Origin: Actinomycetes bacterium | GTDB taxonomy: Bacteria; Actinomycetota; Actinomycetes; S36-B12 | Assembly (NCBI GenBank): GCA_037130755.1 | Contig: JBAXSI010000010.1 | Span: forward strand, 16,351 to 80,350 | DNA length: 64,000 nucleotides | Direction of reading: 5' to 3' | Part shown: piece after piece, positions 1-64,000 of the stretch | How positions within the stretch are numbered: the stretch's first letter is position 1 | Layout of the letters: each line of letters starts with the position of its first letter | The notes under the pieces: generated by a model | The model's database searches: none | What the model saw: only the letters and a program-made list of their open reading frames with translations | What the model was told of the DNA's origin: nothing | Position numbers and translations under genes: made by a program

Positions 1-768
1 CAGACGGGCCCACGTGTCGTCGGTGAGCTGCACATCCCAGTAGTCGACCCACACCGCCGGGGACAGCAGGTAGCCCTCCTGCACGGTGGGCAGCTCAACG
101 TCGGCGGGCCGGCCGGTGAGACGGGCCTGCCATGCAGGCATCCGAGCGGGCGGGAACTGCCTGCGCAGCGAGACCGTGGTCTCGCTGACAGTGACCTCGA
201 GCGGAGGAGGTGCGTCCCCCAGCACCGCCGGCGAGATATCCGGCGCTACGAAGGGCACCTGGGTGACGTCGGCGAAGTTCTCGTGCAGGAGCAGGAAGCT
301 TGCGTCGACCGGACGGTCGCCGGCGACAGTCGCCCAGTCGGCGTCGACCAGCCACGGCAGCTCGGGAAGCCGATGCAGTCGCGCGCGACCGGGCTCGCCG
401 AACCAGGCCCAGACCAGGCCGTCGGACTCTCGGACCGGGTAGGCGTCGACGAAGGCCCCGAGCGGCACGCGTGCCTGTGTGGGCACGCCGATGCACTGGC
501 CGCCGGCGTCGTAGACGAAGCCGCACAGGCCGCAGCGGATGGTGTCGCCCTGGACTGTTCCTGCGCTCAGCGGATAGGCGCGATGTGCGCATCGGTCCTC
601 GAGTGCGACTGCCGTACCTGCGCTCGTGCGGAAGAGCACGACGGGTCGGCCGACGGCGCGTACTGACGTGAGCGAGTTCGTGATGTCGGCGGAGCGGGCC
701 ACCGCGTACCAGCAGTCGGTGGGCACCACCACGGCTGCGGCCACTCGTCCTTGGAATGACTGGGTCAT
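1..768 (-). CDS. Rieske non-heme oxygenase alpha-subunit-like protein (VanA-like), degenerate ligands; truncated by left window edge
   Basis: Not in ORF track; translated by hand from ATG at 768: MTQSFQGRVAAAVVVPTDCWYAVA...VVLFRT...ALEDRCAHRAYPLSAG...IRCGLCGFVYDAGGQCIGVP...YPVRESDGLVWAWFG...LLLHENFADVTQVPFVA; open to base 1; GGAC/GGA RBS-like sequence upstream. Confidence 0.88.
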   Translation of the reverse strand, partial: MTQSFQGRVAAAVVVPTDCWYAVARSADITNSLTSVRAVGRPVVLFRTSAGTAVALEDRCAHRAYPLSAGTVQGDTIRCGLCGFVYDAGGQCIGVPTQARVPLGAFVDAYPVRESDGLVWAWFGEPGRARLHRLPELPWLVDADWATVAGDRPVDASFLLLHENFADVTQVPFVAPDISPAVLGDAPPPLEVTVSETTVSLRRQFPPARMPAWQARLTGRPADVELPTVQEGYLLSPAVWVDYWDVQLTDDTWARL

Positions 769-781
769 GTTCCGTTGTCCC

Positions 782-1756
782 TTACAGGTCGATGACGAGT
801 CGGTTGCCGCGGCATCGGGAGACGCAGACCATCATGGTCTCGTTCGAGGCCTTCTCCGAATCACTGAGCACGACGTCGCGATGGTCGACCTCGCCTTCGA
901 TGATCTCGGTTTCACAGGTTCCGCACACACCCTCGTGGCAGGACCCGAGCACCGGGATGCCCAACTCCTCGACGGCATGGAAGATGCTCTTGCCCGGTGG
1001 CACCGTCAGCGTCTGGCCCGAGCGGGCCAGCACCAGCTCGAACTCGGTGTCCTGCGACTCGTCGAGCTCCTTGCCCTGGAAGCGCTCGAGATGCAGGGCA
1101 CCCTCCGGCCACGCCTTGCAGGCGTCCTCGACGGCCTCGAGCAGCGGCTCCGGCCCGCAGGTGTAGACCAAGGTGTCAGTCGCGGGAGTTCCGAGCAGCT
1201 CGACGATGCGCTTGCTGAGCGTCAACTCGACCTCGTCGCGCGGCAGCAGCAGCACCTTGTCGCCGTACTGGGCCAGCGCCGGCAGGAACGCCATCGAGGC
1301 ACGTGATCGGCCGCCGTAGACCAGCCGCCAGTCCGCGCCGACCGCCTCGGCCTCCTCGATCATCGGCAGCATCGGGGTCACCCCGATCCCCCCGGCGATG
1401 AACAGGTACTTCGGCGACGAGACCAGCGGGAAGTGGTTGCGGGGCCCGCGCACGCGCACGCTGCTCCCGACGGCGAGGTTGTCGTGGATGAAGACCGAGC
1501 CGCCTCGGCTGTCCTCCGCGCGCAGTACGCCCACCTGCAGGCTCCGACTGTCCGACGGCGAGGAGCACAGCGAGTACTGGCGCGTCAGGTTGTCGGTGAG
1601 TACCAGGTCGACGTGCGCCCCCGGAGTCCACGCAGGGAGTGTCTGGCCATCCGGGTGAGCGAGCGTGAGCACGACGACGTCTTCCGCGGCACGGTCGACC
1701 GCCGTGACGAGGAGGTCCGCCTCGTACTCCTTCAGCGTCGTGGAGGTTTCGGTCAT
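782..1756 (-). CDS. PDR/VanB-type oxidoreductase (FMN/NAD + C-terminal plant-type 2Fe-2S)
   Basis: RQYSL, GPRNHF, IAGGIGVTP, YTCGP, CHEGVCGTC...CVS motifs; ATG 2 nt after the P450 stop (ORF track extends it spuriously to 2509). Confidence 0.93.
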   Translation of the reverse strand: MTETSTTLKEYEADLLVTAVDRAAEDVVVLTLAHPDGQTLPAWTPGAHVDLVLTDNLTRQYSLCSSPSDSRSLQVGVLRAEDSRGGSVFIHDNLAVGSSVRVRGPRNHFPLVSSPKYLFIAGGIGVTPMLPMIEEAEAVGADWRLVYGGRSRASMAFLPALAQYGDKVLLLPRDEVELTLSKRIVELLGTPATDTLVYTCGPEPLLEAVEDACKAWPEGALHLERFQGKELDESQDTEFELVLARSGQTLTVPPGKSIFHAVEELGIPVLGSCHEGVCGTCETEIIEGEVDHRDVVLSDSEKASNETMMVCVSRCRGNRLVIDL

Positions 1757-1758
1757 GC

Positions 1759-3018
1759 CTACTTCGCCTTGACCCGTACCGGGAAGCGCTTGACGCCATT
1801 GACGAAGTTGCTGCGTACGCGCTCGATCTCTCCGGTCTGCTCGATGGAGGCAAGCCGCGGAAGCAGCTCCTCGAACAGGATCCGGATCTCGAGGCGGGCG
1901 AGGTTGGCGCCAAGGCAGCTGTGCGGGCCCTTGCCGAAGGTCATGTGGTCGTTCGGGAACCGGGTGAGGTCCAAACCGTAGGGGTCGGTGAACTTGTCCT
2001 CGTCGTGATTGCCTGACGCGAACCACATGACGACCTTGTCGCCCTCCTTGATGGTCTTGCCGTGCAGCTCGACGTCCTTGGTGGCCGTGCGACGGAAGTG
2101 GTAGACCGGTGAGGCGTACCGGATGAGCTCCTCGACCATGATCTGCGACTTGTCGAGGTTGTCGACGAAGTACTGCATCTGGTCGGGGTGCTCCATGAGC
2201 CCCTTCATCGACAAGGTGATCGCCTGTCGAGTCGTCTCGTTGCCTGCCACGACCAGCAGCAGGAAGTAGTTGTCGAAGTCGGTGTCGGTCAGCGGGACGC
2301 CGTCGTCGGGGAGGCGATTGACGATCTTGCTGACGAGGTCCTCGCCGTCGCCGCCCTTGCGCTGCTTGGCGAGCTCCCGGCCGTACTCGAAGATCTCCAG
2401 CGACACCGGGTTGCGGAACGGCAGGTGCTTGTAGTTCTGCGCCTCGTCGCTGTCGACCAGCACGTTCGATAGCTCCGGGTCGGAGAAGCCCACGATCGTG
2501 TTTCCCCACGTGATGAGCTGGGGGATCATGTCGTCGGGCACGTCGAGCAGTCGGGCGAGCACGTTGATCGGGAAGTCAGCAGCCAGGGCGTCGACGAAGT
2601 CAATGTCCTCACGTGCCAGGGCATCGTTGATCGAAACGCGGGCGAGGTCGCGAAGGAACTCCTCGTAGCGACGCAGCTGCGCAACGCTGAAGTCGCGCTG
2701 CAGGAGCTTGCGGAGGGCCTGGTGCCGAGAGCCGTCAGACTCGAGGATGGACCTGCGCAAGTCCTGGAACTCGGCCGGCGGCTCCTCGAGGTTCACGAAC
2801 TGCGTCGAGGTGAACGTCTCACCGTCCTTGTTGACCATTTCGATGTCGTTGTAGCGGGTCACCGACCAGAAGCCGTGGCCGTCGCTGTCGTTCTCGTCCT
2901 GCCAGTGCAGGGGGTCCTCTGCACGCAGCGTGTCGAACATGCCCCACGCCTCGTTGTTGACGAAGTAGTCGAGATTGGTGAGGTCGACTTCGCTGAGCGG
3001 CACGGGCTTGTGGTTCAT
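1759..3018 (-). CDS. cytochrome P450 (module A)
   Basis: AGNETT I-helix, EELIR (ExxR), FGKGPHSCLG heme motif; GAGGAG RBS before ATG 3018. Confidence 0.96.
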   Translation of the reverse strand: MNHKPVPLSEVDLTNLDYFVNNEAWGMFDTLRAEDPLHWQDENDSDGHGFWSVTRYNDIEMVNKDGETFTSTQFVNLEEPPAEFQDLRRSILESDGSRHQALRKLLQRDFSVAQLRRYEEFLRDLARVSINDALAREDIDFVDALAADFPINVLARLLDVPDDMIPQLITWGNTIVGFSDPELSNVLVDSDEAQNYKHLPFRNPVSLEIFEYGRELAKQRKGGDGEDLVSKIVNRLPDDGVPLTDTDFDNYFLLLVVAGNETTRQAITLSMKGLMEHPDQMQYFVDNLDKSQIMVEELIRYASPVYHFRRTATKDVELHGKTIKEGDKVVMWFASGNHDEDKFTDPYGLDLTRFPNDHMTFGKGPHSCLGANLARLEIRILFEELLPRLASIEQTGEIERVRSNFVNGVKRFPVRVKAK

Positions 3019-3056
3019 GTTCTTCTCCTCGGTGTTCAGGGCGTCTGTTGGGGAGC

Positions 3057-3866
3057 TCAGATGGCTTGCGAGTTGTCGGTCAGCAGGATGCCGCCGTTGA
3101 AGGTGGTGCCGACCTCGCAGAAGTAGCCGGCGATGATCTCGTCGACGGGAAGCAGCGATGCGGGCTCGTCCCACGGCGAGTCGAACAGGCTCAGTTCGGC
3201 GTCGCCGATCCACGGCTGGCCGAGGTCGAGATCGACGCCGCCCATCGTCACGACCTGGTTCATCGACATGCCTGCGCCCGGGACGAGGGAGGGCATGACG
3301 CGGTGGTGGAGCATCTTGTGGCCGTTGACGAAGCCGTTGCCGGGCGCAGGCTCGCGCAGTGTGACCTTGGCGGTCGCGAGCCGGTGGTCGTACGCGGCCA
3401 GTGACGCACCGAAAGTGCCGCCGGGAGCGATCCGCGCGGTGGCCTTCCCACGGGTGTAGGGCCGGGTGACATATGCGCTGCCGAGCTTCTTCGGGTAGCC
3501 CTGGAACCAGCCGCGCGCGATGGCGAAGTCAGTGGTGACCCAGATGAGGACGCATCGGCTGTACGTGACGCCCTGGTACTTGCATCGCACCACGACGAAC
3601 GCCTCGAGGTACTGGGACTTGATGGGGTCGAGCAGTTCCTCGAACGAACTGCTGCAGGACTGCCAGTCCGCCCAGATGAAGGCGACGGCACCGGGGTCCT
3701 CGTCGGCCAGCTCGACGTCGGGCGGGAGGATGGCGCGGACGTTGGCGGGATCGGTTCGGTATTCGACCGTGAGCAGGGTGCCGGAGTAATGCCAGGGCAT
3801 GTCCGGGATGACGGCACTGCGCCCGCTCTGCGTGTACGGCGGAAGGAAGCCCTGCGAGCTCGTCAC
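3057..3866 (-). CDS. acetoacetate decarboxylase-like superfamily protein
   Basis: PWHYSG, YLEAFVVV, ARGWFQGYPKKLG Schiff-base Lys motif; GTG start overlaps upstream TGA. Confidence 0.88.
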   Translation of the reverse strand: MTSSQGFLPPYTQSGRSAVIPDMPWHYSGTLLTVEYRTDPANVRAILPPDVELADEDPGAVAFIWADWQSCSSSFEELLDPIKSQYLEAFVVVRCKYQGVTYSRCVLIWVTTDFAIARGWFQGYPKKLGSAYVTRPYTRGKATARIAPGGTFGASLAAYDHRLATAKVTLREPAPGNGFVNGHKMLHHRVMPSLVPGAGMSMNQVVTMGGVDLDLGQPWIGDAELSLFDSPWDEPASLLPVDEIIAGYFCEVGTTFNGGILLTDNSQAI

Positions 3867-4741
3867 TTCTTCTCCTCGACGGTCGACGGGTAGAGGTCCT
3901 TGCTCGGAGTGCGGATGCCGCGGAACTCCCAGTCGCCTCCCATAGCGGTGGAGATGACCTCCTCGCTCTCGGTCGGCTGGGCGCCGCAGTCGTCGCGGAT
4001 GGCAACCGGCCCCTGCACGATCGTGTTGCTCAGGGTGCCGAGGCCCTCGACTTCCACCTCCACGACATCGCCCGGGTAGACGGTGCGCGAGAACGCCGGG
4101 GTGCCGGAGAACAGGATGTCGCCAGGCACCAGCGTGATCGTCCGAGCGATGTCGGCCACCAGGTAGTGCATGTCCCACTCCATCTCGGCCGTCGTGGAAT
4201 CCTGCTTCACGACCCCGTTCACCCGCGTCTGGATCCCCTTGTCGCGGAAGTCCCAGCCGGTGACAAGTCCCGGTCCGATGGGCGCAAGGGTGTCTGATCC
4301 CTTGACGCGCAGCATCGACCCGGCGTCGGTGTCGCGGAAGTCGTGCAGCCCGTAGTCGTTGCCCACGGTGTAGCCCGCGATGTAGTCGCCGGCCTCCTCG
4401 GGCGAGACGTTGCGACAGGTGCGGCCGATCACGATGACGATCTCGCCCTCGTAGTTCAGCCAATTGCACCGCTCCGGCCGCACCACGGCGCCCTTGTGCG
4501 AGTTGAGTGCCGTGATCGGCTTGTGGAAGTACGTCGGCGCGGGCGGCAGCTTCGTCATGAACTCCTGGGTGCGGGAGTCGTAGTTCAGGTGCACCGCGAT
4601 GATCTTCGTCGGCTCGCACGGCGGCAGGTGGATGGCGTCGTCGATGCCCACGATGCGGCCATCCGGCGCCACCAGCTCGTCGCCATGGCGCACGACCTGG
4701 ACGGGAGCACCCTCCAGCAGGATGCGGCGGTAGTCGGTCAT
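3863..4741 (-). CDS. fumarylacetoacetate hydrolase family protein (HpaG-like decarboxylase/isomerase)
   Basis: KIIAVHLNY, NYEGE, GYTVGND, KGSDT...PIGP, PGDILFSGTP motifs; ATGA overlap with upstream gene. Confidence 0.92.
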   Translation of the reverse strand: MTDYRRILLEGAPVQVVRHGDELVAPDGRIVGIDDAIHLPPCEPTKIIAVHLNYDSRTQEFMTKLPPAPTYFHKPITALNSHKGAVVRPERCNWLNYEGEIVIVIGRTCRNVSPEEAGDYIAGYTVGNDYGLHDFRDTDAGSMLRVKGSDTLAPIGPGLVTGWDFRDKGIQTRVNGVVKQDSTTAEMEWDMHYLVADIARTITLVPGDILFSGTPAFSRTVYPGDVVEVEVEGLGTLSNTIVQGPVAIRDDCGAQPTESEEVISTAMGGDWEFRGIRTPSKDLYPSTVEEKK

Positions 4742-5643
4742 ACAGCTACCCCCGAATGGGACCAACCTGTGCTCGGCCGGTCGAACCACACGTGCACCTG
4801 GCTGGTGCCGACGGAGTTCTCGTAGTCGCTGATCTGGACACCCGGTGCGCAGAAATCCTGCTCGCCGAGCGCCGCGGCCATCATGAGGTAGTGGGCGAAC
4901 TTGCCCTCGGGCCGGACCGTGAGGAAGTCGTCCATCGTCTCCAGCACTCGGTCATGCCGGCCCTCGGCAAACCAAGCGAGTCGCTCGTAGTCCATCTCGC
5001 GGGCCTTGTCGCTGACGATGTACTTCGGGTCTGATCGCTCCACCTCAGGGTTCAGCCGGATCTCACGCAATCCGTAGAACGTATGGGACAGCGAGCCGGT
5101 CGCGATGATGATGACCTTCCGATCCACGTCCGCGATCGCCTTTCCGATGGCCCGGCCGACCCTGAGGTAGTCCTCGGTGTCGGCGGTCTGGCACACGCTC
5201 ATCGAGAGCCAGCGCTTGTCGAGCCCCTTGCCGAGGTAGGACCACAGGTTGACAGAGGGGTAGTAGAGCGGAAGGTACTCATCGTCGATCGGTGTGATCC
5301 AGGTGCCGACCTCGTCTGCATGCGAGGCGATGGCATGCGCGAACTCCGCGTCGCCTTCCCACTCGTAGGGAATCTTGCTCATGCCGCGCGGCAGTTCCTC
5401 GGCGGTGAAAAAGCCCTTGCGATGCGCGTGCGCCGTAACGACAAACTCCACCGTCGTGAACCAGTGCGAGTCGAGCACCACGACCGTGTCGTAGTCCAGG
5501 GTCTCGAAGACGTCCTTGCGCAGCTGGTTCAGCGACGTGACCAGCGAGAGCTCGTTGCCCTCGTTCAACTCGCGGCGGGTGGTCTCGGGCAGCATGATCG
5601 TCGGGACATGCGACAGCAGCCCGGCGGCGACGAACTCTCCCAT
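4738..5643 (-). CDS. LigB-family extradiol dioxygenase, homoprotocatechuate 2,3-dioxygenase (HpaD)-like
   Basis: SHVPTIM, DSHW, TGSLSH motifs, C-terminal YENSVGT; adjacent HpaE-like ALDH. Confidence 0.85.
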   Translation of the reverse strand: MGEFVAAGLLSHVPTIMLPETTRRELNEGNELSLVTSLNQLRKDVFETLDYDTVVVLDSHWFTTVEFVVTAHAHRKGFFTAEELPRGMSKIPYEWEGDAEFAHAIASHADEVGTWITPIDDEYLPLYYPSVNLWSYLGKGLDKRWLSMSVCQTADTEDYLRVGRAIGKAIADVDRKVIIIATGSLSHTFYGLREIRLNPEVERSDPKYIVSDKAREMDYERLAWFAEGRHDRVLETMDDFLTVRPEGKFAHYLMMAAALGEQDFCAPGVQISDYENSVGTSQVHVWFDRPSTGWSHSGVAV

Positions 5644-5645
5644 TG

Positions 5646-7109
5646 CTATTCCTTCCAGCCGTTAGGCGCATAGACGGTGTTCTTGACGTCTGCATAGAAG
5701 TCGAAGGACCACAGGCCGCCCTCGCGGCCGACGCCCGACTTCTTCGAGCCACCGAACGGGGCCCCAAGGTCGCGTACGAAGAAGCAGTTCACCCAGATCG
5801 TCCCGGCGACGAGGTGCTTGGTGAACGCCTCAGCGCGCGGACGGCTGCCCGTCACGACGCACGCGGCCAGGCCGAACTCGGTGCCGTTGGCCAGTGCCAG
5901 CCCCTCCTCGTCGGTGCCGAACGTCTGCATGGTGAGGACCGGTCCGAAGACCTCCTGCGTGAGGATCTCGCTGCCCGTCTGTGCATCCCGGATCAGCGTG
6001 GGCTTGTAGTAATGCGTTCCGAGTTCGGTGTTGGCCTCGCCGCCGTACACGATGGTGGCACCGTCGGCTCGCGCCCGATCGACGAAGCCCTGCACCCTCT
6101 CGATGTGCTTGAGATGGATGTTGGGCCCGATCTGGGTCTCCTCGTCGCGCGGGTCGCCCTGTCGGATCTGCGCCGCACGCTCGGCGAAGCGCGCCGCGAA
6201 TGCATCCGCGATGCCGTCCTGTACGAGCAGTCGAGTGCCGGCAAGGCAGACCTGACCGGCGTTGTCGTACTGCTCGATCGCGAGGTCGATCGCGAGGTCG
6301 AGGTCGGCGTCGTCGAGGATCACGGTCGGACTCTTGCCACCCAATTCGAACGAGCAGGGGATCAGGTTCTCTGCCGCCGCACGGGCGATGACCTTGGCGG
6401 TCGGCACCGATCCGGTGAAGCAGATCCGCGACACGTCGGGGTTCAGCGTGAGCGGGGCACCTGCCTCGGCGCCGAGTCCCTGAACCACGTTGAAGACGCC
6501 GGCCGGCAGGCCTGCCTCGTGGGCCAGGTCGGCGAAGTACGAGGCGGTGAGCGGTGCCCACTCGGGTGGCTTGAGGACGACGGTGTCGCCCGACGCGAGC
6601 GCCGGGCCGATGCGCCAGGTGGCCAGCATGAGCGGGGCATTCCACGGCGTGATGACGACGGCCACACCGGACGGGTCCCACGAGACCACGTTGTCGTGGT
6701 CACGGGTCTGCCACACCGGATGGTGGAGCTTGTCGACCGCGTAGTCGGCGAAGAAGCGGATGTTCATCGCGACGCGTGGCATGACGCCGCGGCGGTGCGA
6801 ACGCAGGAGGGATCCGTTGTCGTGCGTCTCGATCTGCGAGAGCTCCTCGATGTGGGCCTCGATGTTGTCAGCGACGCGGTGGAGGATCTCCTGGCGCTCC
6901 ACCGGCGACATCCGAGCCCATCCAGGAAACGCGGCCTTGGCTGCCGCAACTGCGGCGTCGGCTTCAGCCTGACCGCCGCGGCTGACCAGCCCCAGTACGG
7001 ACCCGTCGACAGGGGAGACAGTCTCGAAGGTGCTGGTCGAGGCCACCCGCTGGCCACCGATCCAGTGGCGCGTGTCCACGTCGACACCTGCCACGGCAAT
7101 CGTCGTCAT
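5646..7109 (-). CDS. aldehyde dehydrogenase, hydroxymuconate-semialdehyde (HpaE/DmpC-like) type
   Basis: ITPWNAP, KPPEWAP, FELGGKSP, AGQVCLAG, CFFVRDL, GREGGLWSFDFY. Confidence 0.9.
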   Translation of the reverse strand: MTTIAVAGVDVDTRHWIGGQRVASTSTFETVSPVDGSVLGLVSRGGQAEADAAVAAAKAAFPGWARMSPVERQEILHRVADNIEAHIEELSQIETHDNGSLLRSHRRGVMPRVAMNIRFFADYAVDKLHHPVWQTRDHDNVVSWDPSGVAVVITPWNAPLMLATWRIGPALASGDTVVLKPPEWAPLTASYFADLAHEAGLPAGVFNVVQGLGAEAGAPLTLNPDVSRICFTGSVPTAKVIARAAAENLIPCSFELGGKSPTVILDDADLDLAIDLAIEQYDNAGQVCLAGTRLLVQDGIADAFAARFAERAAQIRQGDPRDEETQIGPNIHLKHIERVQGFVDRARADGATIVYGGEANTELGTHYYKPTLIRDAQTGSEILTQEVFGPVLTMQTFGTDEEGLALANGTEFGLAACVVTGSRPRAEAFTKHLVAGTIWVNCFFVRDLGAPFGGSKKSGVGREGGLWSFDFYADVKNTVYAPNGWKE

Positions 7110-7179
7110 CAGGCTCCTTGCTGAAGGGGAGTCGGTGCGTCAGAGGGGGTTGCCGTCGCGCGGCGTCGCGTCAGCATAG

Positions 7180-7199
7180 ATTGTTCGGGTCCGAACGGA
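7180..7199. promoter_or_regulatory. palindromic operator copy 1 (ATTGTTCGGGTCCGAACGGA)
   Basis: 16/20 match to perfect palindrome ATCGTTCGGGCCCGAACGAT; abuts minus-strand -10 TATGCT (7173-7178) of the ALDH-to-Rieske operon. Confidence 0.7.
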
Positions 7200-7219
7200 A
7201 AGCCCTCCCAGCAATATTT

Positions 7220-7927
7220 TCAGGCGCTGTTGGCGACCTGGTCGAGGAAGGCGTCGACGAGCCGATGGGCGCGCTCGGCGGCGTCCTCCTGCTCGGCGAG
7301 CACGTGCTGATAGAGGATGTCGGGGTCCTGCCCATCGGCTGCGACCAGCTCGCGCCCACCGTTGCCGTACCAGCCCTGCAGCCCGTACGGGGTCAGCTCG
7401 GGATGGAATTGCACGCCAAGGTTCCGTCGAAGGATGAATGCCTGTGAGGCGAAGGAGTTGCGGGCGATCTCGTGCGCGTCCGGGGGCACTTGCCAGCGGT
7501 CGTAGTGGAACTGGAACCACGGACCGGAACTGACGATGTCCGGGAACTGGGTCCAGATGGATGCCCAGCCGATCTCGGCACGCGGAGCCGGCGCAACGGA
7601 GCCGCCATGGGCCCGCGCGAGCAGTTGACCGCCGAAACAGATGCCGAACACCGGGACGCCTGCGTCGTCGGCTCGCTTGAGCCACTCCAGTTCGGGAACC
7701 AGCCAGTTGCCGATCGTCGCGTCGTCCCAGGCACCCCATGGTGATCCCATGGGCACCAGCGCGTCGAAGTCCGTCGGGTCAGGGAAGTCGAAGGACACGT
7801 TCGGGGTGCTGAACTTCTCCGCCGGGACGATCAACTGCTCGACGACCTCATAGCCACGGTGCGCGAATCGCTCGGCGATCGGGCCGGCAGGACTGAGGTG
7901 GTCGTGCTGGAGAATCAGGACGCGCAT
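7220..7927 (-). CDS. class I glutamine amidotransferase-like (gamma-glutamylamide hydrolase), module A
   Basis: GICFGGQ nucleophile elbow and QFHPE (Cys-His-Glu triad); start MRVLILQH. Confidence 0.9.
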   Translation of the reverse strand: MRVLILQHDHLSPAGPIAERFAHRGYEVVEQLIVPAEKFSTPNVSFDFPDPTDFDALVPMGSPWGAWDDATIGNWLVPELEWLKRADDAGVPVFGICFGGQLLARAHGGSVAPAPRAEIGWASIWTQFPDIVSSGPWFQFHYDRWQVPPDAHEIARNSFASQAFILRRNLGVQFHPELTPYGLQGWYGNGGRELVAADGQDPDILYQHVLAEQEDAAERAHRLVDAFLDQVANSA

Positions 7928-7991
7928 GGACTGCTCATCTCGTGGCCAGATTTGCGTGACGAATCGGTGGACGGCGCATCCTAACTCTGTA

Positions 7992-8011
7992 ATCATGTGG
8001 GCCCGAACGAT
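7992..8011. promoter_or_regulatory. palindromic operator copy 2 (ATCATGTGGGCCCGAACGAT)
   Basis: 17/20 match to consensus palindrome, in the divergent GATase/GS intergenic region. Confidence 0.7.
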
Positions 8012-8059
8012 TTCGGTCACATTCCCTCATCCACGTGGTTCTACTGAAGGAGTTGTTGG

Positions 8060-9412
8060 ATGCAGCACGACCTCGCCGAGACCCGCCGCATCCTGGAGAC
8101 CCAGGGCATCGACATCGTCCGGCTCATCTACGCGGACCTGCTCGGCCTACCGCGGTCCAAGGACCTCCTCGTCTCGCAGTTGGAGCGCTCGGCGGCACAT
8201 GGTCCGGCCTTCTGCGAGGCCACGTGGGTCACGAACACGCGCGGTGGCGTCCTGACGGAAGAGGGCGGCATCGACGACGCGCTCCCCGACATGGTGTCCA
8301 AGCTCGATACCGACACGATCCGTCCCATCCCGTGGGTTCCGGGCGTCGCCTACGCGATCGCCGACATTGACAACCCCGACGGCAGCCGCAGCGAGATCGC
8401 GCCGCGCGCAGTGCTGCGCTCCGTGCTCGACGAGTACGACGCGCTTGGACTGACCCCCATCTGCGGTCCCGAGCTGGAGTTCTACTTCGCGGAGAAGGTC
8501 GACGGCACCTATCGACGCCTCCTGAACAAGACCGGACGGGTCTACATGACCGGCGCGCAGGTCGACCCCGACGGGCACTACCTCAACCTGCTGCGCTGCC
8601 TCGACCAGCTGAACATCGGAGCGTTCGCCGGCAATCACGAGTTCTGCCCATCGCAGTACGAGATCAATCTCTGGCACAGCGAGGCTATGGATGCTGCCGA
8701 CCGGACCTTCCTGTTCAAGACCAGCGTGAAGGACGTCCTGACCCGTAGTGGCGTGCTGGGCACCTTCATCGGCAAGCCCTGGGACGACGAGGGCGGCAGC
8801 GGCTTCCATCTGCACTTCTCGATGAACGACGTGGACGGCGTCAACCTGATGAGCACGCCCGACGGTGAACTGTCGGAGCTGGCCTACAACGTGATGGGCG
8901 GCGTGCTCAAGCACGCCAACGCCCTCGCTGCCTTCACCAACCCGACGGTGAACTCCTACAAGCGCCTCGGCCCGGACACCATGGCGCCGTACCGGAACAC
9001 GTGGGGGTATGACAACCGCTCGGCGATGATCCGAATCCCACCGGAGCGCGGGGCGGGCACGCGCTTGGAACTGCGTATCGGCGACGGATCGGCGAACCCC
9101 TACGTCGTCATCGCTGCGGTCCTCGCAGCCGCACTCGACGGCATCAAGAACAAGCTGTCAGCACCGGAGCCGGTTGTCGGCTGGTCATACACCGACAGTG
9201 AGCACGGCCAGGTCCTGCCGATGTCGTTGCCGGCGGCCCTCGATGCGCTGGAAGCAGATGTCGAGCTGAGCAACCACCTCTCAGCGAAGTTCATCCGGGC
9301 CTTTGCCGCGCTCAAGCGAGATGAGGCCAAGCGGTACGAGGAGGAAGTCGAGGATCCGAGCACCCGCCTCGTCACGCAATGGGAGCTCGACGAGTACATC
9401 GAGGATTTCTAG
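8060..9412 (+). CDS. glutamine synthetase-like gamma-glutamyl ligase (PuuA/IpuC-like), module A
   Basis: GPELEFY, HEFCPSQYEIN, GSGFHLHFS, NSYKRL, WGYDNRS, RLELR...ANPY; flap reads DTMAP (no Glu); AAGGAG RBS. Confidence 0.92.
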   Translation: MQHDLAETRRILETQGIDIVRLIYADLLGLPRSKDLLVSQLERSAAHGPAFCEATWVTNTRGGVLTEEGGIDDALPDMVSKLDTDTIRPIPWVPGVAYAIADIDNPDGSRSEIAPRAVLRSVLDEYDALGLTPICGPELEFYFAEKVDGTYRRLLNKTGRVYMTGAQVDPDGHYLNLLRCLDQLNIGAFAGNHEFCPSQYEINLWHSEAMDAADRTFLFKTSVKDVLTRSGVLGTFIGKPWDDEGGSGFHLHFSMNDVDGVNLMSTPDGELSELAYNVMGGVLKHANALAAFTNPTVNSYKRLGPDTMAPYRNTWGYDNRSAMIRIPPERGAGTRLELRIGDGSANPYVVIAAVLAAALDGIKNKLSAPEPVVGWSYTDSEHGQVLPMSLPAALDALEADVELSNHLSAKFIRAFAALKRDEAKRYEEEVEDPSTRLVTQWELDEYIEDF

Positions 9413-9473
9413 TCTCCTGGGCTGGCGAACAGGCCGGCTCGGCCAAGGTCACGACTCGTGCTCACTTTCTGGA

Positions 9474-9518
9474 CACTTCTCCAAAGTGCTTGACCGCGCG
9501 TGACGAATGCGCCACCCT
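9474..9518 (+). promoter_or_regulatory. permease promoter: upstream motif CACTTCTCCAAAGT, -35 TTGACC, -10 CACCCT
   Basis: TTGACC 9490-9495 and CACCCT 9513-9518 are 17 nt apart; motif 9474-9487 recurs at 62316. Confidence 0.55.
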
Positions 9519-9523
9519 GTCCC

Positions 9524-9543
9524 ATCGTTCGGTCCCGTACGAC
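9524..9543. promoter_or_regulatory. palindromic operator copy 3 (ATCGTTCGGTCCCGTACGAC)
   Basis: 17/20 match to consensus; covers the predicted transcription start of the permease gene. Confidence 0.7.
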
Positions 9544-9572
9544 CCCCACCGCAGTTGCCGCCTGGAGGCCGC

Positions 9573-11147
9573 ATGTCCCAGAGGGAGAACCTCCCCGAGT
9601 CCGATCAGGTGCTTGGCGCTCCTGATCCGGAGACCACCGACACCACGCTAAGGCGAGGCACACTCGGCCTGCTGGGCGTCATCTTCTTCGTCGTCGCGGC
9701 GGCCGCTCCGTTGGCCGGCATGACCGGAGCCTTCCCCGTTGCCGTTGCCCTGGGCAATGGGGCCGGTGCGGCCGGCATGTACGTCGCAGTCGGTGTCGTC
9801 CTGCTGATCTTCAGCGTCGGCTACGCCACCATGAGCCAGTACGTCACCAACACGGGCGCCTTCTTCGCCTACGTGGGACGTGGCCTGGGCATCGGTCCCG
9901 GCGTCGGCTCGGCCTTCGTGTCGGTGCTCGCCTATCTCGCCGTCCAGTGGTCGGTGATCGGCTTCATCGGCTTCCAGCTGAAGCTCCAGTTCGTGGCCAA
10001 GTTCGGGATCGACCTCGAATGGTGGGTCTACTCCCTCGCCATCGTCGTCATCGTCTACCTTCTCTCGGCCCTCTCGGTGGACATCGGCGCGAAGTTCCTG
10101 GGTGTGCTGCTCACCTTCGAGGTGCTCGCCCTGATCATCGTGGGTGCCGCAGCCATCATCGACGGTGGCGCTGAGGGCGGCCCCAACTTCAGCGCGTCGT
10201 TCAGCCCCAGCGCGATCATGCAGGGTGGACTGACCGGCGGCGCGGGAATCGCGTTCGCGTTCGCGCTCGCCTCCTTCATCGGCTTCGAGGCCACGGCGAT
10301 CTACGGCGAGGAGTCCAAGGACCCGAAGAAGACGGTCCCGAGGGCGACGTACATCTCGGTTCTCCTGATCACGGCCCTGTTCGCCTTTGTGGGCTTCGGG
10401 CTGGTGACCGGACTCGGTGCGACGGACATCCAGAACAAGGTCTTCGAGGCCACCGCGGTCGACGGTGTTCCGCTGGCGGATCCGTCCGCCATGCTGTTCG
10501 GCCTCACGACCCACTTCGTCGGCCAGTGGCTGACCGAGGTGTTCGGCTGGATCGTGCTGACGTCGCTGTTCGCTGCGACGCTGGCCTTCCAGAACAGCGC
10601 GTCGCGGTACCTGTTCTCGATGGGCCGCGCCGGCGTCCTGCCGAAGAAGCTGGACCACACCAACAAGCAGCAGGCTCCGTTCGCTGCGACCACCGTGGTC
10701 TTCGTGCTTGCCGTCGTGCTGGTGATCGTCGCGATCATCTTCAAGTGGGACCCGATCCTGAACGTCTTCTACTGGTTCTCGTCCCTGTCGGTGATCGCCA
10801 TCGTCCTGACCGAGATCCTGGTCAGCATCTCGGTGATCGTGTACTTCCGGCGAACCAAGGAGGACACCCGCATCTGGAACGTCATGATCGCGCCAGTGCT
10901 GGCCATCATCGGTCTGGCCCTCGGCGAGTTCATGCTGATCAGCCGCTACAACCTGCTCGCCGGAGTGGCGCAGGATCCCGCCGCGTGCCCGGGCGAGCCC
11001 GGCTCGGGCTGCGGACCGTTCGAGATGAGCAGTCTCGGTTGGTTCCTCATCCTGCTGCCGTTCGTGGTCCTGGTCATCGGCTTCCTGGTCGGCCAACTGC
11101 GCCGCAAGAACGAGAACTACGACGCGGTGCACAACTTCATTTCGTAG
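9573..11147 (+). CDS. APC-family amino acid/amine permease
   Basis: About 12 hydrophobic segments, AAAAPLAG, FIGFEATAIYGEESKDPKKTVPRA; GGAGG RBS before ATG 9573. Confidence 0.93.
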   Translation: MSQRENLPESDQVLGAPDPETTDTTLRRGTLGLLGVIFFVVAAAAPLAGMTGAFPVAVALGNGAGAAGMYVAVGVVLLIFSVGYATMSQYVTNTGAFFAYVGRGLGIGPGVGSAFVSVLAYLAVQWSVIGFIGFQLKLQFVAKFGIDLEWWVYSLAIVVIVYLLSALSVDIGAKFLGVLLTFEVLALIIVGAAAIIDGGAEGGPNFSASFSPSAIMQGGLTGGAGIAFAFALASFIGFEATAIYGEESKDPKKTVPRATYISVLLITALFAFVGFGLVTGLGATDIQNKVFEATAVDGVPLADPSAMLFGLTTHFVGQWLTEVFGWIVLTSLFAATLAFQNSASRYLFSMGRAGVLPKKLDHTNKQQAPFAATTVVFVLAVVLVIVAIIFKWDPILNVFYWFSSLSVIAIVLTEILVSISVIVYFRRTKEDTRIWNVMIAPVLAIIGLALGEFMLISRYNLLAGVAQDPAACPGEPGSGCGPFEMSSLGWFLILLPFVVLVIGFLVGQLRRKNENYDAVHNFIS

Positions 11148-11157
11148 AGTCATGCCA

Positions 11158-11196
11158 ACGTGAGGGGCCCGGTCCACTGGACCGGGCCCCTCACGT
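11158..11196. terminator. bidirectional hairpin terminator between convergent permease and P450 genes
   Basis: Perfect 19-bp inverted repeat ACGTGAGGGGCCCGGTCCA-c-TGGACCGGGCCCCTCACGT. Confidence 0.85.
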
Positions 11197-11205
11197 GTTG
11201 CAGCG

Positions 11206-12441
11206 CTAGTTGCGTGCGGTCACCGTGGCGGGGAACGCGGCTATGCCGTTCACGAAGTTAGAGTTCGTACGGACGAGTGAGCCGGACTGCTCGAACCGGG
11301 TTCCTTGCTTGATCATCTCCTCCAGCAGCACGCGGATCTCCATGCGCGCGAGGGGCGCACCCAGGCAGTGGTGCGGTCCCTTGGCTCCGAACGAGACCTG
11401 CGGGGGCTTGATTTCACGAGTGATGTCGAATCGAAGGGGGGCCGCGAACTGTGTCTCGTCGAAGTTGGCGGAGCAGTACCACATCACGACCTTGTCGTTC
11501 TCCTTGATGGGCACTCCCGCGAGCTCGGCGTCGCGGGTGGCCGTGCGCCGCATGTGCATGACGGGCGTTGCATACCGGATGATCTCCTCCACCGCGTTCT
11601 CGACGAGTTCGGGGCGCTTGTACAGCAGGTCCAGCTGGTCTGGGTTGTCGATGAAGGCCTTCACGCCGTTGCTGATCGCAGTGCGTGTCGTCTCGTTGCC
11701 GGCGAACACGAGCACGTGGAACATGTTCTTGAAGTCGTAGTCGGAGAGCGCCTCGCCCTCGTAGCGAGCCTCCACGAGCGCCGTGGTGAGGTCGTCCTTC
11801 GGGTTGCTGGTGCGCTCGGCGCGCATCTTCCGGCCGTACTCGAAGAGGGCGTGGGAGGCCGGAGCGTTGAAGGGCAGCAATTCCAGTGGCGTGGTGTTGC
11901 CGTAGGCATCAGCCGGGACGCCGGTGGAGTCAATGAGCTCGTCGGACCACTGCACGAGCATGCCGGCGTCCTCTGGGGGCACGCCAAGGATGTTGATGAT
12001 CACGCGGATGGGCAGCGGCGCGCTGACGTCTTGAACGACGTCGATGCTTCCCTTATCGGCGGCCTGTCGAAGCAGTTCTGCGGCGATCTCGCGCGTGACG
12101 TCCTCGTAGCTCTTCACCTTGTGGCTGGTGAAGGCGGGGATGCCGAGCTTTCGCAGGCGGACGTGGTCGGGAGCGTCGGTGTCGACGATGGACCGACGTG
12201 CGTTCATCTGCTCCTCGGTGAGATCCGGCAGGTTCGTCATGCCCCGTGCATTGGAGTACGTAGCGGGGTCGCGGGTGACCGTGACGAGGTCCGCATATCT
12301 CGTCACCGCGTAGAACGGACGCCCCGCGTACATGCGCACGGCGATGGGCTCGTCGCGACGCATGCGGGCGAAGACCTCGTGGGGGATCCCGTTCGCGTAG
12401 GTGGCGGGGTCGGTGATGTCCACGTCGAGGGCGGCGGTCAT
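11206..12441 (-). CDS. cytochrome P450 (module B), paralog of 1759-3018
   Basis: AGNETT, EEIIR, FGAKGPHHCLG; shares LPF-x-P-x-S..FEYGR segment with the first P450; GGAG RBS (alternative GTG at 12456). Confidence 0.95.
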   Translation of the reverse strand: MTAALDVDITDPATYANGIPHEVFARMRRDEPIAVRMYAGRPFYAVTRYADLVTVTRDPATYSNARGMTNLPDLTEEQMNARRSIVDTDAPDHVRLRKLGIPAFTSHKVKSYEDVTREIAAELLRQAADKGSIDVVQDVSAPLPIRVIINILGVPPEDAGMLVQWSDELIDSTGVPADAYGNTTPLELLPFNAPASHALFEYGRKMRAERTSNPKDDLTTALVEARYEGEALSDYDFKNMFHVLVFAGNETTRTAISNGVKAFIDNPDQLDLLYKRPELVENAVEEIIRYATPVMHMRRTATRDAELAGVPIKENDKVVMWYCSANFDETQFAAPLRFDITREIKPPQVSFGAKGPHHCLGAPLARMEIRVLLEEMIKQGTRFEQSGSLVRTNSNFVNGIAAFPATVTARN

Positions 12442-12452
12442 GTCTGCTCCAA

Positions 12453-13415
12453 TCACGGGATGAGGACGAAACGGCCGGAGACCTGCCCGGCGTGAAGACG
12501 GTCGTGCGCGATCTGCGCCGACTCCAGCGGAACGGTCTCGATCTCCGAGTGGAGGTCGTGCTGCTGCGCGAGGGCGACCAGGTCGGCGAGCTGGTCTCGC
12601 GTGCCCCAGACCGACGTCATGAAGCGGGCCTCGTGCGGCACGGCGCCGAATCCGAAGGGGATGGTCCCGCCGTAGAGGCCGACCACCACCGCGATGCCCT
12701 GCCGGCGTACGTGGTCGCGTGTGGTCTGGAGCGTCGCCTCGGCCCCGACGAAGTCCACAACCGCGGTGAAGGAGCCGTCGACCTCGCCCGGCGCCACGGC
12801 CGCATCCGCCCCGAGTGACAGCGCCAGTTCGCGCTTCTCGGGTGAGGCGTCAACCACGACGACCTCGGCATCCGATCGGATCTTCAGGAACTGCAGCCCG
12901 AACTGGCCCAGGCCGCCGGCGCCGATGACGAGGGCCCGCGGGCGGGCAGCGTCCTTGATGGTGGCCAGCGTGTGGTCGATCGCTCGGTAGGCGGTCAGGC
13001 CGCCGCAGGCCAGGGGAGCGGCCTTCGCGGGATCGAGGTCACCCAGGGGGATGAGGTAGTACTCGTCGGGGACGAGCATCCGCTCCGCGTACCCGCCGTC
13101 GCGGAAGAGCCCTGCCTCGGTCGCGTTCGGGCAGATCATCTCCTGCTGGGACGAGCAGGCCCAGCAGTCCGGCTGCCGGCAGCCCCAGCACGCGTAGACC
13201 AGGACCGGGCCCAGACGCTCATGCCGGGCGGCCACCTCGTGGCCGAGGATGACGGGCAGTTTGGTCGCGTAGTCCCCGGCCGCCGCGTGCAGGTCCGAAT
13301 GGCAGATGCCACAGGCCAGGACGTCGACGACCGCTCCGCCCGACCCGGCGACGGGGTCTGGCACCTCGATGACGTCCAGCGGCTGCCCCGGTGCCGTCAG
13401 CACGGCTGCACGCAT
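12453..13415 (-). CDS. zinc-dependent alcohol dehydrogenase (MDR)
   Basis: CGICHSD, GHE, four-Cys structural Zn loop, GAGGLG NAD motif. Confidence 0.93.
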   Translation of the reverse strand: MRAAVLTAPGQPLDVIEVPDPVAGSGGAVVDVLACGICHSDLHAAAGDYATKLPVILGHEVAARHERLGPVLVYACWGCRQPDCWACSSQQEMICPNATEAGLFRDGGYAERMLVPDEYYLIPLGDLDPAKAAPLACGGLTAYRAIDHTLATIKDAARPRALVIGAGGLGQFGLQFLKIRSDAEVVVVDASPEKRELALSLGADAAVAPGEVDGSFTAVVDFVGAEATLQTTRDHVRRQGIAVVVGLYGGTIPFGFGAVPHEARFMTSVWGTRDQLADLVALAQQHDLHSEIETVPLESAQIAHDRLHAGQVSGRFVLIP

Positions 13416-13477
13416 GGGTAGGTCCCTTCAGGTGGGGTTGGCGGATTGCCGAAAAGGGACCCGCCCGAGTGACTGGC

Positions 13478-13505
13478 ACATTACATTTATCAAGTATCTA
13501 ATTTC
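13478..13505. promoter_or_regulatory. AT-rich putative GntR operator in divergent ADH/GS promoter
   Basis: CATTTATCAAGTATCTA; CATTTATCAA (13484-13493) is identical to 17891-17900. Confidence 0.6.
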
Positions 13506-13523
13506 AGGACTTCTGGAGGATTC

Positions 13524-14867
13524 ATGGCCTGGGACCCCTCGGAGCGCAACCGCGTGGTGGGCCTGTGCGATGAGCACGGCATCCACACTGTCGAGTGCGT
13601 CGTCGTGGACACGTGGGGGATGCCCCGCGGCAAGCGGATCCCGGTCAAGCAGTTCCTGCGCGGCGGCGGCTTCCACATCGCGAACGTCATCTACACGTGG
13701 GATCCGACCTGCTTCATCTTCTCCACGCCTTTCGTCAACGAGGAGCACGGCTTCCCTGACATGCACGCGGTCCCCGACCTGGCGAGCTTTCGAATCGCGG
13801 GCTGGACGGACGGCGTGGCCATCGTCATGTGCGACACCGTCGACAACACCACGCACGAGCCGGTCCCGATGGACGCCCGTCGCATGCTGAAGGACCAGAT
13901 CGCTCGCGCAGCGGCGCTGGGATACGGAGTGGATGCAGCGACCGAGCTCGAGTGCCACTTCTTCACTGAGGACTGGAAGCCGATCTACGACGACATCAAC
14001 TGCTACTCGATCATGCGCGGCTTCGAGATGGAGCCGTTCATGTTCGACATCCGCGAGTCGCTCCGCAAGACGGGCATCGAGGTCGAGGCCACGAACGTCG
14101 AGTACGGACCCGGGCAGACCGAGATCAACCTGCGGTATGGCCCGCTCATGGACATGGCCGATCACACCGTCTACTTCAAGTACATCGTCCGGCTGGTGGC
14201 CAAGCGGCACGGCCTGAACGTCACCTTCATGGCCAAGCCGTTCCTCACCGAGGCGGGCAATGGCATGCACGTGCACCAGTCGCTGACCCGCAACGGGGCC
14301 AACCTCTTCTCCGTGACCGACGAGGACTCGGTCCTCGGCAATGCGCTGATGCGCCGCTACCTGACGGGCCTGCTCGCGCATCACAAGGAACTGCAACTGG
14401 TGATGACGCCCACCATCAGCGGCTACAAGCGCGTTCAGGACTACTCCTTCTCACCGACCCAGGTCACGTGGGGCCTGGACCACCGGCTGGTCGGCGTGCG
14501 GTCGATCGTCGGTGCCGGCTCGTCCAACCGGCTCGAAGCACGCTGGGCCGCAGCCGACGCGAATCCCTACCTGGTCCTGGCCGGGGTGCTCGCCGCAGGG
14601 CTGGACGGACTGGACAACGACTACGCACTCATTCCGCAGGTCGTCGGCGATCCGCACGCGGACGAGCAGTGGGAGCGACTGCCCGTCGACATCAACGGAG
14701 CCATCGACAACTTCGACACGCCGTTCACGCGCAGCGTGTTCGGTGACACCTTCGTCGACACGTTCTTGATCATGCAGCGCCGAGAGGCCGAGGAGTTCGC
14801 CGCGAATGCTGATCAGGGCGAGGACGTCAGCGCATGGGAGCTGAAGCGGTACCGGGCGGTCATCTAG
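13524..14867 (+). CDS. glutamine synthetase-like gamma-glutamyl ligase, module B
   Basis: PRGKRIP, ATELEC, EYGPGQTEIN, GNGMHVHQS, SGYKR, WGLDHR, RLEAR...ANPYL; flap YSFSP; GGAGG RBS. Confidence 0.92.
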   Translation: MAWDPSERNRVVGLCDEHGIHTVECVVVDTWGMPRGKRIPVKQFLRGGGFHIANVIYTWDPTCFIFSTPFVNEEHGFPDMHAVPDLASFRIAGWTDGVAIVMCDTVDNTTHEPVPMDARRMLKDQIARAAALGYGVDAATELECHFFTEDWKPIYDDINCYSIMRGFEMEPFMFDIRESLRKTGIEVEATNVEYGPGQTEINLRYGPLMDMADHTVYFKYIVRLVAKRHGLNVTFMAKPFLTEAGNGMHVHQSLTRNGANLFSVTDEDSVLGNALMRRYLTGLLAHHKELQLVMTPTISGYKRVQDYSFSPTQVTWGLDHRLVGVRSIVGAGSSNRLEARWAAADANPYLVLAGVLAAGLDGLDNDYALIPQVVGDPHADEQWERLPVDINGAIDNFDTPFTRSVFGDTFVDTFLIMQRREAEEFAANADQGEDVSAWELKRYRAVI

Positions 14868-15575
14868 ATGCCGCGAGTGCTTCTGATCAGCCACGAGCCT
14901 GAGGCGCATCCGGCGATCGTCGGCGAGATCCTGGTCGCACGTGGATACGACGTCGATGAGCACGTCGTGCTCGGTGACCCTGCGGCTCCGGACACGGACT
15001 TCCCTGACCTTGATGCGTACGACGCCGTCATGGCCTTCGGCTCGTTCTCCAACGCCTACGACGAGCGGCATCGACCCTGGGTGGAGGCGGAGATCAACCT
15101 CATCGGTCGGCTGCTCGAGGAGGACAAGCCCTATCTCGGGGTCTGCTTCGGCGGGCAGTTGCTCGCCGAGAGTGTCGGCGGCTGGGTCGAGAAGGCACCG
15201 CCCGGGATGGACGAGATCGGCCTGGTATCGATCGAGACGGTCATCGACGGCCTGCCGGTGCCGACTGGTCCGTGGTTCACGTGGCATGAGGACCGCACCG
15301 TCCTGCCTGCGGATGGCTCGGTCGAGGTGCTGGCCCGCAACGCCAACGCGGTGCAGTTGTTTCGGCGCGGCCGCGCGGTCGGCACGCAGTTCCACCCGGA
15401 GGCGGACGTGCCGCTGGTGGCCGGCTGGGCCGCAATCGGGCCGGACCACATTCCCAGTCACACGTCGGAGCAGGAGATCCTCGACGACCTTGCAGCCGCG
15501 CAGGCACAGACCCGGTCCAACTGCGAGCAGTTGATCGACTGGTTCCTGCGCGACGTGGCCGAGGTTGGCGGATGA
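14868..15575 (+). CDS. class I glutamine amidotransferase-like hydrolase, module B
   Basis: GVCFGGQ and QFHPE; ATG directly follows the GS stop. Confidence 0.9.
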   Translation: MPRVLLISHEPEAHPAIVGEILVARGYDVDEHVVLGDPAAPDTDFPDLDAYDAVMAFGSFSNAYDERHRPWVEAEINLIGRLLEEDKPYLGVCFGGQLLAESVGGWVEKAPPGMDEIGLVSIETVIDGLPVPTGPWFTWHEDRTVLPADGSVEVLARNANAVQLFRRGRAVGTQFHPEADVPLVAGWAAIGPDHIPSHTSEQEILDDLAAAQAQTRSNCEQLIDWFLRDVAEVGG

Positions 15576-16729
15576 ACGAAGTGAGCGGACCGCTGGAAGG
15601 GATCGTCGTCGTCTCGCTGGAGGCCGCCGTCTCGGCACCGTTCGCGACACGGCAGCTGGCTGATCTGGGTGCCACCGTCATCAAGGTAGAGCGCCCCGGT
15701 GGTGACTTCGCGAGGCACTACGACAGCGTCGTCCAAGGGGAGTCGGCCTTCTTCGTGTGGGCCAACCGCGGCAAGCAGTCTGTGGTGCTCGACGTCAAGG
15801 ATGATGCTGACCTCGCCATGCTCCGGGCGCTCATTGCTGGAGCTGATGTGTTCTTGCACAACCTCTCGCCGCGGGCGGCCGCGGATCTGGGCATCGGTGC
15901 GCAGCAGCTCATCGAGAAGCACCCGTCGCTCATCGCGTGCGAGATCTCCGGCTACGGCCACGGTGGGCCGCGTACCGACGACAAGGCCTACGACCTCGCG
16001 ATCCAGGCCGAGGCCGGGGCGTTCTCCGTGACGGGAACGGATACGCCGAGCAAGGTGGGCTTCTCCGTGGCGGACATCTGCGCTGCGATGTACACCCTCA
16101 CCAGCATCCTTGCTGCGCTCGTGCGTCGCGAGCGCACGGGTGAGGGTGCTGCGGTCCATGTCTCGATGCTGGACGCATTGGCCGAGTGGATGTCTGCGCC
16201 GATGTATGCAGCTGTCTACGGGCCGGGGCAGGCGCCTCGCACGGGTCGACGCCACCACGCGATCGCCCCGTACGGCACGTTCCTGCTGAGTGACGGCAGC
16301 ACGGTGCTGATCGCCGTGCAGAGCGATGGCGAGTGGTGCAGCCTCGCCGAGCACGTTCTCGAGGATGCCTCGCTCGGAACAGACGCCAGGTTCGCCACCA
16401 ACTCGGACCGCATCACGAACGTGGACGAACTCGAGGCGATCCTGTCCGCCGAGCTCGCGAGCATTCCAGTCGACGAGGCACGTCGTCGGCTTGCCGCCGG
16501 TCGGATCGCCAACGCCCGGGTCAACGACCTCCGCGGCGTTTGGGACCACGAGCAACTTCGCGCCCGCGACCACTTCCACCCGGTGAGCACCCCCTCGGGG
16601 GTGATCGAGATGCTCGATGCGCCATTCGACATCAGCGGCTGGCCGGTCCCGCACGGTCCGGTGCCCGCACTGGACGAGCATGATGCCGCGTTCGTCCAGT
16701 CGGTGATCGACCGCGGTCGGGCTCAGTAG
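15572..16729 (+). CDS. family III CoA transferase (CaiB/BaiF)
   Basis: PLEGIVVVSLE...APFATRQLADLGA, NRGKQS, KAYDLAIQAEAG, catalytic ADI. Confidence 0.93.
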   Translation: MNEVSGPLEGIVVVSLEAAVSAPFATRQLADLGATVIKVERPGGDFARHYDSVVQGESAFFVWANRGKQSVVLDVKDDADLAMLRALIAGADVFLHNLSPRAAADLGIGAQQLIEKHPSLIACEISGYGHGGPRTDDKAYDLAIQAEAGAFSVTGTDTPSKVGFSVADICAAMYTLTSILAALVRRERTGEGAAVHVSMLDALAEWMSAPMYAAVYGPGQAPRTGRRHHAIAPYGTFLLSDGSTVLIAVQSDGEWCSLAEHVLEDASLGTDARFATNSDRITNVDELEAILSAELASIPVDEARRRLAAGRIANARVNDLRGVWDHEQLRARDHFHPVSTPSGVIEMLDAPFDISGWPVPHGPVPALDEHDAAFVQSVIDRGRAQ

Positions 16730-17877
16730 GACTTCGGCAGTCCAAGTACATGCTGGCCGAGGTAGGCGAGCACGAGGTTGTTGTTGATGGGAGCGACTTG
16801 GTAGAGGCGGGTCTCGCGGAACTTGCGCTCGATGTCGTACTCGACGGCGAACCCGAAGCCGCCGTGCGTGTCGATCGCGGCGTTCGCTGCGGCCCACGAC
16901 GCCTCCGAGGCCAGGAGCTTGGCCATATTGGCCTCAGCGGCGCACTTCTCTCCCTGGTCGTATCTCGCTGCGGCATCGAACCGCACGAGATCGGCGGCAC
17001 GAAGCGAGGCGTACGCGCGGGCAAGCGGGAACTGCACTCCCTGATTGGCACCGATCGGGCGTCCGAAGACCTCGCGGCCGTTGGCGTAGTCGACGGCGCG
17101 TTCGAGCACGAAGCGCCCGTCGCCAATGCACTCGGAGGCGATCAGGATCCGCTCGGCATTCATCCCGTCGAGGATGTAGCGGAATCCTCTGCCCTCCTCG
17201 CCGATGAGTGCGTCGCCGGGTATCACGACGTCGTCGAAGAACACCTCGGTCGTGTTGTGGTTCATCATCGTGCGGATCGGCTTGATCGTCATGCCCGTCA
17301 CGCTTCGCATGTCGAAGATGAAGGCGGACAGTCCCTCCGTCGGCTTGGCGCATTCCTCGTAGGGCGTCGTTCGCGCGAGGAGCAGCATGAGGTCGGAGTA
17401 GAGGGCCCGCGACGTCCAGATCTTCTGGCCGTTGATGCGCCAGCCGTCCGCGACCCGTTCGGCGCGCGTGCGAATCCGCGTGGTCTCCGAGCCGGCTTCG
17501 GGCTCGGTGACCCCGAAAGCCTGGAGACGAAGGGTGCCCTCGGCGATGCCGGGCAGGTAGCGGGCCTTCTGCTCGGCGCTGCCGTGCCGCAGCAACGTTC
17601 CCATCACGTACATCTGCGCATGGCAGGCGGACGGGCTTCCGCCCGACGCCGAGATCTCCTCCAGGATGATCGACGCCTCGGTGAGCGTGGCTCCGCCACC
17701 GCCGTACTCCTCGGGCACCAGGGCGGCGAGGTAGCCGGCGTCGGTGAGGGCCTGCACGAACTCCTCGGGGTACGAGTCCGGCTCGAGGCCCTGCCAGTAG
17801 GCGCCGTCGAACGGTGCGCAGATCTGGCGGACCCCGTCGCGCAGGTCGTCGTATTCCGGTTTCTCGGTCAGCAGCAC
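16723..17877 (-). CDS. acyl-CoA dehydrogenase
   Basis: FGVTEPEAGS, INGQKIWTS, RQ/EVFGRPIG, HGGFGF...IERKFRE; 7-bp convergent overlap with CoA transferase. Confidence 0.94.
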   Translation of the reverse strand: MLLTEKPEYDDLRDGVRQICAPFDGAYWQGLEPDSYPEEFVQALTDAGYLAALVPEEYGGGGATLTEASIILEEISASGGSPSACHAQMYVMGTLLRHGSAEQKARYLPGIAEGTLRLQAFGVTEPEAGSETTRIRTRAERVADGWRINGQKIWTSRALYSDLMLLLARTTPYEECAKPTEGLSAFIFDMRSVTGMTIKPIRTMMNHNTTEVFFDDVVIPGDALIGEEGRGFRYILDGMNAERILIASECIGDGRFVLERAVDYANGREVFGRPIGANQGVQFPLARAYASLRAADLVRFDAAARYDQGEKCAAEANMAKLLASEASWAAANAAIDTHGGFGFAVEYDIERKFRETRLYQVAPINNNLVLAYLGQHVLGLPKSY

Positions 17878-17880
17878 CCG

Positions 17881-17902
17881 CTATTTGTATCATTTATCAA
17901 AC
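17881..17902. promoter_or_regulatory. putative GntR operator in 44-bp divergent ACAD/ALDH intergenic region
   Basis: TTTGTATCATTTATCAAA; shares CATTTATCAA with 13484. Confidence 0.6.
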
Positions 17903-17921
17903 TCGAGTGCGGAGGACTTCC

Positions 17922-19406
17922 ATGACAACGACCGCTCCCGACTGGAGCGCGCTGGCTGCGACCGTCCAGTACCCGACCGACCTGCTCATCGGCGGGCGAT
18001 GGACTCCCGGCTCGACGCGGGGGGAAGTCGTCAGCCCCATCGACGGACGCGTCGTGGCCGAGGTGGCGATGGGCGACGGGGCGGACATCGATCGCGCGGT
18101 CGCCTCGGCACGGGCCGCCTTCGACGACCGGCGCTGGGCCGGCATGGCGCCGATGGACCGCAAGGACGTCCTCATCCGCTGGGCCCACCTGGTCAACGGG
18201 CACGCCGAGCAGTTGGCGGTGCTGACGGCTCTGGAGATGGGCAAGCCGGCGCGGGAGGCCAAGGCGATCGACGTCCGGGCGTGCCACCGAACCCTGCGTT
18301 GGTACGGCGAGGCGATCGACAAGGTGCTCGACGAGATGCCGAATGTGGGCGACTCCTCGTGGGCGATGATCGAGCGGGAGCCGGCCGGAGTTGTCGGCGC
18401 GATCACGCCGTGGAACTTCCCGCTGACTCTCGAGACCTGGAAGATCGCACCGGCGCTGGCGGTGGGCTGCTCGATGGTCCTCAAGCCCGCGGAACTGTCG
18501 CCACTGACGGCGCTCTACGTCGCGCAGCTCGGACTCGAGGCGGGCCTGCCGGACGGAGTGCTCAACGTCGTCAACGGGACGGGTCCCACCGCGGGTGCTG
18601 CGCTGGCCGGTCACCCCGACGTCGACATCGTCACCTTCACGGGCTCGACCGCCACCGGCCGGGCGATCATGACGGCGGCCGCGCAGTCCAACATGAAGCG
18701 GCCCTACCTCGAGCTCGGGGGCAAGGGCGCGAACATCGTCTTCCCCGACGCCGACCTCGACAAGGCCGCGGCAACCGCAGCGTGGTCCGTCACCTACAAC
18801 GCGGGGCAGATGTGCACTGCCGGTTCACGCCTGATCGTGCATGAGTCCGTGAAGGACGACGTGGTGGGCAGGATTCTCGAGGCGATGACCGGGCTGCAGC
18901 CCGGCGACCCGCTTGATCACCAGACGCCAATCGGCGCTATCGCCAGCGCCCGACAGCTCCAGACAGTGCACGGCATCGTCTCGGCCGGCCTGCGAGAGGG
19001 TGGACGGCTTCTGGTCGGAGGGGAGCCGGTTCTCGTCGGGACGGGCGGCTCGTACTACCCGCCAACGGTCGTCGACAACCTCCGACCGGACTCGCTGCTG
19101 GCGCAGAAGGAGGTGTTCGGCCCGGTGCTGTCCGTCCTCACATTCGACACCGACGACGAGGCCGTGCGGATCGCGAACTCGACCGCCTACGGCCTGGCGT
19201 CGGCGGTGTGGACCAATGACCTCAGTCGCGCGCGACGCGTGTCCAAGGCACTGCGCATGGGGACGGTGTGGGTGAACTGCTACGAGGAGGGTGACATGAC
19301 CGTTCCCTTCGGCGGCGTCAAGCAGTCTGGCTTCGGCAGCGACAAGTCGCTGCACGCCATGGACAAGTTCACCGACCTGAAGACCACGTGGATCGAGCTG
19401 TCATGA
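17922..19406 (+). CDS. aldehyde dehydrogenase, PuuC-like
   Basis: WYGEAIDKV, TPWNFPL, LELGGK, AGQMCTAGSR, GSDKSLHAMDKFTDLKTTWIEL (PuuC-type C-terminus); GGAGG RBS. Confidence 0.9.
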   Translation: MTTTAPDWSALAATVQYPTDLLIGGRWTPGSTRGEVVSPIDGRVVAEVAMGDGADIDRAVASARAAFDDRRWAGMAPMDRKDVLIRWAHLVNGHAEQLAVLTALEMGKPAREAKAIDVRACHRTLRWYGEAIDKVLDEMPNVGDSSWAMIEREPAGVVGAITPWNFPLTLETWKIAPALAVGCSMVLKPAELSPLTALYVAQLGLEAGLPDGVLNVVNGTGPTAGAALAGHPDVDIVTFTGSTATGRAIMTAAAQSNMKRPYLELGGKGANIVFPDADLDKAAATAAWSVTYNAGQMCTAGSRLIVHESVKDDVVGRILEAMTGLQPGDPLDHQTPIGAIASARQLQTVHGIVSAGLREGGRLLVGGEPVLVGTGGSYYPPTVVDNLRPDSLLAQKEVFGPVLSVLTFDTDDEAVRIANSTAYGLASAVWTNDLSRARRVSKALRMGTVWVNCYEEGDMTVPFGGVKQSGFGSDKSLHAMDKFTDLKTTWIELS

Positions 19407-20080
19407 GCGCTGACCCGATACCGCTGCGCCCCCGACGTCGGGGCAACCTCGCCGACGCGGTCGCCGACCACATCCGTGAGGGGATCCTCAACGGCACGAT
19501 GAAGCCCGGCACGCGGGTCGATCAGGATGCGATCGCCGAGGAGCTCGGCGTCAGCCGGCTGCCGGTGCGCGAAGCCTTGATCACGCTCGACCAGGAGGGC
19601 CTGATCGAGAACATCCCGCGGCGGGGCGCGTACGTGCAGCGCCTCGAGCGGGAGGACATCATCGACCACTACCAGCTCTTCGGACAGGTGGCCGGCCTGT
19701 CCGCTGCTCGCGCGGTGGCGCGGCTCGACGACGACGGACTCGCGCGACTCGTTGCCATCTACGAGGCGATCGGATCCACCGAAGATCGTGCCGAGCAGGA
19801 GCGACTCAACTTCGAATTCCACCGCACCATCAACAAGGCGTGTGGGAGCAAGCGGATCGACAGCATGCTGCGCCTGCTCACTCGGTCGCTGCCGATGCCG
19901 TACTTCGAGTTCGTCCCCGAGTGGCTCGACGAGGCGCAGCGCCAGCACAAGGAGATCGTGGACGCGTTCCAGCGACGCGATCCGATGGCGGCCCAACGGG
20001 CCATGGAACTGCACCTCAACGCAAGTGCCCGCCACGCCGTTGATGTGCTCGAGCACATGAACTTCTTCGAGGAGCAGTGA
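19403..20080 (+). CDS. GntR (FadR/FCD) transcriptional regulator
   Basis: wHTH LGVSRLPVREAL, FCD NFEFH...HKEIVDA; ATGA overlap. Confidence 0.93.
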   Translation: MSADPIPLRPRRRGNLADAVADHIREGILNGTMKPGTRVDQDAIAEELGVSRLPVREALITLDQEGLIENIPRRGAYVQRLEREDIIDHYQLFGQVAGLSAARAVARLDDDGLARLVAIYEAIGSTEDRAEQERLNFEFHRTINKACGSKRIDSMLRLLTRSLPMPYFEFVPEWLDEAQRQHKEIVDAFQRRDPMAAQRAMELHLNASARHAVDVLEHMNFFEEQ

Positions 20081-21552
20081 TGGACCGCTATCAGCACTGG
20101 ATCAATGGCCGCCGCACGCCGGCATCGTCAGGTGAGGTCCTCGCGACGCTCGATCCGATGACGACCGAGCCGTGGGCCGAGATCGCGCGGGGCGATGCGG
20201 ACGACGTTGACGCGGCGGTGCATGCCGCGCAGGCTGTCTTCTCGTCCTGGCGCGACGCCGGTCCGACGAAGCGTGCCGACATCCTGTGGCGCCTCGGTGA
20301 CCTCATCGCCGAACACGCAGACGAGCTGGCCGCGCTCGAGGCGCGTGATGCGGGCAAGGTCGTCCGTGAGGTCAAGGGTCAGATGGTGTCGCTGCGCGCC
20401 TGGTACCACTACTACGCGAGCCTGGCGTACCAGACTGAGGGCCGGACGATCCCGCAGGACCGTGCGAGCGTCACGGTCTTCACGCAGCGCGTGCCCTTCG
20501 GCGTGGTCGGTGTGATCCCGGCCTTCAACTCCCCGATGCTGCTGGGCGGAATGGGCCTGGCGCCGGCGCTGGCGGCGGGCAACTGCGTTGTCGTGAAGCC
20601 ACCGGAGGTCAACTCGCTGTCCCTGCTTCGACTGGGAGAGCTGGCGAAGGAAGCGGGCCTTCCTGACGGCTGCCTCAACATCGTCACCGGACTGGGGCAG
20701 GAGGCCGGCGACGCACTCGTCGCGCATCCACTCGTGCGCAAGCTCTGGTTCACCGGCGGGCCTGACAGCGCCCGCTTCGTTGCCGAGCGCGCTGCGCAGC
20801 ACCTCAAGCCACTCGTCCTGGAGCTGGGTGGCAAGAGCGCGAACATGTTCTTCGCGGATGTGCGCATCGACGAGGTCGTCAACGGTGTCATCGCCGGCAT
20901 CTTCGCGGCGGCTGGCCAGACGTGCGTTGCGGGATCTCGGCTGCTTGTCCACGAGTCGATCGCGGAGCAGCTGATCGATGCCGTGGCGGCGCGAGCGAGG
21001 ACGATTCGGCTGGGCGATCCCGTGGATCCCGACACGGACATGGGCCCGATGTCGCAGGAGAAGATCCTCGCGGGCGTGGCCTCACGGGTCGACGAGGCGG
21101 TGAGCGAAGGTGCACACCTGATCGTCGGAGGCGCAGACGGCGATCGGCCCGATCGCGGCTGGTTCTACCCGCCGACCGTCCTCGCCGGTGTCACGAACCA
21201 GATGTCCGTGGCGCGCAACGAACTGTTCGGCCCGGTGCTGTCTGTCATCACCTTCGCCGACGAGGACGAGGCGATCGCCATCGCCAACGACTCGCCGTTC
21301 GCCCTTGCCGCGGGGGTGTGGACGCGCGACCTTGGCCGTGCGCACCGCGTCGCGCGTCAACTGGACACGGGAACCGTCTGGGTCAACATGTACCGGGCGC
21401 TGCAGTTCGCCACGCCCTTCGGCGGAAACAAGCTCTCCGGCTATGGGCGCGAGAACGGCCTCGACGGTTTCGCGGAGTTCACCCAGCCGAAGGCGGTATG
21501 GATCGAGTCGGCGGACGAGCCGGTGGGCGACCCGTTCGTACTGCGCGCCTGA
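20080..21552 (+). CDS. aldehyde dehydrogenase
   Basis: [39 protein letters not shown]. Confidence 0.92.
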   Translation: MDRYQHWINGRRTPASSGEVLATLDPMTTEPWAEIARGDADDVDAAVHAAQAVFSSWRDAGPTKRADILWRLGDLIAEHADELAALEARDAGKVVREVKGQMVSLRAWYHYYASLAYQTEGRTIPQDRASVTVFTQRVPFGVVGVIPAFNSPMLLGGMGLAPALAAGNCVVVKPPEVNSLSLLRLGELAKEAGLPDGCLNIVTGLGQEAGDALVAHPLVRKLWFTGGPDSARFVAERAAQHLKPLVLELGGKSANMFFADVRIDEVVNGVIAGIFAAAGQTCVAGSRLLVHESIAEQLIDAVAARARTIRLGDPVDPDTDMGPMSQEKILAGVASRVDEAVSEGAHLIVGGADGDRPDRGWFYPPTVLAGVTNQMSVARNELFGPVLSVITFADEDEAIAIANDSPFALAAGVWTRDLGRAHRVARQLDTGTVWVNMYRALQFATPFGGNKLSGYGRENGLDGFAEFTQPKAVWIESADEPVGDPFVLRA

Positions 21553-21563
21553 CCCTCCCTGCA

Positions 21564-21651
21564 CCGCCGAGAGGCAGGCTGCGGTCGTGCCCGGTTGAGA
21601 TTTTGCAGCGTTTGACGACCTGAGCCTGCCTCTCGGCGGGGGGGGGGGGGG
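21564..21651. repeat. REP-like long hairpin plus G14 homopolymer between convergent genes
   Basis: 17-bp perfect arms CCGCCGAGAGGCAGGCT (21564-21580)/(21623-21639), inner GGTCGT/ACGACC pair; 14 G at 21638-21651. Confidence 0.75.
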
Positions 21652-22611
21652 TCAGCGGGAGCGTTCGGCCAGCAGCACTCCGGCGAGGACGATGACGGCG
21701 CCGAGGATCTGGACGGGAGCCATGGCCTCGCCCAGTGCCACCCAGGCGATGAAGGTCGCCAGCAACGGCTCGGTCATGCCGACGACGGACGCCTGCGAGG
21801 CGCGGATGTGCTGCAAGGACACGACAACCAGCCAGAACGGCACGACAGTGCCGAGCACGATCATCCATGCGCACAGCAGCCAGATCGGAACTGCCTGGCC
21901 GTCGGTTCCCAGCGGAAAGCCGTTGCCGGCGAGGCCCGACCACGGGAATGACCACCACGGCTCGACGATCGTCCAGAACAGCGCCGCCGCCCCGAATCCC
22001 CACATCGTCAGCGACACCGGATCACGGGCATCGGGACGACGGACCTGCACGTCGGCGAGGACGTAGTAGATGGCCAGCGCCGCCGCGGCGCCGAACCCGG
22101 CGATGACGCCAAGCCCGTCGAGGGTGAAGCCCAGCCACACCTGACCCACCAAGGCCAGACCGACAAGAGCCATCACCAGCGCGCCCCAGACGGTGCGCTT
22201 GGTCGGCTGGTGCATGCCGAACCTGAACCACAGCGCCACCATGATCGGCGCGGTGAACTCGATGAGGAGGGCGATGCCGACGGGCAGTCGGGAGATCGAC
22301 ACGAAGTAGAGGTACTGGGTCATCGCGACACCGAGCACGCCGTACGCGAGCAGGATCGGGATCTCTGACCTGCGCAGGCGCAGTGCCGACGGCCGAGCGA
22401 TGGCGACGAAGACCAGCAGGATGAGGAACGCGACCGTCACGCGCAGTTGGGACAGCCGCGCGGGGTCGAAGCCGGTCAGGAGGATCGATTTGGAGATGGT
22501 CCCGTTGAGCGCGAACAGTGTCGCCGCGCACAGGTACAGCACGTAGCCGCGCGCAGGATGCCGCGTCACGGCCGGAGCGACTCCGGGGATCGGCTCGGCG
22601 AGGTCGCTCAC
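21652..22611 (-). CDS. EamA/DMT family transporter
   Basis: About 10 TM segments, two EamA repeats, EFTAP and MTEP motifs; coupled to glgM stop. Confidence 0.92.
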   Translation of the reverse strand: MSDLAEPIPGVAPAVTRHPARGYVLYLCAATLFALNGTISKSILLTGFDPARLSQLRVTVAFLILLVFVAIARPSALRLRRSEIPILLAYGVLGVAMTQYLYFVSISRLPVGIALLIEFTAPIMVALWFRFGMHQPTKRTVWGALVMALVGLALVGQVWLGFTLDGLGVIAGFGAAAALAIYYVLADVQVRRPDARDPVSLTMWGFGAAALFWTIVEPWWSFPWSGLAGNGFPLGTDGQAVPIWLLCAWMIVLGTVVPFWLVVVSLQHIRASQASVVGMTEPLLATFIAWVALGEAMAPVQILGAVIVLAGVLLAERSR

Positions 22612-23771
22612 CGGTGGAGAGCGGAGTCGTACACGGCGATGGTGCGATCAGCGATCGCGTCCCAGCCGAAGTCCGACACGGCGCGCGAACGACCGGCGGC
22701 CCCCATCATCTTCGCGCGCTGGGGGTCGGCGGCGAGCACGTTCACCGCATCGGCGAAGGCGAACTCGAAGGCAGCAGGCTCGGTGGCGTCGTAGGGGACG
22801 AGGAGTCCCGTTGTCCCATCGACGACGACCTCGGGGATTCCGCCGACGGCGCTCGCCACGACCGCCGTCTCGCAGGCCATTGCCTCGAGGTTGACGATGC
22901 CCAGCGGCTCGTAGATCGACGGGCACACGAAGGCGAGTGCGTGGGTGAACAGCTGGACCAGCTTCGTGCGTGCGACCTGCTCCTGGATCCAGATGACGCT
23001 GGACTCGCCACGCTCGGCACGAAGCTGTTCGACGGCCGCCGACGTCTCCTCGCCGATCTCCTTGGTGTCCGGCGACGAGGCGCACAGCACGAGGACCACG
23101 TCGTCGTCGAACCGTCGCGCGGCCTTGAGCAGATGCACGAGGCCCTTCTGGCGGGTGATGCGGCCTACGAACAGGACGTAGGGGCGAGACTCGACGATGC
23201 CGTACTGGTCGAGCACGTCCGTGCCGGCGTCGGGTCGGTACACGGCCGTGTCGATGCCGTTGTGGACGACGTGGACCCGGTCCGGGTCGACGCTCGGGTA
23301 GGCGGTCAGGACGTCACCGCGCATGCCGTGGCTCACGGCGATGATGGCGTCGGCTGCCTCGTAGGCGGTTCGCTCGACCCAGGACGAGACCCGGTAGCCA
23401 CCGCCGAGCTGCTCCTCCTTCCACGGCCGGAGCGGTTCGAGGCTGTGGGCGCTGACGACGTGCGGGATTCCGTGGAGCAGCCCGCCGATGTGACCGGCCA
23501 GATTGGCGTACCAGGTGTGCGAGTGCAGGAGTTCGACGCCGGCGGTGGAGTTGACCATCTCAAGGTCGACCCCGAGGGTCTGGATCGCCGGGTTCGCGTC
23601 GCTCAGTGATCCGGGGACCGTGTGGGCGATCGCGTCGACGCGCGGCTCGCCGAAGCAGTGGACGTCGACGGTGATCTTCTTGCGGAGTTCGGCAGCCAGA
23701 TGCTCGACGTGGACCCCGGCCCCGCCGTAGATGTCCGGTGGCCACTCGCGCGTCAGCATTCCTATGTGCAC
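22608..23771 (-). CDS. glgA: glycogen synthase GlgA/GlgM (GT4, maltose-1-phosphate synthase type)
   Basis: TREWPPDIYGGAGVHV, HSHTWY, YEPLGIVNLEAMAC; divergent from glgC as in mycobacteria. Confidence 0.93.
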   Translation of the reverse strand: MHIGMLTREWPPDIYGGAGVHVEHLAAELRKKITVDVHCFGEPRVDAIAHTVPGSLSDANPAIQTLGVDLEMVNSTAGVELLHSHTWYANLAGHIGGLLHGIPHVVSAHSLEPLRPWKEEQLGGGYRVSSWVERTAYEAADAIIAVSHGMRGDVLTAYPSVDPDRVHVVHNGIDTAVYRPDAGTDVLDQYGIVESRPYVLFVGRITRQKGLVHLLKAARRFDDDVVLVLCASSPDTKEIGEETSAAVEQLRAERGESSVIWIQEQVARTKLVQLFTHALAFVCPSIYEPLGIVNLEAMACETAVVASAVGGIPEVVVDGTTGLLVPYDATEPAAFEFAFADAVNVLAADPQRAKMMGAAGRSRAVSDFGWDAIADRTIAVYDSALHR

Positions 23772-23839
23772 GATGTCGAGCCTAGAGGTCTTGCCGGCAA
23801 GGCGGCACAGGACCTTCCCTATGCGGCTAGGGTTCCACT

Positions 23840-25063
23840 GTGAGTGCCGATCCCCATGTCCTTGCCATGGTCCTTGCAGGCGGCGAGGGCAAGCGGCTGA
23901 TGCCCTTGACGGCGGACCGGGCCAAGCCCGCTGTTCCGTTCGGCGGCTCCTACCGCCTCGTCGACTTCGTCCTGTCGAATCTGATCAATGCGGGCTTCCG
24001 TCGTGTCTGCGTCCTTACCCAGTACAAGTCGCACAGTCTCGACCGGCACGTCACCCAAACCTGGCGTATGCCGACGCTGTTGGGCGACTACGTGACTCCG
24101 GTGCCGGCGCAGCAGCGCCTCGGGCCGCGGTGGTACACCGGCAGTGCGGACGCGATCTTCCAGAGCCTCAACCTGGTCTACGACGAGGGTCCGGAGTACG
24201 TCGTCGTCTTCGGTGCCGACCACGTGTACCGCATGGTTCCCGAGCAGATGATCAAGGCGCACATCGAGAGCGGCGCGAGTGTCACCGTCGCCGGACTTCG
24301 GATGCCGAAGGCCGGTGCGAGCGAGTTCGGCGTGATCCAGACCGCGCCGGACGGCAAGAAGATCGCGAAGTTCCTGGAGAAGCCCGCCGATCCGCCGACC
24401 ATTCCTGGCGACGACGATCACTGCTACGTGTCCATGGGCAACTACGTCTTCACGACCTCGGCGCTGATCGAAGTACTCAAGGCCGACGCCGCCGATCCCG
24501 CCTCCGTGCACGACATGGGCGGCAATATCATCCCCACGCTGACGGCGCAGGGCGAGGCATACGTCTACGACTTCTCGGAGAACATCGTTCCGGGCGCTAC
24601 CGATCGCGACCGTGGCTACTGGCGCGACGTCGGGACGCTCGACAGCTACCACGACGCCCACATGGACCTCGTCTCCGTGCACCCCATCTTCAACCTCTAC
24701 AACCGCCGCTGGCCGATCCTGTCGAACCTGCCCTCGCTCCCGCCGGCGAAGTTCGTCGAGGGCGGGAATGCGCACGAGTCGATGGTCGGCGCCGGGACGA
24801 TCATCTCGGGGGCGCATGTGCGCACCTCGGTGCTCGCCACCAGCGTGTCCGTCGATGCCGGCGCCTACGTCGAGGGCAGCGTGATCATGCCGGGCGTGCG
24901 GATCGGTCGTAACGCCGTCGTGCGGAGGGCGATCCTCGACAAGAACGTCGTGATCCCCGACGGCGCGCAGATCGGTGTCGACGTCGAGCGCGACCGTTCC
25001 CTCTACACCGTGAGCGAGGGCGGCGTCGTCTGCCTCGGCAAGGGCGTCACCGCGGCGCTGTAA
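23840..25063 (+). CDS. glgC: glucose-1-phosphate adenylyltransferase
   Basis: [39 protein letters not shown]. Confidence 0.97.
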
Positions 25064-25073
25064 CCGCACGAGA

Positions 25074-25790
25074 TCACGGCAGCGTCGTAGCGCCCAAGGT
25101 CACGTTCCCCGACGGCGACGTCAGGTCCAGTTGCAGGCTGAACTCCTCCATGGTCGTCGTCATCGTGACCGGCGTGTTCACCTTCGCGTCCTTGGCGGAC
25201 CTGTCGACGCGGATCACGTGGCCGGAGTCGTCGATCCACACGGTCACGTCCTCGCGCCCGTCCCCGGGCAGCCAGCCGGTGTATCGCGTCGTGGAGACAC
25301 CGTCGAGTACCTCGGTCCCTGCTTTGGAGACGTCCCGCAGCACTCCGAGCCCGCGCAGCGGATCGACATACCGGGACGTCGCGGTCGGGTCGCTGACCGG
25401 CCACTGGGTCCAGTCCGTGCCGTTCGCGGTGACGTAGATGCCGCGGCTGTTGACCAGTTCCCGGAAGGATCCCTGGGGAGTGATCCAGTTCAGGTCGCCC
25501 ATTCCCGATCCCAGGACCGTCACGCCTTGGGCGCTGACAGGCGCGATGCCCGTCGAGGTTCGAATGGACCCGTCGATGACGATGCGGGCTGTCCCCAGCG
25601 CGCGGGTGGCGACGACGGCCGAGTGGAAGGGGTCAGCCGAGGGCAGCAGCGACAGGGGTTCCGCAGAGGTAGTGGAGGTGGGTGCGGGAGTGCCGCAGGC
25701 GGTGAGGGCGAGCAATGCGAGGCCTAGGGCCACAAAGAGGCGCAAGACGCCGTTCCCGAGGGCATTGCCAGCCAGGGCACGGACTCTCAC
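25074..25790 (-). CDS. putative lipoprotein (LppX/LprAFG-like fold)
   Basis: Lipobox LALTAC, GTEVLDGVSTTRY and VWIDD motifs; GTGA coupling to NUDIX gene (start uncertain). Confidence 0.7.
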   Translation of the reverse strand: MRVRALAGNALGNGVLRLFVALGLALLALTACGTPAPTSTTSAEPLSLLPSADPFHSAVVATRALGTARIVIDGSIRTSTGIAPVSAQGVTVLGSGMGDLNWITPQGSFRELVNSRGIYVTANGTDWTQWPVSDPTATSRYVDPLRGLGVLRDVSKAGTEVLDGVSTTRYTGWLPGDGREDVTVWIDDSGHVIRVDRSAKDAKVNTPVTMTTTMEEFSLQLDLTSPSGNVTLGATTLP

Positions 25791-26713
25791 GCGGACAGCG
25801 TGTGCCGCTCCACCGCGACGGCGCAGACTCGGCCGTCCTCGGCGAACGAGCGATGGATCACGATGAAGCCGCCGGGTGGGAGCTTGGGGTCCCACAGCTG
25901 ACCCCAGTTCGGCACGTGCGGATCGAGGACGAGGGACTCCGCAAGCGTGTCGAGGATCGTCGGCAGGACGGGCCGGTGGGTGCACAGCACGACCGGAGTC
26001 CGCAGCGCCGCGAGTTCGGCGGCGCGTCCCGCGGTGAGCTGCGGGTCATCGTGGTGCGTCTCCTCTGTGAGGTCCGGCTCCGGATGGACCGACACCCCCA
26101 GGTGCTTGGCGTACCGCCGCACGGTCTCGCTGCACCGTCGCGCACTTGATGCGTGGACCTCCTCGATGCCGTAGGCGTCGAGGAGCGGAACCAACTGCTT
26201 GCTCTGGCTGCGACCACGACCGCTGAGGGGTCGCTCGCTGTCGACGTCGCCGTCGAAGTCGGCGCGCTTCATTGCCTGGGTGTGCCGAAGGATGATCAGT
26301 GGCATCGTTGCCGGCTGCCCGGTGGCCTGCTCGACGAGCGCCACGTCCGCCGGGTACGTCAGATAGTCGACGGCCGAGGCGGCGGGGATCCAACGGATCT
26401 CGTCGATCTCGTCGTCGGGGGCGAAGCCTTCGTCGAGCCCAACCTTGGCGGTCCAGTAGTTCACGACCTTTGGTCGACCCATGACGCTGTACTGCTGCAT
26501 CGGCAGCGGTGCCCCAAGAATGGGCGTGAAGCCGGTCTCCTCATCGCATTCGCGGACCGCCGTGTTGATGAGGTGCTCGCCCTCATCGACCTTGCCCTTG
26601 GGCAACGACCAGTCGGCGCGAAAGGGTCGATGAACGATGAGTACCTCGGTCACACCTCTGTTGTCGCGCAGCAGCACCACGCCGGAGGCACGGATGAGGT
26701 CGGTGCGGGCCAT
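25787..26713 (-). CDS. mutT1: NUDIX hydrolase + histidine phosphatase fusion (MutT1-like)
   Basis: WSLPKGKVDEGE...AVRECDEETG Nudix box; LRHTQA...SS...RC...CTH phosphatase domain; ppk1 context. Confidence 0.88.
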   Translation of the reverse strand: MARTDLIRASGVVLLRDNRGVTEVLIVHRPFRADWSLPKGKVDEGEHLINTAVRECDEETGFTPILGAPLPMQQYSVMGRPKVVNYWTAKVGLDEGFAPDDEIDEIRWIPAASAVDYLTYPADVALVEQATGQPATMPLIILRHTQAMKRADFDGDVDSERPLSGRGRSQSKQLVPLLDAYGIEEVHASSARRCSETVRRYAKHLGVSVHPEPDLTEETHHDDPQLTAGRAAELAALRTPVVLCTHRPVLPTILDTLAESLVLDPHVPNWGQLWDPKLPPGGFIVIHRSFAEDGRVCAVAVERHTLSA

Positions 26714-26716
26714 CGG

Positions 26717-28255
26717 CTACCCCAGCCCGGCCTTGCGGGCCGTGCGTCGCACACGTGGCCACAGATCGGTGAAGCGAAGGCGGTCGCGGATCTCCTCGTC
26801 GGTCTCGTACTCGTGAAGCAGGCCCAGGGACATGCCCGTCAGGCCGTCGACGTCGGCGTGGCCGGCGACCTCGCGAATGATCGACTGCGCGACATGTGCG
26901 TCCTGGTGGTCCCCGAGGAGGTCGGTGACCAGCGCCAGGCCTTCGGCCAGGGTCACCATGCGGCTTCCGAAAATGTTCGCGACGGACTCGGCGGCATAGC
27001 GAGCCCGCTTGGCCTTGATCCTCGCCTCGTGCCACGTGACGCTCGGGCCGTCCAACTCCAACCCGTTGATGGACTTCACCAGGCGCCCCCACGTGCGGTC
27101 CACCAGCGGGAGCAGCACGTCGCCGCACTCGCCGAACGCCTCGTCGGTCACGGGAGGGTCGATGGCGAGGGTCATCAAGTCGTCGACGAGCAGCTGGTGG
27201 CGGTCGCTGCGCAGCGCCGCGATCGCGCTCGAGCGCGCCGAGGCAAGGCGCTGGTTGAGCACGACGTCGAGGATGGTCCTGGCGCGCTCGCTGTCCTGTG
27301 GATCGTCCAACGCCTCGGCATGTGCGTCGAGTCGTTCGATCATCACCTCGGTGTCACGCACGGCCCCGAGTTCGCTCGCGAGCCACTTGAGCTCCTCGCG
27401 AAGTGTGGCCGCCGTCTCGGCGTCCAGCAGTGGCGCGAACGTCGCAAGCGCGCTGCGGATCCGTCGCGCGGAGACCCGCATCTGGTGCACCGAGTCGGGA
27501 AGGTCACGACGCACGGCGACGTCGGACATCAGCAGGTGCCGCACGTGCAGGGCCAGCACCGAACGGATGGCATCGACGGCGAGCCCGCCAGGGCCGGGCA
27601 GGGGGACCTCGGGAACGTCGGACGGCTCCTGCGTGCGAGGTCCGAGGGCGCTCGCGGCCTTGCTCACCGAACTTGGCTCAGCACCTGACTCGAGGAGGGC
27701 GCTGACGGCGCGCTCCAGCATCTCCAGGGCAAGGGGGTCCTCGGAGTCCAGGCATTCGATCTCGAGTTCGCGGAACACACTGACAACGGTCCCGTCCCGG
27801 AGCACGGAGACGATGTCGTCGACGAGCTCTACTCGCTCGACGCCCTCGTTGTCGTAGAGGTGCGAGGGGGTGCGCCTGGTCGACAGCGTCACGATCGGGA
27901 CCAGCGCCTGCTCGCGGAGCAATGGGGAGATCACCTCGACGAAGCCGCCCGGGACCGATCCCACCGGACCGGCATCGAGCGGCAGCCGGATCTCATCACG
28001 CGCCGAGCCGTCCATGCCCTTCACCGGGAGCTTCATGTGCCAGCCCTCGTCGTGACCGCCCGTGCGCCGTCGCAACGTGATTCCCCATCGGAACAGCGAG
28101 AGGGTCGATGTGTCGTGGTAGACGGCATCGAGGGTGAACGCTTCGTCGGTGACGATGCGGTCAGCGACGCCGCGCTCAACGAGGTCAGGCAGGTCGAACA
28201 GGCCATGGACGCGGAGCTTGCGCTCCACTTCACGATGAGTCGTTATCTCCGTCAC
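26717..28255 (-). CDS. CYTH + CHAD domain polyphosphate-binding protein
   Basis: [24 protein letters not shown] (CYTH); [26 protein letters not shown] (CHAD). Confidence 0.92.
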
Positions 28256-30411
28256 GGAGCAAAGCCCCGCTTCCGCTTGATGTCGATCAGCGACTCCTGG
28301 TAGTCGCGCAGGCGCGTGCCGTCCGGATCGAACAGTCGTCGCACCCAGGTGCCGTCCGGCTCCAGGTCCCAGGCAGCGGTCTCCGGATCGAAGGCGAAGT
28401 CAAACAGGGAGTCGACGTCGGCGATCTCCTCCGGATCGACCAGGCTCACCAAGGTTTCGACGCGCCGGTCGAGGTTGCGGTGCATGAGATCGGCCGAGCC
28501 GATCCACACCTCTGGGCTGTCGCCATTGCGGAAGCAGTACGCCCGGGAGTGCTCGAGGAAGCGGCCGAGGATGCTGAGCACGCGGACGTTCTCGCTCATG
28601 CCCGGTACGCCTGGGCGGACGGCGCAGATGCCGCGCACCCAGATGTCGACTTTGACGCCAGCGCGAGAGGCTCGGTAGAGGGCGTCGATGATGCCCTCGT
28701 CGACGATCGAGTTGCACTTGAAGCGGATGCCGCTGGGCAGGCCCTTCTCGTGGTTGACGATCTCCCGCTCGATGCGATCGACCAGACCGGTGCGCACCGA
28801 GTGCGGGGCGACGAGGAAGCGCTCGTAGTCGGTGTTCATGGAGTAGCCGGACAGCACGTTGAACAGGTTCGAGACGTCCTCACCAATGGCTGGGTCGCAG
28901 GTGAGCAGTCCGAAGTCCTCGTAGAGCCGCGCCGTCTTGGGGTGGTAGTTGCCCGTGCCGATGTGGCAGTAGCGACGCAACTGGTCGCTGTCCTCGCGGA
29001 CGACCATCGAGAGCTTGCTGTGCGTCTTCAGCCCGACAAGACCGTAGACGACGTGGACGCCGGACTCCTCAAGCTTGCGGGCCCACTCGATGTTGTTCTG
29101 CTCGTCGAAGCGTGCCTTGATCTCCACGAGTGCCAGCACCTGCTTGCCCGCCTGGGCGGCATCGATGAGGGCGTCGACGATCGGCGAGTCTCCCGAGGTG
29201 CGGTAGAGGGTCTGCTTGATGGCCAGCACGTTGGGATCTCGAGCGGCCTGCTCGAGGAACAGCTGGACGCTCGTGGAGAAGGAGTCGTACGGATGGTGCA
29301 GCAGCACGTCGTGCTCGCGCATTACTGCCAGTACGTCGGGTGCCGATGCCGTCTCGACCTCGCTCAATTGCCGTGAGGTCTTGCCGACGAAGCGGCGCTG
29401 CTTCAGGTCGTCGCGGTCGAGGCCGTAGAGCGTCCAGAGTCCCGTGAGGTCGAGCGGACCGGGAAGCCGGAACACCTCGAGCTCGTTGACGCCGAGCTCG
29501 CTGATGAGCAGCTCGAGCACGTGCGGGTCGATCGACTCCTCGACCTCGAGGCGGACCGGCGGGCCGAAGCGACGGCGCATGAGCTCGCGCTCCAGCGCCT
29601 GCAGGAGGTTCTCGGCGTCGTCCTCCTCGACCTCGACGTCCTCGTTGCGCGTCACGCGGAAGGTATGGGTCTGGAGGATCTCCATGCCCGGGAAGAGGGT
29701 GTGCAGGTGGGCCGCGATGACGTCCTCGAGCGGCACGAAGCGCGCCGGCGCGACCTCGACGAAGCGAGGGAGCAGCGGAGGCACCTTGACGCGGGCGAAG
29801 AGCTCGGTGCCCGTGACGGGGTTGCGCACCACGACAGCCAGGTTCAAGGAAAGGCCGCTGATGTACGGGAACGGGTGCGACGGGTCGACCGCGAGCGGCG
29901 TGAGCACCGGGAAGACCTTCGCATCGAAGAAGAGCTCGATCTCGGACTTCTCGCTGGGGGTCAGCTCGTCCCATCTCAGCAACTGGATGCCGGTGGCCTC
30001 GAGCTCGGGGAGCAGGCGGTGGCGGAACAGGTCGGCCTGCTCGCGCTGAAGCTCGTAGGCGTTCTGCCAGATGTTCTCGAGCACCTCGCGGGCGGTGTAG
30101 CCGCTGGCGGCCCGGACGGCGATGCCGGTCGCGATGCGCCGCTTGAGGCCGGCTACGCGCACCATGAAGAACTCGTCGAGATTGCTGGCGAAGATTGCCA
30201 GGAACTTGGCCCGGTCCAGGAGGGGCAGGTCGTCGTCCTCGGCGAGTTCGAGCACTCGCCGGTTGAAGGCCAGCCAGGAGAGCTCGCGGTCGAGGAAGCG
30301 GTCCTTGGGCAGGGGGATGTCGGGCATGGTGGACGGGGGCTGCGTGGGGGCGTCCGTCGGGGACGGGACCTCCGCGCGCACCACGTCAGTCGGGGAAGTT
30401 GGCGTGCTCAC
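28252..30411 (-). CDS. ppk1: polyphosphate kinase 1
   Basis: [57 protein letters not shown]. Confidence 0.98.
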
Positions 30412-30474
30412 CCGCCGATGGTCCCATAGACGGGTGTGCGCTCAGGCACGCATGGTCCTCTTCGCCGACTACTG

Positions 30475-31431
30475 CTACGTGGACTCAGGGGCCGCGCTGC
30501 GCCTGAACAGGACGTCGGTGTCCCAGCGGGCGAAGCCGAGGCCCTCGTAGAGGGAGATCGCCGCGGTGTTGGTCTCGTCGACGTAGAGCATCGCCTGGCT
30601 GAGGTCGAGAGCCCGAAGATGGTGGAGTCCGGCGAGAGTCAGGGCCTTGCCCAGGCCGGTGCCCCGATGGCTGGGCTCGATTCCCACCACGTAGACCTCG
30701 CCGATGGGCTGATGGTGATGCTGGTGGTCGCTGCCCAGCCGCCCGTGCACCTTGGTCCAGTGGAAGCCGGCGAGCTGGTCGCTGTCCCATGCCATGAGGA
30801 AGCCGTCGGCGGAGAACCACGGCTCCCGGAGGCGGCGCTCAAGGTCGGGTCGGGTCCAGCCGCCCTGGTCAGGCAGCGCCACGAAGGCGCGAGCATTCAG
30901 GTCCAGCCAGGCGTCCTCGTCCTGCCCGACCACGAACGTGCGCACTTCGATGCCGGGCGGGAACTCGGCGCGCGGAAGCGGGGCGTACAACGATCTGCGC
31001 AACTGCCACAGCACGCGTGCGTGCGTGAACCCCATGCCGGTGGCCAGCTCGGTCGCGCCGGCCTGCTCGCCGTGTGCCCACAGCCGAAGTCGACCGTCGG
31101 GAGACAGTCCGATGAGCTCCTCGACGAGCAGGCGGCCCAGCCCTAACCGTCGGTGCTCTGGATCGACGGCGACCTCTGCGCTTGGCCCGTCGACGGGGTC
31201 GGTGACGTCCAGGTGCGCGTAGCCGACGACCTTGCCATCGGGGTCGACGGCGACCAGATGCTGTCCTCGCGGGTCGCCGCCCTCCTTCAGGTGCAGCCAC
31301 ACGTGCTCGGACACCGGGCGCATCCCGTCGTGGTCGGTGACGCGCTGGATGAGCGCGGTGACTTGGGCGATTGCCGCGTCGTCCAGACGCGTCCTGACGC
31401 GGATCACCGCGGGGTCACCAATTGATGCCAC
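30475..31431 (-). CDS. mshD: mycothiol synthase (tandem GNAT)
   Basis: RLWAHG, GFHWTKVH, GEVYVVGI, MLYVDE.N..A..LY; start uncertain (31431 or 31407). Confidence 0.92.
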   Translation of the reverse strand: MASIGDPAVIRVRTRLDDAAIAQVTALIQRVTDHDGMRPVSEHVWLHLKEGGDPRGQHLVAVDPDGKVVGYAHLDVTDPVDGPSAEVAVDPEHRRLGLGRLLVEELIGLSPDGRLRLWAHGEQAGATELATGMGFTHARVLWQLRRSLYAPLPRAEFPPGIEVRTFVVGQDEDAWLDLNARAFVALPDQGGWTRPDLERRLREPWFSADGFLMAWDSDQLAGFHWTKVHGRLGSDHQHHHQPIGEVYVVGIEPSHRGTGLGKALTLAGLHHLRALDLSQAMLYVDETNTAAISLYEGLGFARWDTDVLFRRSAAPEST

Positions 31432-31447
31432 TGGAGCCGAGTCCTGA

Positions 31448-32182
31448 TCAGGCGAGGAGCGCGGCCTCGTCGACCTCGGACAGCGTGGCGCGCGTGGCGT
31501 CATCGGTGCCCTCGGGGACGAAGCGGTAGCCGACGTTCCGGACCGTGCCGATGAGGCCCTCGTGCTCGGCGCCGAGCTTCGCGCGGAGGCGTCTGACGTG
31601 GACGTCGACGGTGCGCGTGCCACCGAAGTAGTCGTAGCCCCATACCTCCTGCAGCAGCACAGCGCGGGTGAACACCCGGCCCGGATGCTGGGCGAGGAAC
31701 TTCAGCAGCTCGAACTCCTTGAAGGTGAGATCGAGCGTTCGGCTGCGCAGCTTGGCGGTGTAGGTGCCTTCGTCGATGTGCAGTTCGCCGCTGCGGATCT
31801 CCTCGGGAAGGTCGTTCGGCGCTCCGGTGGCGTCCGCGGTGCGGGAGATGGCAAGTCGCAGCCGTGCCTCGACCTCTGCGGGCGAGCTGGTGTCGACGAG
31901 GACGTCGTCCATGCCCCAGTCCCATTGGATGGCGGCGAGCCCGCCCTCCGTGGTGACCAGCAGGAGCGGGACGTCGATGCCGGTCTGGCGCAGGAGTCTG
32001 GTGAGGCCGCGGACAGCAGGCAGGTCGCGTCGGCCATCGACCAGCAGTACATCGCATGACGGTGCGTTGAGCAGCGCGGTGGGCTCGGCGGGCATCGTGC
32101 GCACATGGTGCGCGAGCAGGCCTAGGGCGGGCAGCACTTCAGCGGACGGCTCCATCGCGCGGGTCAGGAGGATCAGTCGCAC
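31448..32182 (-). CDS. glnR: GlnR, orphan OmpR-family nitrogen regulator
   Basis: [57 protein letters not shown]; upstream of mshD. Confidence 0.9.
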
Positions 32183-32283
32183 TGGTTCTCCCTCCCGGCA
32201 CTGTCGCTTTCGGCTGGGGCAAGGCTACGCCACGTGGCTGTTAGCCTGCCCGAGTCCCCATCGGCTGGAGGGAGTTAGCCGCT

Positions 32284-33090
32284 ATGCCCGCCTCGCACGA
32301 GGTCGTCGAGCAGACCCTCCATGCCGCCGACGGCGTCGACATCAGTGCCGTCCACATCCCGGGCGAGCACTCGGACCTGTGCCTGGTCGTCGTCCACGGA
32401 TTCACCGGCAGCTGGCGCGAGGACCGGGTCACCAAGGTGGTCGACGAGCTGATCGACTTCGGATCGATCGTGGCCATCGACATGCGCGGCCACGGACGAT
32501 CGGGCGGTGTCACGACCCTCGGCGACCTCGAGGTGCTCGACGCGGCGGCGGCAGTGAGCTGGGCCAGGGAACTGGGATATCCGACGGTGGTCACGGTCGG
32601 CTTCTCGCTGGGTGGCGCCGTGGTCCTGCGCGAGGGCGGGCTGGCATCGACCAGGACGCTTCCTGAAGGTGCGACCGGCGGCCAGGTCGACGGCGTCGTG
32701 GCCGTCAGTGCCCCTGCGTTCTGGTACTACAAGGGCACCAAGGTGACCCGATTCGTTCATCGGCTCGTCCAGACCCGCTGGGGCCGGACCGTCATGAAGC
32801 TCGGTGGCACACGCGTGACTGACGAGGAGTGGGTAGAGCCCTACCCGGCTGCCCCCTTCGAGGCCGCTGCGCTGCTGGACGTCCCTCTGCTGATCGTCCA
32901 TGGGGACGTCGACCGCTACTTCCCGATCGAGCACCCGCAGGCGATCCAACGCTCCGCTGTGGCCGCCGGCGTGCGAACGGACCTGTGGCTGGAGAAGGGC
33001 TTCGGGCACGCCGAGAGCGCCGTCTCGACGCAGATCCTCCGACGCATCGGCGCCTGGGCGCGGGAATGCGTCCAGCCCGAGGAGAGTTGA
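32284..33090 (+). CDS. alpha/beta hydrolase
   Basis: HGFTG, GFSLGG nucleophile elbow, HGDVD, GHAE. Confidence 0.9.
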   Translation: MPASHEVVEQTLHAADGVDISAVHIPGEHSDLCLVVVHGFTGSWREDRVTKVVDELIDFGSIVAIDMRGHGRSGGVTTLGDLEVLDAAAAVSWARELGYPTVVTVGFSLGGAVVLREGGLASTRTLPEGATGGQVDGVVAVSAPAFWYYKGTKVTRFVHRLVQTRWGRTVMKLGGTRVTDEEWVEPYPAAPFEAAALLDVPLLIVHGDVDRYFPIEHPQAIQRSAVAAGVRTDLWLEKGFGHAESAVSTQILRRIGAWARECVQPEES

Positions 33091-33098
33091 GCGCAGGT

Positions 33099-33617
33099 AT
33101 GGCCGGAGTCTGGATCGTCATCGGGGTGCTGCTCGCGGCCACCGCGTTCGGTCTGTGGAACAAGCGCACGTCCGGTCGCATCAAGGAGAGCAAGACCGCC
33201 GGAGCCCTGCCCGGCATCACGCCAGCCCTGGAGAGCGATCCCCTCGCGGACATCGAGTCCGATGCGTCGGTGGCACCGGTCAGTGCCCTGACCGCGATCC
33301 TGAACGGCCGGCTCGGCGAACGGGCGACCGTCGTGCAGTTCTCGAGCGCGTTCTGCCAGCCCTGCCGCGCCACCCGCCGGATCCTCGAAGAGGTCACGAC
33401 GATGGTGCCCGGTGTGGCCCATGTCGAGATCGACGCCGAGGACCATCTGGACCTCGTCCGCGAGCTCGACATCAGGCGCACGCCCACGGTGTTGTTCCTC
33501 GACGCCGACGGTGTCCAGCGCAAGCATGCGAGCGGGCTGCCCCGCAAGGCGGACGTGATCGCGGCGCTGGGCGACATCATCCCCGGCTCCGCGGGGGACT
33601 CGGACTTCGCGATCTAG
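33099..33617 (+). CDS. membrane-anchored thioredoxin-like protein (ThiX-like)
   Basis: N-terminal TM helix, FSSAFCQPC CxxC, TPT cis-Pro motif. Confidence 0.88.
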   Translation: MAGVWIVIGVLLAATAFGLWNKRTSGRIKESKTAGALPGITPALESDPLADIESDASVAPVSALTAILNGRLGERATVVQFSSAFCQPCRATRRILEEVTTMVPGVAHVEIDAEDHLDLVRELDIRRTPTVLFLDADGVQRKHASGLPRKADVIAALGDIIPGSAGDSDFAI

Positions 33618-33621
33618 CCTC

Positions 33622-33656
33622 CGGACGCGGACGCGGACGCGGGCGCGGGCGCGGTG
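33622..33656. repeat. hexamer tandem repeat (CGGACG)3(CGGGCG)2
   Basis: Direct reading of intergenic sequence after the thioredoxin stop. Confidence 0.8.
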
Positions 33657-33811
33657 CTGCGAGGGATGTGCAGGAACGACCCGCTGGCTGCTGCTGAACC
33701 CGCCGACGCCGCCTTCTGCCGGCTGCCTAGGTTCAGCATTCTGGAGCAGCATGCTTCTAGACAATGCATACAGAATTTATATAGAATCCCCATCCGACCG
33801 AGGGAGATGTC

Positions 33812-34291
33812 ATGAGTGCACAGGTGTCGAAAGCGAGCACGGACGCCGACCTCGACTGCTCACCCCGCACCCAGGTGGATCCGCGCGGGCCCCGCTTCGG
33901 CGCAGCGGTCACCACCGTCGTCCTCGCCTCCGCCCTGATCTTCAACGGCACGACCCTCGGCACGGCCCTGATCGCCTGGCAGACGCTGGTATTCGCCCTC
34001 GGCGCGCTCGTTGGTCTGCAGGCGCAGCCGTACGGCATCTTCTTCCGCAAGGTCGTCAAGCCCCGGCTGGCACCCCCCGCCGAGCTCGAGGACGCCGCCC
34101 CACCGCGGTTCGCGCAGGCCGTCGGCCTTGCATTCCTCGTGGTCGCGCTCGTGGCCGCGCTGGCCGGCGCCACTGTCGTGTCCGCCGTCGCCGTCGCGTT
34201 CGCCCTGGCCGCGGCATTCTTGAACGCGGCATTCGCCTTCTGCCTCGGCTGCGAGATGTGCCTGCTCGGTCAGCGGCTCGCTCACCGCTAG
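33812..34291 (+). CDS. DUF4395 membrane protein
   Basis: VDPRGPRF, PPRFAQAVG, FLNAAFAFCLGCE; follows thioredoxin as in other actinobacteria. Confidence 0.9.
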   Translation: MSAQVSKASTDADLDCSPRTQVDPRGPRFGAAVTTVVLASALIFNGTTLGTALIAWQTLVFALGALVGLQAQPYGIFFRKVVKPRLAPPAELEDAAPPRFAQAVGLAFLVVALVAALAGATVVSAVAVAFALAAAFLNAAFAFCLGCEMCLLGQRLAHR

Positions 34292-34318
34292 CCGGGGGCG
34301 CACCGGTACGCTGCGAGC

Positions 34319-34420
34319 ATGGTTGAGGTTGGGTACACCGGACTGCTGATCGTCGCGATGGCAGCGGCTGGCTGGTTCGCTTTCTACGTCGTCTTCAAGC
34401 TCTTCAAGGGTCAGGAATAG
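34319..34420 (+). CDS. 33-aa single-TM microprotein MVEVGYTGLLIVAMAAAGWFAFYVVFKLFKGQE
   Basis: Below ORF-track cutoff; -10 TACGCT (34307-34312) 6 nt before ATG; GC3-rich codons; TAG abuts next GTG. Confidence 0.72.
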   Translation: MVEVGYTGLLIVAMAAAGWFAFYVVFKLFKGQE

Positions 34421-34981
34421 GTGCTCTCACCAGACGGTTCGGGCGTTGAGGTGCCGGTACCCCTCCGCCCGTGGTCCTGGCTCATCGGCCGATGGATCGG
34501 CGTGGGCACGGGTCAGTACCCGACGATCGATGACTTCCGCTTCGGGCAGGAGATCTCCTTCAGCACCGACGGCCGGCCGTTCCTGAGTTACTGGTCGCGC
34601 AGTTGGCTGCTCGACGAGGAGGGCAACCGGGTACGACCGCTCGCCACCGAGACCGGGTTCTGGCGTCCCAAGGACGACAACACCGTCGAGGTGACGTTGG
34701 CGCACGCCAGCGGCTACGCGGAGATCTGGTACGGCACGCTTGAGGTCACCGGCATGGAGAACGCGGTCATCACCGGAGCCCGAGCGGAGTTGAAGACCGA
34801 TGTCGTCGCCCGGACGCAGACGGCCAAGGACTACTCGCACGGCCAACGGCTCTATGGCCTCGTCGAGGGCCGCCTGCTGTGGACCTACGACATGCAGGCC
34901 ATGGGCCAGCCCATGGTCAACCATCTCGCTGCGACGCTTAACCCGGCCGGCCCGGCCGATGATGAGGAGCTTGGGTCATGA
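34421..34981 (+). CDS. FABP/nitrobindin (DUF1794) family protein
   Basis: LIGRW.G.G.G.YPT, DGRPFLSY, ETGFWR, RLYGLV, C-terminal HL (heme-His position). Confidence 0.9.
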   Translation: MLSPDGSGVEVPVPLRPWSWLIGRWIGVGTGQYPTIDDFRFGQEISFSTDGRPFLSYWSRSWLLDEEGNRVRPLATETGFWRPKDDNTVEVTLAHASGYAEIWYGTLEVTGMENAVITGARAELKTDVVARTQTAKDYSHGQRLYGLVEGRLLWTYDMQAMGQPMVNHLAATLNPAGPADDEELGS

Positions 34982-35424
34982 CCGAGGACTGGGAGCGTCG
35001 GCTGCGGGAGCACGGCTTCCGCATCACCCCGCAGCGCCAGCTCGTCCTCGAGGCTGTGGAGCAGCTTCGACACGGCACTCCTGACGAGATCCTGGTCGAG
35101 GTGCAGCGCACGGCCACTGGCGTCAATCTCTCGACCGTCTACCGCACACTCGAAGTGCTCGAGGACGTCGGCCTGGTCACGCACGCGCACATCGGACACG
35201 GCCCGCCGACCTACCACGCCGTTGACGAGCACGTGCACATCCACCTCGTCTGCGACCGCTGCGGCAAGGTGCTCAGCGTTCCCGCGCACAGTGCCGAGGA
35301 CTTCGTCACCCGGCTTGAATCCGAGTACGGATTCCGCACCGACATCTCCCACGTGTCCGTGCACGGCCTGTGCGAGTCGTGCCTGTCCCGTCCGAAGGAG
35401 ATCGAGCCGGAAGACGCACTGTGA
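34978..35424 (+). CDS. Fur family transcriptional regulator
   Basis: RITPQR, STVYRTL, HIHLVCDRC, GLCESC. Confidence 0.94.
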   Translation: MTEDWERRLREHGFRITPQRQLVLEAVEQLRHGTPDEILVEVQRTATGVNLSTVYRTLEVLEDVGLVTHAHIGHGPPTYHAVDEHVHIHLVCDRCGKVLSVPAHSAEDFVTRLESEYGFRTDISHVSVHGLCESCLSRPKEIEPEDAL

Positions 35425-36455
35425 CGCGTTCGGACGCAGTCGCCTCACCTGCGGGGAGTCCGGATCCGGGCGTCCCGTGGCACTACGGCGACCCGCACCG
35501 AGAGCAGCGCACTCTGGTGTCCGGGGAGGGCGTCGTCGACATCTCCAATCGGGGCGTCGTGTCCGTGACCGGACCAGACCGACTGACGTGGCTCAACGAC
35601 CTCACCACCCAGCGCATTGACGCACTCAAGCCGGGCGAGTCGGCACTCGCGTTGATCCTCAGCCCGCACGGGCACGTCGAGCACGAGCTGCATGTCATCG
35701 ATGACGGCACCACGACCTGGATCGTCACCCCGCCGGGTGACCAGACCGCGCTCGCCGACTACCTGCGATCGATGCAGTTCATGCTGCGGGTCGAGGTAAC
35801 CGACGTCACCGGTGGTTTCGCTGTGGTGTGGGAGCCGATCACCGAGCCAGACCCGGAGTTCTCGACGTGGCTGGAGCCGGCGGACTTCGCCGGAACCGGG
35901 CACGTCGATGCGGGCGCTGACCGCGGCGGCGATGCGTCGAAGTACGTGCCAGGTCGAGCGGAGTCGTTCGCCGGCCGCGAGGTCATCGTCCCGCGCGCGC
36001 TGCTTGCTGACCGGCTTGGCGCGGCCACGACGCTGTCGGGCACCTGGGCGCTCGAGGCGTTGCGCGTCGCCGCGGCCGTGCCGCGGATCGGCCTGGAGAC
36101 CGACCACCGCACGCTGCCGCACGAGGTGGGCTGGATCGGCCCCGGGGTTCACCTGGCGAAGGGCTGCTACCGCGGGCAGGAGGCGGTTGCGCGCGTGCAC
36201 AACCTCGGGCATCCGCCGCGTCGACTGGTCCTGCTCCACCTTGACGGCAGCGAGGATCGCCTGCCTGCCCACGGCGACCCTGTTGTCGTCGACGGCAAGG
36301 ACGTCGGGTTCGTCGGCACAGCCGCGCGTCACTTCGAGCTCGGTCCGATCGCCACGGCACTCATCAAGCGCAATGTCCCAACGGACGCCCCGGTCGTGGT
36401 GCGCACGTCGGAGGGTGACGTCGCTGCCACGCAGGAAGTCGTCGTCGCCCCCTAG
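35421..36455 (+). CDS. ygfZ: YgfZ/GcvT-type folate-binding Fe-S repair protein
   Basis: KGCYRGQE signature; GTGA coupling to Fur. Confidence 0.9.
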   Translation: MTRSDAVASPAGSPDPGVPWHYGDPHREQRTLVSGEGVVDISNRGVVSVTGPDRLTWLNDLTTQRIDALKPGESALALILSPHGHVEHELHVIDDGTTTWIVTPPGDQTALADYLRSMQFMLRVEVTDVTGGFAVVWEPITEPDPEFSTWLEPADFAGTGHVDAGADRGGDASKYVPGRAESFAGREVIVPRALLADRLGAATTLSGTWALEALRVAAAVPRIGLETDHRTLPHEVGWIGPGVHLAKGCYRGQEAVARVHNLGHPPRRLVLLHLDGSEDRLPAHGDPVVVDGKDVGFVGTAARHFELGPIATALIKRNVPTDAPVVVRTSEGDVAATQEVVVAP

Positions 36456-36464
36456 TCCGCTGGG

Positions 36465-36935
36465 CTAGTCGGAGATCTCCAGCAGGACGGTGATCGGCCC
36501 GTCGTTCGTCAGTGCGACCTGCATGTCGGCGCCGAAGATGCCGGTGCTGACAGTGGCCCCGCGCTCGCGCAGCCTGGCGACCACGGCGTCGACCAGCGGC
36601 TCGGCCACCGGCCTGGGCGCAGCGGCATCCCAAGTCGGGCGACGGCCCTTCTTCGTCTCGCCGTACAACGTGAACTGGCTGACGACGAGCACCGGGAGTC
36701 CGAGGTCTGATGCCGCAAGTTCTCGCGATGCATCGGCGGGGAGTTCGTCGGACGCGTGCGAGGCGTCGAAGATGCGCAGGTCGTAGAGCTTGTCGGCCAT
36801 TCGAGCGGCGCGACTGGCCGTGTCGTCGTGGGTCACCCCGACGAGCACCGTCAGGCCCGGACCTTCGAAGGAGCCCACCACCGTCCCATCGACGACGACC
36901 GAGGCTCCCCGACTTCGCTGTACGACTGCTCGCAT
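36465..36935 (-). CDS. dtd: D-aminoacyl-tRNA deacylase
   Basis: [23 protein letters not shown]. Confidence 0.96.
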
Positions 36936-36960
36936 GGCGGCAGCGTGCCATCATGCGCCG

Positions 36961-37917
36961 ATGACGTCACACTCCGGCCCTGCCGTTCTGGCCACCTACA
37001 CGCGCAGCGGCTTCGTGGAGGGTGCGCATCACGGCTACGTCGTGGTGGTCGATCCGCACGGCTCGGTGGTGCGGTCGTGGGGCAACCCCGAGCACGTGAT
37101 CTTCCCGCGCTCGTCCAACAAGCCGGCCCAGGCGACCGCCATGCTGGAGGCGGGCCTGGATGTGCCCGAGCACCTGGTCGCCCTCGCGGCCTCCTCGCAC
37201 AGCGGTGAGCAAAGGCATCTGGACGGCGTGGCCGAACTCCTGGCGCTGGGCGGCCTGACGGCGGACGCACTCCAGACCCCACCGGACTTCCCACTCGACG
37301 AGCAGGAGCGCGACGCCTGGGTGCGGGCGGGCTCGGCGCCGGCCCCCCGCGCCATGAACTGCTCGGGCAAGCACTCGGGCATGCTCGTCACCTGCGCCGG
37401 GAAAGGCTGGTCCATCGAGACGTACCGCGAACCTGAGCACCCGCTGCAGGTGGCGGTGCGGGCCTCGGTGGAGCGCCTCGCCGGCGAGCCGGTCGAGCAC
37501 GTGGGGGTGGACGGCTGCGGGGCGCCCGTGATGAGCCTGACGATGGCCGGGCTGGCGCGAACCTTGTCGCGGGCCGTCCAGGCCGCGCCGGGCTCCCCGG
37601 AGCGGCGGGTGGCGGACGCCATGCGGGCTTACCCGGAGATGGTCGGCGGCTCGCGCCGCGACGTGACGGCCTTCATGCGGGCGGTGCCCGGACTGGTCGC
37701 CAAGGATGGCGCCGAGGGCGTCTACGTGGCCGCGCTGCCCGATGGAACGGGGATCGCCATCAAGGTCGACGACGGTGCCGATCGGGCCCGTCAGGTGGTC
37801 CTGGCCAGCCTCCTCGTGGATCTCGGGGTTGACCCTGCGGTACTGACCGACCTGAGCTCAGTGCCGTTGCACGGGGGCGGGAACGTCGTCGGGGAGGTCC
37901 GCCCGGCGCTCGGGTGA
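36961..37917 (+). CDS. L-asparaginase II family (AnsA, Rhizobium-type) protein
   Basis: RSG..E..H, PRSSNKP.QA, SSHSGE, NCSGKH, DGCGAP, AKDGAEG. Confidence 0.9.
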   Translation: MTSHSGPAVLATYTRSGFVEGAHHGYVVVVDPHGSVVRSWGNPEHVIFPRSSNKPAQATAMLEAGLDVPEHLVALAASSHSGEQRHLDGVAELLALGGLTADALQTPPDFPLDEQERDAWVRAGSAPAPRAMNCSGKHSGMLVTCAGKGWSIETYREPEHPLQVAVRASVERLAGEPVEHVGVDGCGAPVMSLTMAGLARTLSRAVQAAPGSPERRVADAMRAYPEMVGGSRRDVTAFMRAVPGLVAKDGAEGVYVAALPDGTGIAIKVDDGADRARQVVLASLLVDLGVDPAVLTDLSSVPLHGGGNVVGEVRPALG

Positions 37918-37926
37918 CGAAAGTCA

Positions 37927-37979
37927 TGCTAACTCCCGCTAGCACGCGTGTTTGCAATTGCAAGCACTTGGGGCATACT
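37927..37979. promoter_or_regulatory. putative autoregulatory operator/promoter of XRE gene
   Basis: Palindrome TTGCAATTGCAA (37952-37963), TGCTA/TAGCA arms, -10 CATACT 6 nt before GTG 37986. Confidence 0.5.
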
Positions 37980-37985
37980 TGACGT

Positions 37986-38408
37986 GTGGCTCGTATCGAC
38001 GTAGGCGGACTCGGGGACTTCATCCGCGACCAGCGTGATCAGGCGCAGATGTCCCTTCGCCAACTGGCGAAGGCCGCCGACGTCTCGAACCCCTACCTCA
38101 GCCAGGTGGAGCGCGGACTGCGCAAGCCGAGTGCTGAGATTCTCAACCGCATCGCCCAGGGCCTGCGCATCTCCGCCGAGCAGTTGTACGTCCAGGCGGG
38201 GATCCTCGACCAGCGCGAGGGGGATGAGGCCGTCACGACGGCTATCGCGGCCGACACGACGATCACCGAGCGGCAGCGCACGACGCTGCTGCAGATCTAC
38301 GCGGCTTTCCAGTCCGAGAACCGGGCGCAAGCCGAACGCGAAGAGGCCGAAACCGCGGCCGCCGGCGACGACGCCGAGGACGAAACGCACACCCGAGAGG
38401 AAATCTGA
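37986..38408 (+). CDS. XRE-family HTH regulator (Rv0474-like)
   Basis: MSLRQLA..ADVSNPYLSQVERGLRKPSAE, LRISAEQLYVQAGIL. Confidence 0.92.
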   Translation: MARIDVGGLGDFIRDQRDQAQMSLRQLAKAADVSNPYLSQVERGLRKPSAEILNRIAQGLRISAEQLYVQAGILDQREGDEAVTTAIAADTTITERQRTTLLQIYAAFQSENRAQAEREEAETAAAGDDAEDETHTREEI

Positions 38409-38953
38409 TGACCACCGAGAGCACCCCTGCTCGCCCCACCGCGCGCGTGAAGAAGACGTCCGCCAAGGCCGCCACCACCGCGAAGACCACCACGGTCAAG
38501 GCTGCCAGCGCGACCAAGAAGAGCGCCACCAAGGCCACGAGCAAGGCGACGACCGCCGCGAAGACCACCACCGCCAAGGTCGCCGAGGCGACGACCGGCA
38601 CCAGCTCGCGCTTCTCCTTGCACGGCGTCGACATGTCGAAGCTGGACCTCAGCAAGCTCGACCTGCGCAAGCTCGACCTCAGCAAGCTCGACCTGCGCAA
38701 GATGGAGATGCCGAAGTTCGAGATGCCGAAGTTCGAGATGCCCAGCGTGAAGATGCCTGAGGTCAAGGTCCCGGACGTGAAGATGCCTGAGGTCAAGGTC
38801 CCCGAGGTCAAGATGCCGGACGTGAAGATGCCCGACGTCGACGTGTCCGCGATGACCACGCAGACCCGCGACAAGATGTCCGGCGCCGCCAAGTCCGCTC
38901 AGGGCAGCCTGACGCACGCCGTGACGCTCCTGCGTGAGGCGATCGGAGTCTGA
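38408..38953 (+). CDS. low-complexity protein: Lys/Ala/Thr-rich N-terminus + 15 pentapeptide repeats, at the hbhA syntenic position
   Basis: TGATG coupling to XRE gene, GAGG RBS, strong GC3 bias; lies between Rv0474-like and DUF2516 genes. Confidence 0.85.
   Translation: MTTESTPARPTARVKKTSAKAATTAKTTTVKAASATKKSATKATSKATTAAKTTTAKVAEATTGTSSRFSLHGVDMSKLDLSKLDLRKLDLSKLDLRKMEMPKFEMPKFEMPSVKMPEVKVPDVKMPEVKVPEVKMPDVKMPDVDVSAMTTQTRDKMSGAAKSAQGSLTHAVTLLREAIGV
38624..38848 (+). repeat. coding 15-nt tandem repeats (KLDLS/R, KFEMP, (E/D)VK(M/V)P)
   Basis: AAGCTCGACCT.. units and 30-nt GTGAAGATGCCTGAGGTCAAGGTCCC duplication. Confidence 0.9.
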
Positions 38954-38967
38954 CCGCAGCAACCTGG

Positions 38968-39001
38968 AGGAAGGGCGGGCCCAAGCGGGCCCGCCCTTCC
39001 T
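38968..39001 (+). terminator. hairpin terminator
   Basis: AGGAAGGGCGGGCCC-aagc-GGGCCCGCCCTTCCT, 15-bp perfect stem. Confidence 0.85.
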
Positions 39002-39017
39002 GCGTTAACGTGGAGGG

Positions 39018-39305
39018 ATGTTCGGAAACGTTCAGGACCTTGTCCTTCTTGCGCTATGGGTCATCACCCTGGCCCTGAAGGGCTATGCCTTCATCGACTG
39101 CCTGCGTCGGCCGCAGCAGGCCTTCCCCGCCGTGGGTCGCCAGACGAAGATCCTGTGGCTGGCCATCACCGCCATCGCGGCGCTGACCGGACTCCTGCCC
39201 AGCATGACCCTCAACCTCATCGGCATCGCTGGAACAGTCGTCGCGCTGGTGTACCTGTTCGACGTGCGCACCAAGATCATCGACATCACGTCCAATCGCT
39301 GGTAG
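39018..39305 (+). CDS. DUF2516 membrane protein
   Basis: AF.A.GRQTK..WL.I, VALVYLFDVR. Confidence 0.88.
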   Translation: MFGNVQDLVLLALWVITLALKGYAFIDCLRRPQQAFPAVGRQTKILWLAITAIAALTGLLPSMTLNLIGIAGTVVALVYLFDVRTKIIDITSNRW

Positions 39306-39307
39306 CC

Positions 39308-39844
39308 ATGCTCGTCGAGGTGGTCCAGGGGGACATCACCGCGCACGACGTGGACGCGATCGTCAACGCCGCCAACTCCTCGCTCCTCGGCGGTGGAGGC
39401 GTCGATGGGGCCATCCATGCTGCCGCCGGCCCGGCGCTCGTCGAGGCCTGCCGCGACCTGCGAAGCACTGCCCTGCCGAACGGCCTGCCTGCGGGCCAGG
39501 CGGTCGCCACCACGGCCGGCGACCTCCGCGCCCATCACGTGATCCACACCGTCGGTCCGAAGCATTGGGAGCATCCGGACGGGGGTGCTGCACTTCTTGC
39601 CCAATGCCACCTGAGCAGCCTCGACGTCGCCGACGCCCTCGGCGTGCGAACGATTGCCTTCCCCGCGATCTCGTGCGGCGTCTACGGATGGTCGCCTGGT
39701 GACGCTGCTCCGATCGCGATCGGGGCCGTGCTCGACTTCGCGGCGGCACACCCGGACACGTCGATCACTGAGGTTCGCTTCGTTATGTTCAACGACGAGG
39801 CGTTCGACGCCTTCGAGACTGCGCGGCGATCAGCCGTCGAGTGA
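39308..39844 (+). CDS. macrodomain protein (O-acetyl-ADP-ribose deacetylase, YmdB-like)
   Basis: GDIT, AIVNAANSSLLGGGGVDGAIH, HTVGP, FPAISCGVYG. Confidence 0.95.
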   Translation: MLVEVVQGDITAHDVDAIVNAANSSLLGGGGVDGAIHAAAGPALVEACRDLRSTALPNGLPAGQAVATTAGDLRAHHVIHTVGPKHWEHPDGGAALLAQCHLSSLDVADALGVRTIAFPAISCGVYGWSPGDAAPIAIGAVLDFAAAHPDTSITEVRFVMFNDEAFDAFETARRSAVE

Positions 39845-40567
39845 GACCCTGATCCGGCGGAAGCCCTTGCCCTTGTTCTCGACCTTGACCACGGTGATGC
39901 GGCCGATCTGCTGAGTCGTCGCGACATGCGTGCCGCCATCGGCCTGGACATCGAGTCCGCTGATGTCGACGATGCGCACGATCTCGATCGTCGGCGGCAG
40001 CAGGTTCGTGGCCGTCCGGATGACGTCCGGTATCGCGAACGCCTCCTCACGCGACAGCTCGTACGCGGATATCGCGCGATCGACGGAGACCTCGACATTG
40101 CAGGCTTCCTCGACGGCCTCCTTGAACCCCGGCGGGACCTCGTCGAGGTTGAAGTCCAGCCGGCCGGAGAGCGGGTCCATGTTGGAGCCGGTCACCAGTG
40201 CGCCGAAGTCGCGGAACACGACGCCTGACAGCAGGTGGAGTCCGGAGTGCGTCCGCATGAGTGCGGTGCGTCGATCGTCCTCGATCGCACCCGACACGAC
40301 AGTGCCCACCGGCGGCAGCGGATCGTCATCGAGCGGCACCAGCCACAGGTCATCCCGGCGGCGCGCGTCGACGATGCGGGTCTGCACTCCGCCCCACAGC
40401 AGGACACCGTGGTCCGGCGGCTGGCCGCCGCCGCCCGGGTAGAACGCGGAGCGGTCCAGGACGATGCCCTGCTCGGGATCGCTCGCGACGACGATCGCCT
40501 CCCACTCGCGCAGGGCCGAGTCATCTAGCTCCAGGCGCGTGGTGCGGCCGTGCGTGCTCGCGCCCAC
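39830..40567 (-). CDS. AlaX-type trans-editing protein
   Basis: FYPGGGGQP.D.G, RTHSGLH (HxxxH), QADGGTHV in place of CGGTH. Confidence 0.9.
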   Translation of the reverse strand: MGASTHGRTTRLELDDSALREWEAIVVASDPEQGIVLDRSAFYPGGGGQPPDHGVLLWGGVQTRIVDARRRDDLWLVPLDDDPLPPVGTVVSGAIEDDRRTALMRTHSGLHLLSGVVFRDFGALVTGSNMDPLSGRLDFNLDEVPPGFKEAVEEACNVEVSVDRAISAYELSREEAFAIPDVIRTATNLLPPTIEIVRIVDISGLDVQADGGTHVATTQQIGRITVVKVENKGKGFRRIRVSLDG

Positions 40568-40570
40568 GCG

Positions 40571-41338
40571 CTACTTCTTTCCCTGCGCGGCGACCGCCGC
40601 GATCGCCTCTGCCGCAGCGTCGGGGTCGAGGTACTCTCCGCCGCGTACGAGTGGCTTCAGGTTCTCGTCGAGGCGGTAGACCAGCGGGATCCCGGTGGGG
40701 ATGTTGAGCCCGGCGATGTCATCGTCGGAGATGCCGTCGAGGTGCTTGACCAGCGCGCGCAGCGAGTTGCCGTGTGCCACGACGAGGACCGTCATGCCCG
40801 CGCGCAGGTGCTCGGCCACGATCACGTCCTGCCAGTAGGGGATGAGCCGCTCCACGACGTCAGCCAGGCACTCGGTGGACGGACGCGCCTCCGGCGGGAG
40901 TGCGGCGTAGCGGGGGTCATGCGTCTGCGCCCACGGGTCTTCAGGATCGATGGGTGGGGGCGGGGTGTCGTACGAGCGGCGCCAGAGCATGAACTGCTCC
41001 TCGCCGTAAGCCTCGAGGGTCTCCTTCTTGTTCTTGCCCTGCAGGGCGCCGTAGTGCCGCTCGTTGAGACGCCAGTTGCGCACGACGGGAAGCCACATGC
41101 GGTCGCTGGCCTCGAGCGCGATCTGCGCGGTCTTGATCGCGCGCTTCAGCAGCGACGTGTGCACGATGTCGGGCAGGATGCCGGCCTCTGCGAGCAGGCG
41201 GCCGCCGCGCTCAGCCTCGGCCTTGCCCTTGTCGTTCAGGTCGACATCGACCCAGCCGGTGAACAGGTTCTTGGCGTTCCATTCGCTCTCGCCGTGGCGG
41301 AGCAGGATCAACGTGTAGGGCGCGGCTGCATTGGTCAT
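40571..41338 (-). CDS. gpmA: 2,3-BPG-dependent phosphoglycerate mutase
   Basis: [30 protein letters not shown]. Confidence 0.97.
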
Positions 41339-41364
41339 GCGTCCATCCTGCCGCATCCGCGTGC

Positions 41365-41889
41365 CTAGTCCTCAGGTGCCTGCGGCTCCGCCAGGTGCGC
41401 GAATGCCTCGAGGTTCACGGTGGACTCGCCGCGCGAAGTGCGCCAGGCCCACTCCTTGCGAATGGCCGTGGCGAACCCCAGCTCGAGGATGGTGTTGAAG
41501 GACCGGTCGGCGTACTCCAGCACCGATCCGATCACGCGGTCGAGTTCGCCGCCGTCGACCGCATGCAGCGGGAGATGGCCCACCAGGTAGATGTCGCCGA
41601 GGTGGTCGATGGCGAAGGACACCCCGTACATCCGACGGTTCCGCTCGAGCAGCCACCGGTATACGGCCTCGTGGTCCTCGTCAGGGTTGCGGGCCACGAA
41701 GGCGTTGATGGTGACCGACTGAGCGCCCACGGTGAGCGCGGCCGTGGTCCGCAGCTTGTGCTCGCCCGGAAGTGTCAGCACGAACACGTCGTCACTGGGC
41801 CGCTCGAACACGATGGCGCCGTCCTCGAGAAACGTCGCGATGGTCGCCTGGACTTCCGCAGGCGTCGGGGACTCGGGGGAGGTGGTCAC
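41365..41889 (-). CDS. YbjN-domain protein (Rv0487-like)
   Basis: [35 protein letters not shown]; mshA-gpmA synteny. Confidence 0.88.
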
Positions 41890-43181
41890 GACGAGACAGC
41901 GGCGAGCTGCCCGCGTTGCCGAGCGTTGCCCAGGGCGGCCGAGTAGCTCGAGAGCAGCCCGGCCGTGGTGGCTGCCCAGCCGAAGGACGCCGCGTGCATG
42001 CGGGCGCCGTGGCTCAGCTCCTGGCGGAGGAGGGGCTGGCTGGTGATGCGGGCGATGGCCGTGGCGAAGTCCCGCGGATCGTGGCCGTCGATGAGCAGCC
42101 CGCTGACCTGGTCGGCCACGGCGGTGCGAAGGCCGCCGACGGCGGCCGCCACGACCGGGGTGCCGCAGGCCTGGGCCTCGACGGCCACGAGCCCGAACGA
42201 CTCCGAATGCGAGGGCACCACGGCCACATCGGCGGCGCGGTACCACTCCACCAGGGCGGCGCGGTCGGTCGGCGGCTCGAACCGGATGAGTTCGAGAATG
42301 CCGAGCGACCGAGCGAGGTCCATCAGGGCGGTCGGCTGGTCGAGCCCGCTCCCGGACGGGCCACCACAGATCGCGACGACGAGGCGCGCGCGCAGCGACG
42401 GGTCCCGCGCCACGAGCTCGGCGGCGGCGCGGATCAGGACATCGGGCGCCTTCAGCGGCTGGATGCGGCCCACGAACAGCAGTACGACGGCGTCGTCGGC
42501 CAGACCCCGTGCGGCTCGCGCCCTGGTCCGGCTGCCGATCGTGAACAGGTCCAGGTCCACGCCGGGGTGCACGACGTCCACGGCGTCGGGATCGGCCAAG
42601 TAGAGATCGATGAGCTCGGTGGCCTCGTCGCTGGTGTTGGCAACAAGCCGGTCCGCCGCGGCTACGACCTGCTGCTCGCCGATGACGCGCATCTCCGGCT
42701 CGGGTCGGTCACCCTCGGCGAGGTCGCGGTTCTTGACCTTGGCCATGGTGTGCATCGAGTGCACGAGGGGTACGTTCCAACGCTCCTTCGCCAGCCACCC
42801 GACCTGGCCGGACAGCCAGTAGTGCGAGTGGATCAGGTCGAACCAGCCCTCAGGCCTGGCCGCCTCGGCGCGCATGACGCCGGCCGTCACGGCGCACAAC
42901 TGGCCGGGCAGGTCCTGCTTGAGCAGGCCCTCGAATGGTCCGGCCGTGACGTGCCGGACGGTGACGCCAGGCGCCATCTCGATGACGGTGGGCAGGGCGG
43001 AGGACGTGGAGCGCGTGAAGATCTCGACCTCGACGCCGGACTGGGCAAGGCGCTTGGCCGTCTCGACCACGTACACGTTCATGCCGCCGGCGTCGCCGGT
43101 GCCCGGCTGGTCGAGGGGTGAAGTGTGGATCGAGAGGACGGCCACGCGCCGGGGAAGGGTCCCGCGGCGGGCATCGGACAT
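41886..43181 (-). CDS. mshA: D-inositol-3-phosphate glycosyltransferase
   Basis: [51 protein letters not shown]. Confidence 0.96.
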
Positions 43182-43229
43182 GCTCGACAGCGTCGCCATG
43201 CCTGTCACCGCCCTCCTCGTCCGGTTCGA

Positions 43230-43256
43230 CAACCGTCGAGAAGTCTCCCGTATTCC
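43230..43256 (-). promoter_or_regulatory. SigR/SigH-type promoter GGAAT-N18-GTT upstream of mshA
   Basis: Minus strand GGAAT (43256-43252), 18-nt spacer, GTTG (43233-43230); mshA is an established sigmaR target. Confidence 0.75.
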
Positions 43257-43277
43257 CCACGAAAGGGCTACCGGGCC

Positions 43278-43940
43278 TCAGGTGAGGGTGACTCCCGCGT
43301 AGGGAGCGCCCGTGACGATGGTGATGACCCGCTTCGTGACCGACACCGCGTGGTCGGCGTACCGCTCGTAGTAACGCGAAAGCAAGGTCACGTCGATCGC
43401 TGCCTCGACCCCGTGGGACCAGGACTTCGACAGCACGATGGTGAACAGCTCGCGGTGCAGTCGGTCGACCTCCACGTCGTGACGGGCGATGTCTGCGGCG
43501 AGGGACACGTCGCGCGTAGCGATGACCGAGCCGGTCTTCGACACGATCGCCTCGGCGAGGCCGCCCATCTCGGCGAACGTGCCGCGCAGTTCGACGGGGA
43601 TGGACAGTTTCGGGTATCGCAGTCGGGACTGCTTGGCCACGTGCTCGGCGAGGTCGCCCATGCGTTCGAGGGACGAGGCGATCCGCAGTGCGCCGACGAC
43701 GACCCGGAGGCTATCGGCGTCAGGATGCAGCGTCGCGATGATCTCCAGGCAGCGTTCCTCGATGTCGGAGGTCAGCATGTCGATCCGGGCGTCGGCATCG
43801 ATGACCGACTCGGCGAGCGGCAGGTCGGCGTCGAGGAGCGCCTGCGTGGCCCTGTTCATCGCCGACCCGACCAAGTTCGTCATCTGAACGAGCTCGTCGT
43901 AGATCGTGTCCAGTTCCCCGGCATACGGCGACTCGGTCAT
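43278..43940 (-). CDS. phoU: phosphate signalling protein PhoU
   Basis: LERMGDLAEHVAK, VDRLH, RYYERYADHAV. Confidence 0.95.
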   Translation of the reverse strand: MTESPYAGELDTIYDELVQMTNLVGSAMNRATQALLDADLPLAESVIDADARIDMLTSDIEERCLEIIATLHPDADSLRVVVGALRIASSLERMGDLAEHVAKQSRLRYPKLSIPVELRGTFAEMGGLAEAIVSKTGSVIATRDVSLAADIARHDVEVDRLHRELFTIVLSKSWSHGVEAAIDVTLLSRYYERYADHAVSVTKRVITIVTGAPYAGVTLT

Positions 43941-43983
43941 GGTCAGGAAGCGTAGGCCACGGCGGTACGCGGATGCGCCGACC

Positions 43984-44035
43984 GGATGAATGGCCGGCGA
44001 CGGGGAGGTGAAATCCGTGTGCCGGACGCTGAATT
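43984..44035. promoter_or_regulatory. putative PHO/RegX3 boxes
   Basis: TGAA cores at 43987, 44009 and 44030 (about 22-nt period; TTCA on minus strand) between divergent phoU and senX3. Confidence 0.5.
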
Positions 44036-44106
44036 GTGGACGAATCATGTGCGGTAGGACACGGCGCTGGTCACGGCCGACTCGTTGGCGCACCTATCCT
44101 TCAGGT

Positions 44107-45255
44107 GTGCCTCGACGCCACCGATCGAACGCCGCTGCCTCCGACGGGACGGTAGGACGGCGTCCGGCCACCCACGAGCCGGCCGTCCCGGATGAAGTCA
44201 TCCGTGTCCTGAGCGTTCTTCCCTCGGCCACCTTGGTGGTCGCACCGGACGGCGTCGTCCTGCGATCGAGTTCGCGCGCGCTGGCGCTGGGCCTGGTGAA
44301 CCGCAGCCGAGTGACGATTCCGGACATCGTGCACCTGATCGAGCGGGCCGCTGACGACGGTCACGCCCGCGAGCAGGAGATGCGAGTCCGCCGCCCACCG
44401 CTGGGGCGCGAACTGCTGGAGATCCGCGTGCGCGTCGCGCCCCTGGGCACGGGCGCCATCCTCGTGCTCATCGACGACCTCGCCGAAGAGCGTCGCGTGG
44501 ACGTGGTGCGCCGCGACTTCGTCGCCAACGTCAGCCATGAGCTCAAGACCCCGGTGGGTGCGCTGTCGCTGTTGGCCGAAGCCGTCCTGGCCGCCAGCGA
44601 TGACCCCGAGCAGGTGCGGCACTTCGCCGAGCGGATGCAGGCGGAGGCCGGTCGGCTCAGCCACCTCATCCAGGACGTCATCGACCTCTCGCGGCTGCAG
44701 GGCGACGACCCCCTCACGCGGGCCGAGGTCGTCGACGTCGACGACCTGGTGTCCCGCGCCATCGAGGAGACGCGGACGCTTGCGACCCCTCAGGACATCG
44801 AGCTCGTCACGGGCGATCGGTCGGGAACCGTCGTCTACGGCGACAAGAGCCAGCTCCTCACGGCATTGCGCAATCTGATCACCAACGCCATCGCCTACTC
44901 GCCTGGGCACACACGCGTCTCCGTCAGCGTGCGTGCGGCTGAGTCACTCGTCGAGATCTCGGTCAAGGATCAGGGGATTGGGATCCCGGTCAACGACCTC
45001 GACCGCATTTTCGAGCGGTTCTACCGCGTCGACCCCGCTCGGTCGCGCGTCACGGGTGGTACTGGCCTGGGCCTGGCGATCGTCAAGCACGTGTGCCAGA
45101 ACCATGGCGGAGAGTGCACGGTGTGGTCTGAGCCTGGGGTGGGATCGACGTTCACGCTGAGGCTGCCCGCGTACCAGCTGACGTCGCCGTTCGGCCGAGA
45201 CGGCCGCGAACTGGAGATCGACGTACTGTCGGTCCCGTCTGGGGAGGTCCAGTAA
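44107..45255 (+). CDS. senX3: SenX3/PhoR-type sensor histidine kinase
   Basis: FVANVSHELKTP, NL..NAIAYS, DQGIG, FERFYRVD.ARSR.TGGTGLGL; -10 TATCCT 6 nt before GTG 44107. Confidence 0.9.
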   Translation: MPRRHRSNAAASDGTVGRRPATHEPAVPDEVIRVLSVLPSATLVVAPDGVVLRSSSRALALGLVNRSRVTIPDIVHLIERAADDGHAREQEMRVRRPPLGRELLEIRVRVAPLGTGAILVLIDDLAEERRVDVVRRDFVANVSHELKTPVGALSLLAEAVLAASDDPEQVRHFAERMQAEAGRLSHLIQDVIDLSRLQGDDPLTRAEVVDVDDLVSRAIEETRTLATPQDIELVTGDRSGTVVYGDKSQLLTALRNLITNAIAYSPGHTRVSVSVRAAESLVEISVKDQGIGIPVNDLDRIFERFYRVDPARSRVTGGTGLGLAIVKHVCQNHGGECTVWSEPGVGSTFTLRLPAYQLTSPFGRDGRELEIDVLSVPSGEVQ

Positions 45256-45935
45256 TGACGCGCGTACTCGTGGTCGAGGACGAGGAATCGTTCTCCGAGG
45301 CACTGTCCTTCATGCTGCGGCGCGAGGGCTACGAAGTCGAGGTCGCCGGTGACGGCAATGTGGCGGTCGAGCTTTTCGAACAACGTGGCGCCGACCTGAT
45401 CCTTCTCGACCTCATGCTGCCCGGCCTGTCCGGCACCGAGGTGTGCCGCCACATTCGGACCAAGTCGCAGGTTCCGATCATCATGCTCACGGCCAAGGAC
45501 GGCGAGATCGACAAGGTCGTCGGGCTCGAGATCGGTGCCGACGACTACGTGACCAAGCCCTTCTCGTCGCGGGAGCTCCTGGCCCGTGTTCGTGCGGTGC
45601 TCCGCCGTCATGGCGAGCCCGAGGATCTCGTTCCGATGACGATCGAGGCAGGTCCGGTGCGCATCGACGCAGACCGTCACCTGGTGACCGTGCGGGGTGA
45701 GGCCGTGCAGATGCCTCTGAAGGAGTTCGACCTCCTTGAGTTCCTCGTGCGCAACTCAGGCCGGGTGCTCACGCGCTCGCAGCTCATCGACCGCGTCTGG
45801 GGATCGGACTACGTCGGCGACACCAAGACGCTGGACGTGCACGTGAAGCGGCTGCGCGCCAAGGTCGAGGTCGATCCGGCTAACCCCGTGCACCTCATCA
45901 CCGTGCGAGGGCTCGGCTACAAGTACGAGGCGTAG
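45255..45935 (+). CDS. regX3: RegX3/PhoP-type response regulator
   Basis: VLVVEDE, LLDLMLPG, MPLKEFDLL, VWGSDYVGDTKTLDVHVKRLR. Confidence 0.94.
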   Translation: MTRVLVVEDEESFSEALSFMLRREGYEVEVAGDGNVAVELFEQRGADLILLDLMLPGLSGTEVCRHIRTKSQVPIIMLTAKDGEIDKVVGLEIGADDYVTKPFSSRELLARVRAVLRRHGEPEDLVPMTIEAGPVRIDADRHLVTVRGEAVQMPLKEFDLLEFLVRNSGRVLTRSQLIDRVWGSDYVGDTKTLDVHVKRLRAKVEVDPANPVHLITVRGLGYKYEA

Positions 45936-45941
45936 ACCTCG

Positions 45942-46493
45942 CTAGTTGGCTGCAGGAGATGCGGCAGCTGATGCGGCGGCGCTGGCCGGCACCGCTGCCT
46001 GCGGCGGGTTGGGCGCGATGCCCTCGTAGTACCCGACCGGCAGCACGGACAGCACCGACATCTTCACCAGCCCGGCGTTCTGGAATCCGAGCTCGACCGG
46101 CACGTAGGTGGACACCGGCTTGTCGAACGCGTAGGCGTTGATCCAGTGCTCGGACTCGAAGCCGAACGACGTGGAGGAGCCTGGCGCGAGTTCGACCTTG
46201 TCGCCGGTGATGGTGGCGGGCTGGCCGTTGACCGTGGCGTAGACCAGCACGTCCTTCTCGGGGCCGATGTTGACCAGGCGAGTGGCCAAGGTCGCCGCCT
46301 TCGAGCCCTCCGGGCCCAGCACCAACGTGGCGTTCTCGATCTTGATCGTGCCGGCCTGGGCGGACACCCCGTTGCCCGACGTCATGGTGGCTTGCTCGTT
46401 CGTGGTGGCGGCCTTGCCGCTGAAGCAGCCTGTGAGGGCGGGAGCGACGACGACGAGCAGGGAGGCCACAGCGAGGGCGTAGGTGCGCTTCAC
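45942..46493 (-). CDS. putative lipoprotein (LpqE-like)
   Basis: Lipobox ALTGC; divergent from carD; -10 TACTGT 7 nt before GTG. Confidence 0.75.
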
Positions 46494-46619
46494 GGGGGCA
46501 ACAGTAGCGAAGCGTCGGCCGACTTTGGCGGCCGTCCGACCCCCGGCGGGCCGAGCGCTCCGGAAACCGGCCGTCAGGCGCGTGGTAAAGTTGAGTCCCT
46601 TGGAAAGGGGTTCCTCTTT

Positions 46620-47102
46620 ATGACGTTCAACGTCGGCGACACGGTTGTCTATCCGCACCACGGAGCGGCCGTCATCGAAGCAGTCGAGATTCGGACCATC
46701 AAGGGGGAAGACCGCGAGTACTTGGTGCTGCGCGTCGCCCAGGGTGATCTGACCGTGCGCGTGCCCGCCGACAACGTCGACCTCGTGGGTGTCCGCGATG
46801 TCGTGAATGCGGAGGGTCTCGACCGGGTCTTCAACGTCCTGCGTCAGCCCTACACGGAGGAGCCCACCAACTGGTCCCGCCGGTACAAGGCGAACCTTGA
46901 GAAGCTCGCCTCCGGCGACGTCATCAAGGTGGCCGAGGTGGTTCGTGACCTGTGGCGTCGTGAGCGTGAGCGCGGCCTGTCGGCCGGCGAGAAGCGCATG
47001 CTGGCCAAGGCCCGTCAGATCCTCGTGAGCGAGCTGGCCCTGGCCGAGAAGACCAACGAGGACAAGGCAGAAGCCATCCTCGACGAGGTCCTAGCCTCCT
47101 AG
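46620..47102 (+). CDS. carD: RNA polymerase-binding transcription factor CarD
   Basis: [38 protein letters not shown]. Confidence 0.98.
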
Positions 47103-47123
47103 CGCGACGCCGTCCTCGACGTC

Positions 47124-47846
47124 GTGACCACCGAAACCTCGGGCCGCACCGCAGTTCTCGTTCCGGCTGCCGGCCGCGGCGAACGCCTCGGACCGGGCAT
47201 GCCCAAGGCCCTTCGTCCCCTCGGCGGCATTCCCATGCTCGTGCACGCCGTGCGTGCCCTGGCGGCCAGCCGGGTCGTTGACATCGTCGTGGTCGCTGCC
47301 CCTGAGGACAGCGCGGAGAGCGTTGCCGCGATGCTCGCGGAGCAGTCGTTCGGCGCCGAGGTGGTCGTGGTCACCGGCGGCGACACCCGCCAGGACTCCG
47401 TGGCGCGGGCCCTCCTCACCCTTCCGGACGATGTCGACGTCGTCCTCGTCCACGATGCCGCGCGACCGCTGGTGCCGGTCGAGGTGGTCACGGCCGTGGC
47501 CTCGGCCGTCCGGTCCGGCCGCCCGGCGGTGGTCCCCGCCCTTCCCGTCGTCGACACCATCAAGCGCGTCAACGCCTCCGAAGACGTCCAGGAGACGATC
47601 GACCGTGCCCCCCTTCGGGCCATCCAGACTCCCCAGGGCTTCGAGCGCCAGGTCCTGCAGCGTGCCCATGCCTCGGCGGACCTCGATGCCATTCCGGCGA
47701 CCGACGACGCCGGCCTGGTCGAGCGACTGGGCATCCCCGTCCACGTCATCCCCGGCCACGAGGAGGCGTTCAAGGTGACGCGACCCTTCGACGTGGTCAT
47801 GGCTGAGGCTGTCCTGGCCCGACGAAGGGCCGCCGGTGCCATCTGA
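47124..47846 (+). CDS. ispD: 2-C-methyl-D-erythritol 4-phosphate cytidylyltransferase
   Basis: [30 protein letters not shown]. Confidence 0.96.
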
Positions 47847-48312
47847 CCCGCTGGTGGGCATCGGCACCGACGTCCACGCCTTCGCGCCCGGTCGCCCGAT
47901 GTGGCTGGCCGGACTGTTCTGGCCGGACGAGACGGGGCTGGCCGGTCACTCCGACGCGGACGTCGCCGCCCACGCCCTATGCGACGCGCTGCTGTCGGCC
48001 GCTGGCCTCGGTGACCTCGGGTCGGTGTTCGGCACAAGCGACCCGCAGTGGTCGGACGCATCCGGGGTCTCGCTGCTGGCGCACACCGCCTCGCTGATCC
48101 GCGGCGCCGGCATGCGCATCGGCAACGGCAGCGTCCAGGTCATCGGGAACCGTCCGCGCATCGGCTCCCGTCGGGAGGAGGCGCAGGACGTCCTGTCCGC
48201 CGCCATCGGCGCCCCAGTCCGCATCTCCGGCACGACCACCGACGGCCTCGGCCTGACCGGGCGCGATGAGGGCGTCGCGGCGATTGCGATAGCGTCCGTC
48301 CACCCCATCTGA
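47836..48312 (+). CDS. ispF: 2-C-methyl-D-erythritol 2,4-cyclodiphosphate synthase
   Basis: GTDVH, GHSDADV..HA.CDA, TTTDGLG.TGR. Confidence 0.96.
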
Positions 48313-48358
48313 TCGAGAAAACACCGCCTCGCGTTGCGAGGCCGAGGAGGAAGCGCCC

Positions 48359-48751
48359 ATGGCTGCCCTGCCGGAAAAGGCGAAGACACTGCTGGACTCC
48401 CCTGAGTTCGCGACCATCGCGACCCTCAACCCCGATGGGCAGCCGCAACTGTCGATCGTGTGGGTCGAACGAGACGGTGACGACGTCCTGGTGAGCACGA
48501 TCCTGGGCCGTCAGAAGCACCGCAACCTCGAGCGGGATCCGAAGGTGACCGTCCTGGTGTGCCCCAAGGACAGTCCGTACGAGTACGCCGAGATCCGCGG
48601 AACGGCGGCCATGTCCGAGGAGGGTGGCCGGGAGCTGATCGATCGCCTGTGCACCAAGTACACCGGTGGCGAGCGGTACGCCGGCGACGATGGAACCGAC
48701 AACGTGCGCGTCATCGTGCGCATCACCCCGACCAAGGTGGTCATCCGCTAG
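48359..48751 (+). CDS. PPOX-class F420-dependent oxidoreductase
   Basis: ATLNPDGQPQ.S.VW, K.RNL.RDP.V. Confidence 0.9.
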   Translation: MAALPEKAKTLLDSPEFATIATLNPDGQPQLSIVWVERDGDDVLVSTILGRQKHRNLERDPKVTVLVCPKDSPYEYAEIRGTAAMSEEGGRELIDRLCTKYTGGERYAGDDGTDNVRVIVRITPTKVVIR

Positions 48752-48787
48752 TCGGGCGGTTCGCCGCGCCTCGGTACTGTTCGGCCT

Positions 48788-50194
<1,407 letters not shown>

Positions 50195-50212
50195 CGGGAA
50201 GCAGGACTGACG

Positions 50213-51163
50213 ATGGCTGGTAACTCGCAACGGCGCGGCGCCATGCGCAAGACCGGTACCAAGAAGGGTGCGACGGTCGGCTCGGGCGGCCAGAAGCGCC
50301 AGGCGCTCGAGGGACGCAAGCCCACGCCCAAGGCCGTCGACCGGCCGCATCATCCGGCAGCGCGTCGGCAGCGGGCCGTGGCGAAGCGCGCCGACGCGAC
50401 GACGACCAAGCGGGCGACGTCGCGCAGCAGTGGGCGTCGTTCCGCCGGGAGCGTTCTCGTCGGACGCAACCCCGTCGTCGAGGCGCTGCGTGCGAAGATC
50501 CCCGCCTCGACGCTCTATGTGCAGACCAAGGTCGATGCCGATGACCGTTGGCGCGAGGCGATGCGCATCGCGGTGTCGATGAACATCGCGATCCTGGAAG
50601 TCACCAAGACCGAGCTCGATCGCATGTCCGACGGTGCTGTCCATCAAGGCCTCGTCCTCGCGGTGCCCGAGTACCAGTACAGCGAGGTCGACGACCTCGA
50701 CACCGACCTGCTCGTCGTGCTCGATGGCGTCACCGATCCCCGCAACCTCGGTGCGATCGCCCGGTCGGCCGCGGCCTTCGGCTCCGGTGGCATCGTCCTG
50801 CCGACGCGGCGTTCCGTGGGCGTCACGGCTTCGGCATGGAAGGCTTCCGCTGGAGCCCTGTCTCGAGTTCCGGTGGCCCAGGTGACCAACACGACGCGCG
50901 CGCTCGAGGCCCTGAAGAAGCAGGGCTTCACCATCGTCGGCCTGGCCGCGGATGCCGACGTCACCCTCGGCGGGCTCGATCGGGAGATCCTCACGTCGCC
51001 GGTGGCGATCGTCGTCGGCGCCGAGGGTGCGGGACTCTCGAGGCTCGTCGGTGAGACCTGCGACTGGCGCGTCAGCATCCCCATGGCCGTTGGCACTGAG
51101 TCGCTCAATGCGTCAGTCGCAGCAAGCATCGTGCTTCAGGCGGTGTTCTCTGCCCGGTCCTGA
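50213..51163 (+). CDS. rlmB: 23S rRNA Gm2251 methyltransferase RlmB
   Basis: GRNPVVEAL, HQG, DPRNLGA, GAEG.G, ESLNASVA; follows cysS. Confidence 0.95.
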   Translation: MAGNSQRRGAMRKTGTKKGATVGSGGQKRQALEGRKPTPKAVDRPHHPAARRQRAVAKRADATTTKRATSRSSGRRSAGSVLVGRNPVVEALRAKIPASTLYVQTKVDADDRWREAMRIAVSMNIAILEVTKTELDRMSDGAVHQGLVLAVPEYQYSEVDDLDTDLLVVLDGVTDPRNLGAIARSAAAFGSGGIVLPTRRSVGVTASAWKASAGALSRVPVAQVTNTTRALEALKKQGFTIVGLAADADVTLGGLDREILTSPVAIVVGAEGAGLSRLVGETCDWRVSIPMAVGTESLNASVAASIVLQAVFSARS

Positions 51164-52329
51164 TCGACCGCTGGCTCCGGTGGGAGCTTCTTGACCAGCG
51201 AGTTGCCGATCAGCGGGAAGAACAGCACGGTGAGCGCGCCGGCGCCGACAAGTGCGGCGGCATTCTGGGGCAACATGATCCCCGTCTCCACCTCCAGCGA
51301 CGTGACGGCGACGATGATCGGCAGCGCCGTCGCAACCAGAAGCGAGAAGCGCGCCCGCTTGCGTGGGTTCGGGATCGCACCGCGGTAGAGGAAGAACTGC
51401 GGAAGACCGCGCACCAGGGCCATCAAGACGAAGAAGAGCACGAGGCGACCGGGGTTGTCCGCGATCGACTGTACGTCGAGGTTGGCTCCCGAGACGATGA
51501 AGAACACCGGGATGAAGAAGCCGAACGCGATCGCCTCGATACGGACCGTCAGATTCGACTCCTCGGAGGGTGGTGCAATCCGGCGCACGATGATGCCGGC
51601 GATGAATGCGCCGAGGACGACGTCGAGTCCGAACGAGGCGGCGACGGCAAGCAGCATGATCAGCAGCAGCATGGAGATGCGTACGGCCGTCTGCGAACTG
51701 GTGTGGTGGCCGGAGTCGAGCAGTTGCCGGATGCGATCGGTCGCGAAGCGCTGAGGGATCGCGGCCAGCAGGAGTGCCACGAGGCCGAACGCGACCAGCG
51801 TGAGGATGGCGACGAACCGATTCTGTGCGCCAAGCAGCAGTGAGATGGCCAGGATCGGGCCGAACTCGCCCCAGGCACCGGCGCCCATGAAGTAGGTCCC
51901 GAACGGGGTGTTGAGCTCCTTGGCATCGCGCAGGATCGGCAGAAGCGTGCCCAGCGCGGTGGACGTGAGGGCGATGGCCACGCCGAGCGTGTCCTGGACT
52001 TCACCGGCGAAGCTGAGCACGAGCGACACACCTGCCGCGAGCAGCATCGAGATGCCCCAGCCGGATGCGGCCAGTCGCCCGCTGCGGCCGCGCACGGCCC
52101 GCGGCTCCAGTTCCATGCCGGCGAGGAAGAACAGCATGCCCAGGCCGAGCTCGGACAGAAGCTTGATGGAGTCGTCGACGTTGATCCAGCCCAGGACGTG
52201 CGGCCCGAAGATGACTCCGCCGGCCAACAGGAGGACGACCTCGGCGACCTTGATCCGGAACAGGCCGACGATCAATGGCGTGGCCGCCGCGATCGCGATG
52301 ATGACGAGCAGGGAGCCGAAGTCACTCAT
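51136..52329 (-). CDS. cation:proton antiporter (CPA2), no TrkA domain
   Basis: About 12 TM segments, LFFLAGME, STALG, LGAF.AG, FFIPVFF. Confidence 0.88.
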   Translation of the reverse strand: MSDFGSLLVIIAIAAATPLIVGLFRIKVAEVVLLLAGGVIFGPHVLGWINVDDSIKLLSELGLGMLFFLAGMELEPRAVRGRSGRLAASGWGISMLLAAGVSLVLSFAGEVQDTLGVAIALTSTALGTLLPILRDAKELNTPFGTYFMGAGAWGEFGPILAISLLLGAQNRFVAILTLVAFGLVALLLAAIPQRFATDRIRQLLDSGHHTSSQTAVRISMLLLIMLLAVAASFGLDVVLGAFIAGIIVRRIAPPSEESNLTVRIEAIAFGFFIPVFFIVSGANLDVQSIADNPGRLVLFFVLMALVRGLPQFFLYRGAIPNPRKRARFSLLVATALPIIVAVTSLEVETGIMLPQNAAALVGAGALTVLFFPLIGNSLVKKLPPEPAVDQDRAENTA

Positions 52330-53596
52330 CGGCGAGCCAACCCGGGGGCAGCACGATGCGAAGTTCGGCCGTGTCGTCGCTGGGCGTTCCCACGCGCGCA
52401 CCGAGCACCGCCTGCTCGTCCGGCTTCTTCGCAAGGATCGTCGTGACGTAGTCGGAGACGGCTTCCTCGAACGGAACGCTTGATCCGGCGGCCTCGGACA
52501 TGAACCATCGGTGCTCGAGCACTTCGTGGAAGATCTCCGCCGGTTCGAGCTTGCCACGCATCTCGGCGGGCACCTCCGACATCACTCGCTCGAACCGCTC
52601 GGTCACCCAGCGATGGGCGGCGATCTCCTCGTCCGCGCGGCCCAGGCCCACCTTGACGCGGAAGGAGTCCAGGTCGTTCAGGAGGCGACGGGCCTGGTTC
52701 TCCTCGACGTCCAGTCCGGTGAGACGGATCAGCCGCCGGGAGTGGTGGCCGGAGTCGACAACCTTGGCGGCCACCGTGATGTGCTCGCCATCGGCCTGGG
52801 TGTCCACCTGCAACTCGGCGACGTCGAAGCCGAGTGAGTTCAGTCGACGCACTCGCGCGTCGAGGAGGTAGCGATCCTCCCGCGTGATGACCAGCGGCCC
52901 GGTGATCTCGTCCCACAGCCGGTCATAGCGCGTGCGCAGGCTCACGCCGGTGACGATCGGGTCGATGCCCTCGTGCAGCCGGCCGCCGGCCTGCAGGTCC
53001 ATCAACTCGCCAGCGACGTTGGTGGCGGCCGTCTCCAGGTCGTAGTCCCGTTGGCCCTTCGACAAGGTGGGGTGCATCTCACCCGTCTCGGCATCGACCA
53101 GATAGGCGGCGAAGGCGCCCGCGTCCCGACGGAACAAGGTGTTGGACAGCGAGCAGTCGTTCCACGAGAAACCGGCCAGGTGCAGCTGCACGATGAGCAG
53201 CGTGAGGGCGTCGAGGAGCCTGTTGGCCGTCTCGAGGCGAAGGGACGACGAGAACAGGGCGCGGTAGGGCAGCGAGAACTCCAGGTGCCGGGTGATCAGG
53301 CCCGCGGGCAGTGGCTCCCCGGCGGCAGTGCTGCGATCCAGCACCACTCCGACGGGCTCGACGGTCGGCAGGCCGCGTCGGACGAGGTCGAAGAGCAGCT
53401 CGTACTCGCGCTCGGCATAGTGCTCCTCCACCTCCTTGACCGCATACACGACACCGTTGATCCGCACGAACCGGACGATGTGGCGAGAGATGCCGCGCGG
53501 GAGGGCGACCACGAGGTCCTCGGACCATTGCTCCAGCGGCTCGCTCCACGGAAGGAAGGCGAGCTCGGGCTCGTCGAGGTTGCCAGTGAGGCGCAC
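52322..53596 (-). CDS. DUF4032 domain kinase-like protein
   Basis: LPW..PLE.W, LPRGISRH.VRF, D.SLSNTLFRRDAG.FAAYLVDAETG, HE.LEHRWF. Confidence 0.9.
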   Translation of the reverse strand: MRLTGNLDEPELAFLPWSEPLEQWSEDLVVALPRGISRHIVRFVRINGVVYAVKEVEEHYAEREYELLFDLVRRGLPTVEPVGVVLDRSTAAGEPLPAGLITRHLEFSLPYRALFSSSLRLETANRLLDALTLLIVQLHLAGFSWNDCSLSNTLFRRDAGAFAAYLVDAETGEMHPTLSKGQRDYDLETAATNVAGELMDLQAGGRLHEGIDPIVTGVSLRTRYDRLWDEITGPLVITREDRYLLDARVRRLNSLGFDVAELQVDTQADGEHITVAAKVVDSGHHSRRLIRLTGLDVEENQARRLLNDLDSFRVKVGLGRADEEIAAHRWVTERFERVMSEVPAEMRGKLEPAEIFHEVLEHRWFMSEAAGSSVPFEEAVSDYVTTILAKKPDEQAVLGARVGTPSDDTAELRIVLPPGWLADE

Positions 53597-53671
53597 CTGC
53601 GCAGCCTTTCATGCCCGGCACGGTCCGGCGAGCGGCCCTCCTTCGTCAACGACGCGCCCTAGTGTGGCCTC

Positions 53672-54697
53672 GTGAGCGAGAATCCCCGCGCGCGGCTGTC
53701 GGACATCGCCGAGCAGGCCGGCGTCAGCGAGGCCACGGTCTCGCGGGTCCTCAACGATCGGCCGGGTGTCTCGTCGTCGACCCGGCAGTCGGTCCTCACC
53801 GCACTCGACGTCCTCGGCTACGAGCGGCCGATGCGCCTGCGTGGGCGCTCAGGTCTCGTCGGCCTCATCGTCCCCGAACTCGACAACCCGATCTTCCCGG
53901 CGTTCGCGCAGGTGATGGAGACCCTCCTCGCACAGCACGGCTACACCCCGGTGCTGTGCACGCAGACGCCCGGCGGCGTGACTGAGGACGACTACGTCGA
54001 CCTGCTCCTCGATCGCGGCGTTGCCGGGATCATCTTCGTGTCCGGCATGCACGCCGACAGCACCGCCGATCACGCGTCGTATCGCGCGCTCGTCGAGCGC
54101 GGCCTGCCCATCGTCCTAGTCAACGGCTATGCCGAGGGCGTCGATGCGCCGTTCATCTCCGATGACGACGCCGCTGCGATGGACTTGGCTGTCACGCATC
54201 TGGTGTCGATGGGCCATCGGCGCATCGGCCTTGCCGTCGGTCCAATGCGCTTCGTTCCCGTCGTGCGCAAGCGGGCGGCGTTCATGGAGGCGATGACGCG
54301 CCAGACGGGCATCTCCCAGGAGGAGGCGGCCGGTCTGGTGTCGCATTCCCTGTTCGGGCTCGAGGGTGGGCAGGCGGCCGCCCATCACCTGCTCGGATGC
54401 GGTGTCACCGCGATCGTGTCAGGGTCCGACCTCATGGCGCTTGGCGCGATCAGGACCATCCGGCAGCGAGGGCTGCGGGTGCCCGAGGACGTCTCCGTCG
54501 TCGGCTACGACGACTCGCGGCTCATCCCCTTCACCGATCCGCCGTTGACGACGGTGCGCCAGGCCGTGCCGGCGATGGCCACGGCGGCCGTTCAGGCCCT
54601 GCTCGACAGCATCAACCACAGCCCGACCCCGCGCGACGAGTTCGTGTTCCGGCCGGAGCTGATCGTGCGGGGTTCCACCGGTCCTGCTCGGGCGTAG
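53672..54697 (+). CDS. LacI-family regulator (MalR-like)
   Basis: LSDIAEQAGVSEATVSRVLN, PEL.NPIF, VVGYDD, PPLTTVRQ. Confidence 0.95.
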   Translation: MSENPRARLSDIAEQAGVSEATVSRVLNDRPGVSSSTRQSVLTALDVLGYERPMRLRGRSGLVGLIVPELDNPIFPAFAQVMETLLAQHGYTPVLCTQTPGGVTEDDYVDLLLDRGVAGIIFVSGMHADSTADHASYRALVERGLPIVLVNGYAEGVDAPFISDDDAAAMDLAVTHLVSMGHRRIGLAVGPMRFVPVVRKRAAFMEAMTRQTGISQEEAAGLVSHSLFGLEGGQAAAHHLLGCGVTAIVSGSDLMALGAIRTIRQRGLRVPEDVSVVGYDDSRLIPFTDPPLTTVRQAVPAMATAAVQALLDSINHSPTPRDEFVFRPELIVRGSTGPARA

Positions 54698-54723
54698 CCG
54701 TCACGTCGTGGCAGACTTCGGGG

Positions 54724-55467
54724 ATGCCACGCCCGGTCATCGGAGTCTCCTGCTACCTCGAGCCCGCACAGTGGGGCGCCTGGTCGCTGACCGCAGCGCT
54801 GCTCCCGCACTGGTACCTCGACCTCTTCCGCGCTGCCGACGTCGACATCGTTCTCCTGCCGCCTGGCAACGACGCAGGTGTCGTCGCTCGGATCGACGGC
54901 CTGGCGCTCGTGGGCGGTGCCGACCTGGACGCCCGCCTGTACGGCGCCGAGCCGGACGCGACCGCGGATGAGCCACGCCTGTCGCGTGATGCCTCCGAGC
55001 TCGGGTTGTACCGCGCCGCCCGCGAGCGGGGCCTTCCGGTGCTCGGAATCTGTCGTGGCCTCCAGGTCATGGCCGTGGCCCACGGCGGCTCGCTCATCCA
55101 GAACCTCCCGGACGTGGAGGGCACGATCGTGCACCGGGAGCGGCCCGGGCAGTTCGTCGACCACCGGGCCTCGTTCGCGCCGGGCTCACTTGCTGGACGG
55201 ATCTTCGGGACCGATACGGTCGTCGTGAACTCCAGCCATCACCAGGCCGTCGGTGACGCGGGTGAGCTGCTCGTGTCTGGCTGGGCGGACGACGGCACCA
55301 TCGAAGCGTGCGAGGACCCGTCCGCGGACTTCTGCCTCGGGGTGCAGTGGCACCCGGAGCATCCCGATCGTCGCACCGCCGACCTGCCGCTCGTCAGGGC
55401 CCTCGCCGATGCCGCGGGGCGCTACCGCGAAAGCAGCAGCGCCCCGATGACAACCGTCGTCGGCTGA
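54724..55467 (+). CDS. gamma-glutamyl-gamma-aminobutyrate hydrolase-like (PuuD, peptidase C26)
   Basis: RPVIG, GGADL, GICRGLQ, SSHHQAV, GVQWHPE. Confidence 0.92.
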   Translation: MPRPVIGVSCYLEPAQWGAWSLTAALLPHWYLDLFRAADVDIVLLPPGNDAGVVARIDGLALVGGADLDARLYGAEPDATADEPRLSRDASELGLYRAARERGLPVLGICRGLQVMAVAHGGSLIQNLPDVEGTIVHRERPGQFVDHRASFAPGSLAGRIFGTDTVVVNSSHHQAVGDAGELLVSGWADDGTIEACEDPSADFCLGVQWHPEHPDRRTADLPLVRALADAAGRYRESSSAPMTTVVG

Positions 55468-55471
55468 ATTC

Positions 55472-56251
55472 CTAAAGCGGCGTCACGTAGGCGCCGGAGA
55501 TGCCGCCGTCGACCAGGAAGTTCGACGCGGTGATGAAGGACGAGTCGTCGCTCGCGAGGAACGCAACCGCGGCCGCCAGCTCCTCGGGCTCGCCGAAGCG
55601 GCCCACCGGAATGTGGACGAGCCGGCGGGCGGCCCGCTCGGGATCCTTGGCGAAGAGCTCGATCAGCAGCGGCGTGTTCACTGGGCCAGGGGAGAGCGCA
55701 TTGACGCGGACGCCCGAACGCGCGAACTGCACGCCGAGCTCACGGGTCATCGCCAGCACGCCGCCCTTGGAGGCGGTGTAGGAGATCTGTGACGTCGCGG
55801 CGGCCATCGTGGCCACGAAGGAGGCGGTGTTGATGATTGATCCCTTGCCCTGCTCGAGCATGATCGGCAGCACGGCCTTGCAGCACAGGAAGACCGACGT
55901 CAGGTTGACCTCCTGAACACGGCGCCAGGCGTCGATGCCGGTCTCAAGGATCGAGTCGTCGTCGGGCGGGGAGATGCCCGCGTTGTTGAACGCGATGTCC
56001 ACGCTGCCGTAGGTGCTCTTCGCCGTATCGAACATGTTCTGCACGTCATCGGCGCTGGTGACGTCGGTGCGGATGAACAGTCCGTCGACTGCGGCTGCCG
56101 CGGCCTCACCCGAAGTGGGATCGAGGTCGCCGATGACGACCGTCGCACCCTCGTCGGCGAAGCGCCGAACGGTGGCCAGGCCGATGCCGCTGGCTCCGCC
56201 GGTGACGACGGCCACGCGGCCCTCGAGGCGTCGGCACTTGCTGTCGCTCAT
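55472..56251 (-). CDS. short-chain dehydrogenase/reductase of GlnA4-type cluster
   Basis: TGGASGIG, NNAG, YTASKG, DGGISGAYVTPL C-terminus. Confidence 0.93.
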   Translation of the reverse strand: MSDSKCRRLEGRVAVVTGGASGIGLATVRRFADEGATVVIGDLDPTSGEAAAAAVDGLFIRTDVTSADDVQNMFDTAKSTYGSVDIAFNNAGISPPDDDSILETGIDAWRRVQEVNLTSVFLCCKAVLPIMLEQGKGSIINTASFVATMAAATSQISYTASKGGVLAMTRELGVQFARSGVRVNALSPGPVNTPLLIELFAKDPERAARRLVHIPVGRFGEPEELAAAVAFLASDDSSFITASNFLVDGGISGAYVTPL

Positions 56252-56278
56252 GTGTTCCTCATCTCTTCCTTTTATTGC

Positions 56279-56358
56279 CGAGTGGGCAGTTGTGGCTGAC
56301 TTACCGGCGAGTAAGGCAGCCACAACTGCCCACTCGCGGTGGTGGTGGGGGGGCGGGG
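56279..56358. repeat. REP-like 26-bp stem-loop plus G-rich tract inside operon
   Basis: CGAGTGGGCAGTTGTGGCTG.CTTAC / GTAAG.CAGCCACAACTGCCCACTCG (one mismatch), then GGTGGTGGTGGGGGGGCGGGG. Confidence 0.8.
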
Positions 56359-56372
56359 TTCGGTTTCCGCGA

Positions 56373-57731
56373 TCAGTCCTCGGTGCTGATGAAGACGTTC
56401 TTGGTCTCGGTGAAGGCGTCCAGGGCATCAGGTCCGAGCTCGCGGCCCAGACCGGACTTCTTGTAGCCGCCGAACGGCGTCCAGTACCGCACCGACGAGT
56501 GCGAGTTGACCGACAGGTTCCCCGCCTCGATGCCGCGCGCCACCCGGATGCCGCGGCCGAGGTCGCGGGTCCAGATCGAACCGGACAGTCCATAGTCCGA
56601 GTCGTTGGCGAGTCGGATCGCATCGGCCTCGTCCTCGAATGTCGTCACGGAGACGACGGGTCCGAAGATCTCCTCCTGGAAGACGCGGGCGCTCGACTCG
56701 ACCGGTGCGAGCACCGTCGCCGGGAACCAGTAGCCCGGTCCGCCGGGTGCCTCACCCTGGAAGGCGATCGGCGCCGAGCCGTCGAGGAAGCTGGACACCG
56801 TTTCATGGTGGCCCTTGGAGATGAGCGGCCCCATCTCCGTCGCGTCGAGCAGCGGGTCGCCCACCTTGACGCCCTTGACCGCCGTCTCGAACAGCTCCAT
56901 GAAGCGGTCGAATGCGGAGCGCTGGACGAGGATGCGCGAACGGGCGCAGCAGTCTTGGCCGGCGTTGTCGAAGACGCCGTACGGCGCGGTGGCCGCGGCC
57001 TTCTCGAGGTCCGCGTCGGCGAAGATCACGTTCGCGCTCTTGCCGCCGAGCTCGAGGGTCACCGCCTTCACCTGCTGCGAGCAGCCGGCCATGATGCGCT
57101 GGCCGACTTCGGTGCTGCCGGTGAAGACGACCTTGCGGACGTCGGGGTGGTCGACGAAGCGCTGGCCGACGATCGAGCCTTTGCCCGGAATGACGATGAA
57201 CACGTCCTCGGGGATACCGGCCTCCAGGGCGAGCTCGCCCAGCCGGATGGCGGTCAACGGTGTCAGCTCGGCCGGCTTCATCACGACGGTGCAGCCGGCG
57301 GCCAGCGCCGGCGCGAAGCCCCAGCCGGCGATCGGCATCGGGAAGTTCCAGGGCACGATGAGCCCGACCACGCCGACCGGCTCCTTGAACGTGACGTCGA
57401 TGCCGCCGGTCACCGGGATCTGCCGGCCGAACATGCGCTCGGGTGCCCCGGCGTAGTAGCCGAGGACGTTCGCGACGTTGTTGGCCTCCCAACGGGCGTT
57501 GCTGATCGTGTGCCCGGCGTTGAGGACCTCGAGCTGGGCGAGCTCCTCGTTGTGCTCGCGGACGATGTCCGAGAAGCGCCGGAGCATCGCCGATCGATCG
57601 GCGGGTGCCACCTCGCGCCAGGCGGGAAACGCGGCATGCGCACGCGCGATGGCGGCGTCGGCCTCCTCGATCGATGCGGACGGGACGGTCGCGACGACCG
57701 TCTCGGTGGCCGGGTTGATCACGTCGTGCAT
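56373..57731 (-). CDS. aldehyde dehydrogenase (gamma-glutamyl-aminoaldehyde type)
   Basis: [37 protein letters not shown]; GGAG RBS. Confidence 0.92.
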
Positions 57732-57792
57732 GGGAACTCCTGAGCTGTGGGCGCGCACGCCCGCGGGAACGACCTTCGGGTTGAGGGTTCTA

Positions 57793-59157
57793 TTAAAGCC
57801 GCTCGAAGCTGCGGTATCGCTCCCAGTCCGTGACGGTGCTTGTGAACGCGGCCAGCTCGACCTTCGCCATGTTGGTGTAGTGCGCCTGGACCTCCTCGCC
57901 GAAGATCTCGCGGATCCAGTCCGAGCCCTCCCACAGGCGCAGCGCCTCGGACATGGTGTGCGGCACTCGCGGGGAGTCGCCGACGTAGGCGTTGCCGGTG
58001 AACGGCGCCTCCAGGGTGAGGCCGCGCTGGATGCCGTCGAGTCCGGCGGCGATCATCCCGGCCACCGCGAGGTACGGGTTGACGTCGCCTCCCGGGATGC
58101 GGTTCTCCAGGCGCAACGCCGGGCCATGCCCGACGAGCCGGTAGGCGCACGTGCGGTTGTCGCGACCCCACTCGATGGCCGTCGGCGCGAATGAACCTGG
58201 GACGAAGCGCTTGTAGGAGTTGATCTGCGGAGCGAACATCAGGGCTAGCTCGGCGGAGTGAGCCAACTGCCCGGCGACGAATGACTTGCCGAGCTCGGAC
58301 ATCCCCTCCATGCCGTTGTCGTCGGCCATCACCATCGAGCCGTCGGTGCCGCGGAAGGACAGGTGGATGTGGCAGGAGTTGCCCTCACGCTCGTTGAACT
58401 TCGCCATGAACGTCAGCGCGTAGCCCTCCTGGGATGCGATGACCTTTGCGCCGGTCTTGTACGTGACGTGGTTGTCGCACGTGTTGAGTGCCTCGCGGTA
58501 GCGGAAGGCGATCTCGTGCTGGCCGAGGTTGCACTCGCCCTTCGCGCTCTCCACCGTCATCCCTGCGTCGAACATCTCGTTGCGGATCCGTCGAAGCAGT
58601 GGCTCGACCCGAGCACCGCCGAGCATCGAGTAGTCGACGTTGTAGAGGTTCGCGGGAGTGAGGTCGCGGTAGCCCGCGAGCCACGCTTCCTCGTACGTGT
58701 CCTGAAAGACGATGAATTCGAGCTCGGTACCGACGTAGGCCTGCATGCCTGCCTCGGCGAGCCGATCGACCTGCTTCTTCAGGACCTGCCGCGGTGATGC
58801 CACAACCGGCGAGTGGTCCTCCCACAGCACGTCGCACAGGACGCCCACGGCTCCCGGCTCCCACGGCAGTCTGTGCAGGGTGTTGAGGTCCGGCATCATC
58901 ACCATGTCGCCGTAGCCGCTGTCCCATGACGACATGGCGTAGCCGTCGACCGTGTTCATGTCGACGTCGACCGCGAGCAGGTAGTTGCATCCCTCCGTCG
59001 CGTGCTCGAGCACTTCGTCGACGAAGTACTGCGCGTGGATGCGCTTGCCCTGAAGTCGCCCCTGCATGTCCGTGATCGAGACTGCGACAGTGTCGATGCG
59101 ACCATCCGCAACTTCCTCGCGCAGGGTGTGGACGGACAGCTGTCCGGGGTTTGCCAT
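57793..59157 (-). CDS. glnA4: GlnA4-like gamma-glutamyl ligase (gamma-glutamylethanolamide synthetase type)
   Basis: [44 protein letters not shown]; followed by ALDH and SDR as in the Streptomyces/Mycobacterium glnA4 cluster. Confidence 0.85.
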
Positions 59158-59247
59158 GTGAGCTCCTGTTATCGGCGTATTCGTGCATCCAACCGCATGT
59201 GAGGGTGCCCATGCGTGCCGTTCGGGTGCGAACGTCCGGGTCGGGTC

Positions 59248-60582
59248 TCAGGCCAGCCCGGCCAGGGCGACCGGGTCCCGCAGCAAGCGGAGGCCGTGTG
59301 CAAAGGCGACGGCGGTGTAGAGCCCGACGATGGCCAACGCGCCCCAGAACGGAAGCGTCAGCACGGCGACGGTGAGGGCTGCAGCCCGGGCGAGCGTCCC
59401 GACGGCCGACACCACCGGGGCGGCCTGTGCTCTGAACGAGTCGAAGTCGGTGGCCATCGGGCGCTTGATCGACGGGGCCAGGCCTGCCGCGGCCGCTCCG
59501 ATGGCCACCAGGACGAGTGAGGGCATCGCGGCCGCCACGATCGGCGCGCCCGTGAGGAAGCCGCTGACCGTGGCCACGAGGGCGAGGGCGAGGATCCAGG
59601 TCGTGCCGGCGGCCAGCCGGGCAAGGACCAGACCGCGGTGGCTGACCTTGCCGAGCAGCCACACGGCTGCCCCGCCGTCGTACGCGAACCCGTTGGCGCC
59701 AAGGACGGCGGCGGCCGCGGCCATGACGAAGAAGGCGATCGCCGTCGTGGCGTTGGAGCCCGCGCCTCGCACCAGCAGGGGCGCCAGGGCGGCCGTGATG
59801 ACGGTGCTCCGGGCAGCCACCGAGCGGCCGATGCCCGCGCCCATGACCACCGAGAGGGCGAGGATCGGCGGGCGGGGGAGCCTGATGGAGCGCGGCGCCC
59901 GGAGGGCCCGGTCGTTGGGCCGGTTGAGCAGCCAGGCCCCCCACAGGGCCAGGGCACCGGTGAAAAGGATCGGGATGACGTAGGCGGACGTCGTGACGGC
60001 CGCCGACAGCCAGTGGCCGGGGCCGAGGGAGCTGGACACGACGACCGTCGCCATGAGCAGGACCAGTCCGGCCACGAGGAGCAGCGCCCACGTCGGCCCC
60101 ACCTTGCGCATGAGGATGGCTGATGACGCGCCCGCCAGCTGGCCGACCGCGACGCCGTTCCAAGCAAGGGCCAGCCCCGCGAGCCAGCCCGGCCAGCCGG
60201 CAGCCGCCGCACCGACGATGGCCAGCGAGGGGACGAACAGCCCGGGCCCTGCGTCCGTGAGGGCGGCCGTGAGGCGGGTGCCGAACGTGAAGGACCGACC
60301 GCCACCGGCGGCCGCCACGGCCAGCGGGTCGTCGCTGTCGCCGCCACCGAGGGCGGGGAGCAGGGCGAGGGCGGACCAGAGGCCAGCGGCGAGCGGGATG
60401 AGCGAGGCGGTCGTGATCCCCGCCGCCTGGACGGCGTCGTGTCGCGCCGCTGTGAGGAGCGCGAGGCAGTGCAGCACGACGGTGGTGGCGATGGCAGCGA
60501 TGGCGAACGGTCGAGAGGTCCGCCAGCCGGTTCGCAGCTGATGCGCGACCCCGAGGCGGATGTCGGCGGTCTGTGTCGTCAT
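59248..60582 (-). CDS. multi-TM membrane protein, probable ABC exporter permease
   Basis: About 12 Ala/Leu-rich TM segments, NGFAYDG motif; coupled to ABC ATPase. Confidence 0.75.
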   Translation of the reverse strand: MTTQTADIRLGVAHQLRTGWRTSRPFAIAAIATTVVLHCLALLTAARHDAVQAAGITTASLIPLAAGLWSALALLPALGGGDSDDPLAVAAAGGGRSFTFGTRLTAALTDAGPGLFVPSLAIVGAAAAGWPGWLAGLALAWNGVAVGQLAGASSAILMRKVGPTWALLLVAGLVLLMATVVVSSSLGPGHWLSAAVTTSAYVIPILFTGALALWGAWLLNRPNDRALRAPRSIRLPRPPILALSVVMGAGIGRSVAARSTVITAALAPLLVRGAGSNATTAIAFFVMAAAAAVLGANGFAYDGGAAVWLLGKVSHRGLVLARLAAGTTWILALALVATVSGFLTGAPIVAAAMPSLVLVAIGAAAAGLAPSIKRPMATDFDSFRAQAAPVVSAVGTLARAAALTVAVLTLPFWGALAIVGLYTAVAFAHGLRLLRDPVALAGLA

Positions 60583-61277
60583 CTCGTGGCCGACAGGGAT
60601 CGCCAGGCGTTGCCGAGTGTGCCGTGCTCGAGGAGCAGTTCGGCTGTGGGGTACGGCCCGACCAAGGTATGGCCACGGAAGACCGCCACCTCGTCGGCGA
60701 CGACGGCGGCGTCGAGGAGGTGCGTGGTGAGGACGACGGCCCGCCCGCGGCCGCGGGCATCCACGAGCAGCTCGGTGATGGTGTCCACTCCCTCGGGATC
60801 GACGCCATCGAAGGGCTCGTCGACCAGGAGGAGGGGTGGATCGGCGACGAGCGCCATGGCCATCGACAGCCGACGCGACTGCCCGTGCGAGTACGCGGCG
60901 GCGGGCAGTTCGACCACCTCGTCAAGGCCGAGCCGGTCGATCAGCGCGTCGAGTTCGGGCTCGGTGACGTGCACACGGTGCAGCCGCGCGGCGAGCGCCA
61001 GATGCTCGCGGCCGGTGAGCCGCGGGAAGACCCCGCGGGTGTCGGGCACGTACCCGGTGGATCTTCGCGCATGGTCGCTGCCGCCTGGCTCGCCGTCGAT
61101 CCAGAACTGGCCCGCGCTCGGCGGGATGGCGCCGGCCAGCACCTTCATCGTCGTGGACTTGCCGCAGCCGTTCGGGCCGAGCACCGCGAGGATGGTCCCG
61201 GTGGCGACCGTGAAGGAGACGTCGTCGACCACCCGATGGGAGCCGTACGACCGAGCAAGGCCCTGCACGTCGAGCAT
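60579..61277 (-). CDS. ABC transporter ATP-binding protein
   Basis: GPNGCGKST, YSHGQ signature, LLVDEPF, TTH. Confidence 0.94.
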   Translation of the reverse strand: MLDVQGLARSYGSHRVVDDVSFTVATGTILAVLGPNGCGKSTTMKVLAGAIPPSAGQFWIDGEPGGSDHARRSTGYVPDTRGVFPRLTGREHLALAARLHRVHVTEPELDALIDRLGLDEVVELPAAAYSHGQSRRLSMAMALVADPPLLLVDEPFDGVDPEGVDTITELLVDARGRGRAVVLTTHLLDAAVVADEVAVFRGHTLVGPYPTAELLLEHGTLGNAWRSLSATR

Positions 61278-61351
61278 GTGAGTACCGTACGCAGGCTACG
61301 GAAGAGGCGATGGCCTCACCGCGCCCGTCAATCTGACCTACGCTGCCGAGC

Positions 61352-62275
61352 GTGCACCCGCTGCTCGAGGACATCCCTCCTCATGACGTTGAGCGCCTCG
61401 AGCGTGTGACGTGCCTGCGCGCGGCCACGGCCGTAACCCCGTTGGACGGCGGGATCACCAACCGCAACTACCGGATCTCCACTGCATACGGCGATTTCGT
61501 GGTGCGACTGTCGGACCCCGAGTCCTCGGTCCTCGCGATCGATCGCGGCGACGAGTACCTGAACTCGGTGGCCGCTGCGAAGTCCGGGGCGGGTGCCCCA
61601 GTCGAGCAGTACATCGCCGGAGCCGGGGTCCTCGTCGTCCACTGGATCTGGGGGCGGACGTTCAGCGAGGTCGACGTTCGCCGGCCCGAGAACCTGCCTC
61701 GCATCGCGGAGGCATGCCGGATGCTGCATGCCGGCCCGGATTTCTCGTGCGACTTCAACATGTTCGACATCCAGGCGCGCTATCTCGCGCTGGTGCGCGA
61801 GCAGGGCTACCGCCTGCCCGAACGCTACGAGGAGTTCCTCCCCGTTGTGTCGCGGTTGAAGGCCGCGATGGCCGAGTCGCCAGAGCCGACGGTCCCATGC
61901 AACAACGACCTCCTCGCCGCCAACATCATCGACGACGGCGATCGGCTCTGGCTGATCGACTACGAGTACGCGGGTAACAACGAGGCGTCCTTCGAGCTTG
62001 GCAACATCTGGAGCGAGTCCACCCTCGACGACGACTTGCTCGCGCCCCTCGTGCACGCCTACTGGCAGGACGAATCCCCGGTGCTCGTCGCCCGCGCTCG
62101 CATGTGGGCCCTTTTGTCCCAATATGGCTGGACGCTCTGGGCATCTATCCAGGACTCGATCAGCCCGCTGGACTTCGACTACTGGTCGTGGGGCATGGAG
62201 AAGTACGAGCGGGCGGTCCGCACGTTCGATGACCCGCGTTTGGGGGATTGGCTCGACGAGGTCGCACGTCCCTGA
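61352..62275 (+). CDS. choline/ethanolamine kinase family phosphotransferase
   Basis: GGITNRNY, IDR..E, PCNNDLLAAN (Brenner motif), LIDYEYAG. Confidence 0.9.
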   Translation: MHPLLEDIPPHDVERLERVTCLRAATAVTPLDGGITNRNYRISTAYGDFVVRLSDPESSVLAIDRGDEYLNSVAAAKSGAGAPVEQYIAGAGVLVVHWIWGRTFSEVDVRRPENLPRIAEACRMLHAGPDFSCDFNMFDIQARYLALVREQGYRLPERYEEFLPVVSRLKAAMAESPEPTVPCNNDLLAANIIDDGDRLWLIDYEYAGNNEASFELGNIWSESTLDDDLLAPLVHAYWQDESPVLVARARMWALLSQYGWTLWASIQDSISPLDFDYWSWGMEKYERAVRTFDDPRLGDWLDEVARP

Positions 62276-62315
62276 TGGCGGGATGCCGGACCGCCCTTGC
62301 GGTCTCCGCGTGTCG

Positions 62316-62360
62316 CACTTGTCCAAAGTCGCTCCGCGAGGAGACTGCGGCTAATAGTGT
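62316..62360 (+). promoter_or_regulatory. permease promoter with upstream motif CACTTGTCCAAAGT and -10 TAGTGT
   Basis: 13/14 identity to 9474-9487 and the same offset to the -10 element. Confidence 0.55.
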
Positions 62361-62418
62361 CCGCCTGTCGGGGGACAAGACGTGGGTCGGGCCGCGACCG
62401 CGCAATGAGGAGGCTTGA

Positions 62419-64000
62419 GTGCCGGATCAAAGTGCATTGACCGAAGACGAACGGATGCTGGCAGAGCTCGGATACAAGCAGGAGCTCAGCCGCAGCTGGA
62501 GTGGATTCTCCAACTTCGCCATCTCCTTCTCCATCATCTCGATCCTCGCTGGTTGCTTCACCACGTTCTACTTCGGGTGGAACAACGGCGGGCCGATCGC
62601 CATCTCGCTGGGCTGGCCGTTCATCGCCGCCTGCATCCTGGTGATCGGCTTCTGCATGTCGGAGCTCGTCTCTGCGTACCCGACTTCGGGCGGCATCTAC
62701 TGGTGGGCCAGCAAGCTCGGCAGTGTCAAGGCGGGCTACTACACGGGCTGGCTGAACCTGGTCGGCCTCGTCGCGATCGTGGCGTCGGTGGCCTATGGCA
62801 CCGCGACCTTCTTCGATTACTCGTTCTCTCGCCTGAATGAGTCGTGGGCGGCGGGCTACTCGCTCGAGCGTGTCTTCGTGATGTTCCTCGCCATCTTGAT
62901 CATCACCGCACTCATCAACATCTTCTCCAGCCACCTGCTGTCGATCTTCAACAACATTTCGGTGTGGTGGCACGTGTTCGGCGCGACGATCATCGTGCTC
63001 ATCCTCGTGTTCTTCCTGAAGGACGGCACGACGCACTGGAACGTCACCGACGTATTCACCGGCCGAGTGAACAACACCTTCGGCCTCTACGGCTCCACGG
63101 ACGGCGCTCTCAACGGCGCCGGCACGAGTGGCCCGGGCTTCTGGTTCTACGTGGTGCCGCTGGGCTTCCTGCTCACGCAGTACACGATCACCGGCTACGA
63201 CGCCTCAGCCCACCTCTCCGAGGAGACCCAGGGTGCGGCGAACACCGCGGCCAAGGGCCTGTGGAAGTCCATCTTCTACTCGGCTATCGGCGGCTGGATT
63301 CTGCTGCTCGCCTTCCTGTTCGCCATCCAGGACCCGGACGCAGTCTCCGCGGGCGGCGGCGGCGTGCAGGTCATCTTCGACCAGGCACTCACGCCCACCA
63401 TGGCGGGCTTGGTGCTGCTCATCGCCAGCATCGGCCAGCTCTTCTGCACCACAGCCTGCCTGACGTCGGCATCGCGCATGCTCTTCGCGTTCAGCCGTGA
63501 CGGCGCGGTCCCCGGTGCGAGGCACTGGGCCAGGCTCAACAAGAGCAAGACGCCGGTCAACGCTGTGATCGCCGTTGCGCTCTTCGGCCTGATCCTTACC
63601 CTCCCGGCGCTGTTCAAGGTCAACGTCGGAACCGCGGACGCCCCGATCTACACGGTCACCGCGTTCTTCGCCGTGGTATCGATCGGCGTGCTGGGTCTGT
63701 ACCTGGCCTTCGCCATCCCGATCTTCTACCGCTGGAGGGCTGGCTCGTCCTTCCAGCAGGGTTCGTGGAACTTGGGCAACAAGTGGAAGTGGATGGCCCC
63801 GATTGCGGTCCTCGAGATCGTCATCACCTCGGTCTACTTCATCCTTCCGCTGTACCCCGCGGGTGCGCCGGGCTTCATGCGCGGTCTCCTCGGGGCGCCG
63901 AGCACCGACGACGTTCCGTTCGACTGGAAGTCGGTCAACTACGCACCCCTGGTGCTGGGCTTCATCCTCATCTGCCTGTGGATCGGCTGGCATGTGTCGG
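62419..64000 (+). CDS. APC-family amine/amino acid permease (GABA/choline type), truncated by right edge
   Basis: Not in ORF track; GAGGAGG RBS then GTG: VPDQSALTEDERMLAELGYKQELSRSWSGFSNFAISFSIISILAG...SAYPTSGGIY...ITGYDASAHLSEET; open to end. Confidence 0.92.
   Translation, partial: MPDQSALTEDERMLAELGYKQELSRSWSGFSNFAISFSIISILAGCFTTFYFGWNNGGPIAISLGWPFIAACILVIGFCMSELVSAYPTSGGIYWWASKLGSVKAGYYTGWLNLVGLVAIVASVAYGTATFFDYSFSRLNESWAAGYSLERVFVMFLAILIITALINIFSSHLLSIFNNISVWWHVFGATIIVLILVFFLKDGTTHWNVTDVFTGRVNNTFGLYGSTDGALNGAGTSGPGFWFYVVPLGFLLTQYTITGYDASAHLSEETQGAANTAAKGLWKSIFYSAIGGWILLLAFLFAIQDPDAVSAGGGGVQVIFDQALTPTMAGLVLLIASIGQLFCTTACLTSASRMLFAFSRDGAVPGARHWARLNKSKTPVNAVIAVALFGLILTLPALFKVNVGTADAPIYTVTAFFAVVSIGVLGLYLAFAIPIFYRWRAGSSFQQGSWNLGNKWKWMAPIAVLEIVITSVYFILPLYPAGAPGFMRGLLGAPSTDDVPFDWKSVNYAPLVLGFILICLWIGWHVS

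Follow-up and report, generated by a model that had tools for sequence, protein, structure and literature searches.

Two separately regulated actinobacterial gene sets for the probable glutamate tagging and cytochrome P450 oxidation of amines

Results

The window analysed here, a stretch of 64,000 nucleotides from an actinobacterial genome (3.67 Mb, 98% complete), carries the genes and operator-like sites collected in Table 1, their families called with Pfam and NCBIfam. Every gene listed by the original prediction is present (two glutamine-synthetase (GS)-like ligases, two class I glutamine amidotransferases (GATases), two P450s, a reductase, a permease, an alcohol dehydrogenase, three aldehyde dehydrogenases and a ring-cleavage set), though that list had missed the acetoacetate-decarboxylase (ADC)-family, CoA-transferase and acyl-CoA dehydrogenase genes. 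They form two sets, module A (from the Rieske gene to the permease inside the window, with further genes upstream of it) and module B (P450-B to ALDH3), to which ALDH2 and ALDH3 belong together with the CoA-transferase and the acyl-CoA dehydrogenase.

Table 1. Genes and operator-like sites of the two modules within the window.
Feature	Position	Strand	Basis
VanA/DdmC-like Rieske monooxygenase, N-terminal 256 of 346 aa	1..768	-	Pfam Rieske, VanA_C
PDR/VanB-type reductase	782..1756	-	Pfam FAD_binding_6, NAD_binding_1, C-terminal 2Fe-2S
Cytochrome P450-A, 419 aa, 'type 1' variant of the cluster P450	1759..3018	-	Pfam p450
ADC-family protein, MppR/Sbi00515-like	3057..3800	-	Pfam ADC, E 3.5e-53
FAH-family enzyme, HpaG-like decarboxylase/isomerase	3863..4789 (start uncertain)	-	Pfam FAA_hydrolase
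LigB-type extradiol dioxygenase, HpaD-like	4738..5643	-	Pfam LigB
ALDH1, HpaE-like semialdehyde dehydrogenase	5646..7109	-	Pfam Aldedh
Operator-like palindrome, between GAT-A and ALDH1	7180..7199	.	PWM 16.7, fourth-best in genome
GAT-A, class I GATase-like hydrolase	7220..8020	-	Pfam GATase
Operator-like palindrome, GAT-A/GS-A divergent promoter	7992..8011	.	PWM 23.7 bits, top genome-wide match
GS-A, GS-like ligase	8060..9412	+	Pfam Gln-synt_C
Operator-like palindrome, upstream of permease	9524..9543	.	PWM 19.1 bits, third-best genome-wide
APC-family permease	9573..11147 (long ORF from 9507)	+	Pfam AA_permease_2
Cytochrome P450-B	11206..12456	-	Pfam p450
Zn-dependent alcohol dehydrogenase (Zn-ADH)	12453..13415	-	Pfam ADH_N/ADH_zinc_N
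Operator-like motif TACATTTATCAAGTA, Zn-ADH/GS-B divergent promoter	13482..13496	.	
GS-B, second GS-like ligase	13524..14867	+	Pfam
GAT-B, class I GATase-like hydrolase	14868..15575	+	Pfam GATase; abuts GS-B stop codon
Family III CoA-transferase	15572..16729	+	Pfam CoA_transf_3, E 2.9e-101
Acyl-CoA dehydrogenase (ACAD)	16723..17877	-	Pfam Acyl-CoA_dh_N/M/1; minus-strand GC3 0.88
Second motif core copy CATTTATCAA, ACAD/ALDH2 divergent promoter	17891..17900	.	also conserved in L004
ALDH2, PuuC-like aldehyde dehydrogenase	17922..19406	+	Pfam; start from conservation with L004
GntR/FCD-family regulator	19388..20080	+	Pfam GntR, FCD
ALDH3, aldehyde dehydrogenase	20077..21552	+	Pfam Aldedh

The cluster is cut at the window edge, as some 9 kb more of it lies upstream on the same contig (L001). 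Besides the last 272 nt of the Rieske gene (L001:16078-17118), this extension encodes a MarR regulator, a PuuD-like Peptidase_C26 hydrolase, a small ferredoxin and a ferredoxin reductase and, further, a DUF202 protein, a group II PLP decarboxylase, a TPP enzyme and a 514-aa protein matching no known family. By GC3 frame plot and translation P450-A starts at 3018 and not at the long-ORF start 3213; the N-terminal translation makes 9573 the likely start of the permease, and GAT-A probably starts near 7930, its alignment with GAT-B beginning at residue 33. In module B the coordinates show GS-B, GAT-B and the CoA-transferase to be translationally coupled, with a 4-nt overlap between the last two, and Zn-ADH likewise overlaps P450-B by 4 nt.

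The ring-cleavage products score best on homoprotocatechuate (Hpa) models, all of whose cut-offs they miss widely: LigB reaches 130 bits on TIGR02298 (cut-off 316; no other NCBIfam model at E 1e-5), ALDH1 509.6 on TIGR02299 (638) and the FAH-family enzyme 192.8 on TIGR02303 (276.4). The sole PDB match of LigB at E<=1e-5 is 8iq8, a 3,4-dihydroxyphenylacetate 2,3-dioxygenase, and the top match of the Rieske protein is dicamba O-demethylase DdmC (E 1e-23). GS-A stays below both the GlnA (272.9 bits, cut-off 429) and PuuA (241, cut-off 650) models, ALDH2 below PuuC (531, cut-off 850), the AdhP-like Zn-ADH below its cut-off and the CoA-transferase below those for oxalate, mesaconate and glutarate transferases. 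The ADC-family protein matches 4jm3 (MppR) and 4zbo in the PDB and misses the MppR NCBIfam model (172 bits, cut-off 380). Its nearness to MppR, a biosynthetic enzyme, together with the presence of DOPA dioxygenases in the LigB family, could suggest a biosynthetic cluster that turns a glutamylated aromatic amine into a small metabolite, its ring cleavage serving as it does in betalamic-acid or alkylproline chemistry. This is hardly credible, however, as neither NRPS or PKS genes nor export or tailoring genes are seen, the permease, MarR, ALDH and FAH genes are of the kind usual in catabolic clusters, and the cluster occurs in streamlined genomes of 1.2–1.8 Mb.

Module A is conserved across many common lake actinobacteria, those small genomes among its carriers. 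Among 151 genomes of the host's order, GS-A occurs in 41, LigB in 40 and a P450-A-like gene in 42; 38 genomes have the full trio, 5 have part of it and 108 lack it altogether. P450, ADC, FAH, LigB, ALDH1 and GAT-A all stand beside GS-A in 27 of the 31 loci with full flanks. Taken singly, GAT-A is found in 72 of 80 related loci, the ADC-family gene in 62 of 80, ALDH1 in all 43 loci with at least 9 kb of upstream flank, and the C26 hydrolase in 29 of 43 with enough flank (it was undetected in several Microbacteriaceae loci). The PDR-type reductase accompanies all 12 type-1 P450s and none of the 49 of type 2, and the Rieske gene, present in 9 of 80 loci, occurs only alongside type 1. Co-occurrence and neighbourhood counts thus place the arrangement far beyond chance and show module A to be a genuine unit whose genes are inherited together, and the expected co-conservation of GS-like, GATase, P450 and HpaD-like genes is borne out. 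Module B, on the other hand, is accessory and occurs only where A is, GS-B being found in 20 of the 151 genomes, all of them among the 41 GS-A carriers. Close ALDH2 orthologues (at least 63% identity) are confined to 13 genomes, all module B carriers, with none in 21 A-only genomes, and an ALDH2-like gene lies nearby in only 2 of 80 loci.

An orthologous module A cluster resides on the Streptomyces canus plasmid NZ_CP107732.1 (identities: FAH 74%, ALDH 65%, LigB 63%, ADC 61%, P450 61%, ferredoxin reductase 51%, GS 47%), where a PuuD-family hydrolase gene adjoins an ALDH gene; cultured carriers of the cluster include S. canus NBC_00633, Frigoribacterium sp. UYMn621 and Lacisediminihabitans sp. 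H27-G8. In four of the five plasmid matches examined, on plasmids of Streptomyces and of the Alphaproteobacteria Mesorhizobium, Ruegeria and Sagittula, a P450 of this group has GS-family and amidotransferase genes as neighbours, which fits the originally supposed action of the P450s on gamma-glutamyl amides. The Mesorhizobium loti plasmid P450, 43% identical to P450-B, is flanked by GS-family, PuuD-family, APC and Zn-ADH genes.

Of the 79 GS-A loci used, 73 carry the palindrome ATCGTTsGGnnCCsAACGAT upstream of the ligase gene (at most 6 mismatches). The module A intergenic regions hold three of its four best matches in the host genome, and the ferredoxin/C26 promoter has a fourth copy, which is weaker. 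An identical core of the module B motif precedes GS-B in 7 other loci, and the CATTTATCAA core occurs exactly only twice in the 64 kb (0 expected), both times in module B promoters. Module A is a candidate MarR/palindrome regulon and module B a candidate GntR-motif regulon, with the GntR/FCD protein as its putative regulator. With their different operators and as old paralogues (GS-A and GS-B 31% identical, GAT-A and GAT-B 34%, the P450s 38%, with CYP125/124 as the nearest group of both), the modules are not the equivalent twins once claimed.

These data bear on whether the locus simply houses two independent pathways under a shared regulator, an aliphatic (polyamine-type) gamma-glutamyl/P450 system and a 4-hydroxyphenylacetate-type ring-cleavage operon. 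Freshwater Actinobacteria are polyamine users, and Proteobacteria carry the GS/GATase/P450 trio without ring-cleavage genes. Yet the near one-to-one presence/absence match over the 151 genomes, the operator shared by the promoters of the ligase, the permease, the ALDH1 operon and ferredoxin/C26, and the linkage retained on the Streptomyces plasmid make this very unlikely, as does the lack, apart from P450 or Rieske enzyme, of a hydroxylase to feed the dioxygenase.

Discussion

The two separately regulated gene sets appear to serve the tagging of amines with glutamate and their oxidation by P450 enzymes. Our preferred explanation, to which we give an even chance, is that of a chromosomal catabolic island with two gamma-glutamylation-dependent amine modules under separate regulators. 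It is with moderate confidence that we propose, for module A, gamma-glutamylation of an arylethylamine, its conversion to a catechol by the P450 and cleavage of the ring and, for module B, a parallel route for another amine. From the genes we infer the substrate, each chemical step, the order of steps and the retention of the tag through ring cleavage. An aromatic-ring amine, most likely an arylethylamine (tyramine, phenylethylamine or a methoxy or methyl derivative, for instance), would be imported by the APC permease, or else produced intracellularly, with the linked decarboxylase acting on an aromatic amino acid. GS-A, the proposed gamma-glutamyl-amine synthetase, would couple it to the gamma-carboxyl of glutamate at the expense of ATP. 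P450-A would then convert the protected amide to a catechol, with electrons from ferredoxin/ferredoxin reductase or the PDR-type reductase and, in the host genome, probably with assistance from the VanA-like Rieske oxygenase. The HpaD-like LigB enzyme would open the ring, and ALDH1, the FAH decarboxylase/isomerase and the ADC-family protein, proposed as hydratase-aldolase of the lower pathway, would take the fission product to pyruvate and a short aldehyde. In the preferred version the glutamyl tag would be kept through ring fission, so that the amine could not cyclise onto the ring-fission aldehyde, and the PuuD-like C26 hydrolase and/or GAT-A would split the resulting gamma-glutamyl amino-aldehyde or amino acid into glutamate and an amino acid, e.g., GABA. 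Module B would apply the same tag-oxidise-untag logic to a different amine, probably aliphatic or cyclic, with Zn-ADH and two ALDHs oxidising what the P450 yields, and the resulting acid passing on to the CoA-transferase and acyl-CoA dehydrogenase.

Several observations count against this scheme. CYP125/124 enzymes are terminal-methyl and not ring hydroxylases, no isomerase of the 4-oxalocrotonate-tautomerase type is seen, and retention of the tag requires a second aldehyde dehydrogenase, whereas close ALDH2 orthologues track module B and not A. The C26 hydrolase, too, is found in only 29 of the 43 loci with enough flank. In favour of the scheme, different lineages have brought two group II decarboxylases into the cluster that are not orthologous to each other (~33% identical), and that of the host has as top PDB match 4obu, which we take to be a tryptophan decarboxylase, with DOPA, tryptophan and tyrosine decarboxylases next in the list. 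Against it, this decarboxylase scores almost equally well against lysine and diaminobutyrate decarboxylases. In addition, the PurU, third P450 and F420 oxidoreductase genes added in many related loci, and the GcvT-like and FolD genes added in that of S. canus, point to a demethylation step without a place in the scheme.

The original prediction had the P450 product deglutamylated before it entered an HpaD/HpaE-like pathway. In this order, glutamylation and P450 hydroxylation would be followed by release of the tag by GAT-A, and an unlinked enzyme would convert the freed, hydroxylated amine to homoprotocatechuate for an ordinary HpaD/E/G-type pathway. GAT-A is indeed the most tightly linked hydrolase, divergent from GS-A with a shared operator; the order is reportedly that of Ipu; HpaD, HpaE and HpaG are the best models for LigB, ALDH1 and FAH, and PGAP names the S. 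canus LigB orthologue a 3,4-dihydroxyphenylacetate 2,3-dioxygenase. Nevertheless, besides the missed Hpa cut-offs, the conserved cluster encodes nothing that would act on the amine as an oxidase, aminotransferase or dehydrogenase, and the second, PuuD-like hydrolase would be left without a role. In the 98% complete host genome, homogentisate dioxygenase, copper amine oxidase and HpaB have no match, 4HPPD has nothing above cut-off, and neither an alternative route to the catechol nor a deaminating step was found. We therefore regard early deglutamylation with an unlinked deaminating enzyme as unlikely and, given the lack of such an enzyme in the cluster, cleavage of the still-glutamylated catechol as at least as likely as deglutamylating first.

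The missing amine oxidase could also be replaced jointly by ligase, P450 and amidase, if the P450 hydroxylated the carbon adjoining the amide nitrogen and the carbinolamide fell apart into glutamine and an arylacetaldehyde. The GATase would then be a plain glutaminase, which class I GATases are by ancestry, and an ALDH would yield the arylacetate, to be hydroxylated or demethylated before standard homoprotocatechuate cleavage. In agreement with such N-dealkylation, the GATase-P450-GS trio of Ruegeria sp. TM1040 adjoins phenylacetate genes (paaABCD) and a 2Fe-2S reductase gene, ALDH1 also scores on phenylacetaldehyde dehydrogenase StyD models, and the extra oxygenases (VanA-like, third P450) could supply the catechol. 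It is quite unlikely all the same, as the core would have to supply a ring hydroxylase and two ALDH activities but conserves a single ALDH, the host genome has no match to HpaB, and one or two hydrolases are conserved although glutamine would not call for a dedicated one.

As for known systems, our literature search found no description of the module A cluster or of the P450/glutamyl-tag system proposed here, and the original expectation that the locus would not map to a characterised pathway is supported, as is its co-conservation, whilst the equivalence of the twin modules is not and deglutamylation before ring cleavage loses ground. Ipu, Puu, Atd and Hpa are not orthologous to either module, every curated NCBIfam cut-off being missed, and the annotated Ipu cluster reaches only 33% identity for the ligase (GS-A against annotated IpuC) and 29% for the P450. 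Compared with Hpa, module A would have its ADC-family enzyme stand in for HpaH/HpaI, whereas module B resembles the Ipu/PipA-type systems for alkyl or cyclic amines.

Gene content of the island

Reading frames were picked by third-position G+C in the window, where G+C runs at 64-70%, and their families were named with Pfam and NCBIfam. Module A includes the glutamine-synthetase-like ligase GS-A, the amidotransferase-like hydrolase GAT-A, P450-A, a LigB-type dioxygenase, an FAH-family enzyme, the aldehyde dehydrogenase ALDH1, an acetoacetate-decarboxylase-family (ADC) gene and a permease; module B holds P450-B, a Zn-ADH, GS-B, GAT-B, a CoA-transferase, an acyl-CoA dehydrogenase, ALDH2, ALDH3 and a GntR regulator. 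Every gene listed from the bare sequence (two ligases, two amidotransferases, two P450s, a reductase, a permease, an alcohol dehydrogenase, three aldehyde dehydrogenases and a ring-cleavage set) was recovered by these models, and the observation was confirmed. Absent from that list were the ADC-family gene, the CoA-transferase, the acyl-CoA dehydrogenase, the GntR regulator and the Rieske oxygenase cut by the window edge. The paralogue pairs of the two modules (31% identity for the ligases, 34% for the amidotransferases and 38% for the P450s) are old.

The genome bearing the window (3.67 Mb, 203 contigs, 98% complete) places it on contig C2, where the cluster extends further upstream with genes for a MarR regulator, a PuuD-like Peptidase_C26 hydrolase (C26), a small ferredoxin and a ferredoxin reductase, a DUF202 protein, a PLP decarboxylase of group II, a 514-aa protein that fits no known family and a TPP-dependent enzyme. 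Downstream, the island ends at EamA, glgA and glgC, the glgA product scoring above the cut-off of the Corynebacterium-type glycogen synthase model. The same EamA-glgA-glgC flank is kept in two related genomes (loci L041 and L059), and the locus is therefore chromosomal and vertically kept. Elsewhere in the genome there is a second LigB-family gene (98.8 bits to PF02900).

The gene for the 514-aa protein is co-transcribed with those for the ferredoxin, its reductase and the decarboxylase, and the protein shows 58-72% conservation across nine related loci. It had no match in Pfam, NCBIfam or the PDB and matched only unannotated clusters in the ESM Atlas, whilst an AlphaFold2 model on a 7-sequence alignment was unusable (mean pLDDT 36.5); its ILGAGAEMG stretch is a possible dinucleotide-binding motif. 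The TPP enzyme is encoded last in the operon of ferredoxin, reductase and decarboxylase. Its nearest models are those of 5-guanidino-2-oxopentanoate decarboxylase, whose cut-off it does not reach (258 bits), and it was seen in none of the 80 related loci; it could provide a side entry from a 2-oxo-acid to an aldehyde.

Features of the island and related sites (window positions unless a contig, C, of the genome G000 or the same-contig locus L001, which includes DNA upstream of the window, is named)
Feature	Position	Strand	Remark
VanA/DdmC-like Rieske oxygenase	1-768		truncated by window edge
PDR-type reductase	782-1756
P450-A	1759-3018
ADC-family gene	3057-3800
GAT-A	7220-8020		class I amidotransferase, adjoins GS-A
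GS-A	8060-9412		GS-like ligase
P450-B	11206-12456
Zn-ADH	12453-13415
GS-B	13524-14867		GS-like ligase
GAT-B	14868-15575		class I amidotransferase, adjoins GS-B
Family III CoA-transferase	15572-16729		translationally coupled to GAT-B
Acyl-CoA dehydrogenase	16723-17877	-
glgA/glgC pair	22608-25063		divergent; bounds the island
APC permease, ALDH1, ALDH2, ALDH3, LigB-type dioxygenase with FAH-family enzyme			present
GntR regulator			module B region
Ferredoxin	C2:14595-14774
Ferredoxin reductase	L001:13399-14589
514-aa protein	L001:9583-11127	-	upstream of window
TPP-dependent enzyme	L001:7914-9551	-
Second LigB-family gene	G000:C35:7480-8079	-
Palindrome, GAT-A/GS-A promoter	7992		best genome-wide matrix match
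Palindrome, upstream of permease	9524		third match
Palindrome, upstream of ALDH1	7180		fourth match
Module B motif copies	13484; 17891

Co-inheritance of module A

To follow the block across genomes, 80 loci were fetched, each encoding a GS-A relative of 60-86% identity, and 29 island and flank proteins were compared with them by tblastn. Freshwater Actinobacteria that have not been cultured (Nanopelagicales, Rhodoluna and other Microbacteriaceae) account for most of these loci, and isolates of Frigoribacterium, Lacisediminihabitans and Marisediminicola for a few. Where the flanks were long enough (at least 9 kb upstream and 4 kb downstream), the P450-A-like, ADC-family, FAH, LigB, ALDH1 and GAT-A genes were all present in 27 of 31 loci, the remaining four missing one to four of these six partners each; MarR and ALDH1 occurred in 43/43 loci with sufficient upstream flank. 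Of 151 sampled genomes of the same order, 41 had a match to GS-A, 40 to LigB and 42 to the P450; 38 had the complete trio, five (mostly fragmented assemblies) had part of it and 108 had none. These counts are given without a statistic, because related genomes are not independent. Carriers include genomes of only 1.2-1.8 Mb.

Streptomyces canus has an orthologous cluster on a plasmid, where it is bordered by genes for a transposase and an integrase. Its products are 74% (FAH), 65% (ALDH), 63% (LigB), 61% (ADC and P450), 51% (reductase), 49% (C26) and 47% (ligase) identical to those of the island. In addition this version has an ALDH gene adjoining that of the PuuD-family hydrolase, a GcvT-like gene, genes for PurU, FolD and an F420-dependent oxidoreductase, and a third P450 that comes with a ferredoxin of its own. 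The GS-A ligase is locked to the P450 and to a homoprotocatechuate-like ring-cleavage set, as one inherited block in two actinobacterial orders. That amine and ring-cleavage genes are two pathways simply co-located is on these counts improbable.

Operators and the two regulons

When the regions upstream of GS-A from 20 loci were aligned, the palindrome ATCGTTsGGnnCCsAACGAT (20 nt) proved to be conserved some tens of bases 5' of the start codon; of the 79 GS-A loci used, 73 have it at up to six mismatches. A blind scan for palindromes gave no useful result, and an exact or 3-mismatch search of the window and L001 with the consensus found no match because the local copies have four mismatches. 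A weight matrix made from the sites and run over the whole genome, however, gave its first, third and fourth matches in module A promoters (see table), and the ferredoxin/C26 promoter has a weaker copy. The second-best match (C20:2481, locus L089) is on a contig of 4.7 kb, upstream of a gene whose product is a multihaem cytochrome c of 678 aa; we regard it as unrelated, probably a chance match or a mis-binned contig.

The palindrome is not present in the promoters of module B, where a different motif, CATTTATCAA, occurs in exactly two copies in the 64 kb, with none expected. Seven other loci keep the extended site upstream of GS-B, and locus L004 keeps it upstream of ALDH2; the predicted operator-like site, a candidate target of the GntR protein, is TACATTTATCAAGTA. 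The palindrome in the one set of promoters and the other motif in the second therefore make module A a MarR-type regulon and module B a separate one, probably governed by the GntR protein.

P450s and accessory genes

The P450 between MarR and GAT-A takes two forms among the related loci. Type 1 (at least 72% identical to P450-A) occurs in 12 loci, with the PDR-type reductase adjacent in 12/12 and the VanA-like oxygenase in 9/12, whereas type 2 (50-72% identical) occurs in 49 loci and has either of these in 0/49. A ferredoxin reductase lies within the fetched flank of 30 type-2 loci but of only two type-1 loci; several of the latter have a ferredoxin gene at the very edge of the fetched sequence, so the short flank probably hides the reductase.

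In the PDB the P450s matched best, as scored by E-value, to a reconstructed ancestor of CYP125 (5e-102) and to CYP124/CYP125 (1e-64 to 1e-75). By the CYP naming rule, membership of a family needs at least 40% identity to its natural members. CYP125-like enzymes are methyl hydroxylases; the genomic context here is amine and aromatic catabolism, not sterol. Relatives of P450-B (37-43% identity) adjoin GS-family and amidotransferase genes in four of five examined matches, out of 298, these four being on plasmids of Mesorhizobium loti, Ruegeria sp. TM1040, Sagittula stellata and S. canus; the Rhodococcus relative is without such neighbours. This linkage across phyla is the best indirect support for a P450 group working on gamma-glutamyl amides. 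On the Ruegeria megaplasmid (L083, NC_008043.1 772130-791347) the GATase-P450-GS trio adjoins paaABCD and a 2Fe-2S reductase gene, and a phenylethylamine entry to the Paa (phenylacetate) pathway is possible there.

Extra genes recur among the related loci, namely a PurU-like deformylase (19), a third P450 (23; about 24% identical to P450-A and P450-B) and a TIGR03619 F420 oxidoreductase (27); examples are L017:11354-13141 and, on the S. canus plasmid, L088:487-3347 and 8294-10856. With the GcvT-like and FolD genes of S. canus, they hint at a tetrahydrofolate-linked demethylation step. No orthologue of the three was found in the window genome by tblastn with the S. canus proteins.

Module B

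GS-B was found in 20 of the 151 genomes, all 20 of them GS-A-positive, and close ALDH2 orthologues (at least 63% identity) in 13, every one of which carries module B. ALDH2 was considered as the missing second dehydrogenase of module A and ruled out, since it co-occurs with module B. The gene content of module B fits, with low confidence, an Ipu/PipA-like route in which an aliphatic or cyclic amine would be oxidised and the product activated as a CoA ester. On the M. loti plasmid pML2037 (L082, NZ_CP016080.1 250490-269722), module-B-like genes for a Zn-ADH, a P450, a PDR-like reductase, an APC permease, a GS-family and a PuuD-family protein adjoin those for a CoA-transferase of the CaiB type, a putative exporter of sulfate and a protein that PGAP names 3-sulfinopropanoyl-CoA desulfinase. 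This locus, much like module B, also has an acyl-CoA-dehydrogenase-family gene, and it raises the idea of a sulfur-bearing amine as the substrate of some module-B-like members.

Discussion

The gene families, their joint inheritance, the common operators and the lack of orthology with known pathways are established here. The chemistry that we infer for module A would start from an aromatic amine, either imported or formed from an aromatic amino acid by the linked PLP decarboxylase. The best structural relatives of this decarboxylase include tryptophan, DOPA and tyrosine decarboxylases, with lysine and diaminobutyrate decarboxylases scoring almost equally. Lineages differ in the group II decarboxylase that was recruited, the two types being non-orthologous (about 33% identical). 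GS-A would cap the amine with glutamate, the P450 (in the window genome probably with the VanA-like oxygenase) would make a catechol, and the HpaD-like LigB enzyme would open its ring. Cleavage of a 2-aminophenol (Amn-type) is unlikely, as at E<=1e-5 the LigB protein matched neither a structure nor a model of the Amn type.

We favour retention of the glutamyl cap during ring fission, because the conserved set is without a deaminating enzyme and because with a free amine on the side chain cyclisation onto the aldehyde from ring fission would be expected. The original prediction, twin glutamylate/P450/deglutamylate modules with one feeding meta-cleavage, is supported in part only: the tie of ligase and P450 to ring cleavage stands, and its order, with the tag removed before the ring is opened, seems rather unlikely. 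The meta pathway of 4-substituted catechols is established chemistry, and by analogy gamma-glutamyl-dopamine would give pyruvate and gamma-glutamyl-4-aminobutanal. This intermediate of the Puu pathway would be finished by a PuuC-like ALDH and a PuuD-like hydrolase, and an ALDH-hydrolase pair of that kind is present in the S. canus cluster. In a search of the 98% complete window genome for other routes, homogentisate dioxygenase, copper amine oxidase and HpaB were all without a match, and no protein passed the 4HPPD cut-off.

Four observations count against retention of the cap: ALDH2 tracks module B and not A, the C26 hydrolase was not found in some of the loci searched, CYP125-like enzymes are methyl hydroxylases, and many loci have one-carbon genes, which imply a demethylation without a place in the scheme. 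N-dealkylation by the P450, which would release glutamine and an arylacetaldehyde, we think improbable. With the cap retained, the complete reading is a tentative one, possible but not probable in all its parts: that abundant lake Actinobacteria, streamlined 1.2-1.8 Mb lineages among them, and some Streptomyces have a route for an aromatic biogenic amine (possibly serving tyrosine or phenylalanine via the decarboxylase), in which the amine is capped with glutamate, taken to a catechol by a dedicated P450 group specialised on gamma-glutamyl amides, opened and broken down whilst capped and, with an ADC-family hydratase-aldolase, led to a Puu-like gamma-glutamyl-GABA end.

In the full-text literature, exclusive of subscription journals and supplements, we found no description of the cluster, of a bacterial gamma-glutamyl-arylamine route with P450 and meta-cleavage, or of bacterial gamma-glutamyl-tyramine or -dopamine catabolism. 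If the proposed route is true, meta-cleavage would be seen for the first time to run on N-glutamylated intermediates, and ADC family V enzymes would gain a first physiological role in catabolism. It would also give a defined physiological setting to three poorly understood groups, that is, GS-like ligases, the ligase-tied CYP group found across phyla and ADC family V. Module A is kept even in very small planktonic genomes, a conservation that suggests a common natural substrate in lake water and a flux of carbon and nitrogen hidden from current annotation. There are cultured carriers (S. canus NBC_00633 and isolates such as Frigoribacterium sp. UYMn621, Lacisediminihabitans sp. H27-G8 and Marisediminicola sp. 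UYEF4), so the question is directly testable.

Comparison with known systems

No cluster protein compared with models of known pathways reached the curated equivalog cut-off. GS-A and GS-B fall below that of GlnA, which rules out a pair of true glutamine synthetases.

Scores of cluster proteins against models of known pathways (bits)
Model	Protein and score	Cut-off
GlnA, TIGR00653	GS-A 272.9; GS-B 204.8	429.15
PuuA, NF045547	GS-A 241; GS-B 198	650
PuuC, NF007352	ALDH2 531	850
PuuD, NF008471	C26 56.7	266
HpaD, TIGR02298	LigB 130	316
HpaE, TIGR02299	ALDH1 509.6	638
HpaG C-terminal, TIGR02303	FAH ~193 (192.8)	276
MppR (enduracididine biosynthesis), TIGR04460	ADC-family 172.4	380

The homoprotocatechuate (Hpa) pathway shares with module A a LigB-type dioxygenase, an NAD-dependent ALDH and an FAH-family decarboxylase/isomerase, and its models score best for all three. 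In the cluster, HpaH hydratase, HpaI aldolase and HpaF isomerase were not seen and the ADC-family protein stands in that position, and PF11794 (HpaB_N, for the HpaBC hydroxylase) had no match in the genome. The likeness to E. coli Puu (PuuA, PuuB, PuuC, PuuD) lies in the GS-like ligase, the PuuC-like ALDH2 and the PuuD-like Peptidase_C26 hydrolase, and the proposed end steps would be Puu chemistry, from gamma-Glu-aminoaldehyde through gamma-Glu-amino acid to glutamate and an amino acid. Unlike in Puu, the oxidative role would be taken by a P450, and no PuuB-type flavin oxidase or amine-oxidase family was found among the cluster proteins scanned.

The Ipu pathway reportedly runs by glutamylation, P450 oxidation of the amide and hydrolysis, the same logic as proposed here. 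It converts isopropylamine to L-alaninol in Pseudomonas sp. KIE171, and a homologous annotated cluster lies on the Paenarthrobacter aurescens TC1 plasmids pTC1/pTC2. Shared with the present cluster, by the pTC1 annotation and PMC1713258, are a GS-like ligase, hydrolases of the amidotransferase type, ALDHs, and a P450 together with a ferredoxin and its reductase. GS-A is 33% and GS-B about 33-34% identical to the annotated IpuC of P. aurescens TC1, other GS-like enzymes being equally close, whilst the 29% identity of P450-A and of P450-B to the ipu P450 indicates a different CYP family. Ferredoxin and reductase are likewise encoded with the P450, the reductase being 33% identical to that of ipu; C26 alone is similar to the Ipu GATase (33%), GAT-A and GAT-B having no significant similarity. 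Ipu is without ring-cleavage genes, an ADC-family gene and the MarR operator.

For module B the best analogue, likened by description rather than by sequence, are the PipA/MorA systems of Mycobacterium (CYP151; piperidine, pyrrolidine, morpholine), in which an actinobacterial P450, ferredoxin and reductase likewise act on amines; the coupled CoA-transferase and acyl-CoA dehydrogenase are extra in module B. Pseudomonas sp. KU43P is said to use a gamma-glutamylpiperidide route. In Gulosibacter molinativorax, each PipA-type P450 gene has a co-expressed 'glutamine synthetase' gene with the neighbouring number (GMOLON4_438/437 and 3052/3051; PMC9477822).

In aniline Atd/Tdn and 1-naphthylamine Npa, with GoaS-type ligases, a GS-like ligase and a GAT-like hydrolase act before oxygenation of the aromatic amine (PMC11335346). 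Both kinds of protein occur here with an oxygenase as well. In those pathways, however, a two-subunit Rieske dioxygenase strips the nitrogen and gives catechol, whereas here the oxygenase would be a P450, and the Rieske enzyme is a single-subunit VanA/DdmC-type protein in only nine of the 80 related loci; their lower pathway is catechol 2,3-dioxygenase-like and that of module A HpaD-like.

Gamma-glutamylation is a known bacterial way of handling amines, and the cases described, to our knowledge, end in simple oxidation (Puu, Ipu) or in a nitrogen-stripping Rieske dioxygenase (aniline, naphthylamine). From its genes, the cluster would belong to this known gamma-glutamylation-dependent amine catabolism, within which its notable features are the link with ring cleavage, the ADC-family enzyme and a conservation that extends widely among abundant lake bacteria.

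Follow-up and report, generated by a model that had tools for sequence, protein, structure and literature searches.

The Rieske-like gene at one edge of this locus raises the question of how a 'dead' oxygenase persists beside a cytochrome P450 and a reductase. The defining features of a Rieske oxygenase are a 2Cys/2His cluster and the 2-His-1-carboxylate iron that it feeds, and both of these sites are altered in the gene studied here. The window (the whole stretch of DNA analysed, 64,000 nucleotides from an Actinomycetes bacterium) begins within this gene, which we call RieskeL (P0001); its parts and immediate neighbours are as follows.

1..768, minus strand: RieskeL (P0001), first 256 of 346 codons (open reading frame list, sequence, Pfam, AF2, Foldseek)
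G000:C2:16078-16350, minus strand: remainder of RieskeL, left of the window (full frame)
583..591, minus strand: first cluster motif, C60-A-H62 (sequence, relatives)
523..534, minus strand: second cluster motif, C79-G-L-C82, with Cys for the canonical His (sequence, relatives)
244..285, minus strand: former iron-site helix, H162-E-N-F-A-D167-V-T-Q170-V-P-F-V-A175 (sequence, DdmC alignment, relatives)
782..1759, minus strand: phthalate-dioxygenase-reductase-type reductase with flavin, NAD and plant-type 2Fe-2S domains (Pfam Fer2, NAD_binding_1, FAD_binding_6)
1759..3018, minus strand: cytochrome P450, CYP125/CYP124-like (Pfam p450; PDB CYP125MRCA 5e-102, CYP124 1e-74)

The initial annotation had described an intact frame that follows the reductase in an operon, and it was right on both counts. 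The open reading frame contributes 256 residues within the window, whose edge cuts it before its 3′ end, and the full frame (G000:C2:16078-17118, 346 aa) runs without a frameshift to a stop codon reached 270 nt left of the window; 13 nt separate the reductase stop codon from the RieskeL start codon. Four other metagenome runs from lakes or freshwater, some of which may be the source sample, have contigs that cover window positions 1-1000 with 0, 1, 2 and 6 differences; the population variants are seven substitutions and zero indels, and the ligand codons are unchanged. The variant sequence is no assembly artefact.

Direct reading of the sequence also bears out the variant cluster motif, C60-A-H62...C79-G-L-C82 (codons at 589-591, 583-585, 532-534 and 523-525, respectively, on the minus strand), where the Rieske ligand set would be CxH...CxxH (2 Cys + 2 His) and where the final His is replaced by a Cys encoded by TGC, two base changes away from CAC/CAT. 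Among 121 close relatives of RieskeL (61-99% identical), C60, H62 and C79 occur in all 121 and C82 in 120, and the C82 column is His in 95/95 canonical relatives (100%). At the iron site, E163-N-F-A-D167-V-T-Q170-V-P-F-V-A175 (244-282) has both His ligands substituted: Q170 and A175, each present in 119/121 relatives, align under the two His of the iron-site motif of DdmC (3gb4; phmmer, E 1.3e-23), and both columns are His in 100% of the 95 canonical relatives. These two replacements had been recognised at the outset, and a third ligand loss had been missed, at V302, where 99% of the 95 canonical relatives have Asp; a pairwise DdmC alignment sets the Asp-ligand column at Y299 instead, with no carboxylate in either case. 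D167, the bridging Asp of ENxxDxxH, is invariant (121/121), though both residues to be bridged are substituted. The protein has no 2-His-1-carboxylate site (Q170, A175, V302) and, judging from these residues, can no longer activate oxygen; with all three iron ligands replaced it must have a non-oxygenation role. Cys60/His62/Cys79/Cys82 most likely still carries a [2Fe-2S] cluster, probably of lowered potential.

The protein around these sites has the make-up of a Rieske oxygenase. Pfam recognises a Rieske domain (PF00355, 2.6e-18, 66 bits) and, barely above the cut-off of 23.5 bits, VanA_C (PF19112, 3.2e-5, 24.6 bits); with Rieske_2 these are the only Pfam matches at E <= 0.01, the CDGSH and Rrf2 families being absent. 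The AF2 model of the full-length protein (pLDDT 91.6, pTM 0.89) matches DdmC (TM 0.85) and GdmA (TM 0.83) in Foldseek, and a Rieske domain is followed by a VanA_C/helix-grip catalytic domain, as expected for proteins of about 340-370 aa of this type, with an FNR-Fd fusion (VanB/PDR-type) reductase directly upstream. Two other assignments fail. A Rieske-type ferredoxin would be a single domain of ~100-120 aa with 2 Cys + 2 His, whereas RieskeL has 346 aa, a conserved catalytic domain and 3 Cys + 1 His; for NirD/Rieske_2, PF13806 reaches 20 bits against a cut-off of 27, and four cluster ligands are present. NCBIfam offers no equivalog (top match methylsterol monooxygenase, 82 bits vs a cut-off of 600), and the ESM Atlas matches are generic Rieske/VanA clusters only. 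On the predicted model, RieskeL has the alpha3 VanA/DdmC-type Rieske oxygenase fold.

The conserved variant residues are not due to chance. Grouped at 90% identity, the proteins that carry the RieskeL motifs form at least 120 clusters, and a Nocardioides homologue is 65% identical; canonical ligand sets are confined to relatives at about 44% identity or below, and no close orthologue with all His ligands was found. The dN/dS of RieskeL (0.15-0.35, seven pairs) is like that of the neighbouring genes (reductase 0.15-0.45, P450 0.09-0.42), and positions conserved at >=95% number 55/126 in the Rieske domain and 74/206 in the catalytic domain. An alignment of homologues finds both the CxxC and the His losses conserved and, together with the whole frame, the dN/dS and the confident fold, sustains the original proposal of a Rieske homologue that has lost its oxygenase function, been repurposed and stayed under selection. 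The lost catalytic ligands, and one relative (L015) apparently frameshifted through the iron-motif region, might be taken to mean that the gene is a decaying pseudogene; the intact frame, the breadth and constraint of the family and the absence of indels among the variants make this next to impossible.

What has been lost, and in which order, is suggested by the wider subfamily. In a careful tree of 42 hand-picked rows, all reductase-linked proteins form one clade (support 100/99), within which the branching is P0126 + (clade A + (B + C)) (support 100/98), and RieskeL belongs to clade A. P0126 retains CxH..CxxH and both His, yet V302 and the YYxRV helix are present in it already; as a query against a phylum sample of 401 genomes it finds a close relative (44% identity) only in the window's own genome, the eight other matches being 31-34% identical. 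The 19 rows of sister clade B+C carry S/A79 and T82, which means loss of the second cluster motif, but retain H170. With the iron site lost in clade A and the cluster motif lost in B+C, sister clades in one gene context have shed different cofactors. Both clades conserve W240, D242, W244, F258, Y298, Y299, R301 and V302, which canonical relatives do not; Y298, Y299, R301 and V302 lie on the former ligand helix and W240, D242, W244 and F258 on two strands of the catalytic sheet, and, as placed by the ligand-helix alignment and helix periodicity, these residues probably line a pocket.

Because the sisters lost different cofactors and share the remodelled former active site, we tentatively favour, at what we judge to be slightly less than an even chance, a pocket-based, non-oxygenase accessory role for RieskeL in a pathway of glutamate-tagging of an amine and ring cleavage. 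The initial annotation had offered three guesses at function, of which one, the binding of a labile intermediate, agrees with the conservation of the remodelled pocket and points in this favoured direction. The ancestor would have been a VanA-like subfamily that looks like a two-oxygenase module with one common reductase; in the RieskeL lineage the Asp ligand would have been the first to go and the former active site would have been rebuilt. The rebuilt pocket may act on what the neighbouring P450 consumes or makes, by binding it, passing it on or processing it non-oxidatively, and the cluster would stabilise the Rieske domain and the reductase docking surface without itself forming the conserved functional core. 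A pocket-only role leaves two facts unaccounted for: the retention of all four cluster ligands in 120/121 clade A proteins, and the specific exchange of His for Cys, which takes two base changes. It could also be that clades A and B+C differ in function, in which case their comparison is less informative.

Retention of all four cluster ligands in 120/121 relatives is what would be expected if RieskeL were an electron relay, a low-potential 3Cys/1His centre passing electrons from the 2Fe-2S domain of the reductase to the P450(s), with the trimer acting as a large ferredoxin. The chemistry is reasonable: in work on the archaeal Rieske-type ferredoxin ARF of Sulfolobus solfataricus (Kounosu et al., 2004, as described in PMC2946596), a low-potential 3Cys/1His cluster assembles in the H64C variant, at the same His position as the C82 swap, and H44C is not tolerated. 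The reductase that always lies directly upstream is of the VanB/PDR type, from which VanA-type Rieske domains naturally receive their electrons. Cys82 and Gln170 also stand where two His end the His-Asp-His electron path of canonical enzymes. The relay is weakened by sister clade B+C, which has lost two cluster ligands in the same context with the reductase intact and in which no ferredoxin was seen in two loci; homologous reductases, moreover, reduce P450s directly as fusions (6kbh, 6laa, L037), and a conserved catalytic domain of about 200 residues is surplus to a relay's needs. The low-potential shuttle of the initial annotation is on this account possible but doubtful.

The reductase lies directly upstream of the Rieske gene in 39/41 loci of clades A-D, the remaining two being cut within 140 nt, and in 34/40 metagenome loci of canonical relatives; a P450 match is found in 34/41 and 17/40 of these loci, respectively. 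Reductase and Rieske frames overlap by 4 nt in two loci (L028, L037), and in the Tsukamurella locus L037 (clade D) the P450 and the reductase form one 927-aa open reading frame, after which comes the Rieske gene. The best PDB matches of the window reductase are CYP116B-fusion reductase domains (6kbh, 9e-82) and PDR (2pia, 1e-53), and its cofactor motifs are intact, as they are in clades without a Rieske cluster (Fd and RxYS 35/35, GxGxTP 33/35); no substitute ferredoxin gene was seen in clade B loci L016 and L022. Given these intact motifs, the missing clade B ferredoxin and the L037 fusion, the reductase apparently does not need the RieskeL cluster. We read the subfamily, from its sequences and gene order, as VanA-like, with canonical members that keep all ligands, a reductase that always precedes and a P450 usually near.

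So invariant a linkage to the reductase in all clades, start/stop overlaps included, would also suit a pure scaffold, in which a pseudoenzyme trimer serves the reductase, and possibly the P450 as well, only as a docking, stabilising or activating partner, and the cluster is purely structural. Iron ligands have been eroded repeatedly and independently elsewhere in the subfamily (His to Asn in clade D, His to Tyr in P0137, and also in P0160 and P0185), which suggests that oxygenase chemistry is often dispensable there. A scaffold needs none of the helix residues of the former active site that are conserved specifically in A and B+C, and we consider this explanation unlikely. A complex prediction for RieskeL with the P450 gave a score of 0.00 in two runs made without controls, and weighs neither for nor against a complex.

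Alpha3 Rieske oxygenases pass electrons between subunits, and a cluster-only subunit could feed an iron-only one; RieskeL might on this basis be the non-catalytic member of a hetero-trimer whose catalytic subunit is a VanA-like paralogue encoded at another site. A partner past the window edge, the third guess of the initial annotation, is not supported: the genes to the left include a MarR regulator, a peptidase C26 and a ferredoxin-reductase-like gene, with no VanA-like gene among them. A search of the 98%-complete genome at E <= 0.001 turns up no further VanA-like gene, its five other Rieske-domain open reading frames lie on other contigs, and clades A and B+C occupy orthologous positions in different genomes, all of which leaves the hetero-trimer extremely unlikely.

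Here and in loci L005 and L007, a MarR-family gene comes immediately after RieskeL, an arrangement that would fit a redox, iron or NO sensor whose labile, NEET/IscR-like 3Cys/1His cluster tells the adjoining MarR/HpaR-like regulator how the electron chain stands. The 3Cys/1His clusters of NEET proteins and IscR are reported to be labile or sensing, and a precedent is ThnY, a repurposed reductase-like regulator of tetralin genes (PMC4814904). The position of the MarR gene is unconserved, being distant from RieskeL or on the opposite strand in most loci; the sister clade lacks the cluster, and Pfam finds no DNA-binding or signalling domain in RieskeL. A sensor is very unlikely.

The pathway of the favoured reading is suggested by the rest of the cluster.

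3057..3830, minus strand: acetoacetate-decarboxylase-family (MppR-like) protein (NCBIfam MppR 9e-53, below cut-off; PDB 4jm3 9e-49)
3863..4744, minus strand: fumarylacetoacetate-hydrolase-family (HpaG-like) protein (family match)
4738..5643, minus strand: LigB-type extradiol dioxygenase, HpaD-like (NCBIfam HpaD_Fe 8.5e-38, below cut-off; PDB 8iq8 2e-18)
5646..7109, minus strand: aldehyde dehydrogenase, HpaE-like (NCBIfam HpaE 7.6e-153, 510 bits < 638 cut-off)
7220..8020, minus strand: class-I glutamine amidotransferase/peptidase C26-like protein, candidate gamma-glutamyl-amide hydrolase
8060..9412, plus strand: glutamine-synthetase-like ligase, candidate gamma-glutamyl-amine synthetase (Pfam Gln-synt_C 1e-88; PDB glutamine synthetases)
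9507..11147, plus strand: amino-acid/amine permease

All Hpa-type family matches fall below curated cut-offs. Sister-clade loci hold the same types of gene (glutamine-synthetase-like ligase, glutamine amidotransferase/peptidase C26, permease, LigB dioxygenase, aldehyde dehydrogenase, fumarylacetoacetate hydrolase and acetoacetate-decarboxylase-like protein), the ligase type being directly upstream of the P450. In the pathway that we infer, an aromatic amine would be tagged with glutamate and hydroxylated, and the catechol ring opened; the cluster has the look of an amine catabolic route as yet undescribed, in actinobacteria that abound in freshwater and soil. The oestrogen (aed) cluster of Rhodococcus B50, which combines a P450 with a meta-cleavage enzyme, was considered as a parallel and set aside as a different system, being rich in beta-oxidation genes and with 'Rieske' occurring 0 times in the text of its description (PMC8085986). 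Literature outside subscription journals yielded no match for a P450 and a Rieske protein together with homoprotocatechuate, accessory-protein or gamma-glutamyl systems.

A specific chemistry can be proposed for the pocket, one that we rate as quite unlikely: RieskeL would be a metal-free lyase (Tyr298, Tyr299, Arg301, Asp242) converting a stable, P450-made carbinolamide to aldehyde and glutamine, with the cluster serving structure and docking only. The P450 would hydroxylate the carbon beside the amide nitrogen of a gamma-glutamyl-arylalkylamine, and RieskeL would descend from O-/N-dealkylating Rieske oxygenases whose pocket formerly held such hemiaminals. Such a lyase, if real, would be a new activity on the Rieske oxygenase fold as well as the first natural Rieske-fold 3Cys/1His cluster.

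What appears to be new here is a VanA-like subfamily tied to a reductase and containing sister clades of different cofactor loss, a description that draws on sequence comparison. Within one operon context it offers an evolutionary series from canonical to Asp-less proteins and on to either a 3Cys/1His cluster without an iron site or part of an iron site without a cluster. In literature outside subscription journals we found neither a natural Rieske-fold 3Cys/1His site nor an oxygenase-dead Rieske homologue; RieskeL would be a natural test of such a cluster in the Rieske fold, so far seen in that literature only in the engineered archaeal ferredoxin (PMC2946596). There is also a consequence for annotation, as the database labels of RieskeL-type proteins, 'aromatic ring-hydroxylating dioxygenase subunit alpha' or 'vanillate O-demethylase', cannot be right if the residues are read as above.

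Among known systems, RieskeL shares its fold with DdmC (3gb4), GdmA (7qwt) and VanA, alpha3 Rieske oxygenases served by PDR/VanB-type reductases (sequence matches to DdmC at E 1.3e-23 and GdmA at E 1.2e-21). It has in common with them the Rieske and VanA_C domains, the bridging Asp167, the first cluster motif and the type of adjoining reductase, and differs in CxxC for CxxH, in three substituted iron ligands, in the conserved YYxRV on the former active-site helix and in its P450 operon setting. In NirD/Rieske_2-type domains the Rieske fold persists without a cluster, as it does in sister clade B+C, whereas NEET and IscR have the 3Cys/1His ligand set of RieskeL on unrelated folds. ARF H64C is an engineered small ferredoxin; RieskeL, in contrast, is natural and conserved and has a full oxygenase catalytic domain, and its cluster is predicted. 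The CYP116B self-sufficient P450s (P450-RhF class; 6kbh, 6laa) have the reductase domain closest to the neighbour of RieskeL, but are P450-reductase fusions, whereas the P450 of the window is separate and CYP125/124-like; CYP116B enzymes are not known to have a Rieske partner. In peptide amidation by PHM/PAL, hydroxylation and bond cleavage reside on separate proteins, as the lyase proposal would have it for the P450 and RieskeL. A glutamine-synthetase-like enzyme is likewise combined with a P450 in the Ipu route for isopropylamine. The gamma-glutamylation of aniline and 1-naphthylamine (PMC11335346) reportedly employs a glutamine-synthetase-like ligase, an amidohydrolase and a Rieske dioxygenase with its reductase. 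Gamma-glutamylation routes and the window have in common the ligase, a class-I amidotransferase-type hydrolase, a permease, an oxygenase with a fused-type reductase and ring-cleavage genes; unlike the aniline/1-naphthylamine route, the window would employ a P450 as the hydroxylase, beside a Rieske component that appears to be oxygenase-dead.

RieskeL, the Rieske-oxygenase-like protein (P0001) encoded on the minus strand at window 1..768 (ATG at 766-768), is open at the left window edge; the window corresponds to G000:C2:16351-80350, and once 16 kb to its left are added the frame reaches a stop, giving a complete protein of 346 amino acids. The initial annotation had described a 3Cys/1His cluster motif and an iron site stripped of its histidines, and direct codon reading of the minus strand, as reverse complement, returns the same residues: C60 (589-591), H62 (583-585), C79 (532-534) and C82 (TGC, 523-525), with H162-E-N-F-A-D167-V-T-Q170-V-P-F-V-A175 at 244-285. 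Pfam matches are to the Rieske domain (2.6e-18) and the VanA_C catalytic domain (24.6 bits, cut-off 23.5), the closest solved structures are dicamba monooxygenase DdmC (1.3e-23) and guaiacol demethylase GdmA (7qwt), and the AlphaFold model (pLDDT 91.6, pTM 0.89; alignment of 121 relatives) superposes full-length on DdmC (TM 0.85). In the pairwise alignment Q170 and A175 fall under both iron-binding His of DdmC. The column of the third iron ligand, Asp in 99% of 95 canonical relatives (VanA-like proteins with CxH..CxxH and two iron His), holds V302 in RieskeL; the pairwise DdmC alignment places the Asp ligand at Y299 instead, and neither position has a carboxylate. By sequence, O2 activation at a 2-His-1-carboxylate iron is excluded for RieskeL.

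These ligand states are strongly conserved. With RieskeL as query, a word-indexed protein search scored 7999 candidates, 598 of which reached E <= 0.001; the best 120 listed (61-99% identity, 332-364 amino acids) were aligned with the query (n=121). Among these 121, C60, H62, C79 and D167 are each kept throughout, C82 in 120 (the exception has Ser), Q170 in 119 (two Lys) and A175 in 119, so that the CxxC and both His losses first noted in this single gene hold across these relatives. The catalytic domain of the family is constrained nearly as much as the Rieske domain (74/206 versus 55/126 positions at least 95% conserved). Nei-Gojobori dN/dS values, rough because dS is near saturation, are 0.15-0.35 for RieskeL (7 pairs from 9 hand-chosen sequences); on the same pairs the reductase gives 0.15-0.45 and the P450 0.09-0.42. 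Conservation and selection together refute the reading of RieskeL as a decaying pseudogene, to which we assign negligible probability. Window 1-1000 is also present in contigs of four other lake/freshwater metagenome runs, some possibly the source of the assembly, at 0-6 substitutions, with no indels and no substitution in ligand codons. Population variants over the four runs comprise 7 substitutions in 1000 nt (window 304-748), by codon reading 4 synonymous and 3 nonsynonymous (Q73H, A149T, D151N), the latter all at family-variable positions. One orthologue from RieskeL's own clade (L015:8001-9012) reads through its iron-motif region in the wrong register (FCSTRASPTPRC...), in a frameshift-like manner; the cause is either genuine pseudogenization or a fault of assembly, and L015 was excluded from the trees.

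A search of genome contigs confirmed 578 loci, of which the 80 best were taken; ligand columns, read in L003-L050, distinguish four clades of relatives:

Clade A (RieskeL's own): L003-L014 and the frameshifted-looking L015; uncultured Actinomycetota; CxH..CGLCG, Q/K at 170, A/V at 175
Clade B: L016-L027; mostly Propionibacteriaceae MAGs; CxH..(S/A)xYTG with the second cluster motif lost, H170 kept, mostly D at 175
Clade C: L028-L032, L034, L041; Nocardioidaceae; Rieske and iron sites like clade B
Clade D: L033, L035-L040, L042, L043; Tsukamurella, Gordonia, Jongsikchunia, Marmoricola; Rieske site canonical, N at the first iron His

Clades B and C (L016-L032, L034, L041) thus retain CxH, carry (S/A)xYTG in place of CxxH, and pair His170 with mostly Asp175 (frequencies over 19 rows: S79 0.79, T82 0.74, H170 1.00, D175 0.89); they may represent a cluster-less metal site on a Rieske oxygenase fold. 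When 1.84 billion cluster representatives were searched exhaustively, 9441 matched at E <= 0.001, and among the best 150 the 103 of at least 320 amino acids were aligned. All six canonical Cys/His ligands are present in 96 of these 103, the CxxC/Q/A pattern occurs in one (P0123), and in the remainder a different single ligand is lost (P0137, His to Tyr; P0160, P0171, P0185, P0125, P0129). The near-clade VanA-like proteins P0137 (a cluster of 241 members), P0160, P0185 and P0171 show single changes of the first iron His to Tyr/Asn, the second His to Thr/Leu, or the Rieske His to Arg. Ligand erosion seems recurrent in the VanA-like subfamily around RieskeL.

A quick tree of 71 rows (L003-L061 minus L015, plus 12 representatives; L062-L082, which match over the N-terminal half only, were omitted) and a careful tree of 42 rows picked to represent each group are concordant. 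All reductase-linked proteins form a single clade (100/99), one half of which groups P0126 + (A + (B + C)) (100/98; A 100/99, B+C 100/99), the other half holding canonical module proteins, clade D, P0128, P0131, P0137 and P0160. P0126, 44% identical to RieskeL, keeps CxH..CxxH and both iron His, with V already in place of the Asp ligand and the YYxRV helix present, and shares most of the residues conserved in A (at least 95%) and B+C (at least 90%) and not in canonical relatives, which include F165, E196, T197, W213, W240, D242, W244, F258, Y298, Y299, R301 and V302. V302 follows Y298 and Y299 by one helical turn, on the helix bearing the Asp ligand in canonical enzymes, and from helix periodicity we infer that the two tyrosines face the former iron site. 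By parsimony with canonical outgroups, the first change would have been Asp to Val with pocket changes, common to P0126, A, B and C; clade A would next have lost both iron His and exchanged its cluster His for Cys, and B+C would have lost the second cluster motif and replaced the second iron His by Asp. A metagenome scan with P0126 yielded 40 loci (L093-L132, 44-58% identity to P0126), of which 38 (L093-L130) were aligned and L131 and L132 left out: CxH..CxxH and the first iron His are present in 38/38, the second iron His in all 37 that reach the position, and Asp in 29 of the 30 covering its column (L111 has Arg, in a frameshift-like stretch).

The genes around RieskeL are as follows:

5646-7109, minus strand, HpaE-like ALDH
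4738-5643, minus strand, LigB/HpaD-like dioxygenase
3863-4744, minus strand, FAH-family protein
3057-3830, minus strand, MppR/ADC-like protein
1759-3018, minus strand, P450
782-1759, minus strand, reductase
1-768, minus strand, RieskeL
left of the window, minus strand, MarR/HpaR-like regulator
7220-8020, divergent from the minus-strand run, amidotransferase/peptidase-C26-like gene
8060-9412, divergent likewise, glutamine-synthetase (GS)-like ligase
9507-11147, divergent likewise, permease
11206-12456, minus strand, second P450
12453-13415, minus strand, Zn-ADH
13524-14867, plus strand, second GS-like ligase
14868-15575, plus strand, second amidotransferase-like gene
L002:7914-9551 (left of the window), TPP-dependent enzyme
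L002:9583-11127 (left of the window), 514-aa ORF, no Pfam match
L002:11196-12647 (left of the window, G000:C2), pyridoxal-dependent decarboxylase (aromatic amino acid type)

By gene content the pathway resembles glutamate-tagging amine routes and would feed catechol meta-cleavage; the ring-cleavage substrate can be called only 'homoprotocatechuate-like', because all Hpa-type family matches are below curated cut-offs. One such route, with a P450, is the Ipu route for isopropylamine. Another is the aniline/naphthylamine route (PMC11335346). The genes at L002:7914-12647 are in keeping with aromatic amines as a theme; a ferredoxin-reductase-like gene lies at L002:13399-14589, with no ferredoxin gene noted beside it. 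A second amine module, Ipu-like in type, occupies window 11206-21552: besides the P450, Zn-ADH, GS-like ligase and amidotransferase-like gene listed above, it includes a family III CoA-transferase and an acyl-CoA dehydrogenase, together with two aldehyde dehydrogenases and a GntR/FCD regulator.

Window proteins were compared by tblastn with 41 loci (L003-L043; matches covering at least 50% of the query). The reductase is directly upstream on the same strand in 39/41, L021 and L043 having <140 nt upstream, and a P450 match occurs in 34/41, being absent from L018 (full flanks) and from L019, L020, L021, L025, L026 and L043 (short flanks); the canonical outgroup loci L044-L050 have a P450 match in 0/7 and a reductase match in 1/7. 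The invariant linkage to the reductase would fit RieskeL as a pure scaffold, a role we consider rather improbable. In clades B and C the P450 is immediately preceded by the GS-like ligase, and the reductase has the amidotransferase-like gene as a neighbour. Two clade B loci have a flavin-reductase-like/FCD (GntR-type ligand-binding) fusion with no HTH match between P450 and reductase (L016:5167-6126, L022:5062-6021), adjoined in clade B loci by a DUF2218 protein; no ferredoxin gene lies between P450 and reductase in L016 or L022. L022:1718-3307 encodes a 529-aa ORF with TIR and glycerophosphodiester phosphodiesterase domains. Plant-type ferredoxin cysteines and the RxYS motif of the reductase are kept in 35/35 across all clades and GxGxTP in 33/35, including clades B and C, whose Rieske partner has no cluster to reduce.

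Beside the canonical metagenome genes (L093-L132) the reductase is directly upstream in 34/40 (52-59% identity to that of the window), with a P450 match in 17/40 (21-36% identity), 13 of these directly upstream on the same strand. With reductase and P450 beside canonical Rieske genes, the ancestral module therefore looks like a P450 and a Rieske oxygenase sharing a single reductase. In Tsukamurella sp. 1534 (L037:5206-9032, clade D) P450 and reductase are one 927-aa ORF, a CYP116B-type fusion, with the Rieske gene next (4-nt overlap); consistent with this, the window reductase finds its best PDB matches in 6kbh and 6laa, in both cases with the reductase domain. The clade D VanA-like protein has a canonical Rieske site and Asn for the first iron His (DL(T/S)N...MH...D); a Rieske protein conserved alongside a self-sufficient P450 may merit separate study.

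RieskeL is likely to bind a cluster, because all four ligand positions persist with the canonical spacing and the swap is tolerated in Sulfolobus ARF: in H64C, with Cys at the same position as C82, a low-potential [2Fe-2S] cluster still forms, and a Cys swap at the other His is not tolerated (PMC2946596). The weightiest evidence on function is the sister-clade comparison. In the same operon context and with an intact reductase, B+C have dispensed with the cluster and clade A with the iron site, the former active site being rebuilt in both; because both keep the rebuilt pocket and lose different cofactors, the simplest reading is a shared function in the pocket that needs neither. We tentatively favour, at somewhat under even confidence, such a cofactor-independent function, with the clade A cluster kept for domain stability and reductase docking; the pocket might bind a ligand, hand over to or from the P450, or perform a non-oxidative step on the P450 product. 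Electron relay to the P450 best accounts for the strict conservation of the four cluster ligands, yet the cluster-less B+C clade contradicts it, as does the direct reduction of the P450 in fused homologues, and we hold it unlikely. A sensor, which would suit labile 3Cys/1His chemistry and the adjacent MarR gene in some loci, seems very improbable. Still fainter is the prospect of a hetero-trimer partner, as no paralogue was found: no second VanA-like gene occurs in the 98%-complete genome that carries RieskeL, and the five other Rieske-domain ORFs of this genome are all on other contigs.

In the literature searched, with most subscription journals outside the search, we found neither a natural Rieske-fold 3Cys/1His site or oxygenase-dead Rieske homologue nor the RieskeL operon combination. 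The present analysis contributes a comparison between the sister clades, canonical ancestors that have the same reductase, and clade D with its fusion. Database names for relatives are generic ('Rieske 2Fe-2S domain-containing protein', 'vanillate O-demethylase monooxygenase subunit', 'aromatic ring-hydroxylating dioxygenase subunit alpha'), and filing or annotating RieskeL as an oxygenase is inappropriate: it has its fold and reductase partner in common with VanA/DdmC-type oxygenases, but lacks the 2Cys/2His set of cluster ligands as well as the iron triad, two features that define them.
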